Source: an uncultured Candidatus Peribacteria bacterium
GTDB lineage: Bacteria > Patescibacteriota > Gracilibacteria > UBA4473
DNA: 64,000 bases
Reading direction: 5' to 3'
NCBI GenBank assembly: GCA_964509975.1
Contig: CAZDZO010000002.1
Coordinates: 10,759 to 74,758, forward strand
This document shows positions 1 through 64,000 of the stretch, in pieces. Numbering within the stretch: position 1 is the first letter of the stretch; the number at the start of each line of letters is the position of its first letter. The notes under the pieces are model-generated. The model saw only the letters and a list, made by a program, of their open reading frames with translations. It was not told the DNA's origin and ran no database searches. The translations under genes were made by a program, and so were the position numbers.

Positions 1-546
1 ACACTGGGAATTGATCCAAAACACGCTGACCAACAAGTTCGAACAACTGTTTCTCTTCCACATGGAACTGGAAAAACGGTTCGAGTGGCAGTGTTCTGTG
101 AAGACGACAAAATCAAAGCAGCGAAGCTAGCGGGAGCCATCGAGGCAGGAGCTGGTGATCTTATTGATAAAGTTGCAAAAGGATGGACCGATTTCGATGT
201 TGCCGTTGCAACACCAGAACTTATGAAGTCTCTTGCCAAAATTGCCCGTGTGCTTGGTCCACGAGGACTTATGCCAAATCCAAAAGCAGGAACGGTAACA
301 ACTGACGTTGAAAAGGTTGTGAAAGAACTCTCTGCTGGACGAATCGAATTCCGAAACGATAAAAATGGAATCGTGCACTCACTTTTTGGAAAATTAAGTT
401 TTGGAGAAAAGAAGCTTGAAGAGAATCTTAAAACCGTTCTCAAGGCGGTAAAAGATGCTAAACCAGCTGGACTCAAAAAAGATTATTTGAAAAACGTAAC
501 TATTAACTCTACGATGGGGGCAGGAATCAAAATTAACCTTGATTAG
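1..546 (+). CDS. rplA: 50S ribosomal protein L1, 5'-truncated by the window edge
   Basis: Frame 1 is open from nt 1 (TLGIDPKHADQQVRTTVSLPHGTGKTVRVAVF...). The L1 signature therefore precedes the GTG at 85 used in the ORF track. Stop TAG at 544-546. Confidence 0.93.
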   Translation, partial: TLGIDPKHADQQVRTTVSLPHGTGKTVRVAVFCEDDKIKAAKLAGAIEAGAGDLIDKVAKGWTDFDVAVATPELMKSLAKIARVLGPRGLMPNPKAGTVTTDVEKVVKELSAGRIEFRNDKNGIVHSLFGKLSFGEKKLEENLKTVLKAVKDAKPAGLKKDYLKNVTINSTMGAGIKINLD

Positions 547-548
547 TC

Positions 549-1031
549 ATGGGTGGAGGTGGAATGTACTACAGTGGCGGAATTTCTTATGCTCCCCCTT
601 ATATGATTCTTCTCATCGGACTCCTTTTTATTACTTTTATTTTTATAATTTATAAAATGTCAGACTCAAAATTTCGTCTTCATGATTTAATTAATATTGG
701 TGGTGTGATTATTGGAATCGCTCTTACTGCTATTGGATCTATTTTTCTTCTCAATGCTGTATTGAAATTATATGTATTTGATTTTGATTCAAATCCTTAC
801 TTCTCAGCAACAGAACAGTGCCGATATGATCATAACAATGTTAAAATGGGAGAAAGCCCAACAAAGCTTGAAGGAGAAGCCTTTGATACTTGTGTAACAG
901 AAAAAACAGAACAAGAAAATTTACGATACGTACGAAAAAAACAAGAAAGCATGATCGACGGATTGGCGATGCTACTGGTGGGAATCCCCTTCTGGTTGAT
1001 CTTTGGAGTGAGGCGGAAGAAAAAGAAGTGA
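549..1031 (+). CDS. hypothetical membrane protein (about 3 TM helices, basic C-terminus)
   Basis: ATG 2 nt after the rplA stop. Hydrophobic helices (ILLIGLLFITFIFIIY, GGVIIGIALTAIGSIFLL, LAMLLVGIPFWLIFG). No family recognised. Confidence 0.5.
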   Translation: MGGGGMYYSGGISYAPPYMILLIGLLFITFIFIIYKMSDSKFRLHDLINIGGVIIGIALTAIGSIFLLNAVLKLYVFDFDSNPYFSATEQCRYDHNNVKMGESPTKLEGEAFDTCVTEKTEQENLRYVRKKQESMIDGLAMLLVGIPFWLIFGVRRKKKK

Positions 1032-1053
1032 TCCCGCAGTGTGGAAGAACTTA

Positions 1054-1210
1054 TTCCCGTAAAAGCGGGAAACCCAATCGATAAAATTGGCAACCCACGG
1101 CTTTAGCCGTGGGCTTTTCATACCCCCTCCAATCATACTCCCTCCAACCTACTTACTCGGAACAGCTACTCTCCCTCAGAGGAAGAATAGCCCACCGCTG
1201 AAGCGGTGGG
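1054..1210. repeat. three GC-rich stem-loops in a convergent intergenic region
   Basis: ttcccg-taaaag-cgggaa (1054-1071); cccacggc-ttta-gccgtggg (1094-1113); cccaccgc-tgaa-gcggtggg (1191-1210). The last two are variants of one CCCACSGC hairpin. Confidence 0.6.
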
Positions 1211-1229
1211 TTGTAAAAATTATGCATAG

Positions 1230-1262
1230 AAAAAAAGGGACTTCAAGTGAAGTCCCTTTTTC
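1230..1262. terminator. bidirectional intrinsic terminator
   Basis: aaaaaaa-gggacttc-aagt-gaagtccc-ttttt: 8-bp stem flanked by an A-tract and a T-tract, between convergent genes ending at 1031 and 1275. Confidence 0.65.
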
Positions 1263-1274
1263 AGGTTGAGAGTC

Positions 1275-1661
1275 TTATTTTTTTTTGTCGGAGATATATT
1301 GCCGTCTTATAATGGTCCAAAGTACCATTAATAAGAGAAGTCCTATAGCGCCAAGCCTCGAAAAGAAATCTACTTGGATAAAGGAATTTTCACTCCACCT
1401 CCAAAAGTAAGAAATACTCACTCCAACAATAAATGCTGCAATAAGACTGGTCACTATCCAGTACATTTTATGTACTCGATGTATTATCCCTTCGGAAAGA
1501 AAATACACACAAGCAACACCTATAGTTGCTACTACTAACCCTTCCTCATATTCAAAAACTATTTTGATTGAAGGAAAAAAGAGATGAAAAAGTAAATACA
1601 CAATTCCTCCTGAAATGGGGATAGAAAAGAGTGTATCCCATTTTGCTAATTTTTGTTCCAT
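1275..1661 (-). CDS. hypothetical 4-TM membrane protein
   Basis: The ORF extends to a GTG at 1724, but that codon lies inside a hairpin (cacagaga 1722-1729 / tctctgtg 1743-1750). The first ATG (MEQKLAKW) is at 1661. Confidence 0.5.
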   Translation of the reverse strand: MEQKLAKWDTLFSIPISGGIVYLLFHLFFPSIKIVFEYEEGLVVATIGVACVYFLSEGIIHRVHKMYWIVTSLIAAFIVGVSISYFWRWSENSFIQVDFFSRLGAIGLLLLMVLWTIIRRQYISDKKK

Positions 1662-1900
1662 ACGTTTATTTTTAGTTGTTTTCAAATTTGAAATATAAAA
1701 GATCGCAACCTGATGCTCTCGCACAGAGATTACAAATTTCAGTCTCTGTGAATGAGACAGGATACATTTAGCTTAAAAATACTGACGCGTCAATTCTTAA
1801 ACGTAGTCTGATAGTTACCCGCCTACGGGTGACATCACTTGTGGGACGGTGACTTTCTATGAAAAGAGCACCCACAAGGGATGCCCTTACAATTTTTCTA

Positions 1901-2218
1901 TTACACGTGTTTCCCAACCATCGCTAGCAACGCTTCTTTGCTTTGAAGTCCAGATGTTTCTTCAACCATTTCCCCACCCTTGAATACTTTCAATGTTGGA
2001 ATAGACATCACGCCATATTTCGCAGAAGCTTCTGGGGCTTGATCCACATCAACTTTTACCACTTTTGAACCCGCTGGCATTTCCTTAGAAAGTTCTTCTA
2101 AAACAGGAACAAGTGCCTGACACGGTCCACACCAAGTAGCAAAGAAATCTACGAGGACAACATCACTACTATTAAGCACCTCTGCTTCGAAATCGGAATC
2201 AGTAACCATTTGAGCCAT
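1901..2218 (-). CDS. trxA: thioredoxin
   Basis: WCGPCQ active site and thioredoxin fold pattern. The start at Met22 of the listed ORF gives the canonical 105 aa and lies downstream of a TTGCCA-17-TAGCAT promoter. Confidence 0.9.
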   Translation of the reverse strand: MAQMVTDSDFEAEVLNSSDVVLVDFFATWCGPCQALVPVLEELSKEMPAGSKVVKVDVDQAPEASAKYGVMSIPTLKVFKGGEMVEETSGLQSKEALLAMVGKHV

Positions 2219-2240
2219 TTTATTTTTATTAAGTGCTTGC

Positions 2241-2269
2241 ATGCTACTCATTCTCATTTTTTGTGGCAA
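2241..2269 (-). promoter_or_regulatory. putative sigma70-type promoter for trxA
   Basis: On the minus strand, TTGCCA (2264-2269), 17-nt spacer, TAGCAT (2241-2246). This places the upstream in-frame Met codons outside the transcript. Confidence 0.35.
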
Positions 2270-2318
2270 GAAAAAAAACATCTGATGGCTTATTTACGTG
2301 ATCTGACTCTCTATTTTT

Positions 2319-2909
2319 TTAAACTTGAAGTCGTTTCTCTTCCAACATATTCAAAAAATTCAAACATTCTCTCGCTTGAGCAGAATTAGGATTGGTGTCA
2401 ATGACTTTTTGAAAAGCGATTCGTGCCCGCGTGAAATCTTTACTATTCATATAACAAACTCCCAAATCACAAAGAATATTTGGATCGGAAGGTCTCAGTG
2501 TTTCTGATCGTTCGAGAATCGCTAATCCCTTTTGTCCCCTATTTTCATTGTACAATGACCAACCAAGACATCTGAGAATTTCTGGATGATTCGGTGCCAT
2601 CTCGTTTGCTCGTTCAAGTTCTTCTACCGATTTATTCCACTTTTCTTGGAGTGAATACAAAAACCCTCGTAGATACCGCGCATTCGAGGTCTTTGGATCA
2701 ATTTTCACAGCTTGATCGAGTGCTTTCTCCGCTTTGTCTAACTGACGAAGAGAAATGTAATTATCCCCCAGTTCTTCATACGCAGATACACAATTATGAT
2801 CTTCCATTAAAACACTATGAAGCACGCGAATGGCTTTCGCACTATTTCCACTGGCTTTAAGTTCTGTAGCTTGTTTAAGAATTTTGGAGATATATGATTC
2901 TTGGTCCAT
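2319..2909 (-). CDS. tetratricopeptide (TPR) repeat protein
   Basis: Repeated 34-aa A/Y/L pattern (AYEELGDNYISLRQLDKAEKALDQAVKIDP, ARYLRGFLYSLQEKWNKSVEELERANEM, etc.). Confidence 0.8.
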   Translation of the reverse strand: MDQESYISKILKQATELKASGNSAKAIRVLHSVLMEDHNCVSAYEELGDNYISLRQLDKAEKALDQAVKIDPKTSNARYLRGFLYSLQEKWNKSVEELERANEMAPNHPEILRCLGWSLYNENRGQKGLAILERSETLRPSDPNILCDLGVCYMNSKDFTRARIAFQKVIDTNPNSAQARECLNFLNMLEEKRLQV

Positions 2910-2915
2910 CTCCTA

Positions 2916-2925
2916 ATTATACCAC
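2916..2925 (-). promoter_or_regulatory. extended -10 box (TGgTATAAT) 6 nt upstream of the TPR gene ATG
   Basis: Minus strand reads gTGgTATAAT-TAGGAG-ATG. Only 6 nt separate the -10 box from the start codon. Confidence 0.45.
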
Positions 2926-2959
2926 AAATAACGCTAAAATACAAGAGTCCCCGAGATAA

Positions 2960-4630
2960 TCACTCTTTTTCCTCAAGTGACATTTTAACTTTTTGAGTGA
3001 CTTTAGATTGAACAATTATTTTCTTTTGATTAATTTTGTTTTTTATTTCCTTCAGCCGAAGTTTATTTAAATTATGAAGTAATCTCACAATTTCATGATC
3101 ATCAGAATGTTTTTCGTGTGCTATTTTACCAGAAATTGAATGTGTTTTATGTATTATATTTTTGGAAACATGTACGTGTTGTAACTCTTCTTCAATGTTG
3201 TATATTGCCTTATTAAGGTTATGAATGTGGTGAGCCCCTAAATACGGCTTCAAAATAACATAATCAACCCCCTTGTTAAAAATATCTATACCTTCTCTTC
3301 CAGAGTTGGCAGTGGCAATTACAATAGGTTTTTTTTCTTGATCCATGTTTTCTAAATACTGTAGTAAAAAATAATTATCTTCAGTATTTGGAAGTGTGCT
3401 AATAATAACTTCGGCATCTTCAAGGTTCAGTTCTTCTAAAAGCTCATAATCTTCTACATCTCCAAATAAACAATTAATTCCTCCTTTCATTAATTTTTTT
3501 ATAACTTGATTATCGTGGTCAACAACAATGTAATCATCTTTGAAACCCAAAACTTGTTCCAAAACCTGCTCTCCCATCTGCCCACAACCGAGTAAAATAA
3601 TATGATTTGAAAGTAATTCTTTTTTTGTAGAAATACATTTTTTCTTTCTAAGTTCAAAAATTGAAAGATACTTTTTTAAAATACTATAAACCCAATTATT
3701 ATAGGTAATCATATAGGAGGAAAGAACCATTGTAACTATGGCAATAATTGCAACCATAGAAACTATATTCTCTCCAAGATGTCCCAATTTGCTTCCAAGT
3801 GCAATGACGATTAATGAAAACTCACTAATATTAGCAATATTGAGTCCAGTAAAAAAAGCTGTTCGTTTGTCATACCCCATTATTCCCATAAGTAAAAGCA
3901 CAATTATAGGGTTTCCGATCAATACGAAGAGTGAAAGTACTACTAATGGTAGGATGAATGATCCTACGGAACTAAATACCATTCCTGTTCCGAGGGCTAC
4001 AAAAAAGATAGTAATGAAAAAATCTCGTAAAACTTTGGTTTTCGCATTTATTTCGAAAGTGTACGGTAAGTTAGCTAAACTAATACCAGCAATAAAAGCC
4101 CCAATTTCCATAGAAAAACCTATTTTCATTGAAAGAAGTGCAATAAGAAAACACCAACTCAAACTAAAAAGAACCAATAACTCATGTGATGTTGCTATTT
4201 TGCTATAAACATATTTAAGAACATGTTTCGATATAAGAATAGTTGCAACTGCCAAGACAGCTCCTTTTATAAAGACTCCTCCAAAATGCATAAAATCAAA
4301 TAAGAATGAACCTTCTTTGAATCCTGCAAGAAGTAATAAAGCCGCAATTGCCAAAACATCCTGAACAATCAAAATACCGATACAAATTTGACCATAAAAA
4401 GATTTTGTATCTTTTTTATCTGACATGATTTTCACGGCAATCACCGTACTTGAAAACGTGAGAGCAATTGCTAAATATATACTTTGAATAGTGGTAAATC
4501 CAAATAGTTTCACTATTAGAAATCCTATCAGTCCAGTAAAAATTACTTGTCCAATCCCTGTAACCAGTGCAACGAGTCCCAAATCTTTGAGTCGGGAAAT
4601 ATTCATTTCTAGTCCCACCAAAAACAACAT
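2960..4630 (-). CDS. CPA2 (Kef-type) monovalent cation:proton antiporter with C-terminal TrkA-N/RCK domain
   Basis: Polytopic exchanger core followed by the Rossmann motif IILLGCGQMGEQV. The frame stays open upstream to 4861 and encodes the conserved TM1-2 (ILAGILLGPSGFGLI) with no ATG/GTG/TTG, so the true start is probably upstream of 4630. Confidence 0.85.
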   Translation of the reverse strand: MLFLVGLEMNISRLKDLGLVALVTGIGQVIFTGLIGFLIVKLFGFTTIQSIYLAIALTFSSTVIAVKIMSDKKDTKSFYGQICIGILIVQDVLAIAALLLLAGFKEGSFLFDFMHFGGVFIKGAVLAVATILISKHVLKYVYSKIATSHELLVLFSLSWCFLIALLSMKIGFSMEIGAFIAGISLANLPYTFEINAKTKVLRDFFITIFFVALGTGMVFSSVGSFILPLVVLSLFVLIGNPIIVLLLMGIMGYDKRTAFFTGLNIANISEFSLIVIALGSKLGHLGENIVSMVAIIAIVTMVLSSYMITYNNWVYSILKKYLSIFELRKKKCISTKKELLSNHIILLGCGQMGEQVLEQVLGFKDDYIVVDHDNQVIKKLMKGGINCLFGDVEDYELLEELNLEDAEVIISTLPNTEDNYFLLQYLENMDQEKKPIVIATANSGREGIDIFNKGVDYVILKPYLGAHHIHNLNKAIYNIEEELQHVHVSKNIIHKTHSISGKIAHEKHSDDHEIVRLLHNLNKLRLKEIKNKINQKKIIVQSKVTQKVKMSLEEKE

Positions 4631-4930
4631 AAGAATGATGCCAACTCCTGCAATACCGTGAACAAATTCGGGGTCATTAATAAGTCCAAAACCAGAAGGC
4701 CCAAGTAAAATACCAGCTAAAATATAAGCAAGTATGAGTGGTTGCTTTAAATAGTATAAAAATACTGCTAAGACAGATGAAGATATGATAACAAGACCTA
4801 TTTCAAGAATGAGATATTCTATTTTTCTTTGGTTAATATAATAAATATCTTTGATTACACGCTATAGACAGTATAACATCTAATATTTTTACCACAAATA
4901 ATGTCGAAAATCAAGTGATAGAGGATAAAT

Positions 4931-5476
4931 CTACACGTGCAATTGTTTTTGAGCGAGTCCTTTGTAAACGTAATATGCCGAGAAAAGCGCAAAGAACACA
5001 TTCAACCAGAAGAATATCCAACTCGCTTCAATATAACTAAAAAGAGCGATCAGAATACTTCCTAATGTCAAAGCCACACTCCGCCGCAAAGTTCCCATTG
5101 TAAATGCATAACCAAGACCAATTACAGAAAGACCGAGGATAAAAACAATCGTGTTGTACCCTTCAAAAAGAGAAAGTGACCAAATAATAAGACCTATTCC
5201 AATAAGTGAAATTATGGGAGTATCGATTTTATCGGGCGTATTGAGCATCATAAACACACTGGCAACAACTATGAATATTTCCAATATCACGAAAAAGATT
5301 GGACCTCCTGCGAAATATCCCAAGAGCGCATAAGCTAACATGGTTAATCCCCCAACAGCAAAGAGCCAATTCTTAAGTGATTTTGCGGGATGATTCACAT
5401 CTTTGTCCCCTGGCCATGCGGCTCCGGTTACAAGAATAAGAGAACCGACGATTCCTGTCAGAAATATTGTGTCCAT
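4931..5476 (-). CDS. hypothetical polytopic membrane protein (about 6 TM)
   Basis: ATG start and continuous hydrophobic helices. A TATAAT box at 5500-5505 lies 23 nt upstream. Confidence 0.6.
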   Translation of the reverse strand: MDTIFLTGIVGSLILVTGAAWPGDKDVNHPAKSLKNWLFAVGGLTMLAYALLGYFAGGPIFFVILEIFIVVASVFMMLNTPDKIDTPIISLIGIGLIIWSLSLFEGYNTIVFILGLSVIGLGYAFTMGTLRRSVALTLGSILIALFSYIEASWIFFWLNVFFALFSAYYVYKGLAQKQLHV

Positions 5477-5513
5477 TCATTTTAGGTTATGTTTTCGTTA
5501 TTATACTGGAATC

Positions 5514-6377
5514 TTATTCCGCCTCCAAAAATTCCTTCAAAGCCTTCTTCGCGGCTCCATTTTCTTTCTTGAGTGCATAGTGCAATGTAGCCTTGAGAAA
5601 TCCAATCTTATCTCCTGTATCAAATCGTTTTCCTTCCAATATTTTTCCTCGAACATCCCCACCTTTCACAATAAAATCCCGAATAGCATTAGATAATCGC
5701 ATTTCCCCTCCCTCGTCTGGCATAGTTGTCCTAAGTGTTTTGAGAAGTTTTGGAGTGAGGATAAACTTTCCCACTACTCCGAGGTCCGATGGCGCATCTG
5801 CGGGATCTGGTTTTTCAACAAGGTTTGTAATCTTTTGATCGTTGTCGAGTTCAACCATTCCGTATTTCTTAGACTGTGCTTTATCTATTTTCTCAAGAAG
5901 TACAACTGGATTCAGGGTCTCTTTGTAGACATCGAGAATCTGCTGAACGGCGTTTTTCCCCCCTTCATTATCTACGATGTCATCTCCAAAAAGCACGACA
6001 ACGCTCTCATCTTTATCAATAAAATCATCTGCACAGAGAATCGCATGACCATCTCCCAGGGGTTCTTCTTGCCGAACATACGAAAAATGTGCCATATTCG
6101 AAATATTCTGAACGGTTTTGAGTTCTTCTACTCGTCCGCGTTGCTTGAGGATCATTTCAAGTTCAATATTGGGCGCAAAATGATCTTCAATAGAATGTTT
6201 ACTGCCTCCAATCACTACAATGAATTCTTTGATTCCTGCCTTTACCGCTTCTTCGACGATAAACTGAATAGATGGCGTATCAAACACCGGCAACATCTCT
6301 TTTGGTTGGGCTTTTGTAGCGGGAAGGAATCGAGTTCCAAGTCCGGCTACCGGTAAGATTGCTTTTTTTATACTCAT
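5514..6377 (-). CDS. galU: UTP--glucose-1-phosphate uridylyltransferase
   Basis: N-terminal KAILPVAGLGTRFLPATKAQPKEMLPV signature and GalU-like length (287 aa). Confidence 0.9.
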   Translation of the reverse strand: MSIKKAILPVAGLGTRFLPATKAQPKEMLPVFDTPSIQFIVEEAVKAGIKEFIVVIGGSKHSIEDHFAPNIELEMILKQRGRVEELKTVQNISNMAHFSYVRQEEPLGDGHAILCADDFIDKDESVVVLFGDDIVDNEGGKNAVQQILDVYKETLNPVVLLEKIDKAQSKKYGMVELDNDQKITNLVEKPDPADAPSDLGVVGKFILTPKLLKTLRTTMPDEGGEMRLSNAIRDFIVKGGDVRGKILEGKRFDTGDKIGFLKATLHYALKKENGAAKKALKEFLEAE

Positions 6378-6403
6378 TTTTGCGGGAATATTGTCGTTGG
6401 TTA

Positions 6404-9400
6404 TTAAAGATTGTCAACTGTCTGAGTACTTTGTTTGAGATCGATGGGAGCATTCTCCCCCACTGAGATAGTAAAGCTTCCCAAAACAGAATCATCAGTA
6501 TTAAGAATCTCAAAAACAACAGGATCTGTTTCTCTTTTTGTTGCTTGAATTTGAAGACGAAGATTTCCATAAAAATCCCCTCTCCTATCAATGAGCGCGA
6601 GTGGTTGTCTTCCTTTCACTAAAACATTTCCCTCACTGGTTGCAGAGAAATAAATAGTGTCTTGTGTATTGCGATCAAGAACGTGTACCGCTGGTTCCAA
6701 TTCAAATACAAGTTCTTCTGTGTCGAGAACAACATCTTTTTCTCCAGGGATAACAAACGACACAATTGCCATGGGAGCATCTTGTTCATTCCGAAGCAAA
6801 ATTTGCGTAGGATGAATGTTATTGGCGGGGAGAACGGTAATATCAAAAAGATCGTTATAGAGAACAGGTCTTCCATTTTCCAATACCTCAAAGGCTTCTT
6901 CTCCTGTGAAATCCTTAATCTCAATTCCTCCACTGGTATCGAGTCCTGACAGATCAAAGTCTCCAGAATCATTTGTCACAATAGGTTCTTCACGAATCGA
7001 TTCCCAAACACCTCGTCTATTGCGTTCAACAGTAATAGGAATATCCGCAATACCTCCTCGTACTCCTCCTTTGACCTTACTCGATCGTACAGACGCTTCT
7101 TCTATTTTTGGAATAGGCGTTCGCACTATTACTTCAAGTTCTTCTGAGGCTCGATTTCCCGGTTCATCTTCTACATGCAACATAATGTTAAACGTACCTT
7201 CTTTTTCGTAGGCAGGGAGTTCTACTTTCAAAAGATCACGAGGTAGATAATATTTTTCTTCGTTTGGATCGGGAAAATCCTGATCATTGGTTGGGTCGCC
7301 ATCTTTATCCGCATCATAATGTGGATATAAATCCCACCAAACACGTTCAATATTGTGCTCGCTGTCTTTTGTTGGAGATGCGTCCACAAAGACTGGTTGA
7401 AAGGCAAGAGCGCTTATTTTTGATCCTCCCACAAGTGAAATATCTGGTGGCGTCACATCATCATCACCTTGTGGATCATGAAGATATTTTGAAACAAAGA
7501 AACTATCCCCTTCTTTGGTGAAAGCTTGAAACGCTCCATATTGATTCTTTTGCTTTAACAATTGAAAAGCTCGAATGAGTTCATCTTCTTCTTCAAAGAC
7601 ATATAATGTGTAATTTTCATTTGGATAAATAGTAATTTGTGTTTCATCAAAGAGTTCCAAAATTACTTGATCATTTGCCCCTAGTTCCATACGAGATCCA
7701 GAAGGCAAATAAGTATTGGCGCGTGGAGACACTTTTTCTGTTGTCATCATATCGATACGTTCCACATTTCCTCGAGTGAGACAAACTTCTCCGTATTCCA
7801 CAATGGTCTCTTCTCCTTTGTGAAGGACTTTTTCTTCAACCTGCTCTGGACGCCCTTCTCTGGGCGGTACACGAATTTCAAAACGAGAATAGTTATCAAT
7901 CCCTACAAGAAGCGATTCAGTTGCATAGAATGGCTTTTCTTTTTCTGGATTATCACAGTCTTTTTGTTTAAATCGCGGAATTGCCTCAGCAGGTGATGAG
8001 TAGAGAATTGGAGATCCTTTTATCCTTGTTATTTGTGTCGTCATAGGACGAATTTCATATCGTGTTGGAGCTGGTCGAAGTAAAAATGCGTGTCTATTCC
8101 ATTGTTCTGATTCTCTGTTGGAAAAATCCTCATCGTATTCAAAAATGAAATCTGGACGATCCGTTACTACCCATTCAAAGTAAGAAGTTCCATTTGAAAT
8201 TCGTTCAAACTGGAATGTTGTTCCTGTGGCCTCAAGGGAATCTTGAATCGCACGAGCCGGAGCAAATTTTTCGCGAAATGTTTCATAGTCCCACTCTGTA
8301 AAGTTTCCGAATCGATCATCATAATTGTCATCATGTTTTTGCTCATATTTCTTTTCCAAATCATCTTCATCGATATCCGGTGTTACTCGATATTTCAAAA
8401 ACAATTCACTTTCCAGTGCGAAGAGAACTTCTTCATTATGATCATCTCCCAAATCTGCAAAAGTATACGCCGTGAGATCATCCAACGGGAATCCTGTCAC
8501 GCTTTCTGATTCCCCTGTCTCTGGATTGAAATAATAGACATCTGGTTCTTGTTCGAAATCTGCAAGCTGTGCCGCTCTAAACGCATCCGTATCAAAGTCT
8601 GTTGGCGCTTCTGTCGGAATTGCCCCTACGTCTACAACAGAGGTCAACCATGTAGAAAATCGTTTTGGATTTATTGTTGAAAAGACATTTGTTTTAGGCT
8701 CGACTAATTGAGCCACCCATCGAGCAGAAGATTGGATCGTTGCCCACATTCGTTTTTCTGTACTTCCTTGCTCGATTCTTACTGGAGAAGGCATGGTTCC
8801 ATTTGCGACAATGGAATATTTCACTTCAGAAGTTTTGTAATTTTCCGGTTGATAAGAGAAAACGCCGGCGCCAGAAAAAGAACAATTATCTGGTGGTGGA
8901 GCTCCTCTCAGAATCTCCCCCAAAGATCCCACCAAGCATTCATCAAATTCCTGCAACACTTCTAAACTTTCATTTAAAATCTCAAAAATAAGTGTCGGTA
9001 ATTTGATGTGCGCTTCTACGGTAATCTCCACATCATCAATCTGTGGTACCTGTGGTGCATTAAGAGAAAATGATGGAAAGGTAAAATCGATACCCCACAA
9101 GAGAGTTCTGTTTGTAATTTGTTGCACATGTCCAGCGAGCGTGTTTTCCGGAATTGTGAGGAAATTCTGCACAATCAAACAAAATAGTTTGAGGAACATC
9201 TTGAGCAAATCAAAAATGGGTCGAATTGTCACAAATAAATCAGGTAATACGGGCGGATCAACAAGTACTGGCAGATTAGGAAGTTCCAGATTTGGTATCT
9301 GAATATTGACACTAATATCTGGCATTTTTGGCAGCACTGGAATAACCGGAAGTCCTGGTACATTTACTTGTAAATTCACCTCTGGTGGGGGTGGAATATC

Positions 9401-12400
9401 AGGATAGGCCATTTGCACCGGTTGGAGTTCTACTTCTGGAATAGGAAGCTCCAGCGAAATATCGATACGAGAGAAATCCATAAATATATCCGGCAATCGT
9501 GGAGCTGGAATAACGGGAAGTTTTATACTTCCCAAAAGAAGGTTAATCAAAACGGTTGTACTTGATCCTCGCTCTACAGAACAAGTCGGACAGTCTGCTT
9601 TGAAGTTTGTGAAAGCTTCTAAAAGAATACCAAAACTCGCAAAGAACTCTTTTATCTCTTCTTTAAATTGTTTCCATTTATCGATAGCGCGATCATTCGC
9701 CTCTAACCATTCAAAGACATACGTCTCAATTGCTTTTGCGTATTTCTCAAACTGTTTTCCAAGCTGCGTAATCTTTCCTTTTTCTTCATCATAAAGTTCG
9801 CGCATCATTTTTGGGAATTCTTCATAAGATTTGATGGCATCCCAGTTATTATCGAGAGCTTGAGCATTTTGTTCCACTGAAGAAATGAATTCATCAAAAG
9901 CCTCAATATTTTTAAGATACTTTTGACAACTTTCACTGGTCATTTGTCCTTTACAAGAAGATTGATAATCCGCCTTCGCTTCTTGCTTCTGTGTTTTATA
10001 TTTATCAGCTGCATCTTTCCAAGCTTGAATCTGCATCTTATATTTCACTACCTCGAGATTATCTCCATCGGCATTTTTCTTTGGAAATACGGGATAAGGG
10101 AAAGTATATCGTTTCGGAGTGACGGTTATCCAAGATTTTTGTTCGAGTTTTTTCCAAAGATTTCGTCCCAAAACTTCTGAATTTGGAGAAAATAATGGAG
10201 ATACTTCTTTGTCTTCTTGTTCTTTTTGTTCTTCCGATCGCATCTGTGGAAGCTTTGGTTTCCAAAGTTTTGGAGTTGGAAGTTTGATATTATTAAACTC
10301 GTCTTTTTGTGCATCGATCCAATCTTGTACGACTTCTGTCGCATGAATGGCTATATTGGATTTATATTTTTTAAAATCTGGTTTGAATTCGGATGGATTA
10401 AAATCATCAATTATATCGCGAAGTGAATCTTGTGTCTCACTGGATTGACCGCCTCCGCTACTATCTGACGGACAAGCGATACTTCCTAATGCCTGAAGAA
10501 TCGGAATATCAACTACAACACAATTTCCTAATGGATACTGTGTTACATCGCCAATCGCTGGAAGTAATCCACAAAATCCCAACGCTAAGTGTGCTGACGT
10601 TGTCGGCATCGTATAGAAACGGAAAACAGAGGATTGATAGGCTGTTGCTGGAGTGAAAGGAGGACAAAATCCTGCTGTAGCAACACAGGTTACCGGATCA
10701 ATTGTAAGTGCTGGTAATGGCGTTGGGAACTTTGGAAGACTGATAATAGCAAAAGGAGGCACATAAAGCGTTTGTTTTCCAGGAGCAAATGGCGGAATAG
10801 CAATTGAAGGGATTTTTGCCGCAAGCCCACATCCTCCACAACTCAAAAGTGACATCTTCACCTTTTGATTAATAATTCCAAATCCATCCCACGTGGGAGG
10901 AAGTTCATCTTCTCCATTTTCTCCCGTTCCCACACCTTTCCCCTCTCCGCCAGCCCCTTCATTTCCATTGGCACTTCCTGTTTTATAAAGATTCATATAT
11001 TTTTCTTTCGCCAGTGGTGTTGGGTCTGTTGGAGTTGTGATTGGCACTATCTTCTGCCCATGAGGAAATTCTGTTCCATTATGATTTGGCGTAGAAGAGA
11101 GATATTGAATCATTTGTTTCTCTCCATCTTGTTCCCATCCAATAAGGATATCATCTAATCCATCATTAATATCAAAATCAAATACCTCGAATTCTAACGG
11201 AGTTAGTTCTGCAACTGTCAGATTCCATGTCATGAACACTTCTACTCCAGAGGAAAGTCCTTCCTCTTTGAGATAGCCCCAAAGTTCCATATCATCAGGC
11301 ACTTCTTCACGGAACGCAATTTCTCCATTACAGCCATTACACACAAAGGAGTCTTTTACATACTCCATTCCCTGCATATGTGGAATAAGAAATTCGAAAT
11401 TCTCAAGAGCCATCTTTGGGGTAAAAGATACCCCTGCTTTTAGCGTATTTCCTTTTTGAAGTGGCCCCGTTTCTTCTTGTTCAAGTGTGAATTCTGCATC
11501 TATTTTCATTTGAAATGGGATTTCCAAAAACACTGTCTGGAAATCACCCTCTCCCAATATTTCTTCTGTCATAATCGCTAATTGCTCTTGTGACGTCTCT
11601 GCTCCTTGTAATGACTTTGTAATGTCCTCAAGCTTTTCTGTTGAAACCGGAACACTTCCAAAATTGAGATGCAGTCCCCCTTCTCCCAAATTCCGTTGGA
11701 AAGCATCTTCTGGAAGTTTCTCTTCACTCTGAAGAAATTTTATTGCTTTATCCGGAGTCTTCTCCGTAATATCCTCTTTAATTCCCTCATAAGATACAAA
11801 GATATTTTCAAGATTTGGAAATTTCTCTTGTTCAAGATAAATACGACGATTCCAATCCTGCTCTTTAGCAACTTCATATATTTCTTCTATAGGATCAAGT
11901 GTTGGCGCAAAACTTTCAATATGTTCCACGGGAGAGAATTTACCTACATTTTTCGTTCCCATTGCTGTCCAAAGGCTCTTTTCTTCATCTGCAAAAGTCA
12001 GATCATCTAAATATCGATCTCCGTTAAAATCTCCTACATAGATTTCTTTTATTTTTCCTTCAAACTCCCCCAAATCAACTTCTCCTTCTCTTGAGAACGT
12101 TCCATTTGTATTTTTGTGCAATAGCAACTTTCCTTCTCCATTCAACTGCAAGATGTCTACAAAATCATCATGGTCATTATCAACCAAAAGAACTTTGGAA
12201 ACGCCATCAGCAAAGCGAAGAAGCGGGCCTGTGTCACGAAAATTATCAATTTCACTATTCTCTTGATAGAGCGCAAATAAGGTGTCTCCCACCAAATTCA
12301 TGATATCGGGCACCCCATCGGCATTCAGATCTCCCACAAGAATTTGTTCTATCGATCCATCTGGACTTTTCCAAATTGGTTTTCCGATATCATCGGTTAA

Positions 12401-15400
12401 TCCATTATCTGAAGCAGTATTTGCGGTTGCCAAAGTGGCCGTAGGGTCTCCGAGCAAGATAAAGGCATCACTAGAATTCCATTTTGTCGAATCTCCTACC
12501 ATATTTCCTGCCGCAAAAAGAGCGGCTGGTTTCCAACTTTTTTTCCAAAGAATATCCGGATCATTCTGTACATCTTCGGCAGATAAATGAGGAGCTCCCA
12601 GCATCCGTGAAGGCGATTCTTCTTCGTTAGGATCAATAAGCACTAATCCACGATTGTCATTTGTTGATGCACCGGTAAAGGCTTCTGCTATTTGAATATC
12701 TTTGACTTCTATGATTACAAAAATTCCTTCTGACAAAGACGAAATCCTATTGAGGGATTCTACTTCAACAATACTTTCTTGTGGTGACACAACCGTAATT
12801 GTTCCTATTTTCTTTTTTCCCACTACAACGGTCGTCTCGAGGAAAGAATCTCCTTCAATAGTGAAAGTAGCGCCCCCTTGCACTAACTCAATCCCTCCAC
12901 TTGCGTGCACTGAAAACACATGATTTCCTTCAAGAAGTATACTGTCTCCTTCTCGTTTCAGGATATCAATTTGATCTTCTTCGGGCACAAAATAGACCCC
13001 CGGCAATGTCCCCTTCGCACGAGTCACGAAAAACTCTGCTGGTTCTTTGAATTTCACAAAGGCCTTTCCAAGTGATCGAATACTGTCTTTCAAATCAACT
13101 GTGTACAGGTTTTGTCCCGTACGCACCTCCGCTTCGATCTCTCCTGTAAAGTATCCATCCCCGGCCAGGTATCCAATACGTTTTTTTGCTTCTGGAGGAG
13201 TTATTAGTGTCCCCACCGCTTGAGACGATCCGGCAAAAAGAAAGGCACTCGCAATATTTTTATCCGTTAATAAATCTCCTCCATCAAATCCAAGGAGCAA
13301 AGAAAAGAGTGATTTCGGTCCGAGTTCTTCAATTTCTTCTGTAGTGAGATAATCAGTGACTGTAAATTCTATCGTTGAGGGCACAAGATTAGGTGCCTCG
13401 ACACTCATGAGTATCTTTCCAGTGCCTGTTCCCGACGGAGTAATTTCCAACGATCCTTCTCCTCTCAAAAGATTCAATGACCAGCCATTTTCTGTTTCGA
13501 GCAAACTCGTGTCAGGAGACGTCCCTGTTGCTCGAGCAGCCTCAGCAGCTTCTTCCAACGCCAATTGTGCTCCACTGGCTTCTGAAACCACACCCAGTTC
13601 CACAAGCGCATCTCGATCACTTGAAGTTACATTTCCCGGTTGGTTTGGCAATAAATATATCTTTTTATTAAATGTGGTATCAATATTTCCAAATTGATCA
13701 ACAACTGTCACATCAAGATTTATTTCTGCATTTTCATCTTCTCGATCCATTGTCACAGAATCGCTTGCCGTTAAGATTTTTACGGGATCATCTGGTGCTA
13801 CTTCGAGTTCCACCATGCCATTTTCAAATCCAGAACTGGTAAAAGACATTATTGTTTCTCCAGATTTTGTTCCTGCAAAAAAGGAAAAATCTCCAATCCC
13901 TTCTTTGAGCGTGAGGTTTTCTTGAAACTGTCCAATGCCTTCAGGATTCGCAAGCACCCCCACTTCTAAATCATAATTAATTCGCTTTCCTTCCTTTGTC
14001 TCAGCTCTGACGAATAATTCGAGCGGATTTTCTGCCCCCGCTTGTGTTTTTGTTTTTGGGGCTTCAATACGAAGAACCACTTTTTGTGGAACCTTGAATA
14101 TTTGTTTTTGTGAAATTTCTTCCAAAGGAAGCTTGAGAGAAACTGTTGTTTCTGCAAAAGGAAGTTTTTGTTCTGGACGCACAAATATTTTTGATTTCCC
14201 ACTTATCATTGGCATTTCAAATTGTTCAGGTGACGCAACATCACGTACCTCCAAATTATGAGTTGTCCACGTAAAGATGCCTTGCTCTGGAACATTATTT
14301 CCAAATACATCAATTGCTTGTGCCGTAAGAGGAACAAATTGAGAATCGTGCACAAGAATCTCTGTACGAGATTCAAGAACAATATCCGCAATTTCTCCCG
14401 GAAGAATTTTTATAGATTCTGTGACAATCGGAAGCAATCCTACGGTGTCTTTGAGTGTTATTTTGGCTTCTCCTGATCGAATCCCCGGATAAAAAATGAT
14501 TTCCGCCCGTCCATTTTTTATCGTTACATATCCTTTATTTCCAAAGGTTCCCCAGGCGGACTCAAAAAGCAACATACCACCATCTCGATTCTTGGAAGTA
14601 TATCCGTCGGGAGTCGTTATCTTGGCTTGAAGAAGCATTCCTTCTTTGTTATTTACCACCACACGCTCTTTTTCTGGAGAAAAAGAAAGTCCATATTTTG
14701 AGACATTTACCGGAATTGTCTGGAGAACTTTTCCGTCTGATTTCATTTTCATTTCAAACTTTCCTCCCACATCGTTGTCTTTGGGGAAAAGTGTAAAGAT
14801 CGCTTTACCTCCAATAACCGGTGCTTGCTCTCCTGGGAAAACATCAAAGAATTTTTGTCCATTGGAACTATCGAATTCCAATTCAATCGTCTGATCATCT
14901 CCTGATTGCACACTCGTGCCTGCTTTGTTTTTAAGATCTACTTCAAGAATCACGGGGCTCATATCACCGGCTGCCACGTTAATCTTCGGAGTGGAAACTT
15001 TGAGTGCGGTTACTTTTTCTCGAACATCTTTACTCTTATCGGAAGGAGGAATAACGGTAAATTCTTCTACTGACTGCTCATTAGAAGAAGATGATTCTTG
15101 TGAACTTTCATCAGAAGAACTTTCTTCTGAATTTTCAGAAGGAGGAGGGTCCGGCAGAACCGTAAACTTCTGCATCAAAAATGCTGGCAACCCCGTCAAC
15201 CATCCTAAAAAGCATGGAAACCAAGCAATGACATTTTTTCCGCTACATTGAGAAAGACTGCTTTTTTGACTTTCAAAATCAAAATTATTTTTCGCTTTTT
15301 CATGGAGATCTTTCACCTCCGCCCCATCATTAAAAGAGAACTGTGCTTCTTTCAATCGTGCGTCTTGAAAGGCTTCCCCATCGGGATCATCTCCTTGCTG

Positions 15401-17890
15401 AAATCCTGTCTGAATCCCCTGCTCTCCCGTTTTTCCGTCTTCTGCTTTTTCAGCCACAATGCTCATGAGTTCGTATCCATCATGAAAATCATCATCTTGC
15501 ATAAATGCCCGTGCCTCTTCCACAGGAGAAATGGCTATCTCAAAGGTAATTCTATTTTTTTCTTCAATATCTTTATCTATCCAAATAATCGAATTCACTA
15601 CTTCCCGTAGATCGTTGGTGTAGGCTTCAAAAACATCTGACGAAATAGCTCCTCCTGCGCTTGCCGCATTAATTTCTGCTATTTTTGATTGCAGTTCGTC
15701 CAGAATTTCTTGCTCGAGAAGTTCTTTCCGTGCTTCTTCATCTTCCACTTCTGCGTGTCGTCCTATAAACTTAAACGCATTAAAATAATCAATCCGGTGA
15801 AAATCCCATCCTGCATCATAGAATGAAAATCCTCGTGGCTTGTCTACAGGAAGGGCAACGCTTCCCCCATCTTCCATCTGATGAGCAATTGTACTGACCG
15901 TTGGTTCAACATGAAGAAACAATGAATCAATAGTTTTATCTCCACTTGCATCGAGAATGTCTTCACATCCTTGTGCTCCATAATTTCCTGTCAGCATTTC
16001 TTTGGTTCCTGTGATATCGAAGAGGGGTTCTGTGGCTCCTACATGTTCTCGATACTGATTGGTGAGTGTCGGATCGTCATCATCCGCTGGAGGATAAGGC
16101 GTCAATACTCCCAATCCCAGATAATCACGAGTAACCCACTCTGATCCCGTTTCACAATAATCATTTTCATAGTTCAAAGGATCTGTCGTAATTTCTATAT
16201 TAAGAGCACAACACGCTTCAAAAACATCTTCATTGATATCAATATAATTTTTTGTTTCATCTTCGTCGTCATCGTCATTCCACCAAGAATTAAGCGCTCC
16301 CCAATTGGGAGGATTATCTTTTACATTTTCACAAAGCCTGTCGGGATCTCCCGCACTAGGATACTCCTCATCACTCGTTTCTCGGTTATAAGTTCTATTC
16401 GCCTCTACCATCTGTGCATGGGGGTAACTCGTCGTTCGTGGAGTTCCTCGTAGAAGTGAACAATCATCAACATCCATATCGGCTCTCAGAACCCCATTCC
16501 AATACAGATCTTTTTCTCGAGTCTGCGTCATAGGAATAGGAGGGGCCGGCAAAGGCATTGGGATAATATAATCTATATCCACGTCTTCTGTTGTTTTTAC
16601 TTTAATATCTCCTGCTACATTACTTGCTACCAACGCAGTATTAAGAACGCCTTCTAGTTGATCATTAAAGTTTTTGAGAGTTACAGCTGATTCTTCGTCT
16701 TTTTGAGAAATAAGAATAATAGTATTCTCAGAATCCTCAGGACCCCATCGCCCCCCTTCTCCTATTTTGTCGTTATCCAAAGAAAGTTTCCCTTTCCATG
16801 TTTCATAATACCGTTTCATAGCACTCTCAATTATAAGTTTTGTATGAATATCAGGGACATTTGTCATCAAATCTCCAGGAGGAGTAGCATCTGCTGGTGG
16901 TCGCATGTTTTCAGCAATAACACTGGTATCAATGATGTCTTCTGGTCCTAAAAGATTCATGACTTCTTTTGCCCAGTGTTTGGTGTAACGCATGTACGCA
17001 ACGTCTTCGATGTTATCGATCCACGTCTGATATTTTTGAAGGGGCACATCACCAAGTCCTTTTGCTTGAGATTCTGATAAATCTGCTGAAAAAACATTTT
17101 CTCCAAATGTTTCCGTTCCCTGATGCACCGCATCATTTGTCTGCAAAAATCCCCCAAGTTCATCATTTTGAAACTCTTTTAATTTGTCAGCATCCCATCC
17201 CTCATCTTCTCGTGATGGCGAACGGAGTACACCATGCCAAACTTCTGGCTGATGTGTCGCACCCCCTTTGAACACAAAGCGTTCTTTTTCATAATCCCAT
17301 TCGTACACCGGATCTTCGAAGTCCACATACGGAAAAACTGTTGGCCAGAGATTGCCTTCTTTCTCCACCACTGGCAATGGAACGTCTCCAATAAGGATGG
17401 TTCCCACAAGTTGAGAACGTCCATCAAAATTTACCCCTGAAAAATACAAATGCGCATTTCCTTCGTAAATATCGAGAGGTGAAGCATCTTTGGGGATAGG
17501 AATAAATATCACTTCTCCATTCACTGCTGTTTCGACATTCGTGGCATATTTCTTAATTTTGTATTCAAGATCCAAATCCTCAAGCAAACTTTCCTCCACT
17601 AAAAAAGAAACCAGTCTATCTCGTTGAACCTCTGGAACGGAAGAAGATTCCCAAAACCCAAAGAGAGCCTGTGCCGGAGGCGAAAAAATTGGCATCAAAA
17701 GTACTCCAATAAGAAGCACTGCTAAGCGCTTCTTCCAAATTATCTTTGGAGAAGAGAGAATGCTCCACAAGTTCCCTGACTGCGCAGGGACAAAATTCAC
17801 CAATAGCTTCAAAAAACTCCCCTCCCGAGGAAGGTATTTTTTTTCAGCTGGTATCATTTTGTTTATTTTTGTTTTTACAAAGAAAAACAT
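6404..17890 (-). CDS. giant secreted multidomain surface protein (3,828 aa)
   Basis: Uninterrupted 11.5-kb ORF. N-terminal signal/anchor (RLAVLLIGVLLMPIFSPPAQA). Ig-like repeats about 13350-15020 and FG-GAP/VCBS-like DxNxDG repeats about 11990-12345. Cys/Pro-rich hydrophobic segment about 10440-10860, LPxxP proline-rich segment about 9240-9560, PKD-like segment about 7100-7330. Alternative ATG at 17857. Confidence 0.85.
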   Translation of the reverse strand: MFFFVKTKINKMIPAEKKYLPREGSFLKLLVNFVPAQSGNLWSILSSPKIIWKKRLAVLLIGVLLMPIFSPPAQALFGFWESSSVPEVQRDRLVSFLVEESLLEDLDLEYKIKKYATNVETAVNGEVIFIPIPKDASPLDIYEGNAHLYFSGVNFDGRSQLVGTILIGDVPLPVVEKEGNLWPTVFPYVDFEDPVYEWDYEKERFVFKGGATHQPEVWHGVLRSPSREDEGWDADKLKEFQNDELGGFLQTNDAVHQGTETFGENVFSADLSESQAKGLGDVPLQKYQTWIDNIEDVAYMRYTKHWAKEVMNLLGPEDIIDTSVIAENMRPPADATPPGDLMTNVPDIHTKLIIESAMKRYYETWKGKLSLDNDKIGEGGRWGPEDSENTIILISQKDEESAVTLKNFNDQLEGVLNTALVASNVAGDIKVKTTEDVDIDYIIPMPLPAPPIPMTQTREKDLYWNGVLRADMDVDDCSLLRGTPRTTSYPHAQMVEANRTYNRETSDEEYPSAGDPDRLCENVKDNPPNWGALNSWWNDDDDEDETKNYIDINEDVFEACCALNIEITTDPLNYENDYCETGSEWVTRDYLGLGVLTPYPPADDDDPTLTNQYREHVGATEPLFDITGTKEMLTGNYGAQGCEDILDASGDKTIDSLFLHVEPTVSTIAHQMEDGGSVALPVDKPRGFSFYDAGWDFHRIDYFNAFKFIGRHAEVEDEEARKELLEQEILDELQSKIAEINAASAGGAISSDVFEAYTNDLREVVNSIIWIDKDIEEKNRITFEIAISPVEEARAFMQDDDFHDGYELMSIVAEKAEDGKTGEQGIQTGFQQGDDPDGEAFQDARLKEAQFSFNDGAEVKDLHEKAKNNFDFESQKSSLSQCSGKNVIAWFPCFLGWLTGLPAFLMQKFTVLPDPPPSENSEESSSDESSQESSSSNEQSVEEFTVIPPSDKSKDVREKVTALKVSTPKINVAAGDMSPVILEVDLKNKAGTSVQSGDDQTIELEFDSSNGQKFFDVFPGEQAPVIGGKAIFTLFPKDNDVGGKFEMKMKSDGKVLQTIPVNVSKYGLSFSPEKERVVVNNKEGMLLQAKITTPDGYTSKNRDGGMLLFESAWGTFGNKGYVTIKNGRAEIIFYPGIRSGEAKITLKDTVGLLPIVTESIKILPGEIADIVLESRTEILVHDSQFVPLTAQAIDVFGNNVPEQGIFTWTTHNLEVRDVASPEQFEMPMISGKSKIFVRPEQKLPFAETTVSLKLPLEEISQKQIFKVPQKVVLRIEAPKTKTQAGAENPLELFVRAETKEGKRINYDLEVGVLANPEGIGQFQENLTLKEGIGDFSFFAGTKSGETIMSFTSSGFENGMVELEVAPDDPVKILTASDSVTMDREDENAEINLDVTVVDQFGNIDTTFNKKIYLLPNQPGNVTSSDRDALVELGVVSEASGAQLALEEAAEAARATGTSPDTSLLETENGWSLNLLRGEGSLEITPSGTGTGKILMSVEAPNLVPSTIEFTVTDYLTTEEIEELGPKSLFSLLLGFDGGDLLTDKNIASAFLFAGSSQAVGTLITPPEAKKRIGYLAGDGYFTGEIEAEVRTGQNLYTVDLKDSIRSLGKAFVKFKEPAEFFVTRAKGTLPGVYFVPEEDQIDILKREGDSILLEGNHVFSVHASGGIELVQGGATFTIEGDSFLETTVVVGKKKIGTITVVSPQESIVEVESLNRISSLSEGIFVIIEVKDIQIAEAFTGASTNDNRGLVLIDPNEEESPSRMLGAPHLSAEDVQNDPDILWKKSWKPAALFAAGNMVGDSTKWNSSDAFILLGDPTATLATANTASDNGLTDDIGKPIWKSPDGSIEQILVGDLNADGVPDIMNLVGDTLFALYQENSEIDNFRDTGPLLRFADGVSKVLLVDNDHDDFVDILQLNGEGKLLLHKNTNGTFSREGEVDLGEFEGKIKEIYVGDFNGDRYLDDLTFADEEKSLWTAMGTKNVGKFSPVEHIESFAPTLDPIEEIYEVAKEQDWNRRIYLEQEKFPNLENIFVSYEGIKEDITEKTPDKAIKFLQSEEKLPEDAFQRNLGEGGLHLNFGSVPVSTEKLEDITKSLQGAETSQEQLAIMTEEILGEGDFQTVFLEIPFQMKIDAEFTLEQEETGPLQKGNTLKAGVSFTPKMALENFEFLIPHMQGMEYVKDSFVCNGCNGEIAFREEVPDDMELWGYLKEEGLSSGVEVFMTWNLTVAELTPLEFEVFDFDINDGLDDILIGWEQDGEKQMIQYLSSTPNHNGTEFPHGQKIVPITTPTDPTPLAKEKYMNLYKTGSANGNEGAGGEGKGVGTGENGEDELPPTWDGFGIINQKVKMSLLSCGGCGLAAKIPSIAIPPFAPGKQTLYVPPFAIISLPKFPTPLPALTIDPVTCVATAGFCPPFTPATAYQSSVFRFYTMPTTSAHLALGFCGLLPAIGDVTQYPLGNCVVVDIPILQALGSIACPSDSSGGGQSSETQDSLRDIIDDFNPSEFKPDFKKYKSNIAIHATEVVQDWIDAQKDEFNNIKLPTPKLWKPKLPQMRSEEQKEQEDKEVSPLFSPNSEVLGRNLWKKLEQKSWITVTPKRYTFPYPVFPKKNADGDNLEVVKYKMQIQAWKDAADKYKTQKQEAKADYQSSCKGQMTSESCQKYLKNIEAFDEFISSVEQNAQALDNNWDAIKSYEEFPKMMRELYDEEKGKITQLGKQFEKYAKAIETYVFEWLEANDRAIDKWKQFKEEIKEFFASFGILLEAFTNFKADCPTCSVERGSSTTVLINLLLGSIKLPVIPAPRLPDIFMDFSRIDISLELPIPEVELQPVQMAYPDIPPPPEVNLQVNVPGLPVIPVLPKMPDISVNIQIPNLELPNLPVLVDPPVLPDLFVTIRPIFDLLKMFLKLFCLIVQNFLTIPENTLAGHVQQITNRTLLWGIDFTFPSFSLNAPQVPQIDDVEITVEAHIKLPTLIFEILNESLEVLQEFDECLVGSLGEILRGAPPPDNCSFSGAGVFSYQPENYKTSEVKYSIVANGTMPSPVRIEQGSTEKRMWATIQSSARWVAQLVEPKTNVFSTINPKRFSTWLTSVVDVGAIPTEAPTDFDTDAFRAAQLADFEQEPDVYYFNPETGESESVTGFPLDDLTAYTFADLGDDHNEEVLFALESELFLKYRVTPDIDEDDLEKKYEQKHDDNYDDRFGNFTEWDYETFREKFAPARAIQDSLEATGTTFQFERISNGTSYFEWVVTDRPDFIFEYDEDFSNRESEQWNRHAFLLRPAPTRYEIRPMTTQITRIKGSPILYSSPAEAIPRFKQKDCDNPEKEKPFYATESLLVGIDNYSRFEIRVPPREGRPEQVEEKVLHKGEETIVEYGEVCLTRGNVERIDMMTTEKVSPRANTYLPSGSRMELGANDQVILELFDETQITIYPNENYTLYVFEEEDELIRAFQLLKQKNQYGAFQAFTKEGDSFFVSKYLHDPQGDDDVTPPDISLVGGSKISALAFQPVFVDASPTKDSEHNIERVWWDLYPHYDADKDGDPTNDQDFPDPNEEKYYLPRDLLKVELPAYEKEGTFNIMLHVEDEPGNRASEELEVIVRTPIPKIEEASVRSSKVKGGVRGGIADIPITVERNRRGVWESIREEPIVTNDSGDFDLSGLDTSGGIEIKDFTGEEAFEVLENGRPVLYNDLFDITVLPANNIHPTQILLRNEQDAPMAIVSFVIPGEKDVVLDTEELVFELEPAVHVLDRNTQDTIYFSATSEGNVLVKGRQPLALIDRRGDFYGNLRLQIQATKRETDPVVFEILNTDDSVLGSFTISVGENAPIDLKQSTQTVDNL

Positions 17891-17956
17891 GGGGAAAAAG
17901 TGGGGTTTTGTTTCCGCCCTATTGTGCTTTTTTTAAGCAAGAAATTCAAGTATTTT

Positions 17957-20900
17957 TTAAACAGTTCGCGCGTATTGTTTGAGTGCCTGTTCAATCGCTG
18001 TCGTATCACCAAAAAGTGTGACATTCACGTCTTCTTTTGTCATAAGTTCTTCAGAAAGAGAATTCATCATTGCATATTCACTCGTAGAGTCTTTCTTCGC
18101 CAAATCTTTTAATTGTTCTCCTGTGGCTCCATGATCGTATCCTTTGAAATCAAGTATTTTTTCATATTTTCTTTTTAATTCTTCATTTCCACTTTGATTA
18201 AACATAATGCGAGCAAATTTATTGACTTTTTCTTTATTTTCGAGCATTGCAAACGAATATCTCGTTTCTCCTTTTTCCCAACGATCTTTTCCAAAAATCA
18301 TTGGACGCGCATGATAAGAAGTAAAATTTCCCAATAAAGCTTGCATAAGTGTCATTCCAACTTTTAATCGTCCTCCTACCTCCATCAAAATACGCTCTTT
18401 TTCTTTTCTCCACCCAGGAGTTCCTCCAAATTCTTTATCTCCATTTTCGATGTATTCATTCATCATCTTCATGTAATTCGGGAATGAAGAAATAAATGTT
18501 CGCCAAAAATCGGGTGAATTCTTTTCCGTACCTTCTGATCGTTGTCCAAGCTGAGTCACGAGTTGTCGCTGATCCCACTCTAGGAAAAATGCCCAGGCAT
18601 CATCATGATCTCCTTCTTTGTCTGCAAACCGTTGCATTCGTTGCACACGATCGCGAGCAAATTCAGACATGTGAATATAGTGGAAGAAAAATCGTTCAAC
18701 CGTTGGTTCTGCATTTCGAGGATTAAAACTTCCTCCAGCACTTCCCATAAATTTCGCCCATTCTTCAAAATCACTTTGTTTCCAATCGCGCTTTTCTGCT
18801 CCTGGAAAATCTTCCGGAACAATTCGTCCTTTATATTTTGGAGAACCTTTGTCTGAGAAAAATTCCACATGTGGAAATCGCACCACAAATTCATCTCCAA
18901 AACTATTGAGCACATCTCGTGAAAGCAAAGTTTGTCCGGTACTCGGATTTCGCAACGTCATCCCTTGAATCAAGAAATAAAATCGTCCATCTGGATTCCC
19001 ATTCATTTTTCCTTTAATAAACGCCTGCTTAAGGAATCCTGCAAAACGCGCTGGATCACACTGTGCTGATTCTCCTCGCCCCCATCGCTGAAGCATTCCC
19101 GCCAAAATATCAAAACGAGCACTTCCATCATTTTCATACTTTCGGAAATCCTCTGCATATCCGTCTTGTGCTTTTTTTAAATTTCCTTCAAGCGATTTAT
19201 CCCAGTCATCAAAAATTTCTGTTGTCCAAATAATAGAGGCTGCTTGAGAAACCTTTTCTCGAATTTGATATGGTGTAAGCGACATATCTTCGTCAAGATT
19301 AAATTGCACCGTTCTCTGGAGTTTATTAAGAGCTCTCCAAAGAAGTGGATCATCCCATTTAAGATATCCTTTTTGACTTAGCAAATTAATACATGCACGC
19401 ACCTCATCTGGATTATTTGATCGACCAACGGCCGCCCAAATCTCCCATCCAGGACTGTCATGATATTGTGTTTGAAATTCTTTCATTCGAGCCGTCTCTG
19501 ATTCTTCTTGCATACGGTGAAATTCTTTTCCAAACCGATTATTCTTTCCCCAAAACCCACTTCCAATCTGTGCTACATTTCTGTCCGAATTCCGTTTCCA
19601 GTGCTTATTTGCCGCTTCAATAGAAGTTTTAAAGGTTAGATAGATGTCATACAAAGAAAATTCCTTTCTTTTTCCTCTTCTATTTGTTTTCTTTTTACTT
19701 TCATAATCTGCGAGCCATTCTTTAATTCCCGTCGCCTGACTTCCACAAGCCTTTGCAACTTCTGCAATTCCTTCAAGATTTCCAAACTCAATAAGGGCTT
19801 GATTTTTTTGTTCTGGATTTTCTGATCCCAGTCGAGACAACCATCCTTGGAAATACTCCTCATTCCCAAGACGCTCTCCCCAAACAAAGGAAAACTCATT
19901 TTTTTGTTCCTGATGTTGTGCAATAACATTAAGAGCTTGTGTTGGATCCATTCCATATTTTTCGTGGAAAGCATTTTCTGTATTTTTTCGAATATCTCTT
20001 TCTATAATTTCAATAACCTTATCAACATTTTCCTGATAAATTCTAAATTTCTCATTAAAATCATTTCGCACTCTTTTGAAATTTGTTTCAAATGTTTCTT
20101 TTCCCTCAAAATATCCATATTTTTTAACATTCGCGAGTCCAGCATTTGGTCCTACTTCTATATCGCGATTACTCCCATTTTCATCAGTTATTTGAATTGT
20201 GCCGCCAAGATCACTTTCGGAAGCTCTTGTTTTTTCTTCTGCAAGAATACCACTTCGAACATTCATTAAATTCCTGAGACCATCTAAACGTTCTCTTATG
20301 TCCAAAATATGACTTTCCTGCTCTAATCGCCCTGGCTCCTTTAATTGTTTAAAAAGCGTATCAACATCATCAACAACTTTTAAAATCTTTTCAAAATAGT
20401 TTTCTAGAAATGCTTTTTTTGGTGAGTCCGGACTTTGTGCATTAACGCCAAAAATGTCTTCTGCAATGTCTCTCATCAGAGAAACTTCTCCCAGAAGTTT
20501 GTATTTCATTCTTGTTTCCCAGTCATTTACAAATTCCCCCAAACTCTCGGTTATTTCCTCTTTTACAATTTTTGGATCAATGTCTTCTCTTCCTGTTGAA
20601 ACGCCTACCATTTCACTATGCAATACTTGCAAGGTGTCTTGCAAAAATTGTGTCGTTGTTTCTGTACGATTTGAAATTCTCAATGTTTGCAGTCCCAAGT
20701 TATTTAATTGTGTTCTTCCCGGTAAATAGACCTCTTCCTCTGTGCCAGGATCGGTAATTACATGGCCCTCCTGTGCCCATTCAACCCGAACCGGAAAAGT
20801 CTGTTCAAAAAGAAGTCGTTCACTCAGTGCGGTTTTTAAATTTTCTTTTATTTCTCCCTCTTCAAGTTCTTCTAGTACAATATCCAATAATTCTTCTATA

Positions 20901-23515
20901 CCATCTAAATCTTCTGGATTTTCTTTCTTTTTCTTTAAATACCCAGCGCCTTCTGGGTTGAGTACTCTTGTAACAAGTTGTTCTAATTTTTGCTGAACAG
21001 ATCCTTGCTCAGTAGAAGACAATCCCAAATCATATTGTTCGTTGAGTTCTCGAACATCTATTGAGGCAATATCATTGAGATGCACTGCAAGTGTCTTTTT
21101 TCCTACTTCCAAAAGATGCTTCGTGTGCTCTGATCCAGCAAGATAGTGATCTTGTGCTGTTTGTAGTGAGAGAAGATCTTCTTCAGTTTCAGCTGATCGA
21201 TACAGTGATTCTAATTCTACAAAGAACCGTTCTGATTGATCTTCTTTTTCTTCTTCCGTTCCTTCAAATTTATTTTTTAACTGATCAATAATATCTTCTT
21301 TGAAATGGCGAATCGCGCCTTCCAAAAGAATCGTTATCTCTTCTGGTGGCATTACAAGCTTCCCATCTATTCGATACTGATCAAGACTTATTCCAAATTC
21401 TCCCCCAAGCGCTTCTTTGAGTGCTGCATAGGTGAATTCCTCATAAATAGCTTTATACCATTCTTCGTAACTATCTTGTTCCAATCGTCGAGAACTAATA
21501 ACTTTCTCAATTCTTGTATTGAGTACTTGTTGAAATCTTTGACGAAAATCCACAAGTTTTCTTGGAATTTCAAAACCAGAAGGAACGCCCAATTCTGCTT
21601 TTTTATCCGCAGAGGCATTCTCAATCTTAAACAACAATTCATAATCAGCTGCTCGTAATTGATGAAGCTTAATTCTTTTTTGTAATCCTTCCCAAAAATT
21701 TTTACTTATTTCCTCTGCTTTCCCTTGAATATCCTGATAAAATTCTGCGAATCTATTATAACGACTATTTTCTTTTACCCGTTTTATCCAATCTTGTTCG
21801 AGCGTTCTTCGTTCTTCTTCAAGCTTTTTAATTTGTTCTTTATATTCTTCAGAAAAAGTGAATGTGTTTTTCACCACTTCAAAAGCTTTTTCGTATTTAT
21901 CCTGGGCCGTTACATATTCATTATATTCTGTTGTAAAAATCTTAAAGTACGAAAGTTTCTTTTCTTTCTCATTTCGAAATCCTTCAAATCGTGAAATATT
22001 ATTTTTTATTTCTTCAAAGAGACGTGATTCTTTTATGGTTTTTTCTTCCGGAGTAATTTCTTCATTATTTTTCAACGTTTCGTATTCTTCGTTTTGAGTC
22101 ACAAGAGAATCTTTAATGTTGGTAAATTCTGTTTTTAAATACTCATCTGGTTCCCCTCCCGTTTCTATTGTGGCAAACTCTGGAATCTTTGACTCAAATT
22201 CTGTAATAAAATCCCCGAGTCCCTCCAAGTGTCGTTTCACATTTTCTTGTTTTCCCTGTTTTTGTGTTTCTGCGTCTACAAATTTTTCAATATCTTCTTT
22301 TGCTTCTGGTGTTGATTCTGTTTCAGCTGCTTTTTTTCGAGCATCTTCAAGGGCTACTTTTTCAAGTCCTTCCAAACGAAATTTCAGTTTTGTTATTTCT
22401 TTTCGAAGTTTTTCTTGTTCTTTATCAATAAGAGGCTTTTCTTCTTTCCAGTCATACGTCGTTCTTGCCGTTTCTTCTTCGGTTTTTATGGCTTGTAGTG
22501 ATTTCTGATGTATATGAGAAAGCACGGGTTGTTTTTCTGCAAAGGCAAGTAATTGCACTTTGTTTCCGTGTCGAATGAATTTCTTTATTTCCTCTGCATG
22601 TGTAGCAAAGGATTCTCTCAAATCCTCACCACCTTCACCGCCTTCTAAGTTTTCTCGCAATAAATCAATAATTTCCCAAGCAAGAGAATATCTTGGTTTT
22701 TGCTTTTCTCTTTCATCACTTCCCAAAAGTCCTTTTACGGTATCTTGTGTGAGTTTTTTCCAATGAAGAGAAAGAACCTCTGTTCCCCAGTCAGAACTAT
22801 TGGGAAAAAGTGCTCGTATCTCAAGTAAGAGTAATTTCTCTGTAGGCGTAAGCGGTCTTTTTTCCTCTCCTTTTTGAAAGCTTACAATATCATTCACCCT
22901 ATCATGTGGATCTATTCCTGATCGAACCAAAAACATTTTCCCTCTTTCAAGAATTTTGTTTTTAGCTTCTACAAAGACTTGGTCTATTTTATTATTTCGT
23001 CTTTTTTTCTTGAGAATATTGTACAGAGAGCAAACACGCATAAGTTGAAAATCTGTCCACTGCCATACATCTTTTGAAAGAATATTTTGTAAATTTTTTC
23101 GTTCCGTAAGAAGTACTGTACTGAGAATCTGTCTCATTTCTGTTCCCAAAATTTTTCGCAATTTGGGAGAAGCATCTACCCAAGACAATATTCGTGGTGG
23201 AGCAAAATCAACTTTTGTCGTTGAAAGTGAAATATAATAATTCATTATATCTCGAAATTTTGCTTTTTGTTTATTATCCAAATTCGCTTGTTCCAATACC
23301 CGCAATGATTTAATAGAAAAAGCGAGTGGATCCTTTAGGATTTCATCAATCGTTCTTTCTTCTCGTTGTTCCACTGTCTCAGTGGTTTGCGATCTTGTTT
23401 CTGGGTTTGATGAAGTCGTTGTATCGTCTGTTGATTCGTCCATGAAGACAAACCGACCCCACTGGTCGGATTCAACATTTCGAAACGTATTGGTAATAAA
23501 CTTCATTTTGTCCAA
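17957..23515 (-). CDS. giant hypothetical protein (1,852 aa), no signal peptide, long E/K-rich coiled-coil region
   Basis: Uninterrupted 5.6-kb ORF. The listed start is TTG; an ATG (MKFITNTF) at 23506 lies 11 nt downstream of a TGgTATAAT box. The C-terminal 600 aa or so are aromatic-rich and look globular. No Walker or nuclease motifs seen. Confidence 0.8.
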   Translation of the reverse strand: MDKMKFITNTFRNVESDQWGRFVFMDESTDDTTTSSNPETRSQTTETVEQREERTIDEILKDPLAFSIKSLRVLEQANLDNKQKAKFRDIMNYYISLSTTKVDFAPPRILSWVDASPKLRKILGTEMRQILSTVLLTERKNLQNILSKDVWQWTDFQLMRVCSLYNILKKKRRNNKIDQVFVEAKNKILERGKMFLVRSGIDPHDRVNDIVSFQKGEEKRPLTPTEKLLLLEIRALFPNSSDWGTEVLSLHWKKLTQDTVKGLLGSDEREKQKPRYSLAWEIIDLLRENLEGGEGGEDLRESFATHAEEIKKFIRHGNKVQLLAFAEKQPVLSHIHQKSLQAIKTEEETARTTYDWKEEKPLIDKEQEKLRKEITKLKFRLEGLEKVALEDARKKAAETESTPEAKEDIEKFVDAETQKQGKQENVKRHLEGLGDFITEFESKIPEFATIETGGEPDEYLKTEFTNIKDSLVTQNEEYETLKNNEEITPEEKTIKESRLFEEIKNNISRFEGFRNEKEKKLSYFKIFTTEYNEYVTAQDKYEKAFEVVKNTFTFSEEYKEQIKKLEEERRTLEQDWIKRVKENSRYNRFAEFYQDIQGKAEEISKNFWEGLQKRIKLHQLRAADYELLFKIENASADKKAELGVPSGFEIPRKLVDFRQRFQQVLNTRIEKVISSRRLEQDSYEEWYKAIYEEFTYAALKEALGGEFGISLDQYRIDGKLVMPPEEITILLEGAIRHFKEDIIDQLKNKFEGTEEEKEDQSERFFVELESLYRSAETEEDLLSLQTAQDHYLAGSEHTKHLLEVGKKTLAVHLNDIASIDVRELNEQYDLGLSSTEQGSVQQKLEQLVTRVLNPEGAGYLKKKKENPEDLDGIEELLDIVLEELEEGEIKENLKTALSERLLFEQTFPVRVEWAQEGHVITDPGTEEEVYLPGRTQLNNLGLQTLRISNRTETTTQFLQDTLQVLHSEMVGVSTGREDIDPKIVKEEITESLGEFVNDWETRMKYKLLGEVSLMRDIAEDIFGVNAQSPDSPKKAFLENYFEKILKVVDDVDTLFKQLKEPGRLEQESHILDIRERLDGLRNLMNVRSGILAEEKTRASESDLGGTIQITDENGSNRDIEVGPNAGLANVKKYGYFEGKETFETNFKRVRNDFNEKFRIYQENVDKVIEIIERDIRKNTENAFHEKYGMDPTQALNVIAQHQEQKNEFSFVWGERLGNEEYFQGWLSRLGSENPEQKNQALIEFGNLEGIAEVAKACGSQATGIKEWLADYESKKKTNRRGKRKEFSLYDIYLTFKTSIEAANKHWKRNSDRNVAQIGSGFWGKNNRFGKEFHRMQEESETARMKEFQTQYHDSPGWEIWAAVGRSNNPDEVRACINLLSQKGYLKWDDPLLWRALNKLQRTVQFNLDEDMSLTPYQIREKVSQAASIIWTTEIFDDWDKSLEGNLKKAQDGYAEDFRKYENDGSARFDILAGMLQRWGRGESAQCDPARFAGFLKQAFIKGKMNGNPDGRFYFLIQGMTLRNPSTGQTLLSRDVLNSFGDEFVVRFPHVEFFSDKGSPKYKGRIVPEDFPGAEKRDWKQSDFEEWAKFMGSAGGSFNPRNAEPTVERFFFHYIHMSEFARDRVQRMQRFADKEGDHDDAWAFFLEWDQRQLVTQLGQRSEGTEKNSPDFWRTFISSFPNYMKMMNEYIENGDKEFGGTPGWRKEKERILMEVGGRLKVGMTLMQALLGNFTSYHARPMIFGKDRWEKGETRYSFAMLENKEKVNKFARIMFNQSGNEELKRKYEKILDFKGYDHGATGEQLKDLAKKDSTSEYAMMNSLSEELMTKEDVNVTLFGDTTAIEQALKQYARTV

Positions 23516-23517
23516 GT

Positions 23518-23526
23518 ATTATACCA
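23518..23526 (-). promoter_or_regulatory. extended -10 box (TGgTATAAT) upstream of the 1,852-aa gene
   Basis: Minus strand reads taTGgTATAATac-ttggacaaa-ATG. Confidence 0.4.
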
Positions 23527-23576
23527 TAAATAAGCCCTAAATGGAAGAATAAATCAGGAAGAAATTAAAGAGTTTT

Positions 23577-25703
23577 TTAGTCGTTGTTTTTTACAATTTC
23601 AAGTGTTTCTTTTTTGTTATCACCTTCTCCTGTTGTATTTCTGCTGAATTTATTCTTTTCTGCATAGCTTGCACTTTCAAGTTCTGTAAGGATTTCTTTT
23701 TCATTCTTTATAATCGCTTCTTTTATAGAGGTGTTTGTTGTTTCATTATAATATTTCTTAAGATCATCCAAATTCTTAAATTCTTGTGAAACACTTTTAT
23801 CTTCGTTATTTATGGTTATTTTTTTACCATCATCATCCGCTACTACTTCAATTTTATTTGTATCTGTTTTCTTTTTCCCTTCGTAATCAGAAGTTTTTGC
23901 ATTATTTCTTCCTCCTTGCTCAGCTATCCAAAGCAACGCTGTTTCCACTTTGTCTTCATTACCACTTGTAAAATTAGTCTTCATATTAGTATACCCCGCT
24001 AAACTTGAAACCTTAGGAAATTGCTTTTCAAGTTTTGCTATAACATTCTTTGATTCTGGAATATTTCCTGAGTAGAACTTTGATCCTTGTTCAGAATTAA
24101 CAGCTTTGTCATCTATCATTTTAAAAGCAGCCATTGCATCACTCGCTCCTTCTATGTTGGTTCCTAGTTCATTAAACGCCTTTGTTAATTCTGTTGTAGA
24201 TTTATTAAACATATTAATTCCATCTGGTCCGGTAAAGCCTTCATAATCTTTCGATATTTTATCCGAACGAAGTTTCACCATTCCTTGGTTGAGTGTTCTC
24301 ATTAACGTAGTAGTTGATACCCCTTGTACTCCTTTCTCCCCAGGCATTGGGAAAATCTCCCGATCGATTGTTCCAGCCTTCGCAAGAAACGCACCAGCCC
24401 CTTCTGCTCCTCCTTTAATCTTGTTAATAACGCCTTCGGCCACTGATCCTTCAAGTGCCCAAAAAGCGGCTTTCCAGAACACTACAATCGTAGCAATAGA
24501 CCACAAAAGTCCATATCCACTCGCGCCAAATGTCGATACTGAAGAACCCGTTCTTATAAAGTCTCCACTCGGTCCTCCTCCAAGATTTACCATCGCATCT
24601 ATCATTAAGAAACTCACGGCAAATGCTGCTGCAATCTTGAGTGGCATAACCACACTTGTCACAACCATTTCACTAATTTTCCCACCGCTTCCTTTTCCAA
24701 ACCCCATTATTGATCCCGCAATAAGAAGTGGTGAAAATACCATCGCAATCCAGAGCACCACCATCCGAACGAGAAGAGCAATAAATACCGCTGCCAAAGC
24801 AATCACTTGCGCCAAAGATAAAATACTCACAAACAGCACACTCGTGAATACATCGCCCCAATCGTTCAATCTCGCCGTAAGAGAGGGCATGTCTTGAATT
24901 CGATTGAACTGGATTCCGAAAGCAATAAAAAGGTTCTGTGCGGCTTTGCTTTTTGAGCTCGAATCGGCCGCATTCTGTGGATCAATGGCAAAAAGACAAT
25001 CTTCTGGAAGTGCCGCTGACCCTTTTACTTTTGTATCTTTGTCTCTTATTTCTGTTACTGGATCTTCCCATTTCCCTTTTCCACACATAAGATCATTAAT
25101 CGCTACAAAGAACGGTTCATAACTCACAACCCCATCTTTATTCACGGCTACATCATTTTTCAAAGCATCTTGAAGACCAGCTTGCCCCTTTGCTCTTGCG
25201 GTACTATCCGGAATCGCAAATATAGTAATCGCTCCAACATGCACAGCATCCAAAACAACTTTAAATCCTAAAAGTGAAAAGTTAATAGCAATCAGTGCCA
25301 AAATAACATTCGGAAGTTGTTTTTTTATAGTCCAATTTCCATCCCCTCCTTTAAAAGAAGAAAATAAGTTTGAAAATGCCAAGAAAATTAATACCAATAC
25401 AAAGAGTGCATTCGTAATATTTCGAATAATCACCCACATTGGTCGAATCGCAGCCATTGGTTCTGGAGCCGTCAAAAAATCCGTTCCCACCAAATCCCCT
25501 CCATAATTGATAAAAACCAAAGAAAGAAACGTAAAAATATTTACAAAAACCGAAAAAATCTGTGCAAACGCTTTCAATGTCTCATTATCATTCCCATCTG
25601 TTAGCGCAAAAGCCACATCAGGACTCACGAATTGCCCCACTACGAGCGCTATAATAAGCGCTACAACAGTTTTTGGAGAAATGAGTTTTCGTAAAAATTT
25701 CAT
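23577..25703 (-). CDS. polytopic membrane protein (708 aa) with signal peptide, large external loop and hydrophilic C-terminal tail
   Basis: Signal-like N-terminus (VVALIIALVVGQFVSPDVAFA), at least 8 hydrophobic helices in two blocks, and a K/E/N-rich tail. The topology resembles VirB6/TrbL-type proteins (weak inference). Confidence 0.8.
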   Translation of the reverse strand: MKFLRKLISPKTVVALIIALVVGQFVSPDVAFALTDGNDNETLKAFAQIFSVFVNIFTFLSLVFINYGGDLVGTDFLTAPEPMAAIRPMWVIIRNITNALFVLVLIFLAFSNLFSSFKGGDGNWTIKKQLPNVILALIAINFSLLGFKVVLDAVHVGAITIFAIPDSTARAKGQAGLQDALKNDVAVNKDGVVSYEPFFVAINDLMCGKGKWEDPVTEIRDKDTKVKGSAALPEDCLFAIDPQNAADSSSKSKAAQNLFIAFGIQFNRIQDMPSLTARLNDWGDVFTSVLFVSILSLAQVIALAAVFIALLVRMVVLWIAMVFSPLLIAGSIMGFGKGSGGKISEMVVTSVVMPLKIAAAFAVSFLMIDAMVNLGGGPSGDFIRTGSSVSTFGASGYGLLWSIATIVVFWKAAFWALEGSVAEGVINKIKGGAEGAGAFLAKAGTIDREIFPMPGEKGVQGVSTTTLMRTLNQGMVKLRSDKISKDYEGFTGPDGINMFNKSTTELTKAFNELGTNIEGASDAMAAFKMIDDKAVNSEQGSKFYSGNIPESKNVIAKLEKQFPKVSSLAGYTNMKTNFTSGNEDKVETALLWIAEQGGRNNAKTSDYEGKKKTDTNKIEVVADDDGKKITINNEDKSVSQEFKNLDDLKKYYNETTNTSIKEAIIKNEKEILTELESASYAEKNKFSRNTTGEGDNKKETLEIVKNND

Positions 25704-25723
25704 AAATGTGTATCAATCTCCTA

Positions 25724-25732
25724 ATTATACCA
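25724..25732 (-). promoter_or_regulatory. extended -10 box (TGgTATAAT) upstream of the 708-aa gene
   Basis: Minus strand reads taTGgTATAAT-taggagattgatacacattt-ATG. Confidence 0.4.
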
Positions 25733-25784
25733 TAAAATACACATTAAAACAAGTAATTCTCCCTGTTGAATCCCTTCTTTTTCT

Positions 25785-28238
25785 CTATGTTGTCGGGGTT
25801 TCCGATGTAACTGATCCATACAACACTTCCAACAAACTCTTTATTTGTGTCAATAATTGATCTTTTCTTTCTCCATTCGTTTTCGGAAGAGATTTATAAA
25901 TTTTAATTTCATTCTCGTGAACCCCAAGTGTTTCTAAGTGCTCATAGATAACCTTTTTTTCACCCACAAAATCCGCCATAATATCCTGCCATTCCGTTTT
26001 TAGTGACCCCACAAAGTGTGGTTCCCAGAACTCTTTCAACATATCCCCTTCTATATTTTTTGACTTAATAAGTTTCAAGGCCTTCACTTTTGGACGTGTA
26101 CTTTTGAATTCCTCATATTTCACACTCATATTTTTAAGATGATCGAAATATTCTAGAGAGTTTTTTCTTTTTATTGTTTTTTCTTTTTCATTCTTTTCAT
26201 CAAGTGTTCCAATACTGAGTCCTCGTTTCCCAATGTCATCCTTGTCTACACAATTCCAAAACGCATTTTGGATTTCTTGTGTTGATTTGAAATCATTTCC
26301 AACATTTTTCCCCACAAAGACCTGATTCTTCATTTCCATCACGATTTTTTTCCATTTTTTGTTATCGACGATTTCCTCAAGAGATTTTCGTTCAGAAGCG
26401 TGAATAACTCCCATTCCAAAGAGGGCCCCACAAATACTTTTCCAATTCTTGGGTTTCATATCTTCGGCATTTTTATTCATTAATTTCAAGAACGTTGATC
26501 GTGCTGCTTTTTTATTTTTTTCTAATTTTTCTTTTGATTTTTTAAAGACTGACTTCGTTTTCTCCCAAGTCTCTTTCCTAAAAAGTTTTTGTAATCCTCT
26601 TGAAGCAAATACAGTCCCATATACCGCGAACATTCCAACACAAAGCGCTATCAAAATATCTTCTAGTCCCCCATCCGACATAAAGGAAGCAATTCCTTCT
26701 TTTCCTTTTTGTGCGAGCTTATTCTTAATATCTGGATAGATATTTTCCATTTTTTCTTTGAGTTCTTGTTGTATTTCCTCTGGTAATTGTCCTTTTCGTC
26801 GATGCTGTTGTTCTTTCCATTTCCGAGCAAACGCTTTTGCAAACTCATCTCGCTCTGTTTTACTTGAGTGAATCATAAAGTAATTCCATGCTAACACTGC
26901 TTCTCTGGAAGCAAGTGTACGCTTTATAAATTCAATCATTTCAGCATCCCATTCATCAAACTTTGCATGCGGTCCTCGTGTCATCTTTGCAATTCTTCCT
27001 TGTTGTTCTTTTGTGAGATTTTTATTCAAAAGAAGCATTTCCGGATCGAACATTTCTACACAAAACTGAGCCGCTCGTTGACATTGATCAGGAGAAAGTG
27101 CTTCTTCTTCTCTTTCCTCTTCTGTTGTAGGAAGACGCAAAAATCGCTTATGCATTCTCCCATCAATCATGTCGACCTCTTCCCCATTCGCATCTTTCAT
27201 TTTTAGTTTCGGGCGTTCTGTTTCACCTGTATAAAATTTTTCGGTGATTTCTTCGCGCCTTTCATTGACAAACGTTTTTCCATCAAGGAGTGGTCCATCT
27301 TCTAAGCTCAGAAGATCCTTTAAGCTCAATTCATCCATCTTTCCTTCTCTATCAAGAATCATTCCCATATCTCCTCGTGCAATTCCGGTAAGGAGGTGTG
27401 TTATTTTTGTAAAAACATAGTTTAAAGCTTGTCCAGAAATATCAAGTATCTCATCCCCTACTTTAAAAATCCCTTCTGCAGCTCCTGGCAAAAGCCCTGC
27501 AACAACCGCAAACGTTCCTCCGACAACCCACATGTGAGGATTTGCCGCTCCATAAAAAAGTCCCGTAATATACGCAGAAGTCAATCCTGCTCCAAGACTG
27601 TTTCCTATTCGATCAGAAACACTTTGTTCTGAAGCCCAAGCATTCTCGCTAACCCTTCCAATCCATCCTCCTGTTTTTTGGAAGATGTTTTCATGTTTTG
27701 TTGCTGTAGCAAGCAGTTTTTGGTGAAGTGTCTCTCTAAATTGTCTTTGTCCTTCTGGCGGCAACGTTTTCACATGCTCTGTAATCCATTTCTTTACCGC
27801 TATGGGATCGCTTGAATTGGCATATTTTTTTCCTCCGTATTCTTCTACCAGTTTCTTGTTAAGATCTTCGTCGAGTTTTTTAAAATCAGGTTCTGTTTTT
27901 TGAAATTCTTCTCGGTATTTTGCAAAAACGGCTTCTGTTCTGTCTGGTGATTTTTCCGCAACGGTTGCTCGCATTCGATCAGAGTCTGCGATGATTTCTG
28001 CTGCTGTCACATATTTTTCTTTACTTTCTACGTCTGTTTTTACATCTTCTGTTTCTTTGCGCACTTCGGTCTTGGTATGCAATTTATCCATCATATGATC
28101 CACTGATCCTTCCGCTATTTCAATCGTCTGTGAATTTTGTTCTACGGTTTTATTGAACACAAACTTCGTTTCACCACTTCCCGCAAGGTGCAAGTGCGCC
28201 CCTGTTGGTAATGATGTGAATGAAGTATTTTCTTTCAT
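25785..28238 (-). CDS. hypothetical membrane protein (817 aa) with glycine-zipper-like TM hairpin
   Basis: Charged N-terminal 200 aa. Gly/Ala-rich helices (LGAGLTSAYITGLFYGAANPHMWVVGGTFAVVAGLLPGAAEG, about 27450-27630). A further TM (ILIALCVGMFAVYGTVFA) and a K/E-rich remainder. Confidence 0.8.
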   Translation of the reverse strand: MKENTSFTSLPTGAHLHLAGSGETKFVFNKTVEQNSQTIEIAEGSVDHMMDKLHTKTEVRKETEDVKTDVESKEKYVTAAEIIADSDRMRATVAEKSPDRTEAVFAKYREEFQKTEPDFKKLDEDLNKKLVEEYGGKKYANSSDPIAVKKWITEHVKTLPPEGQRQFRETLHQKLLATATKHENIFQKTGGWIGRVSENAWASEQSVSDRIGNSLGAGLTSAYITGLFYGAANPHMWVVGGTFAVVAGLLPGAAEGIFKVGDEILDISGQALNYVFTKITHLLTGIARGDMGMILDREGKMDELSLKDLLSLEDGPLLDGKTFVNERREEITEKFYTGETERPKLKMKDANGEEVDMIDGRMHKRFLRLPTTEEEREEEALSPDQCQRAAQFCVEMFDPEMLLLNKNLTKEQQGRIAKMTRGPHAKFDEWDAEMIEFIKRTLASREAVLAWNYFMIHSSKTERDEFAKAFARKWKEQQHRRKGQLPEEIQQELKEKMENIYPDIKNKLAQKGKEGIASFMSDGGLEDILIALCVGMFAVYGTVFASRGLQKLFRKETWEKTKSVFKKSKEKLEKNKKAARSTFLKLMNKNAEDMKPKNWKSICGALFGMGVIHASERKSLEEIVDNKKWKKIVMEMKNQVFVGKNVGNDFKSTQEIQNAFWNCVDKDDIGKRGLSIGTLDEKNEKEKTIKRKNSLEYFDHLKNMSVKYEEFKSTRPKVKALKLIKSKNIEGDMLKEFWEPHFVGSLKTEWQDIMADFVGEKKVIYEHLETLGVHENEIKIYKSLPKTNGERKDQLLTQIKSLLEVLYGSVTSETPTT

Positions 28239-28244
28239 AAAAAT

Positions 28245-28748
28245 TTAGAGTTTTAATGCTCTGATCCAGAGATCAATTAAACTTTCCTTTTTTTCTAAAA
28301 GTTCTTCTAACTTTGTTGATTGAAATTCTGTTCGAAAAAAGTCAGGATCTTTGTCCCCCATTTGAAGTGCGATTTGTCTATCCCCTTTTCCGGAAATTTG
28401 CAGATTAAGAACACTCACTGTCTGATCATATACAAACCAATATCCTTCAAATTTTTCCATTGGAAAGTATTTCTGATCGATAAGAATACCTTTCTCAAAC
28501 ACCATTACTTCATGCTCTTGGTCTCCGTTGCGATGAACCAAAAAATAAACGGCTACCGCTAGGAAAAGGGCAAAAGCCATAATCCAATCCCCTTTTGTCA
28601 GAGCCCAAATAGCACTTCCAAAAAAAACTACACAAAACATGGCAATCCATTTCCATCCTCGTTTGTGCGGATGGTAATTAAGCGCTGTCCAGGAGAAAAC
28701 TTGCTCTCCGGTGATCATTTCTACGGAACGTTCTGGTGTATTGGTCAT
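28245..28748 (-). CDS. small 2-TM membrane protein with C-terminal soluble domain
   Basis: The ATG at 28748 (MTNTPERS) lies downstream of a TGgTATAAT box at 28773-28781, which sits inside the longer listed ORF. The stop is 6 nt before the 817-aa gene ATG. The bPH-like topology is only an inference. Confidence 0.65.
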   Translation of the reverse strand: MTNTPERSVEMITGEQVFSWTALNYHPHKRGWKWIAMFCVVFFGSAIWALTKGDWIMAFALFLAVAVYFLVHRNGDQEHEVMVFEKGILIDQKYFPMEKFEGYWFVYDQTVSVLNLQISGKGDRQIALQMGDKDPDFFRTEFQSTKLEELLEKKESLIDLWIRALKL

Positions 28749-28772
28749 GAAATTTAAATTCAAAATCAGAGA

Positions 28773-28781
28773 ATTATACCA
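28773..28781 (-). promoter_or_regulatory. extended -10 box heading the giant-gene cluster
   Basis: Minus strand TGgTATAATTCTCTGATTTT. The same 20-mer recurs at 47040-47059 (+) and, 17/20, at 60941-60960 (-). Confidence 0.45.
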
Positions 28782-28838
28782 TAGATAAAAGGAAAACACA
28801 AGGGTTTGGGCCGCTTATTTTCGTTGTTATTCTGTTGA

Positions 28839-29777
28839 TTATACCTTCGTCCCTCTTCTTACTAATTTCTGATTGAGATCAAGATTATGCAAGTCACAAT
28901 TTTCATCAATAACACACTGAGAAATATGGCAATTTTCAAGTTTAGCTCCTGGATAGACAATCACATCTGACAACCGGCAGTTTTTTACCACTGTGTTGTC
29001 TCCCAAATACACTTTTCCAGAATATTTATTATTCCAATGATCTCCGTTTCTTCCAGTGCGAAGCGGTTCGGATTGAAGTGCTTTATGCGCTGATAGATAG
29101 GTTTCAAAGCTTCCGACGTCAAACCATTCCCCCCCTACTTGCGTAGCAAGAACAGTCTTTTTTTGTGCAAGGAGTTCTGGAAAAATTCCCCCGAGCGCAT
29201 CTGGTGATTTTTGAGCATATTCATGGAGAATGGGCAGTATGTTTTTTCCAAAAGACATAAATCCTGTCGAAACGAGTGTCGATTTTGGTCGACTTGGTTT
29301 TTCCTCAAATCCAATCACTTTCTCTTTCTGTAATTCTACGACGCCGAATTTCTGCGCCTCATGCAAATCTGCTACCTGCCGAACAGCTATTCTGGCTTCG
29401 TCTTTTGAACAAACGAGATCTTTTATATCCAGTTCTGGAAGTACGTTATCGCCAGCGAAAATGAGAACGTTTTCTTTTATTTTACATTCTTTGAGCGCTA
29501 CTGAAATAGCTCGTAGTGCCCCCAATTTTTCCCCATCGCTGTGCGCATCTTCACAAAAGATATGTACATTTTTTCGTTTTCGCACCTCAAGTTCTTTTTT
29601 GAAATCAGCTTCAAATGCAGAATTAGTTAGAAGATAGGTTTCAATATTCTCAGGAATCTTATCCAGAATATGTGCCAAGATTGTTTTCCCGTTGAGCAGC
29701 AATAACGGCTTTGCTCGTTTTTCTGTTAACGGCCAGAGTCGTGTTGCAAATCCACCGGCAAGAATAAGGGCCTTCAT
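28839..29777 (-). CDS. sugar-1-phosphate nucleotidyltransferase with C-terminal left-handed beta-helix
   Basis: MKALILAGGFATRLWPLTEKRAKPLL signature plus C-terminal hexapeptide-like repeats. The start at 29777 follows TATACT-N7; the longer ORF start (29804) abuts the upstream terminator. Confidence 0.8.
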   Translation of the reverse strand: MKALILAGGFATRLWPLTEKRAKPLLLLNGKTILAHILDKIPENIETYLLTNSAFEADFKKELEVRKRKNVHIFCEDAHSDGEKLGALRAISVALKECKIKENVLIFAGDNVLPELDIKDLVCSKDEARIAVRQVADLHEAQKFGVVELQKEKVIGFEEKPSRPKSTLVSTGFMSFGKNILPILHEYAQKSPDALGGIFPELLAQKKTVLATQVGGEWFDVGSFETYLSAHKALQSEPLRTGRNGDHWNNKYSGKVYLGDNTVVKNCRLSDVIVYPGAKLENCHISQCVIDENCDLHNLDLNQKLVRRGTKV

Positions 29778-29784
29778 CTCAGAG

Positions 29785-29790
29785 AGTATA
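29785..29790 (-). promoter_or_regulatory. -10 box (TATACT) 7 nt upstream of the nucleotidyltransferase ATG
   Basis: Minus strand reads cttATACT... as TATACT-ctctgag-ATG. Confidence 0.35.
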
Positions 29791-29805
29791 AGAATTTTTT
29801 GCATT

Positions 29806-29833
29806 AAAAAAAGCCCCCCGCATTGCGGAGAGC
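29806..29833 (-). terminator. strand-specific intrinsic terminator
   Basis: The minus-strand RNA gcucuccgc-aau-gcggggggc-uuuuuuu forms a 9-bp stem with two G-U pairs. The same positions are C-A mismatches on the plus strand. Confidence 0.7.
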
Positions 29834-29847
29834 TTTTTCATTTCTTT

Positions 29848-30822
29848 TTACCACGGAAGCCACCGGAAGACTCCTCTTTTTTCTTGTACCAGCACCTCTT
29901 GTCCTGCTGTTTCAATGAACATATTTGCATCGAGCCCTGACTTTCGCATTCCCTCCTCAGAACGAGGGGACAAACGTATCTCTTTATCTTTATTACGGAA
30001 TATCTTAAACAACGGAATTCTTACTTTTTCTACTTTTGTTGGAGGCTCCCCATAATCGCCCTCTGTTTTCATTTCCGGAGTATTTTCTCTTCTCTTTTCT
30101 TTTGGAGGCAGTATGTGTGGAAGTTCTGTTTTTCCCTCTTCTCTCAACATAAACTCATCTCGTCCTTCCTGTATCCATCGCTTTTCTCTATCTCCATCCA
30201 TTTCTACTGATTCATAAATCATTTCTTCTTTCTTTTCCTCCATCCATTCTCTTGTTTTTTTATCACGTTTAAAGCGATCTTCTCTCATATCAATGGCTCT
30301 ATCCATTCTTCCTTCTTCTCTCCCCTCAAATTTCTGCTGTAATTGCTCCGCTTTGTCTTTAAGCATTTCGATTTGTCGATAAATCTGCTCAAGCTGTCGT
30401 TTAATATTTTGCATGTACATTTCATTTGATTGCATTTGACCATCTTGTTTCGGAAAAATCATTGGTCTTTTCTGGTCTTTCACAACACACTTCTCGCCTT
30501 CTCCATTTTCATCACAAAAAGGAAGAAATGCCTTATCTTCAAAAGGTCTTTCAAGTGGAGCAATTTGAAGTGGTTCGAATTGATGTGTAGAAGATTGAAC
30601 TGTCTCATCAAAAGGTTTCCCCAACACTGCTCCTGTTCTTTCAGGAATAATATCACTCCTAGCACTATCAAACTTATGAATATTGGATCTTATGTTTTTT
30701 ATTTTCATTGACTCAATAGCAGACGGTGCTTGTCCTATCTCATCCGATTTATATTCATCAGCAAAAGCCAACAGTGGTATCAAGAGAAAACCACAAAGGA
30801 GAACGAGTATTGTTTTTTTCAT
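29848..30822 (-). CDS. hypothetical secreted protein, E/R/K-rich
   Basis: Signal peptide MKKTILVLLCGFLLIPLLAFA. Highly charged C-terminal half. Followed by the terminator at 29806-29833. Confidence 0.6.
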   Translation of the reverse strand: MKKTILVLLCGFLLIPLLAFADEYKSDEIGQAPSAIESMKIKNIRSNIHKFDSARSDIIPERTGAVLGKPFDETVQSSTHQFEPLQIAPLERPFEDKAFLPFCDENGEGEKCVVKDQKRPMIFPKQDGQMQSNEMYMQNIKRQLEQIYRQIEMLKDKAEQLQQKFEGREEGRMDRAIDMREDRFKRDKKTREWMEEKKEEMIYESVEMDGDREKRWIQEGRDEFMLREEGKTELPHILPPKEKRRENTPEMKTEGDYGEPPTKVEKVRIPLFKIFRNKDKEIRLSPRSEEGMRKSGLDANMFIETAGQEVLVQEKRGVFRWLPW

Positions 30823-30950
30823 GTAACAAATTTAAGAGATAAAAAACGACACGCTTATTTATACGCAAGAACTATTTTTTTCTTTCAATTTCAAACGAAG
30901 CATAAAAAAGCAATTCTCATGCTAAAGAACTTCTCTCCCGTGTCAAAATA

Positions 30951-33900
30951 TTATTTCAAAATCTTCTTACACTCTTTCTCTATCCCTTCATCCGTTATTT
31001 CAAAAGGAAGGAGTATCTTTTTATCGAGAATTTTAATTTCTACCTGTATTCCTTCATGTGTTTCATTTTTTTTGAGGAATACCTTAAGTTGATCTACTTT
31101 TTCTTTTGAAGTTCCCTTCGGGATTTCAATGGTAATTTTTTTCTTTTTTACTTCTTTCTTTTCCGCTTCCTCTTCTTTTTCTTCTTGTTGTGCTCGCCAT
31201 TTTCCCACTTCTGATAAATCTCCTATTTTTATTTCGTCTATAATCATATTTAATGTCCCATTTCTTTCTTCAATTTTTCCTCGTACTCGCAAAAAAGCAT
31301 CTACTTCCAAAGCACGCGTGGGAATCCGTTCATGAATTTGTGGGAACACGGCACATTCTATCTTTCCTGAAGTGTCTTCAAGTGCGATGATTGCCATATT
31401 TTTCCCATTACGGGTTACAATTCTTCGAACTTCGGTTACGATTCCATGCATGGTACGCTTCTGTCCCAAATCTTCTGCTTCCGTTAAAGTTCCAATAAGT
31501 ATCCCATATTTAGAAAAATACGACTGTAGCCCCTTGAGTGGATGATCCGAGACAAAAAGCCCCAAACTTTCACGTTCCCAAGCCAGAATATCTTCTTTTG
31601 TAGCTACGGTATTTTTGAGAGCAAATTCAATCGCACTATCATCTATTCCTCCAAACAACCCCACCTGTCCACTGATTGATTTCTCTTGAAATTCTTTGGC
31701 AAACTTCGCCAAATCATCAAGTGAATCTACCACCGCACGCCGATCTCCAAATTCATCCAACGCGCCAGAGAAACCCAACGCTTCGAGCGTTTTCTTATTC
31801 ATAAGTTTTGCTGGAACGCGTTTTGAAAACTCCTGCAAAGATTCAAATCGTCCATTTTCTTTTCGTTCAAAAATAATCTGATTTACCGTTTCTTCTCCAA
31901 CACCCTTGATAGCCGTCAGTCCAAATCGAATTTTTTTTGAATGGACTGGTTTCACGTCTTCCGCTTCTTCGACGATTTCAAGTTGTCCTGCTACTTTTTC
32001 ATCAATGACGGTAAAGTGTGCTCCTGATTGATTAATAGATGGGGGCAACACTTCAATTCCCATGGCTGTACACTCATTCATTTCAAGCACAATTCGATCA
32101 GTGTTATGTCGATCTGTTGTCATCATAGCCGCCATAAATTCCACTGGATAATTCGCTCGCAAGTACGCTGTTTCATAGGCAATACGGGCATAACACACGG
32201 CATGAGACCTGTTAAATCCATATCCCGAGAACGGTACCACAATCTCATCAAAAATCTTGGTAGCGAGTTTTTTGGCAAATCCTTTTTCAACAGCTCCTGA
32301 AATAAATTTTTCTCGTTGTTTTGCCAAAATAGACGCTATTTTCTTCCCAATCGCTTTTCGCAAAATATCCGCCTCTCCCAAAGAAAATCCCGCAAACACC
32401 TGTGCAATTTTTAAAACCTGCTCTTGATACACCGCAATTCCATAGGTTTTTTTGAGAATGGGTTCGAGTACTTCATGTTCATATTTCACTTTTTCTGGAT
32501 TGTGTTTTCCTTCGATATAAACCGGAATATATTCCATTGGTCCCGGACGATAGAGCGCATTCATGGCTACCAAATCTTCAAATTCAGTGGGTTTGAGCTC
32601 CTTGAGATATCGACGCATTCCAGAGGACTCGAATTGAAAGACCCCTGTTGTCTCCCCTTCTGCCATCATTTGAAACGTTTTTGTATCATCAATTGGAATC
32701 TCCAATAAGTTCAGTTCTTCGTCTGAAGTAATTTTAATATTTGCGATTGTCTTTTCGAGTACAGACAAGTTCTTGAGTCCCAAAAAATCCATTTTTAACA
32801 ATCCCAAATGTTCCAACTGTTGATAAGGAAATTGCGTAATTTTGAGTTCTTCTGCCCCAGGTGCCCACTGAATAGGCGTTGAATTGGTCAAATCTTCATG
32901 TCCAATAATTACCGCACAGGCATGCACTGATACATGCCGTACACATCCTTCTAGTTTTTTTGCCAAAGCAAATACTTTACTAAGATTTGGTTTGGCATCC
33001 ACAAGCGCCTTGAAATCTTTATTTTTGGCAGCATCAGCCAACGTAAATCCCGGTCTATTTGGTAATATCTTAGTCAACGCATTCATTTCTGCAAAAGGGA
33101 TTCCCTGTGCTCGTCCAACATCTTTTAACGCGGCCTTAGCCGACATTGTTCCAAATGTACACACTTTTGATACTTTTTCAGCTCCATATTTTTCAACAAC
33201 ATATTGCATCACTTCTTCACGGCGTTCATCGGAAAAATCGATATCAATATCAGGCATCGAAATTCGTTCTGGATTGAGAAATCGTTCAAAGAGCAGCTCG
33301 TACTTAATCGGATCAATATTCGTAATCCCAAGCAAATACGCCACAATCGATCCTGCCGCCGATCCTCGTCCTGGTCCCACGGCAATTTCGTTATTTTTGG
33401 CAAATCGAATAAAGTCCGCCACGATAAGAAAATAGGCATCAAAATGCATTTTTCCAATAACTCCAAGTTCATAATCGAGCCGTTCTAAAATTTCTTGTGA
33501 AATATTTTTTCCGTACCGCCATTCCAATTTCATCTCACAGTCTTTTCGAAGTTGAGAGGCCTCTGTTTCCCCTCTCTCTACGGTAAAATGCGGCAACAAA
33601 TTTTGCCCAAATTCTAATTCGAGATCTATTTCGTCAGCAACTGCTATCGCATTTTTTCGAGCCCGTTCCAATATCTCATCATCGATATAACTGAGCTCTA
33701 GCTCCATTTGCTCAAATGATTTGAAGAAGTTTCCTTCTGCAAATTTTTTACGCCCTGTATCATCGGCTTGCAGGTTTTTTCCAATACAAAAGAGTGTATC
33801 GGCCGCATCCTCATCTTCTTCGTCCATAAATCGTGCATCTGAAGTGATGACTATTTTATTCTTATATTTTTCAGCCAATTCAATCTGAAATTTATTCAGA

Positions 33901-34460
33901 TCTTTTTGATATTCATAATTTCGTGCAATCAGTTCACAAAAAACATTTTCTGCACCAAATGCCGTATTAATTTTTTCAAAGAGTTCTTCTGCCTTTTCTT
34001 TTCCAAATTGATGAAAGGCTTTTCCAACGAGTCCTGAAACCGATCCTGTCAGCAAAATAAGTCCTTCTCTATACTTTTCTAATAACTCAAAATCTACTCG
34101 AGGTTTGTAATAAAACCCTTCTAAATGCGCATGTGAAATAAGTTTCAGGAGATTTTGGTATCCCACCTTATTCTTTGCCAAAACAACAACATGACCTTCT
34201 CTTCCATCAATTCCTGCACGTCTTTCAAATCGAGAGTCTGTCCCCACGAAAAGTTCTGCTCCTAAAATAGGTTTAATTTCTTTCACATTTTCCGCTTGTT
34301 CATAAAAATCAATCAACCCATATCCGGCTCCAGAATCAGTTAATGCCACCGCTGGACATCCAAAACTTTTTGCCTTTTCAAGTACGGCTTTTGGAGAAGC
34401 ACTCCCCTGAAGAAGCGAATAAAAAGAGTGCGTGTGAAGATTCACGAAGGGTTTTGCCAT
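30951..34460 (-). CDS. dnaE: DNA polymerase III alpha subunit
   Basis: PHP-domain N-terminus (FVNLHTHSFYSLLQG), polymerase core, HhH and OB regions. The ATG at 34460 gives a typical N-terminus; the listed ORF start at 34496 is TTG. Confidence 0.95.
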   Translation of the reverse strand: MAKPFVNLHTHSFYSLLQGSASPKAVLEKAKSFGCPAVALTDSGAGYGLIDFYEQAENVKEIKPILGAELFVGTDSRFERRAGIDGREGHVVVLAKNKVGYQNLLKLISHAHLEGFYYKPRVDFELLEKYREGLILLTGSVSGLVGKAFHQFGKEKAEELFEKINTAFGAENVFCELIARNYEYQKDLNKFQIELAEKYKNKIVITSDARFMDEEDEDAADTLFCIGKNLQADDTGRKKFAEGNFFKSFEQMELELSYIDDEILERARKNAIAVADEIDLELEFGQNLLPHFTVERGETEASQLRKDCEMKLEWRYGKNISQEILERLDYELGVIGKMHFDAYFLIVADFIRFAKNNEIAVGPGRGSAAGSIVAYLLGITNIDPIKYELLFERFLNPERISMPDIDIDFSDERREEVMQYVVEKYGAEKVSKVCTFGTMSAKAALKDVGRAQGIPFAEMNALTKILPNRPGFTLADAAKNKDFKALVDAKPNLSKVFALAKKLEGCVRHVSVHACAVIIGHEDLTNSTPIQWAPGAEELKITQFPYQQLEHLGLLKMDFLGLKNLSVLEKTIANIKITSDEELNLLEIPIDDTKTFQMMAEGETTGVFQFESSGMRRYLKELKPTEFEDLVAMNALYRPGPMEYIPVYIEGKHNPEKVKYEHEVLEPILKKTYGIAVYQEQVLKIAQVFAGFSLGEADILRKAIGKKIASILAKQREKFISGAVEKGFAKKLATKIFDEIVVPFSGYGFNRSHAVCYARIAYETAYLRANYPVEFMAAMMTTDRHNTDRIVLEMNECTAMGIEVLPPSINQSGAHFTVIDEKVAGQLEIVEEAEDVKPVHSKKIRFGLTAIKGVGEETVNQIIFERKENGRFESLQEFSKRVPAKLMNKKTLEALGFSGALDEFGDRRAVVDSLDDLAKFAKEFQEKSISGQVGLFGGIDDSAIEFALKNTVATKEDILAWERESLGLFVSDHPLKGLQSYFSKYGILIGTLTEAEDLGQKRTMHGIVTEVRRIVTRNGKNMAIIALEDTSGKIECAVFPQIHERIPTRALEVDAFLRVRGKIEERNGTLNMIIDEIKIGDLSEVGKWRAQQEEKEEEAEKKEVKKKKITIEIPKGTSKEKVDQLKVFLKKNETHEGIQVEIKILDKKILLPFEITDEGIEKECKKILK

Positions 34461-34503
34461 CTCCGTAATTATTAACGAAGAATGAGGAATGAGCAATTAA
34501 AAC

Positions 34504-34519
34504 TGGGATACGTATCCCA
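34504..34519. repeat. 16-nt perfect palindrome TGGGATACGTATCCCA (copy 1 of the GGGATACGTATCC motif)
   Basis: Lies 5 nt downstream of the pilT stop. The core recurs at 59396-59417 and 60996-61017. Confidence 0.7.
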
Positions 34520-34523
34520 ATTC

Positions 34524-35594
34524 TTATTTCACACCATTTGATACCAAGATCGCATTCAATTGATCTTTGTCTTGTGCGTAGTCGTGTGCAATTTCTTTTG
34601 TGATCTTTCCAGAAATAACGAGTCCTGCCAAAGATTGTTCGTATTGCACCATGTATCCAGAAGAATCCGTCTGGAGCACATTTGGAATTTGGAAAATTTT
34701 ATTTTGTCGGATGTAATTCTGAATCGCGTAATTTGAAGTCAAAATTTCGTACGCCAAGGTAAGTCCTTTCCCGTCTGCTGTTGGGACTAATTTTTGAGCA
34801 ATAATCATTTTGAGTGTTGCTGCCAACTGTGATCGAACTTGATCTTGTTGATCCGCTGGGAAAATATCCACAATACGAGTTACCGTTTCTGGACAATTAT
34901 TTGTATGAAGTGTTGAAAACACCACATGTCCGGTTTCAGCCATAGTCAATGCAGCAGAAATAGTTTCGAGGTTTCGCATTTCCCCCACCATTAAAACATC
35001 CGGGTCTTCCCTGAGTCCTGCTTCAATCCCGTCTCGGAAATTGAGAACATCTCGTCCCACTTCTCGTTGCTGAATCACTCCTTTTCCAGATGGAATTAGA
35101 TATTCAATTGGATCTTCAACGGTAATACAGTGTTCTGTTTTATTAGCGATTCGTTCTTGGAGCATAGAAGCCAATGTTGTTGATTTTCCTGTTCCGGTTG
35201 CTCCTACGAGCAAGACAAGTCCTTTGTGCATACTCATAATTCGATCATGCACAAATTTTGGAAATCCAATGGAAGAAAAGTCTCGAATTTCTCGTGGAAT
35301 AATTCGAAAGGAAGCGGCTACTCCAAATTCTTGATGGAAAATATTCCCTCGCAAACGAAGTCCTGCACTCGTTGATGCTAAGAAATCTACTTGTTTCCGT
35401 GTTTTAAAAATCTCTTTATGATCTTCTGTCAAAAAAGGATCCACCATTGCAGAAACATTCTCTGCAGTGAGTTTCTCTTCTCCTATTGGAAGCATCTGTC
35501 CGTTTATACGGAAAAAAATAGGAAGTCCTGGTGAAAAATGCACATCTGAGGCATTTTGTTCTTCTGCGGTTGCGATAATTTTTTCGAAATCCAT
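34524..35594 (-). CDS. pilT: type IV pilus retraction ATPase PilT
   Basis: Walker A GATGTGKSTT. The PilT-type segment VGEMRNLETISAALTMAETGHVVFSTLHTN. 356 aa. Confidence 0.9.
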   Translation of the reverse strand: MDFEKIIATAEEQNASDVHFSPGLPIFFRINGQMLPIGEEKLTAENVSAMVDPFLTEDHKEIFKTRKQVDFLASTSAGLRLRGNIFHQEFGVAASFRIIPREIRDFSSIGFPKFVHDRIMSMHKGLVLLVGATGTGKSTTLASMLQERIANKTEHCITVEDPIEYLIPSGKGVIQQREVGRDVLNFRDGIEAGLREDPDVLMVGEMRNLETISAALTMAETGHVVFSTLHTNNCPETVTRIVDIFPADQQDQVRSQLAATLKMIIAQKLVPTADGKGLTLAYEILTSNYAIQNYIRQNKIFQIPNVLQTDSSGYMVQYEQSLAGLVISGKITKEIAHDYAQDKDQLNAILVSNGVK

Positions 35595-35600
35595 CCCTTA

Positions 35601-35609
35601 ATTGTACCA
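35601..35609 (-). promoter_or_regulatory. extended -10 box (TGgTACAAT) 6 nt upstream of the pilT ATG
   Basis: Minus strand reads taTGgTACAAT-TAAGGG-ATG. Confidence 0.45.
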
Positions 35610-35663
35610 TAAATAAAAGAAAAAAACAAGAGACAAAGAGAAGAAAAATAGAGTTCGAAGCGT

Positions 35664-35692
35664 TTGCTATTTAGACCTTGTTTGAATACAAT
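35664..35692 (+). promoter_or_regulatory. sigma70-type promoter for secA
   Basis: TTGCTA (35664-35669), 17-nt spacer, TACAAT (35687-35692). The predicted TSS lies downstream of the TTG at 35678 and so supports the ATG at 35714. Confidence 0.5.
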
Positions 35693-35713
35693 CCGCGCGA
35701 AAAAGAATTGATC

Positions 35714-38368
35714 ATGGTACAAAAAATATTCGACGCCCTCTTTGGGAATTATAACCAAAAGCAACTCAAGAAAATGGAGCCAATCGTGGCCCAGATAAAT
35801 AAAAAAGGAGCCCATTATGAAAAGCTTTCTGATGATGAACTCAAAAAACAGTTTACTGATTGGAAAGAAAAAATATCAGCTCATCCGGAAAAAAGAGATG
35901 AACTTCTTATTGATGTTTTCGCAGCGGTAAAGGATGTCGCGCGACGACTTTATGGAAAAACTTTTGAAGTCCGTGGAAAGGATCAGGAATGGAACATGGT
36001 ACATTATGATGTACAACTTGTTGGGGGGGTTGTACTCCATCAAGGAAAAGCCGCCGAAATGAAAACCGGTGAAGGAAAAACACTTGTGTGCACCTTGCCA
36101 GTTATTTTGAATGCGTTAACGGGGAAAGGGGTTCATGTGATTACGGTAAATGATTATTTGGCACAACGTGATGCCGAATGGATGTCACCTTTGTATGAAT
36201 TCTGTGGACTTTCTGTAGGCGTTATCGTACACGGAAAAACAAATGAAGAACGACGTGAATCGTATAATTCTGACATTACCTATGGAACGAATAACGAGTT
36301 TGGATTTGATTATTTGCGAGACAACATGGCGCAAGATCCCAAGGATCTCGTACAACGAGAATTACACTACACCATCGTGGATGAGGTGGATTCTATTTTG
36401 ATTGATGAAGCGAGAACGCCACTTATTATTTCTGCTCCTGCTGAAGAATCAACCGACAAATACCGACACTATTCTCAGATCATTCCTCAACTCGTTGAGA
36501 ACGAGGATTACAATATTGATGTCAAACTCAAAGCGGTCACTTTAACCGAAAAAGGAATTACCAAGATGGAAGGTATCATGGGGGTAAAAAATATTTTTAC
36601 CGAAGCGGGATTTGATGAGGTGCATCACATTGAAAACTCCCTTAAGGCACATATTATTTTTGAGCGTGATAAAGATTATGTTGTGAGAGACGACCAAGTT
36701 TTGATTGTCGACGAATTCACCGGACGACTTATGCCCGGACGACGATATTCCGATGGTCTCCATCAGTCACTCGAAGCCAAGGAGAACGTCCCTATTCAAC
36801 GAGAATCTAAAACATTGGCCACGATCACTTTTCAGAATTATTTCCGTTTATACGAGAAATTAGCGGGAATGACCGGTACAGCAGAAACTGAAGCCGAGGA
36901 ATTTGCCAAGATTTACAAACTCGACACGATTGTGATTCCGACCAATGAACCGTGCGTGAGGAAGGATCTCCCAGATAAAATTTTCAAAAATGAACGCGGA
37001 AAATTCACCGCTCTTGTGACAGAAGTGGAACGATTGCATAAAAAAGGACAACCTGTTCTGATTGGAACCATTAATATTGATAAATCTGAACTCTTGGCAG
37101 AAGTGCTCAAAAATAAAAAGATCCCTCACGAAGTCTTGAATGCGAAACAGCATGAACGAGAAGCCGAAATCGTAGCGAAGTCTGGACAAAAAGGTGCCAT
37201 AACTATTGCCACCAATATGGCGGGGCGAGGAACTGATATTAAGCTTGATGAAGAAGTCAAAGAACTGGGGGGGCTAGCAATTCTGGGAACAGAAAGACAT
37301 GAATCAAGACGTATCGACAACCAACTTCGAGGGCGATCTGGACGACAAGGAGATGCTGGATTCTCTCAATTCTATATTTCCATGCGAGATGATCTCATGC
37401 GCCGATTTGGAGGAGAGCGAATGGCAGGCGTAATGGAACGCCTCAAAATGCCAGAAGCAGAGCCTGTGCAGAACAAAATGATTTCTCGAAGTGTTGAAAA
37501 TGCACAAAAGAAAATTGAAGGATTTCACTTTGATGCGCGAAAACATGTGGTGCAATACGATGACATAATGAATGTGCATCGTGAAAAAATTTACGGACAA
37601 CGGCGAACATTTTTGGGATCTGATGCTGTACTCAATGATCTCGAAACGATGATTCAGGAGTTGTCTGCACAAATCGTAAAAATACATGCTCCAACACCAC
37701 AGGCCGATAAGACCTGGGATGTTCAAGAAGTATTGGAAACCGTCCATTCTATTCATTTATCTGAGAAGTCCCCTCTTCAACTCGAAGAACTGCAAGCATT
37801 TAATCATCAAGATGAACTTATTGAGAATGTTCAGAATTATTTACTTGCTGCTTGGGACGGAAAGAAATCTACTCTTCCTGAAGATCAAGTAGATCGTATT
37901 GCTAAATACGTTGTCCTTCGTTCTATTGATGAACTCTGGCTACAACACATTAATGCTATGACGAGTCTACGAGACCAAGTAGCGCTTTCTGGGTATGCAC
38001 AAAAAGATCCTGTTATGGAGTACAAACGTCTCGCATTTGAAATGTTCCGACGACTTTTGTCTGACATACGAAGTACGTGCGTGATGAACCTCTTCCGCAT
38101 TGAGTTCCGAGAAAATATTGAAATGAAAACCGCTGATTATTCCGATGCGGTTACGAATGATGAACAGATTGAGTCCTCTCTCCGTAATACAGGAGAATAT
38201 GATAATGAGGAAAAGGCTACTGCAAACACAAAAGTTATTGCTTCTGATTCCGGTCGATCGGTTACTGCCGAAAAACTCGGAAATAAATATGCCGAGGCTG
38301 GACGAAACGATCCGTGTCCTTGTGGATCAGGTCAGAAATTCAAGAAATGCCACGGGAAGGAGTTGTAA
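35714..38368 (+). CDS. secA: preprotein translocase ATPase SecA
   Basis: DEAD-like motor motifs (MKTGEGKT, DEVDSILIDEARTPLIIS, TNMAGRGTDI) and the C-terminal zinc finger CPCGSGQKFKKCHG. Confidence 0.95.
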   Translation: MVQKIFDALFGNYNQKQLKKMEPIVAQINKKGAHYEKLSDDELKKQFTDWKEKISAHPEKRDELLIDVFAAVKDVARRLYGKTFEVRGKDQEWNMVHYDVQLVGGVVLHQGKAAEMKTGEGKTLVCTLPVILNALTGKGVHVITVNDYLAQRDAEWMSPLYEFCGLSVGVIVHGKTNEERRESYNSDITYGTNNEFGFDYLRDNMAQDPKDLVQRELHYTIVDEVDSILIDEARTPLIISAPAEESTDKYRHYSQIIPQLVENEDYNIDVKLKAVTLTEKGITKMEGIMGVKNIFTEAGFDEVHHIENSLKAHIIFERDKDYVVRDDQVLIVDEFTGRLMPGRRYSDGLHQSLEAKENVPIQRESKTLATITFQNYFRLYEKLAGMTGTAETEAEEFAKIYKLDTIVIPTNEPCVRKDLPDKIFKNERGKFTALVTEVERLHKKGQPVLIGTINIDKSELLAEVLKNKKIPHEVLNAKQHEREAEIVAKSGQKGAITIATNMAGRGTDIKLDEEVKELGGLAILGTERHESRRIDNQLRGRSGRQGDAGFSQFYISMRDDLMRRFGGERMAGVMERLKMPEAEPVQNKMISRSVENAQKKIEGFHFDARKHVVQYDDIMNVHREKIYGQRRTFLGSDAVLNDLETMIQELSAQIVKIHAPTPQADKTWDVQEVLETVHSIHLSEKSPLQLEELQAFNHQDELIENVQNYLLAAWDGKKSTLPEDQVDRIAKYVVLRSIDELWLQHINAMTSLRDQVALSGYAQKDPVMEYKRLAFEMFRRLLSDIRSTCVMNLFRIEFRENIEMKTADYSDAVTNDEQIESSLRNTGEYDNEEKATANTKVIASDSGRSVTAEKLGNKYAEAGRNDPCPCGSGQKFKKCHGKEL

Positions 38369-38412
38369 AAAAATAATTCCGCCCCTTGTTGGAGTCTCCT
38401 AAACTATTCATT

Positions 38413-38437
38413 GGATCCCCGTCTTCGCGGGGATAAG
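38413..38437 (-). repeat. REP-like hairpin (ggATCCCCg-tcttcg-cGGGGATaag)
   Basis: 7-bp stem and 6-nt loop between the convergent secA gene and the 38482 gene. Same architecture as the GTCATYC hairpins at 43.6 kb and 49.4 kb. Confidence 0.55.
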
Positions 38438-38481
38438 TTCGTTCAACAACTCTTCCGCTTCGCGGTATCGTTGGGACTTAC

Positions 38482-39060
38482 TCATTTACACGGAATATCT
38501 GAACGCTGTTTTTTACAGATATCTTGTCCCAGTTTCATAATCTCCTCCAATTCTCGCCACATATCTATTTTTTTATCTTCTCCCGTATTTTCGTTTTTGG
38601 TTTCTTTCCATCCTTCATCATTTTCGGTGGTTCTAATAGTGGCACTCCAATCGGCTTGAACTGAATCAACCCCTACTTTTATCATACTCAGTGTTCGCCG
38701 AAGTTCTAAAATTTGCTGATAGGTGTTTTTATCAGACTGAAGAATTTTTCCTGCCAAAAACTCTGGTTCTTCACCCTCTGCTCCTTCTTTCTCAAAACCA
38801 ACAAAAACATCAAAATCTTGTTCTAATGAATCTTGAAGTTTTTTAAATTCATTCTGTGTTTGATAAGTCAAATTTCGTCCCGCCCAAGTGTTCCAGTAGG
38901 ATTCTTCTTTCATTTCTTCGTTTTCTTCTGTTTTAATCTTGTCTTTTAACCAGTTTGAAAAGATATTTGTTTGTAAAAAAGAAGTGTCTACAACACTCCC
39001 TGCACCCGCCCCAATAAAGCAAGAAAAAAGCAAAACCGGAATCAGTATTTGTTTTTTCAT
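38482..39060 (-). CDS. hypothetical secreted protein (192 aa)
   Basis: Signal peptide MKKQILIPVLLFSCFIGAGAG. 4-nt overlap with the upstream gene. Confidence 0.55.
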   Translation of the reverse strand: MKKQILIPVLLFSCFIGAGAGSVVDTSFLQTNIFSNWLKDKIKTEENEEMKEESYWNTWAGRNLTYQTQNEFKKLQDSLEQDFDVFVGFEKEGAEGEEPEFLAGKILQSDKNTYQQILELRRTLSMIKVGVDSVQADWSATIRTTENDEGWKETKNENTGEDKKIDMWRELEEIMKLGQDICKKQRSDIPCK

Positions 39061-40202
39061 CGTGCCGGTTTTTTAAGAAATTCCTCCCAAATTCGACGAA
39101 CCATAAAAAGTCCTTCCAAAAAAGTTTCAATATCTTGATTCCAACGCTCTATCCGTGGATAGATAAGTTCTTGTGATTTCTGTTCTTCTCTATATTCCAT
39201 TCGATTATCCCAAATTTTGAGTTGCGCCTTTAATTCTTCTGCGGAAAGAAAATCCTCTTTCTCTGTTTCAAACAATACATCTGATATCTTTTTTCCAATA
39301 TTAATATTTTTATATAAAGCCAAGTTTTGAGCACTCGTTAATTGATCTTTTATTGTCCCATACTGTTCACTCCCCAAAATAAGTTTATCCAGTGTTTCTT
39401 GTTCTGGATCAATATCGTCATCTGGTGCTGGCGGAGAATAGTCAACGAGATCTCCTCCATAGGTATCTCCTGAAGTTTCCGATTTGGTAGTGGATTCATG
39501 ATACGTATGCGTTGAATTCCCACTAATAAGCGGTCTGGAATTAAGTTCTTTAGAATATTCCTCAAGCCCTGCTAACGTCCCCGTAATCGAATTATCTCTC
39601 TTGTATTGTCGACTATGTAAATAATCTTGTAATGTTACTTCTCTCCCATCTTGCCAATTTTCACTTCCCAAAATAAGTTCTCCTTCTACCTGTCCTTCAT
39701 CATAGATAAGAAAAAGTGGATCTTCTAGTTTTTTAAATTTCTCTCCAAAAAGCGTTTCTTCTATATCGTTCAGGTCTTCAATAACATCAAACGGCGAATC
39801 TTCTAACGAATCATTCACAAAGGCCGATATCGTCCAGTTACGAAGCGAAATATCATCTTCAAGCCGAAGCATTCCTCGTTCATATTCGTAGATTCGTTCT
39901 AACTCACTCATGTTTCTGATTTGATCAAATAATGTGTGTCGATTATCAATATCTATTTTCGAGAACATTAATTTTCGATTTGAGTTCAGTTCCCCTTCAG
40001 TGGATTCATTTACGTGCCATCCCATTCTGGTAAGTATTTCTTCTCCCGGATCGCTATTGGTACCTTTGTAAATTTTCCAATACGTCCCTTGAAGATCATC
40101 TAATGTTTCATATTTTTCCCACTTGTCTGGATAGGGCTTTATTTCCGCCAACGCTGTGGTAGAGAAACAAAGAAGGAAAATCAAAAATATTCGCTGTATC
40201 AT
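39057..40202 (-). CDS. hypothetical secreted protein (381 aa)
   Basis: Signal peptide MIQRIFLIFLLCFSTTALA. 4-nt overlaps with both neighbouring genes. Confidence 0.6.
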   Translation of the reverse strand: MIQRIFLIFLLCFSTTALAEIKPYPDKWEKYETLDDLQGTYWKIYKGTNSDPGEEILTRMGWHVNESTEGELNSNRKLMFSKIDIDNRHTLFDQIRNMSELERIYEYERGMLRLEDDISLRNWTISAFVNDSLEDSPFDVIEDLNDIEETLFGEKFKKLEDPLFLIYDEGQVEGELILGSENWQDGREVTLQDYLHSRQYKRDNSITGTLAGLEEYSKELNSRPLISGNSTHTYHESTTKSETSGDTYGGDLVDYSPPAPDDDIDPEQETLDKLILGSEQYGTIKDQLTSAQNLALYKNINIGKKISDVLFETEKEDFLSAEELKAQLKIWDNRMEYREEQKSQELIYPRIERWNQDIETFLEGLFMVRRIWEEFLKKPAR

Positions 40203-41041
40203 TTGGTAGCGGCATCAATAAATTTTGTCGGAAATGTGCTATAGATTTTATCTCGAAAGAAGGCAATTCTTTTCGCAACTCCCTCCAATCCTTCGTTTAT
40301 AGCCACGAGCCATGCATGTCGTTGATAGTTGTGTTCAAATTCCGCATAAAAAAGAAGTGCATTTTTGAGAGCTTTTCGTGAGCGCTCTTGTTCATGTTCT
40401 AATGCAATATTTAAATCATCTGAAACATCATCAATATATCGCAGATTTCTTCCTCCCGTAAGTCCCACATGGTCATCGAGCATCTTTGCTTCCAGATAGT
40501 GTTGGTATCCACAGAGCTCTGCTAGAAGCATTTCTGTGACTTGGCAGGACGAGTATTTATATTCATCTTCTCTGGGAAAATATTCTGGTTCACAAACCGA
40601 TTCTGAAGTTTCCCAATATTTAGAATTTGCTTTTAAAGATTTTTGTTTTTGAAGCACTTCTTCAAAAAAACCTTCCTTACAATATTTCTCCTTCTTTTTA
40701 AATTCCTCAAATGAAAAATCGTTATGCGATATTTTTTTTGTTCCAAAAATCTTTTGTATAGCGGCATTTGTCGTAGTAATGCGGCCTTCTATTGCCTGGT
40801 TATAAAGACAATTAATCGCATTATCATAATCTTGTTTGTGATCACGAACCTCTTTTTCATATTTTCGAAAACTTTTTTTAGAATTAATTTCTTTTAAATC
40901 ATATTCCAGAGAAGAGGCACACACATTTTTTATAAAATCTGGAAATTCTTTTCTAAAAGTTGGATCTAATTTTGCAAAAGACACCCCTCCCATAAAAAAG
41001 GAAAGGCTTATCAATATGAGAAAAAATCTAAATTTACGCAC
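40199..41041 (-). CDS. hypothetical secreted protein (280 aa), Cys-containing
   Basis: Signal peptide MRKFRFFLILISLSFFMGGVSFA. Starts 5 nt after the glycosyltransferase stop. Confidence 0.6.
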   Translation of the reverse strand: MRKFRFFLILISLSFFMGGVSFAKLDPTFRKEFPDFIKNVCASSLEYDLKEINSKKSFRKYEKEVRDHKQDYDNAINCLYNQAIEGRITTTNAAIQKIFGTKKISHNDFSFEEFKKKEKYCKEGFFEEVLQKQKSLKANSKYWETSESVCEPEYFPREDEYKYSSCQVTEMLLAELCGYQHYLEAKMLDDHVGLTGGRNLRYIDDVSDDLNIALEHEQERSRKALKNALLFYAEFEHNYQRHAWLVAINEGLEGVAKRIAFFRDKIYSTFPTKFIDAATK

Positions 41042-41045
41042 GAGT

Positions 41046-42215
41046 TCATTCTAAAACGCTCTGGTAGATTTTCAAAGTTTCGTTTGACGCTCTATCCCAA
41101 GAGAATTTTTTAATTTGAGATTCCCCTTTCTTAATGAGGTCTGATTGCATTTCTTCATTGAGAAGTACTTTTAAAATTTGAGTGGACATATCATCAATAT
41201 CCTTGGGATCGAAATATTGAACAGCATTACCACACACCTCCGGAATAGCCGAAATTCGTGACGCCACCACAGGAGTCAAGCATTGCATCGCTTCGAGTGG
41301 AGGCAACCCAAATCCTTCATATAAACTCGGAAACACGTACATTTTTGCTGCCCCATACAAACGAATGAGATCCTCCTGTTCGACCAGTCCAACAAGTTTT
41401 ACTGCGTTTTGCAATTCTAATTGCTCAATGGTCTGAGTTACTTCTGGATAATATGGATCTGGCTTTCCCGTAATCACTAATTGCAAATTCTTCAGAGAAG
41501 CAGGACCATCTGATTTCTTGGCCTGTTCAAGTATTTTTTTGAATGATTGAAGAAGTCGTACGAGATTTTTATGCTCTCTCCAATTTCCTGTGTAGAGCAG
41601 AAAATTTTCCGTAAGAGCAAGCTTCTGTTTGACTGTTTGTTTCTCGATTTCCTCCACCGGATGGAATTCATTTCCAATCCCATTATGTACTGTTTGAATT
41701 TTATTTGACGGAGTATTGAAAAGTTTTTCAACGTCTCTTTTTGTATTATCAGAAACGGTAATCACTTTTTTGGCCTTGCCAATAGCGTGACGAATGACAA
41801 AATTATAGGCCAATTTTCGCCACCAAGAATTCATCTTCTTTCCGGGATAAAAAGAAATTGTCGTATCATGAATAGTGGTCACAAATTTTCCTCGATATAA
41901 CAATGGTGCGTTGAAATGAGTAAAATGAACCAAATCACATTTTTCTTGGTTCAAGAGTTTGAGAAACTTCACTTGTTCAGCAAAAGAATAATGCGGGGCA
42001 TTCACCAGCACTTTCTTCACATGAGAAGGAAATGTATATTTCGAATATTCCGGCTCATTCAGAAAAATAACCCACTCTACATTTTCTCCTCCTTCCAAGG
42101 GGGAGTTAGAGGGGGTCCCAAAAAACCGTTTTGTGAGCTCAAAATTATAACGTCCAATTCCCGTGAAGGAGTCTGAGAACATCCGTGCATCGATACCAAT
42201 TTTTATTTTCTTCAC
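41046..42215 (-). CDS. GT4-family (GT-B) glycosyltransferase
   Basis: C-terminal EGFGLPPLEAMQCLTPVVASRISAIPEV motif (E-x7-E type) and an N-terminal MKIGIDAR..TGIGRY start. Confidence 0.85.
   Translation of the reverse strand: MKKIKIGIDARMFSDSFTGIGRYNFELTKRFFGTPSNSPLEGGENVEWVIFLNEPEYSKYTFPSHVKKVLVNAPHYSFAEQVKFLKLLNQEKCDLVHFTHFNAPLLYRGKFVTTIHDTTISFYPGKKMNSWWRKLAYNFVIRHAIGKAKKVITVSDNTKRDVEKLFNTPSNKIQTVHNGIGNEFHPVEEIEKQTVKQKLALTENFLLYTGNWREHKNLVRLLQSFKKILEQAKKSDGPASLKNLQLVITGKPDPYYPEVTQTIEQLELQNAVKLVGLVEQEDLIRLYGAAKMYVFPSLYEGFGLPPLEAMQCLTPVVASRISAIPEVCGNAVQYFDPKDIDDMSTQILKVLLNEEMQSDLIKKGESQIKKFSWDRASNETLKIYQSVLE
42086..42119. repeat. short palindromic repeat embedded in frame in the GT4 gene (encodes ..SNSPLEGGE..)
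   Basis: ctcctccttccaagggggagttagagggggtccc closely matches the intergenic element tctccctctagcagggggagtttagagggggtgg at 63721-63753. Confidence 0.5.
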
Positions 42216-42276
42216 GCTCGGATTGTCGCAGAAAATTTGATTTTTTCCAGAAAGAAAGTACTGTCCCTCTCGCTAC

Positions 42277-42352
42277 GGCGGACGTAGCTCAGTGGTAGAG
42301 CATCGGTTTGTGGTACCGATGGTCGTGGGTTCAATCCCCATCGTCCGCCCCA
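42277..42352 (+). tRNA. tRNA-His (GTG) with encoded G-1 and 3' CCA
   Basis: Manual cloverleaf: G-1, acceptor GCGGACG/CGTCCGC, D arm GCTC-AGTGGTA-GAGC. Anticodon arm TCGGT-TTGTGGT-ACCGA, T arm GTGGG-TTCAATC-CCCAT, discriminator C pairing with G-1, then CCA. Confidence 0.9.
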
Positions 42353-42434
42353 TTGAAAGAAAGTTTGGGCTTGCCCCGAACTTTTTTTCAATAAGAGTGA
42401 TTATGAGATTGAATCCCTTCGCGAAGTGGGTTCA
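42335..42434 (+). repeat. 100-nt direct repeat, copy 1 (tRNA-His 3' end, terminator and hairpin)
   Basis: Starts tccccatcgtccgcccca inside the tRNA T/acceptor arm. Matches 42511-42610 at 99/100 positions. Confidence 0.85.
42362..42388 (+). terminator. intrinsic terminator after tRNA-His
   Basis: agtttggg-cttgc-cccgaact followed by ttttttt. Duplicated at 42538-42564. Confidence 0.65.
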
Positions 42435-42510
42435 CATCCACAAATGAGTAAAACGAATATTGTGGTGTTCTCGACCTCGGACTGAGCGAAGCGAAGGAGA
42501 ATGTAAGAGC

Positions 42511-42610
42511 TCCCCATCGTCCGCCCCATTGAAAGAAAGTTTGGGCTTGCCCCGAACTTTTTTTCAATAAGAGTGATTGTGAGATTGAATCCCTTCGCGA
42601 AGTGGGTTCA
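42511..42610 (+). repeat. 100-nt direct repeat, copy 2
   Basis: Offset of 176 nt from copy 1. The single difference is gattAtgag versus gattGtgag. Confidence 0.85.
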
Positions 42611-42691
42611 ATACGAGGAGCTAAAAAAGAAAGCGCCGTAGGCATTTTCTTTTTGTGCGACGACATCACGAAGGAGCAAAGCGACTGAGTA

Positions 42692-42706
42692 TCCCCATCG
42701 TCCACC
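42692..42706 (+). repeat. third, partial copy of the tRNA-His 3' end
   Basis: tccccatcgtccAcc versus tccccatcgtccGcc. Abuts the stop codon of the 42706 gene. Confidence 0.6.
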
Positions 42707-43557
42707 TATATCCCCTTCTCCCCACACCACGCTTCCACCTTCTCCGCATACGGGACACCCAATGTTTTCACATTGGCTCCAAATGCCTTCGCAAGAATAA
42801 GGAAGTGAAGTCTCTGTCCAACCGCTTCTTTCGCTGAAGCAAATATTTCAAATGTTTCTGAAATTGTTTGAGGGAAAATCTTTTTTATTCCTGTGGAAGC
42901 GAATTGTAAATCCCCTTCTTCCATCGCAAGAAAAAGATCTGCCTCTGGCCATTTTCCTAACCAATGGGCTCTCGCATTTACTATTTTTAACGACTCGTTA
43001 ACTTTTAAACTCTTGAATTCTTCAACTTTGTTTTCCAGCCACGTCTCAACCGCATCTCCCACCACAGGCACTTCTTTGCCGAGGGTCAACAGCACTTCTG
43101 CACTCTCTTTATCACGCACTGTTATTGAATGTACATTTTTGAGAACTTTATGAAGAATTATTTTCTGAAACCAATTTTTCGGTCGATCAACACCTTGTGA
43201 TTTGAGTTCAATACGTGCACGTGGAAACATTTTTCGAAGCCCAATGACGGTCACTCCCCAGATCCACCACGCTTTATTTTTGATTGCAAACAATCCCCCA
43301 CCAGGAAACACGATGAGGTCTACATCCTTTCTATAAGACCACAAAGACCTATCTCTATTGAACAAAAAATGTGTACAACTCTTTATTCCCGTAGGAAAAG
43401 GTTCCACTGTTTCAAATTTCTTTTCCAAAAACTTCTGACTGTATTTCCTATCAGCGGTTGCTACTAAAACTTCTGGATATCGATCAATAGCACTGGCAAG
43501 AATAAGCTCGTCTCCAATGTTCTTGGCCCCAAAGTTTCCGACAAGAAGGGTCTTCAT
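42706..43557 (-). CDS. polysaccharide pyruvyl transferase family protein (CsaB-like)
   Basis: N-terminal GNFGAKNIGDELILASAI and C-terminal GQRLHFLILAKAFGANVKTLGVPYAEK match the family pattern. ATG at 43557 (MKTLLVG). Confidence 0.7.
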   Translation of the reverse strand: MKTLLVGNFGAKNIGDELILASAIDRYPEVLVATADRKYSQKFLEKKFETVEPFPTGIKSCTHFLFNRDRSLWSYRKDVDLIVFPGGGLFAIKNKAWWIWGVTVIGLRKMFPRARIELKSQGVDRPKNWFQKIILHKVLKNVHSITVRDKESAEVLLTLGKEVPVVGDAVETWLENKVEEFKSLKVNESLKIVNARAHWLGKWPEADLFLAMEEGDLQFASTGIKKIFPQTISETFEIFASAKEAVGQRLHFLILAKAFGANVKTLGVPYAEKVEAWCGEKGI

Positions 43558-43610
43558 TCGGGCAACAGGATTGCAGAAAATCATTGTTTTGGCAATCCCC
43601 CCCTCTCTTT

Positions 43611-43632
43611 GTCATCCCGGAATTCTGAAACC
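43611..43632 (+). repeat. degenerate GTCATCC element
   Basis: gtcatcccggaattctgaaacc shares the GTCATCC head but lacks the 3' arm. Confidence 0.4.
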
Positions 43633-43643
43633 TTTTTTCTTTT

Positions 43644-43681
43644 GTCATTCCGATTGGAGCGGAGCGGAACAGAGGAATCCC
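43644..43681 (+). repeat. REP-like hairpin gtc-ATTCC-(22 nt)-GGAAT-ccc
   Basis: gtcattccgattggagcggagcggaacagaggaatccc. Confidence 0.55.
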
Positions 43682-43768
43682 TTCCAACACTCCTATTTAC
43701 GATAAAGAGCGACAAGAAATATGAACCATCTGTGAATGATGATATTTATTAACAAACTTACAAGCTAA

Positions 43769-43796
43769 GGGATCCTTCGACTGCGCTCAGGATGAC
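43769..43796 (-). repeat. REP-like hairpin in inverted orientation
   Basis: The reverse complement reads gtc-ATCCT-gagcgcagtcga-AGGAT-ccc. Confidence 0.55.
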
Positions 43797-43805
43797 AAGA
43801 TAAGA

Positions 43806-44774
43806 TTAATTCAAATACATCTGTTTATTTCGTACGTGTCCATTAAGATCTTTTGCAAAGTGGATCTGTCCTTTCCGATCATGGAGATAATAGTAGTAAG
43901 GCGTTTCTTCTGGAAAAATAGCCGCTTTAATCGCTGGGAGTCCCGGATTGGAAATTGCTGTCGGAGGCAGTCCGTAATTCTTTCGAGTGTTGTATGGCGT
44001 CGCTTTTTCAAAATCCTCAGTGTAAAGAGGCCTTTTCCACTCGTTTAACTCATATCGAGTAGTCGCATCCACCCCGAGGTGAATTCGCTCGTCTAGGCGT
44101 TTCCACAGCACTCCTGCGATCTGTGGCATTTCTGCCTCAATGTTTGATTCTCGTTCAATCATAGAAGCCATAATAACGATTTCATTGATCGTCCTTCCTG
44201 ACTCAGCAATACCAGTTCTGTACGGTGCAATTTGTTGCTGAAACGTATTGAATAATCGAGAGATAAACATCTTTTCAGAAAATGTTTTCGGGTTCACAAA
44301 GTAGGTCGAAGGAAACAACTGTCCTTCCAGTGAATCTATTTCAAAGGTAAAGTTACAGAAGTTCGCACACTCAAGCAAATCCCCCGCCTCGATCAGACTT
44401 TTTTTCGCAAGGATGTTATCAATTTGTGCAATCGTTGATCCTTCGGGGATTGTGATTTTTATTTCCGAACTCTTTCCGTGTTGAAGCACATCCGCAATTT
44501 CACGGAAGGTAAGATTTTTTTGAATAATAAATTCCCCTGCTTGATATTTTGTTGAAAGTCGATTCCAACGAGAAAAAAGTCGAAATACATAGGCATCTCG
44601 AATAAGTTCTTTTTCTTCTAATTTTTCTGAAATTGATGCCAACGTTGATCCATTGATAATCTCAATAGAGACCCGATCTGTGCTGTCTGAATTCGGTCGA
44701 TTCCACACCAGCACCAATCGTCCTGCGAAGTACAATCCAGCAAAGACCACAATCAACAATAAGAATTTTTTCAT
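43806..44774 (-). CDS. mltG: endolytic murein transglycosylase MltG (YceG family)
   Basis: N-terminal TM anchor. Motifs IPEGSTIAQI, ASMIERES and PYNTRKNYGLPPTAISNPG. Confidence 0.85.
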   Translation of the reverse strand: MKKFLLLIVVFAGLYFAGRLVLVWNRPNSDSTDRVSIEIINGSTLASISEKLEEKELIRDAYVFRLFSRWNRLSTKYQAGEFIIQKNLTFREIADVLQHGKSSEIKITIPEGSTIAQIDNILAKKSLIEAGDLLECANFCNFTFEIDSLEGQLFPSTYFVNPKTFSEKMFISRLFNTFQQQIAPYRTGIAESGRTINEIVIMASMIERESNIEAEMPQIAGVLWKRLDERIHLGVDATTRYELNEWKRPLYTEDFEKATPYNTRKNYGLPPTAISNPGLPAIKAAIFPEETPYYYYLHDRKGQIHFAKDLNGHVRNKQMYLN

Positions 44775-44819
44775 AAATTACGTATTTTAAATCCGAAATC
44801 CGCAATCGGAAATCTGAAA

Positions 44820-45116
44820 TTACTGCCCGCCCATTCCAAGGCCACCCATGAGTGGTTTCATTTTTTCAGCAGCCACTTCTTGTGCTTTCTTCATGGCACG
44901 GTTCATAGCTTCCACGATCGCTTTCTCAAGCTTTTTTGTGTCGTGCACAATTGATTCATCAATGAATTCAATTGAAAGAAGTTGTTGTTCTCCATTCACA
45001 ATCACCTTCACTCCGCTTGCTTCTGCTGATACGTGTACTTGCGCCAATTCTTTTTTAATTCGTTTCGCTTCCTTCTGAAGCTTATACATGTCACCCATTT
45101 GTCCGAGCATTCCCAT
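44820..45116 (-). CDS. ybaB: nucleoid-associated protein YbaB/EbfC
   Basis: 98 aa. Pattern KLQKE..K..EL....V.A.ASGG.V.V..NG.....I.ID with a Gly/Met-rich C-terminus. Confidence 0.85.
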   Translation of the reverse strand: MGMLGQMGDMYKLQKEAKRIKKELAQVHVSAEASGVKVIVNGEQQLLSIEFIDESIVHDTKKLEKAIVEAMNRAMKKAQEVAAEKMKPLMGGLGMGGQ

Positions 45117-45232
45117 GATTTCGAGGGGTTAAAAATTTGATCCAAGTGTACTGAAAAAAAAACTTTTGCCAAAGAAGTTGACTTTATCAAAAAAAGGTTC
45201 TATACGAATCAAGATATTTAATTTTTAAAAAA

Positions 45233-46993
45233 ATGGTTCGAGGAGGAAAACATAGACACAACATTGCAAAAGGAGGGGGGTATGCTCATTACCATTATGG
45301 TTACAATCGTACACCCAATAATACTGCTGGTGAACAATTCAAAGGAGAAGCTGCTCCGGCTGATGCCAATCAATGTGCTCAGAATATTTTAGAAAAAGTA
45401 AGAATTGATTCGCTTTGGAAAAACGATTTCCTTATTCCAATTTTAGCAAAAGCCATTCCTTTAGAACTTCTTCAAGAAATTCTAAATTCTGAATCTGTAC
45501 AAGAAAAAATTATTCAATTAATTACGACTGACACTCTTCGTCAATTAAAAAGAAAAGATAATCTTCACAGTGAATTTGTGCAGGAAATGGCAATTATTAG
45601 CTTAGCCGAAGATCTCGGCCCAAAGATTTTGGAACTTATTACGGGTAAATCAACTCATGTTGAATCTGAAGGCGCGGAAGTCGTTGAACAAGAAATTGAA
45701 AAACCTCAGAAACAAGTGGCGGATGTTATTGCTGAAAAAGAAAAAATACAAGAACAACCAGAATCAATCGAATCGGTTTGTGATAAAATTAATAAATGTC
45801 TGGAATCACTAAGCTTTGCACAAACAACGTATCTTCCTGATGAAATATCGAATTCAACGTGGGAAGTAAGTCAAAGAGACAATGGGGCGTTTCAATGTTT
45901 CAATTCTAAATATGATAGGGACTATGCTCTTAGCTTTTATAAGATAGGAATAGAAGATGACCTTACCCTCGATCAAGTCCAATCACTTTTAAGAGTCTTA
46001 GAAAAAGAAGTTGAAAAAAATCCAAAACAAGTAGCTGATGTTATTAAAGAAGACCCCGATAAAGTGGAAACAGAAAATGCTAAAAATAGATTGTGGAATC
46101 TTGTAGATATCATTAAGGATTCTTCTATCGTCGTTAGCAAGCATTCTTCGATAAGTTGGCTTCCCCTTGGAGAAAAATGGGGATTTGCGACGAGGTCTAA
46201 TATGCATTATTTTGAAACCCCTGATCGTTCTACTTGTATAAGCATTGCCTACCATATAAATGATTTTCAATTTTTAAAAAAAGATCCTGATGAGAAAAGA
46301 AAAGAATGGGAAATGCTGAAGGAAATTGCCGATTGTCTAGAAAAAACCATTCGCTTTTCTCACTTAGTAGCGCAACTTCCACCAAAAGATGATTCTGCTG
46401 AGAATAAAGAAACCACAAGCGATGACCTAAAAACCCTCATTGAAAAGCATTGCCCAGAAGGCGACGCCCAACAATTTAAAGATCCAAAAACTGAACTAAC
46501 GGTTGTTATAGAATATTTCAAAAATAATGAAACTCTATCTTTTTTATATATTACAGATTTATCCGATCAGGACTCGCCTAAAAACACTGCATGTCGTTTT
46601 TACTCATTTGATGAGTTATTTGATGAGCTTACACCAGATCAACGAGCAATCGTTCTACGAGCGATAGAAGGTTCTGCTCCTACTGGTTCTTCTGAGAACA
46701 ACGAGCAACTCGAATCAGCCGAACAAATCGCCAATAAAATCGAAAAACTTTTCGAAGCAAATCCTCTCTTACAAAATAGAAAACTTCATTTTTTGAAAGA
46801 TCCAGAAAATAATTCCTATGATTGGAGGCTTACTTTGGAAAATAACACTTGGCATATCTCTGGTGATGGACCAACAGGATGGATCAAATGTCGATTCCCC
46901 ACAACTATTAAAAACCGTCATCCGTACAACGATTTAGAAATCATGAAGTCCCTTTACCGAACACTGGAGGCCAAAATTTCTAGGTTTTCCTAA
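45233..46993 (+). CDS. hypothetical protein (586 aa) built from about four repeats of a 100-aa module
   Basis: Repeated EK(x)xKQVADVI (45712-45735, 46027-46050). Each module ends ..L(L/Y)R.LE. Confidence 0.6.
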   Translation: MVRGGKHRHNIAKGGGYAHYHYGYNRTPNNTAGEQFKGEAAPADANQCAQNILEKVRIDSLWKNDFLIPILAKAIPLELLQEILNSESVQEKIIQLITTDTLRQLKRKDNLHSEFVQEMAIISLAEDLGPKILELITGKSTHVESEGAEVVEQEIEKPQKQVADVIAEKEKIQEQPESIESVCDKINKCLESLSFAQTTYLPDEISNSTWEVSQRDNGAFQCFNSKYDRDYALSFYKIGIEDDLTLDQVQSLLRVLEKEVEKNPKQVADVIKEDPDKVETENAKNRLWNLVDIIKDSSIVVSKHSSISWLPLGEKWGFATRSNMHYFETPDRSTCISIAYHINDFQFLKKDPDEKRKEWEMLKEIADCLEKTIRFSHLVAQLPPKDDSAENKETTSDDLKTLIEKHCPEGDAQQFKDPKTELTVVIEYFKNNETLSFLYITDLSDQDSPKNTACRFYSFDELFDELTPDQRAIVLRAIEGSAPTGSSENNEQLESAEQIANKIEKLFEANPLLQNRKLHFLKDPENNSYDWRLTLENNTWHISGDGPTGWIKCRFPTTIKNRHPYNDLEIMKSLYRTLEAKISRFS

Positions 46994-47019
46994 AGATTCT
47001 CTCGAAAGAGTCGAAGTGA

Positions 47020-47048
47020 TTGCTTTTTCCTTTTTTTTGTGGTATAAT
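47020..47048 (+). promoter_or_regulatory. sigma70-type promoter with extended -10
   Basis: TTGCTT (47020-47025), 17-nt spacer, TGgTATAAT (-10 at 47043-47048), followed by the conserved TCTCTGATTTT. Confidence 0.5.
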
Positions 47049-47071
47049 TCTCTGATTTTTACTCATTAATA

Positions 47072-47254
47072 ATGATCAAAAAAACAACCGCTCTCGGTCA
47101 CAAGCCAGAAACCCTTATTCTTTTCAAAGAAATCATGAAGGGACGAATGGCTCAAATTGGTATTAGTGCCATGCTTATTGCTATTTTGGGACTTCAAATT
47201 TATTTATTTATAAGTTTGAATCAATTGTTCCAAATGATTATTGCGAACATCTAA
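47072..47254 (+). CDS. small hypothetical membrane protein (60 aa)
   Basis: Bracketed by its own promoter (47020-47048) and terminator (47278-47307). One TM helix (ISAMLIAILGLQIYLFISL). Confidence 0.4.
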   Translation: MIKKTTALGHKPETLILFKEIMKGRMAQIGISAMLIAILGLQIYLFISLNQLFQMIIANI

Positions 47255-47277
47255 AGAATCCTTTAAGAGCCTTAAAC

Positions 47278-47307
47278 AAAATCTCCTCTTCATGGGGGGA
47301 TTTTTTG
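47278..47307 (+). terminator. intrinsic terminator
   Basis: aatctcc (47280-47286) pairs with ggggatt (47296-47302), followed by a T-tract. Confidence 0.55.
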
Positions 47308-47329
47308 TATAAAAAAACCTAAATATTTC

Positions 47330-49289
<1,960 letters not shown>

Positions 49290-49338
49290 GACAGTCTAAA
49301 GTCAATGCTTTTGAGTCTATAGAAAAAAGTAAAACCCC

Positions 49339-49360
49339 GTCATCCTGGCTTTCCCAGGAT
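49339..49360 (+). repeat. REP-like hairpin gtc-ATCCTGG-ctttc-CCAGGAT
   Basis: 7-bp stem and 5-nt loop. Confidence 0.65.
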
Positions 49361-49452
49361 CAGATGAATAATTCTCATGCTTTTAAGCGTATAGCACGGC
49401 ACCTGTGTTCATCTTTCGCTTCGCTCTGTCTACAGGAAAAATACCCGATGCG

Positions 49453-49474
49453 ATTCTGGGCAAGCCAGAATGAC
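49453..49474 (-). repeat. REP-like hairpin, inverted copy
   Basis: The reverse complement gtcattctggcttgcccagaat matches 49339-49360 at 19/22. The two copies form an inverted pair about 90 nt apart. Confidence 0.65.
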
Positions 49475-49520
49475 CAAGTTTTTTAAATCGACAATCGAAA
49501 ATCGCACATCGAAAATTGTT

Positions 49521-50390
49521 TTAATCGACGTCAAACACCTGGCGCAAAATCCAATCAATGAATCTAAACTTAAGTTTTTTACGTCCAGAAAAATCTCGTT
49601 GTACAAAGGAAATCATCGTTATCCCCGCAACCTCACGAATACGAAGGTTATCTTCAAAAATTCCACGAAGCGCTGGGTCAAATTGAAATTTTATTTTCTT
49701 CTCATCACACAAGCTAATGAGGTTCAGTGTGTGTTCAAATCCATCACATTGAATAAGCGCGGTAATCCCCTGCTCCTGACAGACTGATTCCAATTTATCG
49801 AGTTTTCCGAGAATTTCAGCCCCCTGAATGTGTTTTGTCATCCCATATGGGTCAATCACTCCAATAATTTTGTACGGCGCGTAGGGATTCATTTCAATAG
49901 CATGAATAAGCTTTTCAGCAACTCTATTGGCTCCCACGATAAGCGTGCGATACACATTCTTTTCTTTTTTCCTTGCCCACGCAAGAATCAAGCGAAATAT
50001 CCACTGAGTAATTGCAAGCCAAACAATCCCAAACACAAAAATATAAACGCCGATCAATCGTGAAAATAAAATCTCTCGTGGGAAAAAATACGTCACAATC
50101 AATATCCCCACCGCCAAAGCTCCTCCAAAGACTGCCAAGAGGAAATCAAACCACTTCCGTCCTCCTGAACGAGGAGGAATGCGATAATATTTTGAAAAGA
50201 TAAGAAACCCTATCCAAACAATTGTGGCACCTCCGGCAAGCAATGCAAAAAGTTCAAAGGGGAAATCTGTTGAAAAAATCCACCCAACACGTACAAAGTA
50301 CGCTACCAAAAACGCTCCATACAACCCTAGTACATCTACAACAATGTGTCCCACTCGCCAATAAATCCAATTCTTTGACATCGACCGCAT
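49521..50390 (-). CDS. N-terminal (TM plus CoA-binding-like) portion of a polyprenyl glycosylphosphotransferase, lacking the catalytic sugar-transferase domain
   Basis: 4-5 TM helices, then YRTLIVGANRVAEKLIHAIEMNPYAPYKIIGVIDP..., typical of WbaP/EpsB-type enzymes. The ORF stops at ..KLKFRFIDWILRQVFDVD*, where the catalytic domain normally begins. Possible pseudogene. The listed start at 50429 is TTG; ATGs are at 50390 and 50381. Confidence 0.55.
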   Translation of the reverse strand: MRSMSKNWIYWRVGHIVVDVLGLYGAFLVAYFVRVGWIFSTDFPFELFALLAGGATIVWIGFLIFSKYYRIPPRSGGRKWFDFLLAVFGGALAVGILIVTYFFPREILFSRLIGVYIFVFGIVWLAITQWIFRLILAWARKKEKNVYRTLIVGANRVAEKLIHAIEMNPYAPYKIIGVIDPYGMTKHIQGAEILGKLDKLESVCQEQGITALIQCDGFEHTLNLISLCDEKKIKFQFDPALRGIFEDNLRIREVAGITMISFVQRDFSGRKKLKFRFIDWILRQVFDVD

Positions 50391-50418
50391 TGTACTCACC
50401 AAGTAAAGTTTGAAAAGG

Positions 50419-50997
50419 CTATCCAGCAAGATCCTCTAATTCCCCAGCTTCATTGATCATAATATAATTTGCCACTCCCCCAAGACTATCAAAATCAACC
50501 CGAGCATCCAAAAAAGGCATCAGCGCCGAACAAGAAAAATCTTCTTCTGTTAGGGTCTCTCCCAAAGAACCAATCCCTCCCAATGTTCCATCCGCTAAAA
50601 TCCCTTCTTCTCCTCGTACTTCAATACTAGTGTATTCTCCCCATGTCGCCACAACAAATTCATTTTCATCTCCAACAAGACTCCCTTCTGATAAATCCCC
50701 CATTCCAATAAAATAACAAATATCTTTCCTTGCCTGAGGAATCCGAAAATCATTTGATGCCATCAAGTTTCCAAATTCTTCTGCGGTATAAATATACCTT
50801 GAATTTTCCCAATCATCCGCCCCTTCAATCTTAATCATAAGCGCGATATTTTGAATAGCGGCTTGTCTTTCTGCATCTCGAGCTTTTCCAAAATATGATT
50901 TAAATGTCGCCGTCGAAATGCTTGCCAAAATAGCAATAATAACAATCACAACAAGAAGCTCAATGAGCGTATATCCTTTTTTTGTTTTGAGATTCAT
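50419..50997 (-). CDS. type IV pilin-like protein (prepilin-type N-terminal cleavage/methylation motif)
   Basis: MNLKTKKG/YTLIELLVVIVIIAILASI class III signal. Paralogous to the 51121..51723 gene. Confidence 0.8.
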   Translation of the reverse strand: MNLKTKKGYTLIELLVVIVIIAILASISTATFKSYFGKARDAERQAAIQNIALMIKIEGADDWENSRYIYTAEEFGNLMASNDFRIPQARKDICYFIGMGDLSEGSLVGDENEFVVATWGEYTSIEVRGEEGILADGTLGGIGSLGETLTEEDFSCSALMPFLDARVDFDSLGGVANYIMINEAGELEDLAG

Positions 50998-51040
50998 TGA
51001 CCTGCAGTCTACTGGGAATAATTGGGGAAATCAAACTACA

Positions 51041-51076
51041 AAAAATATTTTAAAACCCCCCGCATTGCGGGGGGCC
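51041..51076 (-). terminator. intrinsic terminator after the upstream pilin gene
   Basis: ccccccgc-att-gcgggggg (51056-51074), followed on the minus strand by a T-rich tract. Shares the 15-nt core CCCCCCGCATTGCGG with the terminator at 29806-29833. Confidence 0.65.
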
Positions 51077-51120
51077 TTATATTCAGAAGTAATTCTTCTA
51101 TTCCAATTCTCAATGCACTT

Positions 51121-51723
51121 TTATGGTGATGGTGTTGGAAATCCTGCAACTCCCTCGATTACTCCAAGTTCATTAATAAAGAGATACGAAAAGGTATCAG
51201 CAGAATCATAAGTTCCTGCTTCAAAAGCAGATGAAACATCAGTCATGTCTGCAGAATCACAAGCGAAACTCTCGGATTCAACATCATCTACATCTATAGC
51301 ATCAATAGCAGCTTGTGTTCCATCTGCAAGAACTCCAGCGGTTCCTGTTTGTGAGGTACTGGTTAACTCTCCCCAAGAACCTACTACAAATTCATTCACA
51401 TCCCCAACTGATCCACCACCTTCTATCGCCATTCCAACGAAGTAGCAAATATTGTTTTTTCCATTAGGAAGACGAAAATCGTTTGCGTCCATAAGTGCCG
51501 TAAGTCCGGCAGCATCGTAAATATATTTTGATGATGTCCAATCATCCGCTCCGTCCACCTTGATCATCAAGGCGATATTTTGCACAGCTGATTGTCGTTC
51601 AGCATCTCGTGCTTTTCCGAAGTAAGACTTAAAAGTAGCCGTTGAGATCGTCGCCAAAATACCGATGATCACAATCACCACAAGGAGCTCAATGAGCGTA
51701 AAACCGAAATTTCTTTTTTTCAT
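51121..51723 (-). CDS. type IV pilin-like protein
   Basis: MKKRNFG/FTLIELLVVIVIIGILATI. Shares STATFKSYFGKARDAERQ..QNIALMIK..GADDW and a conserved Cys pair with the neighbouring pilin. Confidence 0.8.
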   Translation of the reverse strand: MKKRNFGFTLIELLVVIVIIGILATISTATFKSYFGKARDAERQSAVQNIALMIKVDGADDWTSSKYIYDAAGLTALMDANDFRLPNGKNNICYFVGMAIEGGGSVGDVNEFVVGSWGELTSTSQTGTAGVLADGTQAAIDAIDVDDVESESFACDSADMTDVSSAFEAGTYDSADTFSYLFINELGVIEGVAGFPTPSP

Positions 51724-51768
51724 TATGAAAAGGTTTAAGAATTAGAAGAAAGATAAACTTCACAAGCC

Positions 51769-51797
51769 ATTGTACGAAGCGATGTTCGAGAAATCAA
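51769..51797 (-). promoter_or_regulatory. sigma70-type promoter for the pilin gene
   Basis: On the minus strand, TTGATT (51792-51797), 17-nt spacer, TACAAT (51769-51774). Confidence 0.4.
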
Positions 51798-51869
51798 ATT
51801 ATTTGTTCAAAAAGAAGTGGCGAAATACAAAAAATGTTTTATTGTGTTATGCCTTTAAAACATCTCTTT

Positions 51870-52847
51870 CTAGAGATTTTGTAATGAATTTTCAATTCTT
51901 ATTTTTGCGTTGAGTTCTTCTGGGAATTGAAAAACCTCTCCTGTTACTTTTTCAAAAAGTTGAATGTATTTCTCTGCTGCTGCCATTCGAAGCTCATCCG
52001 TCATGAAATCTGCAGGATTTTTTTCTAAATCATTCACATCATATCCCGCTCCAATAATCATACGTCTTACGAATTCTTTATCGAGCATATCTGGCTCTTC
52101 ATCATTATTAAATCGCTCCTGATAAGAATCCTCAACCCAGTACCGAGAACTATCAGGAGTATGCACTTCATCAATCACCATTAAATTCCCTTCGCTATCA
52201 ATTCCCATTTCATATTTTGTATCGACAAGTATTAATCCCCTTTCTGCGGCTATCTTTTGTCCAAGTGTGAACATTTTGAGGGCATACTCTTCTACTTGTT
52301 CGTACATTTCTGCTGACACCAGTCCTTGTTCTACAATTTCTTCTTTTGAAATCGCTTCATCATGCGCGCCAGGTTCGGTGGGTTTAGTTGTGGGGGTAAT
52401 AATAGGTTGATCAAATTTCTGATTTTTCTTCATACCTTCGGGCATCTCGATCCCACAGATCATTCTATTTAAATTCTGATACGAATACCAAGACGATGTT
52501 TTGGTCGTCCCAGTGAGATATCCTCGAACGATAATTTCTACAGGCAAAACTTTGGCATTCTTTACAAGAGAAATATTTGGATCCGGCGTTGAGATAAAAT
52601 GATGATTTACCACTCCATCAAGTTTCGCAAACCACCACGCCGTAATTTTATTCAACACTTGTCCTTTAAAAGGAATCGTTCCGAGAATAAAATCGAATGC
52701 TGAAATACGATCAGACACCACTATAGCTCTCTGTTCGTTTGGAAGTGTAAAACTTTCTCGAACCTTTCCAGAGTGATAGGAAAGAGCTTGCGGGAAATCT
52801 ATTTTATCCACTGTAGAGCCGAGTGCCGATTGAATTTTGTCTTGCAT
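51870..52847 (-). CDS. purC: phosphoribosylaminoimidazole-succinocarboxamide (SAICAR) synthase
   Basis: GKVRESF and SDRISAFD motifs; long-form PurC. ATG at 52847 (MQDKIQ). Confidence 0.85.
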   Translation of the reverse strand: MQDKIQSALGSTVDKIDFPQALSYHSGKVRESFTLPNEQRAIVVSDRISAFDFILGTIPFKGQVLNKITAWWFAKLDGVVNHHFISTPDPNISLVKNAKVLPVEIIVRGYLTGTTKTSSWYSYQNLNRMICGIEMPEGMKKNQKFDQPIITPTTKPTEPGAHDEAISKEEIVEQGLVSAEMYEQVEEYALKMFTLGQKIAAERGLILVDTKYEMGIDSEGNLMVIDEVHTPDSSRYWVEDSYQERFNNDEEPDMLDKEFVRRMIIGAGYDVNDLEKNPADFMTDELRMAAAEKYIQLFEKVTGEVFQFPEELNAKIRIENSLQNL

Positions 52848-52914
52848 TGAGAGATGTTTTTTTGAAAATAACAGAACTATTGTACTCATTTTTAAAAAAA
52901 CGTTGAAGAAAAAT

Positions 52915-52949
52915 TTGCAAAACGAATAATTCTATATATAATTATATAT
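52915..52949 (+). promoter_or_regulatory. promoter with overlapping 16-nt perfect palindrome (candidate antitoxin operator)
   Basis: TTGCAA (52915-52920), 16-nt spacer, TATAAT (52937-52942). The -10 box sits inside the palindrome ATATATAATTATATAT (52934-52949), 25 nt upstream of the antitoxin ATG. Confidence 0.45.
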
Positions 52950-52973
52950 GAAATTTACTATTAATTATAGATA

Positions 52974-53225
52974 ATGTTTGATACTGTTTCAATCTCACAA
53001 CTTCAAAAATCTGCAGGGAAGGTTCTCAAGAACTGTTCTGGAGCCATTTATGTACTTTCGAATAATAAAAAGACTGGCATTATTTTTAACGAAGAAATGT
53101 TAAATATAATGGAAGAACGGGGTTTTCTTGAAGAATTGGAAGATAGTTTTTTGGCTCAAAGAATAACAAAAGCCCAATCAGAAAATAAATTCTCGTCATT
53201 ACAGGAACTCAAAAATGCGATATAA
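52974..53225 (+). CDS. type II antitoxin, Phd/YefM-like
   Basis: 83 aa. The N-terminal pattern VSISQLQKSAGKVLKN...IYVLSNNKKTGIIFNEEM fits the family. 11-nt overlap with the toxin gene. Confidence 0.6.
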   Translation: MFDTVSISQLQKSAGKVLKNCSGAIYVLSNNKKTGIIFNEEMLNIMEERGFLEELEDSFLAQRITKAQSENKFSSLQELKNAI

Positions 53226-53484
53226 AATCGCAAAACAATTTTTACGAGATCTTAAAAATATTGATGACAAATCAATAAGAATTTTGATAGTGGAAATTGT
53301 AGAAAATATGGAATCAACAAAAAATATTTCTGAAGTTGGTTTTTCAAAACTGAGAGGATTTGATTGTTTTTACAAAAAGAGGATTCGAAATTATCGTATT
53401 GGTATTGCTTTTGAAAAGAATACGGTTACTTTTTGTCGTGTCCTTCATCGACAACACATTTACAAGAAATTCCCCAAAACATGA
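53215..53484 (+). CDS. type II toxin, RelE/ParE family
   Basis: 89 aa. Pattern ..KLRG....YKKRIRNYRIGIAFEKNTVTFCRVLHRQHIYK is typical of RelE/StbE-type toxins. Confidence 0.7.
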   Translation: MRYKIAKQFLRDLKNIDDKSIRILIVEIVENMESTKNISEVGFSKLRGFDCFYKKRIRNYRIGIAFEKNTVTFCRVLHRQHIYKKFPKT

Positions 53485-54152
53485 AATTCGATGTTCTCAC
53501 TCTTTTTCCAGAAAGTTTTGAAAACTTCTTAAAAACGTCCATTATCGGACGTGCCATTGAAGAAAAAAAAATAGAAGTACGACTTTTTAATATTCGTGAT
53601 TTTTCTGAAAACAAACATAAGAAGGTTGATGACGTGCCTTTTGGCGGTGGCGCAGGAATGGTCATGATGTGCCAGCCTCTTTTTGATGCAATAGAGCACG
53701 TGAAGCAATTGGAGGATGATAAAGCTCCTGTAATTTTTCTCACTCCCCACGGCGAAACTTTTAAACAAGAAATTGCAGAAGAGTTTGTTGAACAAAAAAT
53801 GTGTTCAAGGATTATACTCCTTTGTGGACACTATGAAGGGATTGATCAACGCGTTCGTGATGCACTCGTGGATCGAGAAATTTCCATTGGAAACTTTGTC
53901 CTCACGGGTGGAGAACTCCCTGCTCAGATTCTTATTGATGCTGTTGCGCGATTATTACCAGGTGTTTTGGGCAGTGATGAGAGTGCGAGCGAGGAAAGCT
54001 TTTCCGCGCAACTCGACCGAAAGCTCGAATACCCACATTACACACGCCCTGCAGAGTTCAGAGGGATAGAGGTTCCAGAGGTCCTTCTCTCTGGACATCA
54101 CAAAAATATTAAGGAATGGCGGAAAAAAAATTGCAAAACATCTCCTGAATAA
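53481..54152 (+). CDS. trmD: tRNA (guanine37-N1)-methyltransferase
   Basis: MKFDVLTLFPESF..., FGGGAGMVM and HYEGIDQRV motifs. Its ATG overlaps the toxin stop (ATGA at 53481-53484). Confidence 0.9.
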   Translation: MKFDVLTLFPESFENFLKTSIIGRAIEEKKIEVRLFNIRDFSENKHKKVDDVPFGGGAGMVMMCQPLFDAIEHVKQLEDDKAPVIFLTPHGETFKQEIAEEFVEQKMCSRIILLCGHYEGIDQRVRDALVDREISIGNFVLTGGELPAQILIDAVARLLPGVLGSDESASEESFSAQLDRKLEYPHYTRPAEFRGIEVPEVLLSGHHKNIKEWRKKNCKTSPE

Positions 54153-54156
54153 AAAC

Positions 54157-54186
54157 TTGTCATTCAGTCCCCCCTTCCTCTACAAT
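54157..54186 (+). promoter_or_regulatory. putative promoter for the 54206 gene
   Basis: TTGTCA (54157-54162), 18-nt spacer, TACAAT (54181-54186). Confidence 0.35.
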
Positions 54187-54205
54187 TACAGAAATCAATA
54201 TAAAC

Positions 54206-54964
54206 ATGAATAATCTCAATCAGGCCGACGTTACCTTTCCTTCTATTTTTTCACGATTTCTGGTCGGATTTGGATCGGGATTCATTGGAACAATAGTTTT
54301 GGGAATTGTTTTATTTCTCAGTTGGAGTGTCGTCGGGGAAACGCTTTCTCCAAGCGATGTAGTGAAGAATGAGTTTGGGATTAATATTCAAACGGAATCG
54401 CACCCCCTCTTTATTAGTATCATCACGCTCGCCATATTTTTGGCAACATTAGCGGCAAACATATCATATGTTCTTTTGGCAACAATGATTGATGAGAAAT
54501 ATTCCAGACGAGCCACTGCGCTGACACAGGTATTTTTTGGAAATCTTGTAATCCTCCTCCTCGTCCTCCCTGCCTATGCTTTTTCTGGACAATTTTTTGG
54601 ACAAATGGGAAGTGCTTTTGCAGGTGTATTCCATCTTATTATAGGAACCTTCTTTAGTTTCTTTGTGCTCGAAGCACTCCATCAATCAAAATATCTGATT
54701 GTAAATATATATGGAATGATTCTTGGACTTGTGCTTTTCTTCCTCATTGGAGGCTCTCTTGCAAGTTCACAAAGCACCGCTTCCGCTTTTCTCCTCATGT
54801 TCCCGGTTCTTTTGGGAGGGATGTCTTTGGGAAACAGAATCGCAGAGGTTCTCTATCTTTGGTTGTACCGAAACTACGGAAACGACTTCCTTAACGTCGA
54901 CACAAAATTTGGATCTGATTATGGAGAAAAAGATTCTCAAGGAGTACACGACTTTGATATTTAA
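54206..54964 (+). CDS. hypothetical polytopic membrane protein (252 aa)
   Basis: About 6-7 hydrophobic helices. No family recognised. Confidence 0.6.
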   Translation: MNNLNQADVTFPSIFSRFLVGFGSGFIGTIVLGIVLFLSWSVVGETLSPSDVVKNEFGINIQTESHPLFISIITLAIFLATLAANISYVLLATMIDEKYSRRATALTQVFFGNLVILLLVLPAYAFSGQFFGQMGSAFAGVFHLIIGTFFSFFVLEALHQSKYLIVNIYGMILGLVLFFLIGGSLASSQSTASAFLLMFPVLLGGMSLGNRIAEVLYLWLYRNYGNDFLNVDTKFGSDYGEKDSQGVHDFDI

Positions 54965-55035
54965 AAAAAGATAAAAAGCGAAAGAGCTGACAAGCTTTAA
55001 AATATCTACTTTAAACTTTTAGATTTTTTCACTTT

Positions 55036-55061
55036 AAAAAGACTCCACAAATTGTGAAGCC
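55036..55061 (-). terminator. strand-specific intrinsic terminator
   Basis: The minus-strand RNA ggcuucac-aauuu-guggaguc-uuuuu forms 8 bp with two G-U pairs. The plus-strand equivalents are C-A mismatches. Confidence 0.55.
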
Positions 55062-55092
55062 TTTTTCTTGATTACAAATATGTTTGAATTCC

Positions 55093-55386
55093 TTACTCTG
55101 TTACTTCAGCTGGTGCGGCTGGAGTTTGTCCACCTGCTCCACACGCTGGATTTACCAAGGTCACTTGTTGATCTCCAAGATTGAGAACAACTGGTTGGCA
55201 TTGTTGTCCAAGTGCCATTGTTTGCGCTACTGCATTTTGCATTCCGTGCTGTGCTCCGAGTTGGTACACTTCTCGTTGCAAATAATTTCTTGCAGCGTTA
55301 GCAACAAAAATAATAGAGAAAATGATCCAGATGACCAAAAGAATTCGAGATACCGGCCAATCCGTAACTTTTATTGGATTTTTCAT
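55093..55386 (-). CDS. small membrane-anchored hypothetical protein (97 aa)
   Basis: N-terminal TM (RILLVIWIIFSIIFVANAA). Followed by a minus-strand-specific terminator. Preferred over the overlapping plus-strand ORF. Confidence 0.5.
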   Translation of the reverse strand: MKNPIKVTDWPVSRILLVIWIIFSIIFVANAARNYLQREVYQLGAQHGMQNAVAQTMALGQQCQPVVLNLGDQQVTLVNPACGAGGQTPAAPAEVTE

Positions 55387-55579
55387 GAGAGAATTAGGGT
55401 TAGAAATCGTCGGTCACTCTAGAAAGAAATTTTGGATTTCGCAAGTTTTTTGATTTGCATAAATTTCTTTTTGTTTTTTTACATTTTTTTTTATTTCAAA
55501 AAAGAAGAAAAAGATTGCGTATTATTTTTTTATTGTTTTATACTTCTCACTGCTAGCGAGAAAAAAGTTTTAAAAAGTT

Positions 55580-55607
55580 TTGCACTCCATTTGAAACTTG
55601 TTACAAT
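55580..55607 (+). promoter_or_regulatory. sigma70-type promoter for the 55651 gene
   Basis: TTGCAC (55580-55585), 16-nt spacer, TACAAT (55602-55607). Confidence 0.4.
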
Positions 55608-55650
55608 CCTCGCCGTACACAATCATTTGTCTTTCTAACCCACAGAAAAA

Positions 55651-56322
55651 ATGAAAAAAATGCTCGTCGTTTCACTCGCCCTTGGAATGGGAATCATCTT
55701 CGCATCAAGTGCGGAAGCTTATAAAGAACCTGCTCGTGAAGACACAGGAAGTTATTCACACCGACTCTCTGTTCAAAAAAAATTAAATGAAGCCTTTCAA
55801 CGAAGATGGTCACTCTTTAATAAAAGACACAATGAACGAAATGTAAATCAAAAAACAATTCCATATCAATATGCTGCTCATCTTCGCTCACGAAAAGCAA
55901 CCAATACTTCTGAGGTTTCTACTATAATGAATCGAAAAGGAGCACTTTCTGACTACACAAATCTGAAACCAATAGAAGACAAAAACTACATTCGTCCAAG
56001 CCGAAAAGCAGTTTTCAAATCTCGAGCGATTGATTATTACGTTGATGGAGGAGATGCTGGAAAAGAAGCGATGGAAGCAAACGTAATTTACGGATCAACG
56101 CATAAAGTTGATACAAATAAGCACTACAATACTTTATGGAAACGAGATTTTGAATCTATTGGAGCTATCCGAGATGTGCAACGATCTTTTTACTCTCCAA
56201 CAAAAGCAAAATCCGGAACACAACGTTTGTACTCTACCCGCAAAGGAAATTCTCGATGGAACTACACACATCCATGGATGAATAACGATATTAAAGAATT
56301 CTTCAGCACCGAAGCTGAGTAA
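55651..56322 (+). CDS. hypothetical secreted basic protein (223 aa)
   Basis: Signal peptide MKKMLVVSLALGMGIIFASSAEA. Has its own promoter and terminator. Confidence 0.6.
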   Translation: MKKMLVVSLALGMGIIFASSAEAYKEPAREDTGSYSHRLSVQKKLNEAFQRRWSLFNKRHNERNVNQKTIPYQYAAHLRSRKATNTSEVSTIMNRKGALSDYTNLKPIEDKNYIRPSRKAVFKSRAIDYYVDGGDAGKEAMEANVIYGSTHKVDTNKHYNTLWKRDFESIGAIRDVQRSFYSPTKAKSGTQRLYSTRKGNSRWNYTHPWMNNDIKEFFSTEAE

Positions 56323-56345
56323 ACATTTTTTTTAACGAACCTAAA

Positions 56346-56371
56346 GGCCCTCGTCATGCGAGGGTTTTTTT
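56346..56371 (+). terminator. intrinsic terminator
   Basis: ccctcg-tcatg-cgaggg followed by T7 (56365-56371). Confidence 0.7.
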
Positions 56372-56399
56372 GTAGGCGCGGTCACGTGACCGCGCCTAC
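56372..56399. repeat. 28-nt perfect GC-rich palindrome GTAGGCGCGGTCAC|GTGACCGCGCCTAC
   Basis: Immediately follows the terminator T-tract and ends 13 nt before the DHOD-like gene ATG. CACGTG core. Confidence 0.8.
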
Positions 56400-56412
56400 G
56401 TTTACTGCTACA

Positions 56413-57474
56413 ATGAAGTCGATGCAAGAAATCTACCAAACCGACAAATCATACCAATGGAATTATGACCACGGGCCGTCTTTTGAGGGACTTTTCCCTG
56501 AGGTGAAACAGACTGAAAAGAAATTCAAACTCTGGAACTTTGAACTCAACTCCCCTCTGGGAGTTCCTGCAGGACCACTGCTTGATTCAAAATGGATAAA
56601 CTTGTATGGAAAGCTTGGATTTGATATTCCCGTGTACAAGACGGTACGAACCATTGAGCGAGAATGTCACCCCAATCCCAACTGCGTGTTTATAGATGCG
56701 CCACGGCAATTGGGCGTGAAAGATATTGGAGGAGACATTACAACGAGAACAACTGACCCGACAAATGTGGAAGATATTACTATTACCAATTCCTTTGGCG
56801 TCCCCTCCCAACCACCCTCCGTCTGGATGCCCGACATTGAGCGAGCGAATAAGGCATTGGGCGAAGGACAAGTGATGATTGTCTCAATCATGGGAACACC
56901 GGGAGAAGGACGAGATTTGGTACAAGATTATGCCGACTGTGCTCGCATGGCCAAGGAAGCCGGCGCCAAGATTATTGAAGCAAACTACTCATGTCCAAAT
57001 GTGTGCACAGGAGAAGGAAGTTTGTACAAAGATCCCGAAACCTCCAGTCAAATTTCAAAAGCGATTCGTGAAGCCATCGGCGACACGCCTTTCTTAATAA
57101 AGATGGGAATGCTCGCCCCACAAGAATTACGAGCCGTAGTCGAAGCAAACTTACCGTATGTTGATGGATTTGCTGGGATTAACACTATTGCGATGGATGT
57201 ACGCACTCCAGAGGGTGAACAGGCTTTACCGGGGGCCAACCGACTCCGAGCGGGACTCTGCGGGGAAGCAATTCGCGAAGCAGGACAACAATTCACCATT
57301 GAACTTGCAAAAATCCGAACGGAACTTAATGAAGATTTTGTTATTTGTGGTGTCGGTGGAATGATGACCGCAGAGCATTTACAATCAAGACTCAATGCAG
57401 GCGCTGACATCGTAATGTCTGCCACCGCCCCTATGTGGGATCCATTCTTAGCGGAGAGATTTCGAAATCTGTAA
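56413..57474 (+). CDS. class-1 dihydroorotate dehydrogenase-like flavoprotein (PyrD/DHPD family)
   Basis: NSPLGVPAGPL, NSFGVPS, IEANYSCPNV (active-site Cys), GINTI and ICGVGGM..AE..LNAGADIVM motifs. The start at 56413 lies after the terminator and palindrome that occupy the longer listed ORF. Confidence 0.78.
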   Translation: MKSMQEIYQTDKSYQWNYDHGPSFEGLFPEVKQTEKKFKLWNFELNSPLGVPAGPLLDSKWINLYGKLGFDIPVYKTVRTIERECHPNPNCVFIDAPRQLGVKDIGGDITTRTTDPTNVEDITITNSFGVPSQPPSVWMPDIERANKALGEGQVMIVSIMGTPGEGRDLVQDYADCARMAKEAGAKIIEANYSCPNVCTGEGSLYKDPETSSQISKAIREAIGDTPFLIKMGMLAPQELRAVVEANLPYVDGFAGINTIAMDVRTPEGEQALPGANRLRAGLCGEAIREAGQQFTIELAKIRTELNEDFVICGVGGMMTAEHLQSRLNAGADIVMSATAPMWDPFLAERFRNL

Positions 57475-57754
57475 AACAGTCTAAAAGCTAAAGAGTCAAA
57501 AAGTATAAAAGTGCTATCCAAAAGGAGGTTGGGGACGAGACCTGTTTGAGCGTCAATGGGATTCTGCACCTGTGCAAGTAAGAACGAGCGAGTTTTCTCG
57601 TCCCCAAAAGTTTTTGGTTCTTTTTGATTACAAAAAGAACAGTCCCGCAATATCAACGTAAATAAAAGAAGTACTTTCTTTGTACTGTTGTCTCCATAAA
57701 AATAGAGCTTCTTTAATTTTTCATTTCTCGTCAACTCCTTTAGAATTTAAGTTG

Positions 57755-59395
57755 ATGCAACGAACGTGTGCAATTATCGGACAACCGTTTGAAATCACGG
57801 AAGATGATGTGCAATTTTATGAAAAGATGGAAGTCCCCCTTCCGACGATCTGTCCGGAGGAACGAATGCGAAGACGACTCGCCTTCAGGAATGAACGAAA
57901 CCTTTCGAAACGATTGTGTAATTCTTCCGGGAAAGAGATTATTTCTGTTCATGCCAAAGAAACAAAATTCCCTGTGTATGACAACGAACACTGGTGGGGA
58001 GATACGTGGGACGGGAAAGATTATGGAGTAGATTTTGATTTTAATAGACCTTTCTTTCCTCAGTTTGAAGAGCTCTGGGAGCGCGTTCCCAAGATTGCCC
58101 GACTCCAGCAAGGCATCTCTGAGAATTCGAAATATACTAATGCTGCAGCTAACAATAAAAACTGTTATCTTATTTTTTCTGCAGGATTTAATGAAGATTG
58201 TCTGTACTGCCAAAACATAGACCAATCTCGTGATTGCGTGGATTGTTTTAATCTTTTTAAAACGGAACTCGCCTATCAATGCGTCGATTGTTCCGATTGT
58301 TACAACATCACTTTTTCGCAGAAATTAAATAATTGTAATGATGCCCACCACTCCTATGATTGCTTGGGCTGTGATAATGTTTTTGCCTGTGTTGGGTTGC
58401 GAAAAAAAAGCTACTGGGTGCTGAATAAACCAGTGAAGAAAGAAGAATTTGAAGCCCTTCTCAAAGATGAAAAGAAACAGGTAGAGGTTTTGAAACAACT
58501 TCAAAAAATTTATCTTTCTCTTCCACGAGAATATTGTTCCTTCCTCCGGTGCGAAGACTTTTCTGGCGATAACTTGTTTAATTGCAAAAACACACACGAT
58601 TGCTGGGATTGTAAAAATTGCGAAGACATGAAGTACTGTGATCAAATGCGGGAAGCCAAGAGCTGCATGGATGTAAGTTACTTTGGATGTTCTGGCAGTA
58701 ATGAATTAATTTATGAATGTGAAGCGGTCGGAATAGGCGCTTTTAATATTATATTTTCAAAATTTGCGGGAGAAGGTTGTTCTAATATTGCGTATTCGTA
58801 TGAATCATACGGAAGCAAAGACTGCTTCGGATGTGTCAGTATGAGACAGTCACAGTATTGTATTTTTAATAAACAATATTCTGAAACCGAATACAAAGCC
58901 CTTCGTGAAAAGATTATTGAACACATGAAGAAAACCGGTGAATGGGGAGAATTCTTTCCCCCTACCATGTCCCCTTTTCCTTACAATCACTCCACCGCAC
59001 AAGATGTACTCCCGTTAACAAAAGAAGAAGTACTCGCGCGTAGATGGAAATGGGCTGATGATGAGAAATCTGATTTCAAGTCCCCCACGGTGACAAAGCT
59101 TCCCGTCACAGCAGAAGCCACTAATAATCTTTGTAAAGAACTCCTGGCTTGTACACGCTGTAAAAAGAACTACACCATTCTCAAACCAGAACTGAAGTTT
59201 TATAAAAAGATGCGTCTTGAGCTACCTGACCTCTGCCCTGATTGTCGTCATTCCGATCGTATGAAGCTTCGTCTTCCACGAAAATTACACAATCGGAAAT
59301 GTGATAATTGTTCCACTGATATCAAAACACCATTTTCGCCAAACAGACCTGAGAAGGTATTTTGTGAGAAGTGTTACTTGGATGCGGTGAATTAG
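57755..59395 (+). CDS. cysteine-rich hypothetical protein (546 aa) with terminal zinc-ribbon-like modules
   Basis: ATG at 57755 (MQRTCAIIG). Central array of short C..C / DC..C repeats. The N- and C-terminal modules share FY(E/K)KM..LP..CP(E/D).R. Confidence 0.7.
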   Translation: MQRTCAIIGQPFEITEDDVQFYEKMEVPLPTICPEERMRRRLAFRNERNLSKRLCNSSGKEIISVHAKETKFPVYDNEHWWGDTWDGKDYGVDFDFNRPFFPQFEELWERVPKIARLQQGISENSKYTNAAANNKNCYLIFSAGFNEDCLYCQNIDQSRDCVDCFNLFKTELAYQCVDCSDCYNITFSQKLNNCNDAHHSYDCLGCDNVFACVGLRKKSYWVLNKPVKKEEFEALLKDEKKQVEVLKQLQKIYLSLPREYCSFLRCEDFSGDNLFNCKNTHDCWDCKNCEDMKYCDQMREAKSCMDVSYFGCSGSNELIYECEAVGIGAFNIIFSKFAGEGCSNIAYSYESYGSKDCFGCVSMRQSQYCIFNKQYSETEYKALREKIIEHMKKTGEWGEFFPPTMSPFPYNHSTAQDVLPLTKEEVLARRWKWADDEKSDFKSPTVTKLPVTAEATNNLCKELLACTRCKKNYTILKPELKFYKKMRLELPDLCPDCRHSDRMKLRLPRKLHNRKCDNCSTDIKTPFSPNRPEKVFCEKCYLDAVN

Positions 59396-59417
59396 AAATG
59401 GGATACGTATCCTATTT
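59396..59417. repeat. 22-nt repeat AAATGGGATACGTATCCTATTT (copy 2 of the palindromic motif)
   Basis: Identical to 60996-61017. Sits between the convergent stops at 59395 and 59416. Confidence 0.8.
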
Positions 59418-59787
59418 ATCCACCAAAGCCTTTCACTACAACTTTATTCCCAGGAACAGGTTCTCTTTCTGAGATATTCTTTTTCACTGAAGTGTTTTTT
59501 GGATCAACAACTTTTTCTTTAGGAGCAATTTTATTTTTTCTTGGAGTTGTTGTTGTAAGTTCTTTTAATACAAATTGTCTATTCTCTAAATTTGTTTTTC
59601 TCTTTCCCGATGCATTTACGAGAAGATTTGTTGTTTTTTTGTATTCCGCTTTAAGGTATTTCGGAATCTTTCCAGGTTCTGCTTTATATTTTCCGGCTAC
59701 AATGGCAGCCAAATCTTTATTCTTTTTCAAAAATTGTTTTTTCTTGATTCCTCCATCTAACAAAGCTTTCTCTAGTTTTGTTGTCAA
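59416..59787 (-). CDS. lysine-rich basic hypothetical protein (123 aa)
   Basis: 4-nt overlap with the upstream gene on the same strand. Preferred over the antisense ORF 59492..59899. Confidence 0.5.
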   Translation of the reverse strand: MTTKLEKALLDGGIKKKQFLKKNKDLAAIVAGKYKAEPGKIPKYLKAEYKKTTNLLVNASGKRKTNLENRQFVLKELTTTTPRKNKIAPKEKVVDPKNTSVKKNISEREPVPGNKVVVKGFGG

Positions 59788-60935
59788 TCTTTTATTGTTG
59801 GATCTAATTTTTCTTGGATTTCAGTCAAAATCGTTTCTCCTTGGGGAACCAGTGATTCCAATGTTTCCTTCTGATTCGTGTTTTCTATTTCATTCGTAAT
59901 ATGAAGTAATTGTTCTTTTTTTACTTCATATTCCAATTTATCAATTTCATCTAAACGCATTTCTAGGCCTGATACTGTTGTTTCCAATTCCAATTTTTGA
60001 TCATTCGACATCAAAGGATCTTGCATCAACGTTTCAATTTTTGTTTTTAATTTTTCAGTTTCTGTTCGATCTTGCGTTATATTTTCTTTGGCAAGCGTCT
60101 TTGTCGACAAAGTTTCCCATTGCTGTTTTATTAAGACAATTTTACTTTGGATTTCTTCTCTCTGTTTTCGTTCCTCCAGCAACACTTTTTCATTCTCAAA
60201 GAATTGTTTCAATTCATCTAATTTCTCGTTTAATGTCACTTTTTCTTCTGGCGTTGCGTTAAGAGCCGATACCTGTGAACGGTATCCCTCAATTTTTTGA
60301 AGATATTCATCAAAATTCTCGTCTCCTGACGTATATCCCTCCTTAATCAAACCAATCTCATTACCGAGTTTTTCTGCTTCAGAGGGTTCTTTTGGAGCTA
60401 CCTCAATAGGCTTCTTATGAGATTCCACTTGTGTTTCGTTCTTCAACTTAAGTTCTTTTTTCTTATTTCCGTTTCTCTTATTTTGAGAGAAGTCCACAAT
60501 TTGTGTTGGTTTTTTACTTTCAAGTTTTTCGGCTCTTAATCGATCATCTCTAATTTTTATTAAATCTTCATGATCAAATTCTCCGTTTCGATTTATATCT
60601 TTTACTTTTAAAGAAGGTCTCTTAAACCAAGCATCTTTAATTTTTATTTTATTCTCTTTCATTTTAATAACCGTACCGCCCTCTCGTCTCAATGTTTGTG
60701 TTTCACCGTTATCTCGTTTTATAATTCTTTCTTTCTTCCCCTTTTTTGCTTTAAAATCTTGTCGCACTTGTGATAAATTGATTTCATCCTTTAGCTCGCT
60801 CAGTTCGCCCATTATTTTAGTTCTCATAGCCTCTTTTACTGTTTCATAGCTACTTTCATTAGATCTCACAACATCTCGGAAAATGTATTTTCCGGGAAAG
60901 GTGTTTTCTGTATTTTGTTGTTTGAGAATTTTCAT
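59784..60935 (-). CDS. K/E-rich coiled-coil hypothetical protein (383 aa)
   Basis: ATG preceded by TGgTATAAT (60952-60960) 17 nt upstream. Confidence 0.6.
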   Translation of the reverse strand: MKILKQQNTENTFPGKYIFRDVVRSNESSYETVKEAMRTKIMGELSELKDEINLSQVRQDFKAKKGKKERIIKRDNGETQTLRREGGTVIKMKENKIKIKDAWFKRPSLKVKDINRNGEFDHEDLIKIRDDRLRAEKLESKKPTQIVDFSQNKRNGNKKKELKLKNETQVESHKKPIEVAPKEPSEAEKLGNEIGLIKEGYTSGDENFDEYLQKIEGYRSQVSALNATPEEKVTLNEKLDELKQFFENEKVLLEERKQREEIQSKIVLIKQQWETLSTKTLAKENITQDRTETEKLKTKIETLMQDPLMSNDQKLELETTVSGLEMRLDEIDKLEYEVKKEQLLHITNEIENTNQKETLESLVPQGETILTEIQEKLDPTIKD

Positions 60936-60951
60936 CTGAAAAAATCAGATT

Positions 60952-60960
60952 ATTATACCA
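60952..60960 (-). promoter_or_regulatory. extended -10 box (TGgTATAAT)
   Basis: Minus strand reads tgTGgTATAATaatctgattttttcag-ATG. Confidence 0.45.
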
Positions 60961-60995
60961 CAAAAAAAACAGGGAAACAAGTCTTAGACTGGAGA

Positions 60996-61017
60996 AAATG
61001 GGATACGTATCCTATTT
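60996..61017. repeat. 22-nt repeat AAATGGGATACGTATCCTATTT (copy 3)
   Basis: Overlaps the stop codon of the M23 peptidase gene. Confidence 0.8.
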
Positions 61018-62340
61018 TTCGAGTAATTCCATCGGATCTCGATGTTCTCCTTTTTCATATACTTCGAAATGCAAATGTGGACCAGCAGTAAAATACCCAG
61101 AACCCTTTGCTCCTTGTGTTCCACCAGTCTTAGCAATGAGATCCCCTTGAACGACTTCTTGTCCCTCATTAACGAGAATATCCGACACATGCCCATACAC
61201 GGTAAAAAGCTCCTCTCCGTGATCGAGAATCAGGTAGGCATACCCATATTCATTCGTATCAAAACTCACCTTCGATACTATTCCACTGCGTGGTGCAAAA
61301 ATATCGGTGCTGTGTGGTGCGACGAAGTCAACTCCTTTGTGCACCTTCCCAAGGGCTTTTTCATACGCTGGATCGTGAAATGATGCCGATACTTCCATTT
61401 CGATTGGAAGAGGGAATTTGAATCCTTCATCTTCGGGAAGATACCCCAGTTTTCCTTGCATTTCCTCCATGACCGATTGTAATTTTTGCAAAAAAGTTTC
61501 TTTTTCTATTGTTTGGCGTTCGTAATTTTCAATTTCTTTTGCGGTTTTCCCTTCGGTAAATTCTGATCGTGCAATAAGATGTGCTTTTGTTTCTGCAAAA
61601 TCAACTAATCCCCTCTTTTCAGCTGCAATCTGATCTTTCAGTGTTTTGGCTTGCTGAAAAAGAAGTGCCGCATGACGTTCTTTATTTTGAAGTTCTTTCT
61701 TCAAATATTCGAGTTCAATAAGTCCGGCCTTTTTCTGTTGTTGAAATTGTTGCACTTGTCGTTGTTCTTGCAAAATAGCCCCAACAGATTTTTTTGAAAA
61801 AAGCCATTTAAACACCGAGACCGACTCCCCTTTTCCAAAATTTTCATTTCGGATGTAATTCTTTTTTAAGAACCGATCAAACTCTTCTTTTTTTACTCGC
61901 ACAAGCGCTGCCAATACTTCTTTTTCTTTCGTAATCTTTGACAATTCTCCTTGCCATTGATTTTGCTGTTCAATAAATTTTTCAATTTTTGATTTCAGCA
62001 AACTCAGTTCCTGATCAAGCAGTAACAACTGCCCTTGCAATGTGTATTTCTCTGATTGTGCTTTCCAAAGATTCTGTTGTGACTGAAACGTTGCTGTAGA
62101 GAGTTGTTCCAATTTCTGTTCCTCTTCCCGTATCTTTTTTTGAATATTCAAAAAATCTTCTTCTGTCGGCGTTTCAGGAATTTCGAATTCTGACTCTATC
62201 GGCAAAGCGACTTCTCCATTTGTTTCGATTTCTCCTCCAAAAAACCGCTTCAGCATATCGTTTAAATCACTTCCCACACTTGCAAAAGCCACACTTGGTA
62301 TCAAGCAGAGGATTATAAGGAAGTGTTTTTTTATTTTCAT
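61012..62340 (-). CDS. M23-family metallopeptidase with N-terminal coiled coil (EnvC-like architecture)
   Basis: HKGVDF and GPHLHFEV zinc-ligand motifs. The ATG at 62340 gives the signal peptide MKIKKHFLIILCLIPSVAFA. The listed start at 62373 would overlap the nth start. Confidence 0.85.
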   Translation of the reverse strand: MKIKKHFLIILCLIPSVAFASVGSDLNDMLKRFFGGEIETNGEVALPIESEFEIPETPTEEDFLNIQKKIREEEQKLEQLSTATFQSQQNLWKAQSEKYTLQGQLLLLDQELSLLKSKIEKFIEQQNQWQGELSKITKEKEVLAALVRVKKEEFDRFLKKNYIRNENFGKGESVSVFKWLFSKKSVGAILQEQRQVQQFQQQKKAGLIELEYLKKELQNKERHAALLFQQAKTLKDQIAAEKRGLVDFAETKAHLIARSEFTEGKTAKEIENYERQTIEKETFLQKLQSVMEEMQGKLGYLPEDEGFKFPLPIEMEVSASFHDPAYEKALGKVHKGVDFVAPHSTDIFAPRSGIVSKVSFDTNEYGYAYLILDHGEELFTVYGHVSDILVNEGQEVVQGDLIAKTGGTQGAKGSGYFTAGPHLHFEVYEKGEHRDPMELLEK

Positions 62341-62347
62341 TTTCCTG

Positions 62348-62353
62348 ATTTTA
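62348..62353 (-). promoter_or_regulatory. -10 box (TAAAAT) 7 nt upstream of the M23 peptidase ATG
   Basis: Minus strand reads TAAAAT-caggaaa-ATG. Confidence 0.3.
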
Positions 62354-62371
62354 CCGTACAAAGAGCCCGAC

Positions 62372-63010
62372 ATGAAAACTATTTCTCCTCAAACGTTTCT
62401 CGAACGCGTTTCCTCACACTATGAGGGAGAAATTTGTCATTTGCGATGGGACGAGAAACGTCCATGGACACTGCTTTTTGCGGTAATTCTTTCTGCACAG
62501 TGCACTGATAAGCGAGTGAACATCGTGACAAAAACATTGTTTAAAGATTTTTCAGACCTAGAGAGTTATGTCGCCCGTCCTGTGGAAGAATTAGAGCAGG
62601 TAATAAAATCGACAGGATTCTTTCGCAGCAAAGCCAAGAGTTTATCCGGCTGTGCACAAACAATATTACTCGAGCACGGAGGAATCGTCCCCGATACCAT
62701 GGAGGAGCTGGTAAAATTACCAGGCGTGGGGAGAAAAACAGCGAATGTCATCCTTTGGAATCTTTTCAAAAAAAACATCGGATTCGTAGTCGATACCCAT
62801 GTAGGACGCATCGCACGGAGAACAGGACTCACGAAGAAGAATGACCCCGTAAAGGTCGAACAAGATCTCATGAAACTCATTCCCAAGCAGTACTGGGGCG
62901 AACTCTCACACATGCTCGTACAATTCGGACGAGATTACTGCAAAGCTCCCAAGCCAAAGTGCTCAGAGTGTTTTCTCAATGATGTATGTCCTAAAAAAGG
63001 CGTGACGTAA
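62372..63010 (+). CDS. nth: endonuclease III
   Basis: HhH-GPD motif (LVKLPGVGRKTANVIL) and the 4Fe-4S cluster loop C-x6-C-x2-C-x5-C (CKAPKPKCSECFLNDVC). Confidence 0.9.
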   Translation: MKTISPQTFLERVSSHYEGEICHLRWDEKRPWTLLFAVILSAQCTDKRVNIVTKTLFKDFSDLESYVARPVEELEQVIKSTGFFRSKAKSLSGCAQTILLEHGGIVPDTMEELVKLPGVGRKTANVILWNLFKKNIGFVVDTHVGRIARRTGLTKKNDPVKVEQDLMKLIPKQYWGELSHMLVQFGRDYCKAPKPKCSECFLNDVCPKKGVT

Positions 63011-63349
63011 TTACTCTTCCAGTGTCTTATTCACTCGAACATTATTCATAGCTTTTAGAAGATCTGATCTTTTCGTCTCTTCGCTTATTCCCACTGCCCA
63101 AGAAATTTGTTTTGCTATATTTATTAAAAGCGGTGTTATCCCCTGAGCTGTTAATTTTTCATCACTCAAAATCTGACACATCGCTTTCCCTATTTTCACA
63201 TTGTCTCTCATAAATCCAAAAATCACATCTGCATTAGAACTCCATACACCTTCACCCTTTGTTGCTTTTGCAAAATCCGACACTTTTTTTAACGCTTCAT
63301 CAAGCGTTAGCTCCTTTTCTGATTCCGACCCTGTTTCCATTTTATTCAT
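63011..63349 (-). CDS. hypothetical protein (112 aa)
   Basis: ATG-initiated ORF whose stop abuts the nth stop. No family recognised. Confidence 0.45.
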   Translation of the reverse strand: MNKMETGSESEKELTLDEALKKVSDFAKATKGEGVWSSNADVIFGFMRDNVKIGKAMCQILSDEKLTAQGITPLLINIAKQISWAVGISEETKRSDLLKAMNNVRVNKTLEE

Positions 63350-63379
63350 ATTTTTATATTAAATAATAGATAAATATTG

Positions 63380-63679
63380 TCAACTCTTTCTCACAATCCG
63401 AATATCCTCGATCTTCTGAGGAAATTCGTGCTCTGAGAAAAGCTCAATCATTTCATGTGTCCGAAGAAAAAGATCCGAACTCGCAGAGGAACTTTCTGTT
63501 TGAATAAAGAGCACCCCATCTTCAAATTTCATCGGCTGCCATTGATTTGACAAGTTCTCATACCGTTCATTAAATATCTTTCGAACACGCTCACACACCA
63601 AAGAAGCTTTTGCCTGTCTATGCAAATTATATTTCTGCGTGGCAATGAATAAAAAATCTTCGGCTTTCTGAAATGTCAT
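63380..63679 (-). CDS. DUF721/DciA-like protein
   Basis: The pattern ..W......P.KFEDGVLFIQTESSSASSDLFLRTHEMI..F resembles DUF721 (DciA). ATG at 63679. Confidence 0.45.
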   Translation of the reverse strand: MTFQKAEDFLFIATQKYNLHRQAKASLVCERVRKIFNERYENLSNQWQPMKFEDGVLFIQTESSSASSDLFLRTHEMIELFSEHEFPQKIEDIRIVRKS

Positions 63680-63720
63680 GTGAATTGAAAGTAATATTTT
63701 ATAAGAAAATTTCAACCTTT

Positions 63721-63753
63721 TCTCCCTCTAGCAGGGGGAGTTTAGAGGGGGTG
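63721..63753. repeat. short palindromic repeat (intergenic copy of the element found in the GT4 gene)
   Basis: tctccctctagcagggggagtttagagggggtgg. Alternative stems are ctccc/gggag and ccctcta/tagaggg. Confidence 0.55.
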
Positions 63754-63775
63754 GAAATAACAATACCCCACCTAG

Positions 63776-63794
63776 CCTCCCCTGCAAGGGGAGG
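63776..63794 (-). terminator. stem-loop immediately downstream of the maf stop
   Basis: cctcccct-gca-aggggagg, an 8-bp stem 2 nt from the maf stop codon (63797-63799). No clean U-tract on the minus strand. Confidence 0.4.
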
Positions 63795-63796
63795 AA

Positions 63797-64000
63797 TTAT
63801 TTTTCAAAAACCTTCACAGGCGCCTTCCCTGTCAGTTCTCGAACTACCTCTCCCAACCTGATAACCGGAATCCCAAGGACATTTTGATAATCTCCTTTGA
63901 TACCCTCAAGAAGGAATGCGCCTATCCCTTCAATAGTAATTCCTCCAGCTTTTCCCTGCCACTGATCGAATTCGAGGAAGGAACGGATTTGGCAGTTCGT
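63797..64000 (-). CDS. maf: Maf-like nucleoside triphosphate pyrophosphatase, C-terminal 67 aa (5' end beyond the window)
   Basis: The minus-strand frame is open to the window edge and reads ..QGKAGGITIEGIGAFLLEGIKGDYQNVLGIPVIRLGEVVREL..*, matching the Maf C-terminal signature. Not in the ORF track because no start codon lies in the window. Confidence 0.75.
   Translation of the reverse strand, partial: TNCQIRSFLEFDQWQGKAGGITIEGIGAFLLEGIKGDYQNVLGIPVIRLGEVVRELTGKAPVKVFEK

Follow-up and report, generated by a model that had tools for sequence, protein, structure and literature searches.

What is built by five adjacent genes on the minus strand of a 64-kb stretch of DNA (the window) from a CPR bacterium of the Peribacteria/Gracilibacteria class that uses code 11? 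An earlier note, made from the sequence, had claimed five same-strand ORFs, and all five were found on the minus strand exactly where it had placed them, at 28245-28799, 25785-28238, 23577-25703, 17957-23515, and 6404-17890; in gene order, the gaps between them are 6, 81, 61-70, and 66 nt. We refer to the products as g184, g817, g708, g1852, and g3828 (the giant). The first ORF has a GTG start, with an ATG at 28748 that yields a protein of 167 aa. The fourth encodes 1,852 aa from a TTG and 1,849 aa from an ATG at 23506, the latter being the public-contig call and the likely true start. The giant has 3,817 aa as called on the public contig versus 3,828 aa for the ORF. None of the five proteins scored above threshold in Pfam, NCBIfam, or PHROGs, and the literature yielded no account of this gene cluster. 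The topologies that had been proposed (a 2-TM hairpin, a polytopic 708-aa protein, a TM-free 1,852-aa protein, and an N-terminal signal in the giant) are backed by hydropathy. The reported lack of hallmark motifs holds overall; the single exception is a Walker-A-like stretch, GPLLDGKT, in the 817-aa protein. Our preferred reading, to which we assign a probability of about one half, is that the block is a conserved, chromosomal envelope module of Gracilibacteria/Peribacteria-class CPR bacteria that was derived from a type IV secretion system (T4SS) and serves cell contact with new partners. What the block builds would then probably be an apparatus for cell contact.

Co-directionality alone says little here, because between 2319 and 35594 (a 33-kb stretch) every ORF of at least 150 aa that lacks a larger overlapping ORF is on the minus strand. 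What raises the block above chance is cross-species synteny. Conservation of gene order had been set beforehand as a test, and it holds in several chromosomal contexts: about 30 species-level genomes, distant lineages included, encode in this sequence a small 2-TM protein, a 550-940-aa protein, a polytopic protein, and a large cytoplasmic protein. Among the non-redundant loci with enough flank, a g184 family member is present upstream in 24 of 28, the position-2 protein in 22 of 28, and a g1852-like gene downstream in 17 of 21; the giant then follows in 10 of the 16 loci long enough to show it. It is absent next to the four-gene core in the distant loci L036 and L042 and also in L033, and in L037 it did not appear in the remaining 0.5 kb of contig after the module. 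The first four genes form the conserved unit, to which the giant is a frequent, non-universal addition.

The module was recovered as a single locus per species-level genome in 28 species, amid core genes such as dnaE, secA, rpsF, and ssb. Its order is kept despite four flanking contexts: dnaE/NTP-transferase (the window and L004), rhomboid (L005), rpsF-ssb (L036 and L037), and P-type ATPase (L033 and L042). In L005, the module is closely preceded by genes for T4SS_pilin-PKD fusion proteins. In L033, a VirB4 gene is found 5.5 kb upstream, on the opposite strand and with unrelated genes between, the only such case. The nearness of VirB4 and that of the pilins are each single cases that could be chance in genomes of ~1 Mb.

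The relation of the block to a known system is seen in its third gene. The g708 protein (708 aa; 23577-25703, minus strand) has a predicted signal peptide (..AFA) and about seven long TM helices in both hydropathy and the AF2 model, an outer loop at 172-250 bearing two nearly invariant Cys residues, and a C-terminal soluble extension of ~260 aa. This is the topology of the TrbL/VirB6 superfamily, polytopic with at least five TM helices and a large extracytoplasmic loop. Homology to the TrbL_3/VirB6-like proteins of the Saccharibacteria T4SS lies in the TM core, residues ~85-420. A g708-family profile compared with 5.8 billion sequences matched PF19590 TrbL_3-annotated proteins (E 8.3e-6) and P0215 (E 2.3e-11), which itself weakly matches Pfam TrbL (PF04610, E 0.0025) over the same region. 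Alignment of the family with TrbL_3-type proteins by hhalign gave probabilities of 96-98.9%, with a best E of 2e-17 over 247 columns. The reverse HMM, built from Saccharibacterial TrbL_3 proteins, matches every g708 homologue in the loci, and its sole match among 339 window ORFs is g708 (E 1e-12). The strongest sequence match spans mainly two TM helices (residues 89-161), and neither g708 nor any of 25 homologues gave a direct Pfam TrbL-type match at E<=0.1. In a Foldseek search with the g708 model (pLDDT only 64), the TrwI/VirB6 chains 7o3v_J, 8rt9_F, and 8rtd_L had the best target TM-scores, 0.32-0.40, at non-significant E of 2-6. At the level of sequence, then, g708 can be assigned as a divergent member of the TrbL_3/VirB6 superfamily, by homology that is remote but reciprocal. 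A VirB6-type homologue is thereby newly detected in Gracilibacteria, where VirB6 has been reported as absent or too divergent for detection (PMC12102498).

One of the TrbL_3 matches, P0218, is encoded in a canonical T4SS locus that contains pilin arrays, PrgI, a TraC-like protein, VirB4, VanY, and SLT and adjoins dnaN/dnaA; the VirB4 of this locus clusters at 90% identity with a protein of Candidatus Nanosynbacter. The small membrane protein of our block, g184 (28245-28748, minus strand), was delineated by hydropathy and family membership. It combines a TM hairpin with a conserved motif at the N-terminus, W..A..Y...RG.W, and a C-terminal domain of ~95 aa with a conserved ...D.WIRxxKL end. The g184 HMM matches over its full length a 172-aa Nanosynbacter protein that is encoded directly after a T4SS pilin gene (E 8.8e-17; hhalign 97.6%). 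These profile matches place g184 in a CPR-wide family of small membrane proteins whose Nanosynbacter member adjoins the pilin gene. Because g708 is of the TrbL_3/VirB6 type and the g184 homologue lies beside a T4SS pilin gene, the block connects to type IV secretion. The core of the earlier proposal stands, in that the genes are a functionally linked, uncharacterised envelope and surface set that takes up much coding capacity in a reduced CPR genome, but it needs amendment: two of the products have relatives.

The block is nevertheless far from a complete T4SS. Neither in the block nor in the 64-kb window did we find VirB4, T4CP, PrgI/VirB3, a TraC-like protein, a pilin, or a cell-wall hydrolase, so that the window lacks the ATPase, VirB3/PrgI, TraC-like/TrsD, pilin, and hydrolase components of a complete monoderm/Patescibacteria T4SS. 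Jackhmmer with the Nanosynbacter VirB4 and the T4SS pilin HMM (PF18895, VirB2-type) each gave no match in the window, and a conserved Walker A is present in none of the five block proteins. Comparison by hhalign of the g184, g817, g708, and g1852 families with each protein of the Nanosynbacter locus was negative except for the pairs g708-TrbL_3 and g184-172 aa. The Saccharibacteria/Nanosynbacter T4SS (L039), related to the monoderm MPF-FATA class (PMC12102498), thus resembles the block in the g708 TM core, which is similar to its two TrbL_3/VirB6-like proteins, and in g184. Both are chromosomal, amid core genes, and without a relaxase, and the Nanosynbacter VirB6-like proteins and g708 are alike "extended", with a TM core and a long soluble C-terminus. 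Missing from the block, by contrast, are the VirB4, PrgI, TraC-like/TrsD, pilin array, VanY, and SLT of that locus, in which g817, g1852, and g3828 in turn have no counterpart.

Two more distant comparisons concern g708. It shares a polytopic inner-membrane layout, long helices, and a central outer loop with VirB6/TrwI of the R388 T4SS (PDB 7o3v, 8rt9) and Pfam TrbL, a link that is transitive via P0215, whereas it is about 2.5 times longer than VirB6/TrwI and differs further in its cleavable signal peptide and C-terminal domain. TcpH of pCW3 (NC_010937), an extended VirB6-like protein of monoderm conjugation with an N-terminal multi-TM domain and a large cytoplasmic C-terminal domain, has the same domain layout as g708, and both are preceded by a small membrane protein and a ~800-aa protein; hhalign found no similarity between the two. 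The ~800-aa neighbour of TcpH is TcpF, an ATPase of the VirB4 type, whereas a conserved P-loop is missing from g817, GPLLDGKT not being kept in its homologues.

The K/E-rich g817 (817 aa; 25785-28238, minus strand), delineated by hydropathy and homologue comparison, has only two hydrophobic segments, both weak, at about 205-255 and 528-546. Position 2 is always held by a fast-evolving ORF of 550-940 aa; 15 of 22 equivalents are linked by phmmer, and that of L042 by hhalign at 98.8%. The predicted cytoplasmic g1852 (17957-23515, minus strand) shows neither TM segments nor a signal in hydropathy. Its N-terminal ~1,140 aa are variable, fast-evolving, E/K-rich, and helical. The coiled-coil character proposed in the earlier note is weaker than stated there, its sole support being coiled-coil-type PDB noise matches at this region of the family profile. 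The C-terminal domain (residues 1139-1852, ~700 aa; 17960-20101, minus strand), defined by family profile and AF2, has a nearly invariant R..DHDD and several Trp residues. Its family comprises 389 clusters at 50% identity, its AF2 model is all-alpha (pLDDT 88.7, pTM 0.74), and searches of PDB, BFVD, and Pfam gave no match. As modelled, this domain represents a large, conserved, confidently folded all-helical family without a known relative.

The giant (3,828 aa; 6404-17890, minus strand) is predicted to be Sec-exported from hydropathy, which shows an N-terminal signal, KKRLAVLLIGVLLMPIFSPPAQA. Homologue comparison shows the best-conserved part to be residues ~90-850 (15341-17623, minus strand), and this N-terminal domain of 760 aa contains invariant P187, L657, H660, E662, P663, T667, W770, and others. 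The adhesin-type repeats attributed to this protein were not borne out: self-BLAST found no internal repeats, and the Ig-like and FG-GAP Pfam matches are below threshold. An FG-GAP_3-like stretch at residues 1906-1962 (12005-12175, minus strand) has E 1.4e-4, below the Pfam cut-off, and Ig-like (Invasin_D3, Big_1, GH2_C5, TIG) and FG-GAP_3 matches in the homologues are sub-threshold to modest, in 2-3 of 12. Neither LPXTG nor a C-terminal TM or hydrophobic segment was found. With neither a sorting signal nor tandem repeats found, the giant lacks the marks of the cell-wall-anchored or repeat adhesins (LPXTG, RTX, or Big-repeat). It resembles PrgB-type adhesins of monoderm T4SSs and the giants of Vampirococcus/Absconditabacteria (PMC8080830) as a large exported protein with Ig-like or integrin-like modules and a supposed role in cell-cell contact; it differs from them in having no LPXTG, detected PrgB homology, or internal repeats, and its conserved 760-aa domain is uncharacterised.

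For the T4SS-derived contact module, we infer a mechanism, including how the proteins contact one another, in what oligomeric state, how the giant is kept at the surface, and any transfer function, as follows. The g708 protein would oligomerise in the cytoplasmic membrane like VirB6, forming a platform or channel, and would be joined there by g184, both termini of which are predicted to be cytoplasmic, and by the fast-evolving g817. The signal-less g1852 may dock at the cytoplasmic face via its conserved C-terminal domain, its long variable helical N-terminus serving as a scaffold or spacer. The giant, exported by Sec, would be held at the outer face of the platform and project as a host-contact element. 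The VirB4 ATPase and the pilins would be encoded elsewhere in the genome and may energise transfer through the platform. Such dispersal has been reported for Gracilibacteria, in which VirB4 is kept, VirB3/TrsD are not clustered with it, and accessory genes are scattered; in a Saccharibacterium, T4SS genes are essential for epibiotic growth (PMC12102498).

A T4SS-independent co-option, in which the VirB6-like fold is an anchor or assembly platform, the giant a fibre, and g1852 its cytoplasmic anchor, would make the block an attachment organelle with no ATPase and no transfer. We regard this as a serious but doubtful possibility. No ATPase or other T4SS gene is present in the block or window, T4SS counterparts are lacking for the core partners g1852 and g817, and the giant carries an ordinary Sec signal and therefore needs no special exporter; giant surface proteins of the related Vampirococcus are thought to mediate host attachment (PMC8080830). 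However, since distant lineages keep the core without an adjoining giant (L036, L042, and also L033), the core cannot exist only to serve it, and the g184 homologue beside a T4SS pilin gene also disagrees with independence from T4SS. As a bolder reading, we tentatively suggest that the four-gene core is a class-wide machine, so far unrecognised, of CPR bacteria of the Gracilibacteria type, in which a VirB6-derived channel is coupled to the new-fold DHDD cytoplasmic protein, possibly an enzyme or gate, rather than to the usual partners VirB4 and VirB3, with a giant host-binding fibre added in many lineages. If so, the core would have branched off from type IV secretion as a distinct system serving contact or uptake in episymbiosis.

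The single locus per species amid core genes and the breadth of the g1852 C-terminal family would also suit an envelope complex with a housekeeping role and no part in host contact (for instance in homeostasis of membrane or lipids, division, or shape) that is kept as essential to the cell itself. This is unlikely, as the only detectable homologies are to T4SS-type proteins, the very fast evolution of the position-2 protein and the g1852 N-terminus fits host-interaction proteins better than housekeeping ones, and the giant gives Ig-like/FG-GAP signals. That the block is left over from, or carried by, an integrated conjugative or other mobile element is highly improbable: VirB6-type proteins are typical of conjugative elements and two NTP_transferase paralogues flank the block, but it showed no relaxase, integrase, T4CP, or repeats, the GC content is uniform, the distant species of L004 has the same flanks (PilT-like, dnaE, NTP_transferase), and tblastn of g708 against a plasmid collection found no similar plasmid-encoded protein. 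Fortuitous adjacency of five unrelated, merely co-directional genes, for which the minus-strand 33-kb stretch and the internal promoters could be cited, is refuted by the synteny across genomes and flanking contexts.

These promoters concern the expression of the block. The sequence TGGTATAAT occurs six times in the window versus 1.9 expected, always in intergenic regions, and three boxes lie at exactly the internal positions given in the earlier note, all on the minus strand. An extended -10 box at 28773-28781 precedes the ATG of the small 2-TM gene by 24 nt, the start at 28748 thus being downstream of it. The box at 25724-25732 is 20 nt upstream of the g708 ATG and is followed by TAGGAG, a ribosome-binding-like site. 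The third, at 23518-23526, precedes the ATG at 23506 by 11 nt, a very short leader. Our search of the block, like the earlier reading, found no convincing terminator inside it. The internal promoters point to three transcription units and not to a single operon.

The earlier claim of five consecutive minus-strand ORFs at 6404-28799 is confirmed, and by profile homology this block is a T4SS-related module. Named by codon length, the ORFs are in gene order g184 (184 codons; 167 from the ATG at 28748), g817 (817 codons), g708 (708 codons), g1852 (1,852 codons; 1,849 from the ATG at 23506), and g3828 (3,828 codons). They are separated by 6, 81, ~61-70, and 66 nt, and the gene calls on public contigs with identical proteins are 167, 817, 708, 1,849, and 3,817 aa. 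Genetic code 25 was ruled out because reading by code 11 leaves the ORFs intact, both in the window and in those loci that were checked. Co-directionality of the block is uninformative, since between 2319 and 35594 the minus strand carries every ORF that is 150 aa or longer and is not overlapped by a larger one. Hydropathy analysis indicates a TM hairpin in g184, two weak hydrophobic segments in g817, and no hydrophobic segment or signal in g1852; g708 has a signal peptide and about seven long TM helices (hydropathy, AF2 model), and the giant g3828 carries the classical Sec signal KKRLAVLLIGVLLMPIFSPPAQA. Standard annotation of these proteins is empty: Pfam, NCBIfam, and PHROGs gave zero matches above threshold for all five, Pfam and NCBIfam gave none for 25 homologues of g708, and PDB sequence and profile searches with g708, g817, g1852, g3828, and g184 returned either nothing or coiled-coil noise.

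In a single scan of GTDB species genomes, a g708 homologue was found in 28 species-level loci, and contig look-ups added more; family HMMs were scored on non-redundant loci having enough flanking sequence. A g184 homologue is found upstream of the g708 homologue in 24 of 28 loci, and a further protein (the position-2 protein, g817 in the window) lies between them in 22 of 28. Directly downstream of the g708 homologue there is a g1852-like gene (17/21 loci), followed by a g3828-like giant (10/16). The order of the module is constant, although the flanking genes differ: dnaE and an NTP-transferase in the window and in locus L004, a rhomboid protease in L005, rpsF-ssb in L036 and L037, and a P-type ATPase in L033 and L042. 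Even in the distant L036 and L037, g184, g708, and g1852 are still recognizable by jackhmmer. Here two unrelated proteins occupy the place of g817, and no link between these two middle proteins and g817 was found. The giant is absent after the module in L036; the L037 contig stops ~0.5 kb past the g1852-like gene, so that the presence of a giant cannot be judged there. Other exceptions are L007, where the giant comes before the g708 homologue, and L015 and L025, which have no adjoining g1852. A metagenome scan added only seven loci, all seven with the same arrangement. Thus, the gene order described in the earlier note is kept across species and flanking contexts, and on this comparative evidence the genes of the block are not chance neighbors. 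From the locus counts and the exceptions, the conserved unit consists of g184, the position-2 protein, g708, and g1852, and the giant is, by the same counts, a frequent addition to it in Peribacteria-type lineages.

In NCBI, one g708 homologue is named 'type IV secretion system protein'. When 5.8 billion proteins were searched with a profile built from 30 members of the family, the profile extended outside the family to P0215 (E 2.3e-11) and then to three proteins with precomputed PF19590 (TrbL_3) matches (E 8.3e-6). One of the three, P0218, sits in a textbook CPR T4SS locus with seven T4SS_pilin genes, two TrbL_3, PrgI, TraC-like, VirB4, VanY, and SLT, adjoining dnaN and dnaA. Its VirB4 falls into a 90%-identity cluster together with a protein of Candidatus Nanosynbacter, and on that basis the locus was assigned to this genus. 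P0215 itself has a weak match to Pfam TrbL (E 0.0025), exactly over the region aligned with g708. In hhalign comparisons of the g708 family with these T4SS-type proteins, the probability was 96% for single sequences and 98.9% for a small alignment (E 2e-17, 247 columns, g708 residues 85-420). In the reverse test, an HMM of Saccharibacterial TrbL_3 picked out g708 (E 1e-12) as its single match among the 339 ORFs of the window; across the loci it matched every g708 homologue and, besides these, only its two source proteins and the ORF of P0215. In the structural comparison by Foldseek, TrwI/VirB6 chains had the best target TM-scores (0.32-0.40) but E of only 2-6, for a g708 model with a pLDDT of 64. 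A tblastn search of g708 against 72,556 plasmids gave zero matches, and an hhalign comparison with TcpH of pCW3 was negative. Taken by its profile matches, g708 is a divergent VirB6/TrbL_3-type protein. In a phylum-wide survey, VirB6 homologues were 'scarce or absent' in Gracilibacteria, 'suggesting extreme sequence divergence', and VirB3 and TrsD were not clustered with virB4 in this group (PMC12102498). The g708 family is a good candidate for the VirB6 missing from that survey.

Two loci have other T4SS genes nearby. In L033 (JAACPJ010000002.1), a VirB4 homologue (2-1669, minus) is encoded on the strand opposite to the module, 5.5 kb upstream of it; it matches Nanosynbacter VirB4 by phmmer at 1.3e-116 and has the Walker A string AKSGAGKS. 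The genes in between are unrelated and encode a P-type ATPase, a TrmB-like regulator, and a product of 453 aa; this single case may be a coincidence. In L005 (CBFIAK010000001.1, 1-5749), two large proteins are encoded just upstream of the module, with the rhomboid protease gene between: a 1,215-aa protein with a T4SS_pilin domain (PF18895) and PKD repeats, and a 731-aa protein with PKD repeats only. This proximity, again a single case, could be due to chance, and such pilin-adhesin fusions may merit interest in their own right.

The g184 family also has a relative in a T4SS locus. Its HMM matches over the full length a 172-aa unannotated Nanosynbacter protein (hmmsearch E 8.8e-17; hhalign 97.6%), and the two have in common W..A, RG.W, the TM hairpin, and a C-terminal IRxxKL. 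The Nanosynbacter gene (411-926, plus strand of contig L039) starts 36 nt past a T4SS pilin gene. The g184 family may be an as yet unrecognized accessory component of T4SS or pilin loci in patescibacteria. Both termini of g184 are predicted to be cytoplasmic, because positive residues precede TM1. Identification of g184 with VirB3/PrgI was rejected by hhalign.

The K/E-rich g817 is fast-evolving: 15 of its 22 position-equivalents connect by phmmer, and the equivalent in L042 links by hhalign (98.8%). A degenerate VirB4 was considered and rejected, as the sole Walker-A-like string, GPLLDGKT, is not conserved, and g817 has no similarity to any of the T4SS proteins. Such rapid change would suit a protein that is exposed or takes part in interactions.

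In g1852, conservation is confined to the C-terminal ~700 aa, with a peak at residues 1300-1700; the E/K-rich N-terminal stretch of ~1,140 aa varies and draws only coiled-coil proteins in profile searches. When the C-terminal part was searched exhaustively by HMMER against 1.84 billion representative proteins, 389 clusters matched at E<=0.001, 67 of them also at E<=1e-30; among the matches is a distant set of proteins of 1,000-1,450 aa with a common ~400-aa core. A word-indexed protein search with the C-terminal 714 aa (17960-20101, minus) had zero matches, itself included; given the HMMER result, this seems to be a limitation of the word index, from which the C-terminal parts of very long proteins may be absent. 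Pfam found zero domains in 32 distant family members. The AF2 model of the C-terminal domain, from a 41-sequence alignment, is confident and all-helical (pLDDT 88.7, pTM 0.74); Foldseek against PDB and BFVD gave zero matches at E<=0.001, the best TM-scores being ~0.1-0.2 to generic helical-repeat proteins. Several Trp as well as R485, D498, D500, and D501 are nearly invariant, and the latter four form with consensus H499 the motif R..DHDD, which hints at a binding or catalytic site, though the fold comparison supports no particular enzyme class. Nanosynbacter T4SS has no counterpart of g1852 among its proteins; hhalign against all of them was negative, and g1852 was rejected as a hidden T4SS component.

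The best-conserved part of g3828 comprises residues ~90-850 (15341-17623, minus), where P187, L657, H660, E662, P663, T667, and W770 are invariant. Its motif pair 'LIGDVPLP ... GGDxxPEIWHGVIR' may resemble that of peptidase C25 (gingipain) domains in their N-terminal portion. Among 12 homologues, Pfam detected Invasin_D3 in three (best E 1.3e-6), FG-GAP_3 in three, Ig-like GH2_C5 in three, and Big_1 in two; the window protein itself has only FG-GAP_3 (1.4e-4) and TIG (0.016), both below cut-offs. Self-BLAST detected no internal repeats, and neither LPXTG nor a C-terminal anchor was found. The 'adhesin-type repeats' ascribed to the giant were thus too strong a description; the features of g3828 fit a large exported protein that is probably fiber- or adhesin-like. 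In Vampirococcus, a related predator, giant membrane proteins were noted and a role in host attachment was proposed (PMC8080830). No description of the gene cluster of the block was found in the literature.

Of the five products, one is a recognizable T4SS component and one belongs to a T4SS-neighborhood family; two more represent conserved families that lack annotation, and the fifth is the giant surface protein. The earlier interpretation as an envelope or surface apparatus is supported in part and can be made more precise, since the block does have relatives among T4SS-type proteins. Apart from the homologies and features found here, we infer all steps of the most likely mechanism. The g708 protein would oligomerize in the cytoplasmic membrane into a platform like that of VirB6, with g184 and g817 as membrane partners, and g1852 would dock on its cytoplasmic face. 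Sec-exported g3828 would be retained at the outer face and project toward the host. VirB4 and pilins would be encoded elsewhere and may use the g708 platform. The main rival is co-option of the VirB6 fold for an attachment structure independent of T4SS, and the data fit both readings.

Host-dependent CPR bacteria account for a considerable part of bacterial diversity. To our knowledge, their host-contact machinery is known genetically in Saccharibacteria only, where T4SS is essential. The T4SS-related module is conserved class-wide in a poorly understood symbiont group. In it, the VirB6 candidate travels with three unannotated families, one of which combines a confident model and hundreds of sequence clusters with no solved-structure match. 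The block gives concrete targets in the few cultured relatives (Vampirococcus, Absconditicoccus), and the families are annotation handles for genes labeled 'hypothetical' in many metagenome-assembled genomes.

The string TGGTATAAT occurs six times in the window versus 1.9 expected by chance, always in intergenic regions, and every match to TGNTATAAT (6/6) is TGGTATAAT. Five boxes are on the minus strand (2916-2924, 23518-23526, 25724-25732, 28773-28781, 60952-60960) and one on the plus strand (47040-47048). Five of the six are just 6-24 nt upstream of a same-strand start codon. This suggests that the genome generally uses extended -10 promoters whose leaders are very short or missing. Three boxes directly precede g184, g708, and g1852, and a search for terminators bore out the earlier impression that no convincing one lies inside the block. 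Hence, the block resembles a close-set series of three transcription units more than it does a strict single operon.

The closest g708 relatives come from MAGs labeled Candidatus Peribacteria, Gracilibacteria, or Altimarinota. Housekeeping genes flank the block: a PilT-like ATPase, dnaE, a 324-aa secreted protein, and an NTP-transferase upstream, and a second NTP-transferase, a small membrane protein, an Na/H exchanger, and a TPR protein downstream, with secA, gyrB, and mltG further off. GC content is uniform, and nothing suggests a mobile element here. The two NTP_transferase (sugar-nucleotidyltransferase) paralogues bracket the block (28839-29804 and 5514-6377, minus), and an NTP_transferase is also upstream of the module in the distant L004. 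The PilT-like T2SSE ATPase (356 aa; 34524-35594, minus) immediately precedes dnaE and is transcribed divergently from secA, and the PilT-dnaE arrangement recurs in L003 and L004. An M23 peptidase of 453 aa is encoded at 61012-62373 (minus). The 324-aa E/K-rich protein with a signal peptide (29848-30822, minus) is kept in the closest relatives only.

Follow-up and report, generated by a model that had tools for sequence, protein, structure and literature searches.

The window analysed here, i.e. the whole stretch of 64,000 nucleotides from an uncultured Candidatus Peribacteria bacterium, carries on its minus strand an uninterrupted giant ORF that follows the genes of several operon partners. 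The partner genes and the modules of the giant protein are as follows, the latter with the basis of each assignment.

28245..28799, minus: operon partner n184, a two-TM hairpin
25785..28238, minus: operon partner n817, with two hydrophobic segments
23577..25703, minus: operon partner n708, a polytopic membrane protein with a signal and around seven TM segments
17957..23515, minus: operon partner n1852 (1,852 aa), without signal or TM segment, C-terminal ~700 aa conserved
6404..17890, minus: whole giant-protein ORF, 3,828 codons from the first ATG, 3,828 aa, uninterrupted
17666..17743, minus: predicted cleavable Sec-type signal peptide, aa 50-75 (KKRLAVLLIGVLLMPIFSPPAQA|LF; KD peak 1.85)
17201..17623, minus: N-terminal alpha/beta 'head' domain, aa 90-230 (AF2, Foldseek, conservation)
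15251..17200, minus: rest of the conserved N-terminal region, aa 231-880, with a helical subdomain and Cys-containing beta subdomains
15044..15250, minus: hydrophobic patch (aa 887-905) and Ser/Glu-rich linker (aa 918-936), lineage-specific
13301..15043, minus: putative stalk of around five to six diverged Big_1/invasin-type Ig-like domains, aa 950-1530 (Pfam matches of homologues)
12386..13300, minus: conserved beta-rich region, aa 1531-1835, ending in an invariant LLGDPT motif (family alignment)
11921..12385, minus: FG-GAP/VCBS integrin-alpha-type blades with three DxDxDG calcium loops, aa 1836-1990 (profile)
10886..11920, minus: variable acidic region, aa 1991-2335 (low family coverage, net charge -44)
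10451..10885, minus: Cys/Pro-rich hydrophobic beta unit, aa 2336-2480 (conserved FRxYxxPTxT...C.GP, around six Cys)
9593..10060, minus: three long antiparallel helices forming a helical bundle, aa 2612-2766 (AF2)
8900..9592, minus: family signature core, aa 2767-2997 (conservation, cluster search)
7541..8899, minus: clade-specific region without assigned fold, aa 2998-3450 (family comparison)
7121..7333, minus: TSP3-like calcium loop (DADKDGD) and PKD-like domain, aa 3520-3590 (profile)
6407..7120, minus: C-terminal beta-rich domains, aa 3591-3828, the true C-terminus in this clade

The 3,828-codon ORF is a real gene. The identical protein was found on 10 independent contigs (NCBI, JGI, ENA and Logan; the longest of 473-484 kb), therefore the ORF is not an assembly artefact, and relatives at 72 % and 55 % identity are of equal length and show the same module order. 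That it reflects an assembly or annotation artefact, e.g. a chimeric join or fused genes, is extremely improbable considering that several pipelines yielded this same protein, that more than 100 full-length homologues are collinear with it, and that GC content and skew are even over the whole gene; no point in favour of an artefact was found. An alternative genetic code was also ruled out, as TGA terminates 7 of the 38 ORFs. The exact start codon is uncertain. M12 (17857) is the start in public gene calls, which gives 3,817 aa, and because homologues can be aligned only from around aa 49, a start as late as around 17770 is possible.

When the whole protein was compared with Pfam and NCBIfam, only FG-GAP_3 and TIG matched, all below threshold, and a sequence search of the PDB gave no match. 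All features listed in a first-pass annotation were nevertheless found at their positions; its interpretation of them is revisited below.

Modules of the giant protein

The protein had been proposed to be secreted, with a signal or anchor near 17690-17760. The hydrophobic segment in this place (aa 50-75) has the properties of a cleavable Sec signal, and the n-h-AxA layout with an AxA cleavage site recurs in all family members, in agreement with both proposals. None of the 110 family members has the class III pilin signal (G|FTLxE) within its first 120 aa, which rules out the giant proteins as modular type IV pilins.

The head that follows is the best-conserved module at every evolutionary distance. 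It contains the motifs LxGxxLIGDVPLPVV, FPYVDFE and PEIWHG, with LVGTILIGDVPLPVV at aa 161, and L161, P171, P173, P187, D190, E216 and H219 are invariant. The AF2 model of this domain (pLDDT ~90) had the gingipain RgpB as its first Foldseek neighbour (4ief_D; probability 0.96, E 0.073, TM 0.14/0.25), followed by caspases, and with its LIGD..P.P and WHG motifs the head is reminiscent of the strand and His motifs of C25. The fold may therefore be gingipain/caspase-like, the RgpB match being weak, and the C25-like N-terminus put forward previously is to this extent weakly supported. It is not, however, a C25 peptidase: His219 is invariant, but the catalytic Cys is missing, since the nucleophile-equivalent position after the next strand is D, N or G in all 23 sequences compared and never Cys. 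In fact, aa 76-476 of the window protein contain no Cys at all, and the Peptidase_C25 profile (PF01364) matched 1 of 23 homologues (E 0.016) and not the window protein. The N-terminal profile had no match among PDB sequences.

The Ser/Glu linker noted before is present at aa 918-936 (15083-15139). The hydrophobic peak shortly upstream of it (aa 887-905) is limited to the protein's own lineage, and a conserved TM helix was ruled out here, as the patch is not kept across the family.

For the subsequent stalk, the evidence comes from homologues rather than from the window protein itself, in which no Big_1, Invasin_D3 or PF18565 match was found at E<=1 (whole protein) or E<=0.01 (segment). Among 11 homologous stalk segments, PF18565 matched eight, Invasin_D3 five and Big_1 two, and in one homologue (P0032) both PF18565 (83.8 bits) and Invasin_D3 (41.7 bits) exceeded the cut-off in a region mapping onto aa 940-1359. 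Invariant D-x-[FY]-G-N motifs lie at aa 1194/1198 and 1398/1402, the window protein having D-x-FGN at aa 1190 and 1394. These data support a stalk of predicted Big_1/invasin-type Ig-like domains, as had been suggested. Since self-BLAST detected no internal sequence repeats in the giant protein, the 'five Ig repeats' of the first-pass annotation are repetitive only in structure. The profile of the Ig region also weakly matched the S-layer protein 4uid (E 0.0066). Invasin and intimin share the tandem Big_1-clan stalk with its D-x-[FY]-G-N motif; in contrast to them, the giant protein lacks a beta-barrel anchor, LysM and a C-type-lectin tip, and the stalk makes up only around 15 % of its length.

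The FG-GAP/VCBS blades were confirmed by profile comparison with the PDB, which retrieved a secreted-esterase chain (8w20, E 2.9e-12), the integrin alpha-6 propeller (2.2e-5) and BBS7 (3e-4), and by three DxDxDG-type loops at aa 1853, 1903 and 1953; in the window protein itself, FG-GAP_3 stayed below its cut-off of 26.9 bits (22.8 bits, E 1.4e-4). The calcium-loop blades resemble the propellers of integrin alpha chains (the profile matching integrin alpha-6, alpha-4 and CRTAC1), but only around three clear blades were recognised instead of seven. Likewise, the predicted DADKDGD loop lies at aa 3526, and the adjoining PKD-like domain is backed by the match of the family profile to collagenase PKD domains (4aqo, E 7.5e-5; 4jrw, 1.4e-4) and by PKD_4 matches in 7 of 13 homologues, the window protein alone reaching only E 0.076. 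No RTX match to Pfam was found in the giant protein.

Between these modules lie the Cys/Pro-rich block, present from aa 2350 as described earlier, and the helical bundle, whose helices occupy segment positions 283-316, 324-370 and 377-437 of the AF2 model (pLDDT 83-92) and account for the coiled coil predicted initially. The signature core comprises a CxxC, a beta hairpin and a conserved polyproline tract of the PxLP type, together with PVPE...IEQLTxR and an amphipathic helix in which a Cys is conserved; the tract, formerly reported as LP.IP, starts at aa 2791. This core was found in around 486 protein clusters, nearly all of giant proteins, and neither its profile nor its AF2 model had a fold match in the PDB or BFVD beyond generic helical-bundle noise.

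The suggestion of internal membrane-like segments did not hold, considering that the patch at aa 887-905 is confined to one lineage and that the hydropathy peaks of the core are marginal (1.55-1.75), its helix being amphipathic with a conserved Lys. An integral membrane protein with internal TM segments was ruled out, as no conserved hydrophobic helices of TM strength are present. Moreover, conserved Cys residues flank the hydrophobic segments on both sides, which argues for the entire chain being extracellular.

Family and operon contexts

More than 100 collinear relatives of 3,000-5,900 aa were found, and the family alignments were made from trimmed segments of a giant-protein set of 110. 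Across the family the order of modules is fixed, i.e. signal, head, Ig-like stalk, FG-GAP, core, and PKD-like and beta-sandwich C-terminal domains. In this wider, family-specific sense the core takes in the disulfide-rich beta unit and the three-helix bundle besides the CxxC, PxLP tract and amphipathic helix. Therefore, what had seemed an unusual mosaic is a conserved architecture rather than an idiosyncratic one. In our comparison the family occurs solely in Gracilibacteria, Peregrinibacteria-Peribacteria and Absconditabacteria, which form one branch of the CPR. SLH domains occur in around 35 distant members (e.g. aa 3779-3824 of P0032), many of them from Peregrinibacteria, whose proteins extend beyond the C-terminus of the window protein with SLH and TSP3 repeats. 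No SLH was detected in the window protein or its clade, and a search of the window protein for an anchor (SLH, LPXTG or TM) found none.

Family members are named 'integrin alpha FG-GAP' or 'VCBS repeat-containing' at NCBI. Related VCBS proteins have been found in Gracilibacteria metaproteomes (PMC11452946), and for Vampirococcus and Peribacter, giant surface proteins have been proposed to mediate attachment (PMC8080830, PMC4736985). The FG-GAP/VCBS proteins of Peribacter riflensis, Gracilibacteria and Vampirococcus come from the same lineage, have 1,200-4,200 aa, bear the same annotation fragments and share the proposed attachment role; unlike the collinear family here, they are listed singly as hypothetical proteins (PMC4736985, PMC11452946, PMC8080830). 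In the literature searched, neither a single collinear family nor the head, signature core and operon contexts belonging to it were described. The collinear family, with its diagnostic core and head, is thus previously undescribed in this literature.

Two contexts were observed for the giant gene. In the clade of the window protein it is the last gene of a conserved operon, n184-n817-n708-n1852-giant, and this order holds down to a giant-protein identity of only 23 %. Between relatives, identity is 55 % for the giant protein and 30 % for n1852 against 84-87 % for the flanking genes, i.e. the giant gene and n1852 diverge fast relative to their surroundings. Peregrinibacteria and SR1 loci yielded no remote n708 copies beside the giant gene when searched with an HMM of the n708 family. 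An n708 homologue (P0136) is labelled 'type IV secretion system protein' at NCBI; this was rejected, as neither NCBIfam or Pfam nor a PDB search with n708 itself reproduced it. The C-terminus of n1852 had no PDB match, and no ABC/MFP genes were found in the giant-gene operon.

In Peregrinibacteria/Peribacteria, the giant gene ends a type IV pilus operon and its product carries SLH wall anchors. Genes for PilB/PilC precede the giant gene in the same orientation in 35 loci, 32 of which belong to the 51 whose upstream flank covers 6 kb or more, and in nearly all of them pilin genes come immediately before the giant gene. Six further loci with short flanks show pilins only, and pilins adjoin the giant gene in around 38 related loci. 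In around 30 genomes the giant gene is terminal in an rplJL-u426-u203-PilB-PilC-pilins operon; u426, u203 and downstream genes had no Pfam match. Neither the SR1 loci nor 14 others show this linkage, and it is also missing in the window, where pilins lie 33 kb and PilT 17 kb from the giant gene. The window further encodes a CsaB-like pyruvyl transferase.

Possible roles of the giant protein

These sequence comparisons establish the gene as real, its product as a predicted exported protein, the modules and their order, the distribution of the family and its operon contexts. Regarding function, the giant protein is probably a Sec-exported surface fibre with a lineage-specific role in host attachment. 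The mature protein of around 3,750 aa, strongly acidic and putatively calcium-binding, would attach host-dependent cells to host or prey cells together with type IV pili. In sister lineages, SLH domains would anchor the C-terminus to the wall, so that the N-terminal head would point outward; in the genome analysed here, whose giant protein lacks SLH, docking or export would fall to the presumably co-transcribed 7-TM protein with its partners. Export is suggested by the family-wide signal peptides, the conserved Cys clusters and CxxC, the net charge of -304 and the DxDxDG/TSP3-type loops, and adhesion by the predicted Ig-like, FG-GAP and PKD-like modules and the SLH domains of distant members. 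The pilus operons of relatives, the operon kept in the clade of the window protein, the fast divergence of this cluster and the published findings on related giant proteins also count in favour. Points against attachment are that the window protein passes no Pfam threshold and has no recognisable anchor, and that pilus linkage is missing in the window, the SR1 loci and the 14 others. In addition, a putatively distal head that is the most conserved module is atypical of a host-specific adhesin tip and hints at an enzymatic or machinery-binding role.

Giant RTX/BIg adhesins such as SiiE, LapA and MpIBP, which are secreted by T1SS, resemble the predicted fibre in being acidic, calcium-binding surface fibres of Ig repeats that mediate attachment, and the SPEARE proteins of Nanohaloarchaeota are likewise signature giant proteins of ultra-small episymbionts. 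In contrast to these, the giant protein has an N-terminal Sec signal, lacks a C-terminal T1SS signal and RTX repeats, and is not highly repetitive.

The SLH domains of many Peregrinibacteria members could instead point to a structural part of the cell's own envelope; the giant protein would then be no host adhesin but a scaffold or spacer associated with the S-layer. The 4uid match of the Ig region, the lineage-wide conservation of the architecture with its highly conserved N-terminal domain, and the CsaB-like pyruvyl transferase are in line with such a coat protein. Yet SLH is missing from the whole clade of the window protein, modules of the FG-GAP, PKD and Ig-like kinds typically belong to binding proteins, and the family diverges fast compared with neighbouring genes. 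Lattice-forming S-layer proteins are also unlike a single giant subunit of around 4,000 aa, and we regard a coat function as unlikely. The position at the end of the pilus operon raises another alternative, namely a protein that cooperates with a type IV filament machine or is its cargo, either as a PilY1-like factor on (minor) pilins or as a substrate moved across the wall by a T2SS-like pseudopilus. PilY1 has a calcium-binding propeller-type module, and PilY1/PilC adhesins resemble the giant protein in this module, in being large and, for many relatives, in being encoded directly after pilin genes; conserved machinery could offer docking sites for the conserved N- and C-terminal domains. The giant protein, however, lacks the PilY1 domain (PF05567) and a class III signal, is three to five times larger, has its C-terminus SLH-anchored in exactly the pilus-linked lineages, and is encoded apart from the pilus genes in the window, which renders a filament partner quite improbable.

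The core raises a different question, as it is universally conserved, family-specific, unusually hydrophobic for a surface protein and without known fold relative, and as cultured relatives in the lineage are predatory or episymbiotic and have no known feeding structure (PMC8080830). It could rearrange and insert into the host envelope, making the giant protein a host-membrane-active device that acts as a feeding or penetration organelle. Against this stand the marginal hydropathy and the conserved Lys of its helix, the packing of the core elements into a folded domain by AF2, and the absence of similarity to pore-formers or fusogens, so that we consider a membrane-active device highly improbable. 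It is similarly a long shot that the core, in the wider sense that includes the hydrophobic beta unit, the helical bundle of around 150 residues and the invariant PxLP tract, is a new envelope-penetrating or membrane-active module which, with the conserved gingipain-like head, forms the long-sought contact or feeding organelle by which Gracilibacteria, Absconditabacteria and Peregrinibacteria tap hosts; such an organelle would be deployed with the type IV filament machine in some lineages and with the novel 7-TM/1,852-aa system here.

Little has been established about the recognition, holding and exploitation of hosts by CPR episymbionts and predators, and functional data for the branch of Gracilibacteria, Absconditabacteria and Peregrinibacteria are very scarce. 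If the giant protein, which we favour as an attachment fibre, were only an adhesin, the present work would be a useful but incremental annotation. Scattered 'hypothetical giant proteins' are now one family defined by the diagnostic core and the conserved head, with two conserved operon contexts, the gene belonging either to a type IV pilus operon or to a novel membrane-protein cluster. The family thus offers concrete targets for localisation and knock-down in the few co-cultures that exist and a marker for the comparative genomics of host association.

Lineage-restricted family of giant proteins

The ORF at 6404..17890 on the minus strand runs without interruption and translates into 3,828 aa, and all landmark motifs quoted in the first-pass annotation were found at their positions in this translation. 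The start codon is uncertain, i.e. database calls begin at M12 and homologue alignments only at around aa 49. An artefactual ORF was rejected, since 10 contigs, drawn from several assembly sources and up to 473-484 kb long, carry the identical protein and relatives with 72 % and 55 % identity are almost equal to it in length. The window has a coding share of around 90 % and a GC content of around 39 %, and uses the standard genetic code, as TGA terminates 7 of its 38 ORFs. With L1, DnaE, SecA, GyrB, two pilins, a PilT-like ATPase and DUF5671, it has the gene content expected of a CPR-type chromosome from a small genome, and the closest genome records are MAGs labelled Candidatus Peribacteria or Gracilibacteria.

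A homology search with the giant protein retrieved 110 proteins of 2,300-5,900 aa, nearly all named members of which belong to Gracilibacteria, Peregrinibacteria, Absconditabacteria/SR1 or 'Patescibacteria', with one bearing the label Pseudomonadota and a few just that of 'bacterium'. The protein had initially been described as an unusual mosaic; the module architecture is instead fixed, with alignments collinear across the family. Three anchors (aa ~90-300, ~1750-1970 and ~2650-2950) are kept in nearly all members and a fourth (aa ~3450-3800) in about half. When one genome per GTDB species was scanned, 143 encoded relatives were found, and the 80 loci kept were nearly all from Gracilibacteria, Peregrinibacteria and Absconditabacteria/SR1 lineages, a few records being labelled only 'Patescibacteria group' or 'bacterium'. 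A profile restricted to part of the core (aa 2749-2997) matched 486 clusters at 50 % identity from 1.84 billion representatives; 320 of these clusters reached E<=1e-30. Almost all have a length of 3,600-6,066 aa and carry the domain around two-thirds along it, while shorter matches resemble contig fragments. The giant proteins therefore make up one large family that is restricted by lineage and has a diagnostic domain.

Signal, modules and signature core

All family members start with an ordinary Sec signal whose cleavage site is of the AxA type; a class III signal of the pilin type occurs in none of them. In the query, cleavage at ...SPPAQA|LF places the start of the mature protein at around aa 76. 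The AF2 model of the N-terminal 800 aa was usable (pLDDT 76, pTM 0.63) and shows an alpha/beta first domain (aa ~90-230), for which a loose likeness to gingipain/C25 domains had been proposed. Gingipain RgpB is indeed its top PDB neighbour (prob 0.96, but E 0.07), followed by caspases. However, Peptidase_C25 was matched by only 1 of 23 homologues (E 0.016), Cys is absent from aa 76-476 and, in contrast to the Cys nucleophile of C25 peptidases and caspases, the corresponding position is D, N or G in all sequences aligned. A C25 peptidase was therefore rejected, and the model would be compatible at most with a degenerate caspase-fold domain. This head is the best-conserved module at each evolutionary distance (85, 74, 60, 60 and 53 % identity), with L161, P171, P173, P187, D190, E216 and H219 invariant.

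The other module calls mostly proved right. The FG-GAP region strongly matched, at the profile level, the secreted-esterase chain 8w20 (E 2.9e-12) and integrin alpha-6 (E 2.2e-5), as well as BBS7 (E 3e-4). The DADKDGD/PKD-like module was likewise strongly borne out, matching collagenase PKD domains (E 7.5e-5), with PKD_4 found in 7 of 13 homologues. For the Ig-like domains (aa 950-1530) the query itself gives no match, and the call holds by homology transfer: PF18565, Invasin_D3 and Big_1 were matched by 8/11, 5/11 and 2/11 homologous segments, respectively, and above-threshold Ig-like matches of the distant member P0032 map onto the same region. The net charge of the protein is -304.

The region that seemed oddest at first reading, aa 2336-2997, is the signature of the family. 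As modelled by AF2 (pLDDT 70), it consists, in this order, of:

Cys/Pro-rich block, small beta units
Ser/Gly linker, disordered
Three long helices, aa 2612-2766
CxxC motif, almost invariant
Beta hairpin
PxLP tract, extended and confidently placed, prolines invariant
Amphipathic helix, Lys and Cys conserved
PVPE...IEQLTxR motif

Neither the core profile nor the core model has a significant relative in the PDB or a viral structure library. The earlier suggestion of membrane-like segments was not supported, and transmembrane helices were rejected, since hydropathy peaks in the core are marginal (1.55-1.75), the peak at aa 887-905 is confined to the query's lineage and conserved Cys clusters flank the hydrophobic segments on both sides. 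We conclude that these segments are buried or amphipathic parts of an extracellular protein.

Operon contexts

In the window, the giant gene closes a run of five genes on one strand, preceded by:

n184, protein with a 2-TM hairpin
n817, second gene of the cluster
n708, 23577-25703, minus strand, polytopic protein with a signal peptide, ~7 TM segments and a Cys-containing loop
n1852, 17957-23515, minus strand, E/K-rich protein of 1,852 aa

This order recurs, partially or entirely, in five to six other genomes, in one of which the giant protein is just 23 % identical. The partners gave zero matches to Pfam, NCBIfam and PDB sequences. All named sources of the 51 n708 homologues are Gracilibacteria-labelled MAGs, and the NCBI label 'type IV secretion system protein' of one homologue was not reproduced by NCBIfam or Pfam. 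Compared with the 55 %-identical relative, flanking housekeeping genes share 84-87 % identity, whereas n1852 and n817 share only ~30 %; the cluster thus evolves fast. n1852 lacks signal peptide, TM segments and domain matches. Its C-terminal ~700 aa are kept throughout the clade, yet the protein as a whole reaches only ~30 % identity, a pattern odd for a cytoplasmic protein, so that it may be an exported effector or a machine component. Around 1 kb upstream of the cluster, beyond a nucleotidyl-transferase gene (28839-29804), lies a gene for a secreted, extremely charged, low-complexity protein of 324 aa (29848-30822, minus strand; E/K/R/M-rich, no domain match).

In Peregrinibacteria/Peribacteria, the giant gene ends a conserved pilus cluster, while SR1 genomes have a third layout in common:

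rplJ-rplL-u426-u203-PilB-PilC-(1-4 pilins)-giant, with the part before the giant gene at L002 1144-9885 and in ~30 other loci (L023-L084)
SR1 layout, L004 23816-25188 and L088 23229-24619, two SR1 genomes with genetic code 25

In 35 loci, PilB/PilC sit upstream of the giant gene and share its strand; the 51 loci whose upstream sequence extends over 6 kb or more account for 32 of these. In 6 more, with short flanks, pilins directly precede the giant gene. The products of u426 and u203, both without a Pfam match, may represent divergent PilM/PilN/PilO-type components. In the two SR1 genomes, the giant gene is followed by genes for two proteins of ~290 and ~157 aa, the second with a weak match to T4SS_pilin (PF18895), and, farther on, by convergent genes of ~700, ~400 and ~490 aa, a TPR gene and SecY. 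Neither in SR1 nor in the window's clade is the giant gene preceded by a pilin gene. In the window, two type IV pilin genes with the N_methyl motif (50419-50997 and 51121-51723, both minus) and a PilT-like ATPase gene (34524-35594, minus) are scattered at distances of 17-33 kb from the giant gene, in contrast to the tight linkage of the sister lineages. Linkage to the ribosomal-protein region seems ancient despite rearrangement, because, in a comparison of window 85-546 (plus strand) with L001, L087 and L002, the giant-gene cluster adjoins secE-nusG-rplK-rplA in this clade and rplJ-rplL in Peregrinibacteria.

Peregrinibacteria/Peribacteria members additionally carry C-terminal SLH and TSP3 repeats. 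The window encodes a CsaB-like polysaccharide pyruvyl transferase (42706-43584, minus), the enzyme type making the SLH ligand, yet its giant protein is without SLH. A GT4 glycosyltransferase gene adjoins (41046-42215, minus), and upstream of the latter lie three overlapping or abutting ORFs of 192, 381 and 280 aa (38482-41041, minus). Each has a hydrophobic segment at the N-terminus and matches nothing in Pfam; together they may make up an uncharacterised operon for the envelope.

Possible role at the cell surface

As judged from its sequence, the giant protein is real, exported, calcium-binding and surface-located, with a fixed multi-module architecture, and the large family is specific to one CPR branch, in lineage-specific conserved operons. 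It would act as a host-attachment fibre alongside type IV pili. This agrees with published attachment proposals for giant surface proteins of Vampirococcus and Peribacter (PMC8080830, PMC4736985) and with Gracilibacteria proteomes in which VCBS proteins were detected (PMC11452946); the family as such is undefined in those papers. Where SLH is present, the C-terminus would be wall-anchored and the conserved head therefore distal, while in the window's clade docking or export of the protein would fall to its membrane-protein partners. The unusually conserved head keeps alive readings of the giant protein as a structural envelope protein, as a partner or cargo of a type IV filament machine, or as a membrane-active feeding device.

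The giant protein is probably a new form of giant bacterial surface adhesin, a kind already known; its signature core is novel and its operon contexts are informative.
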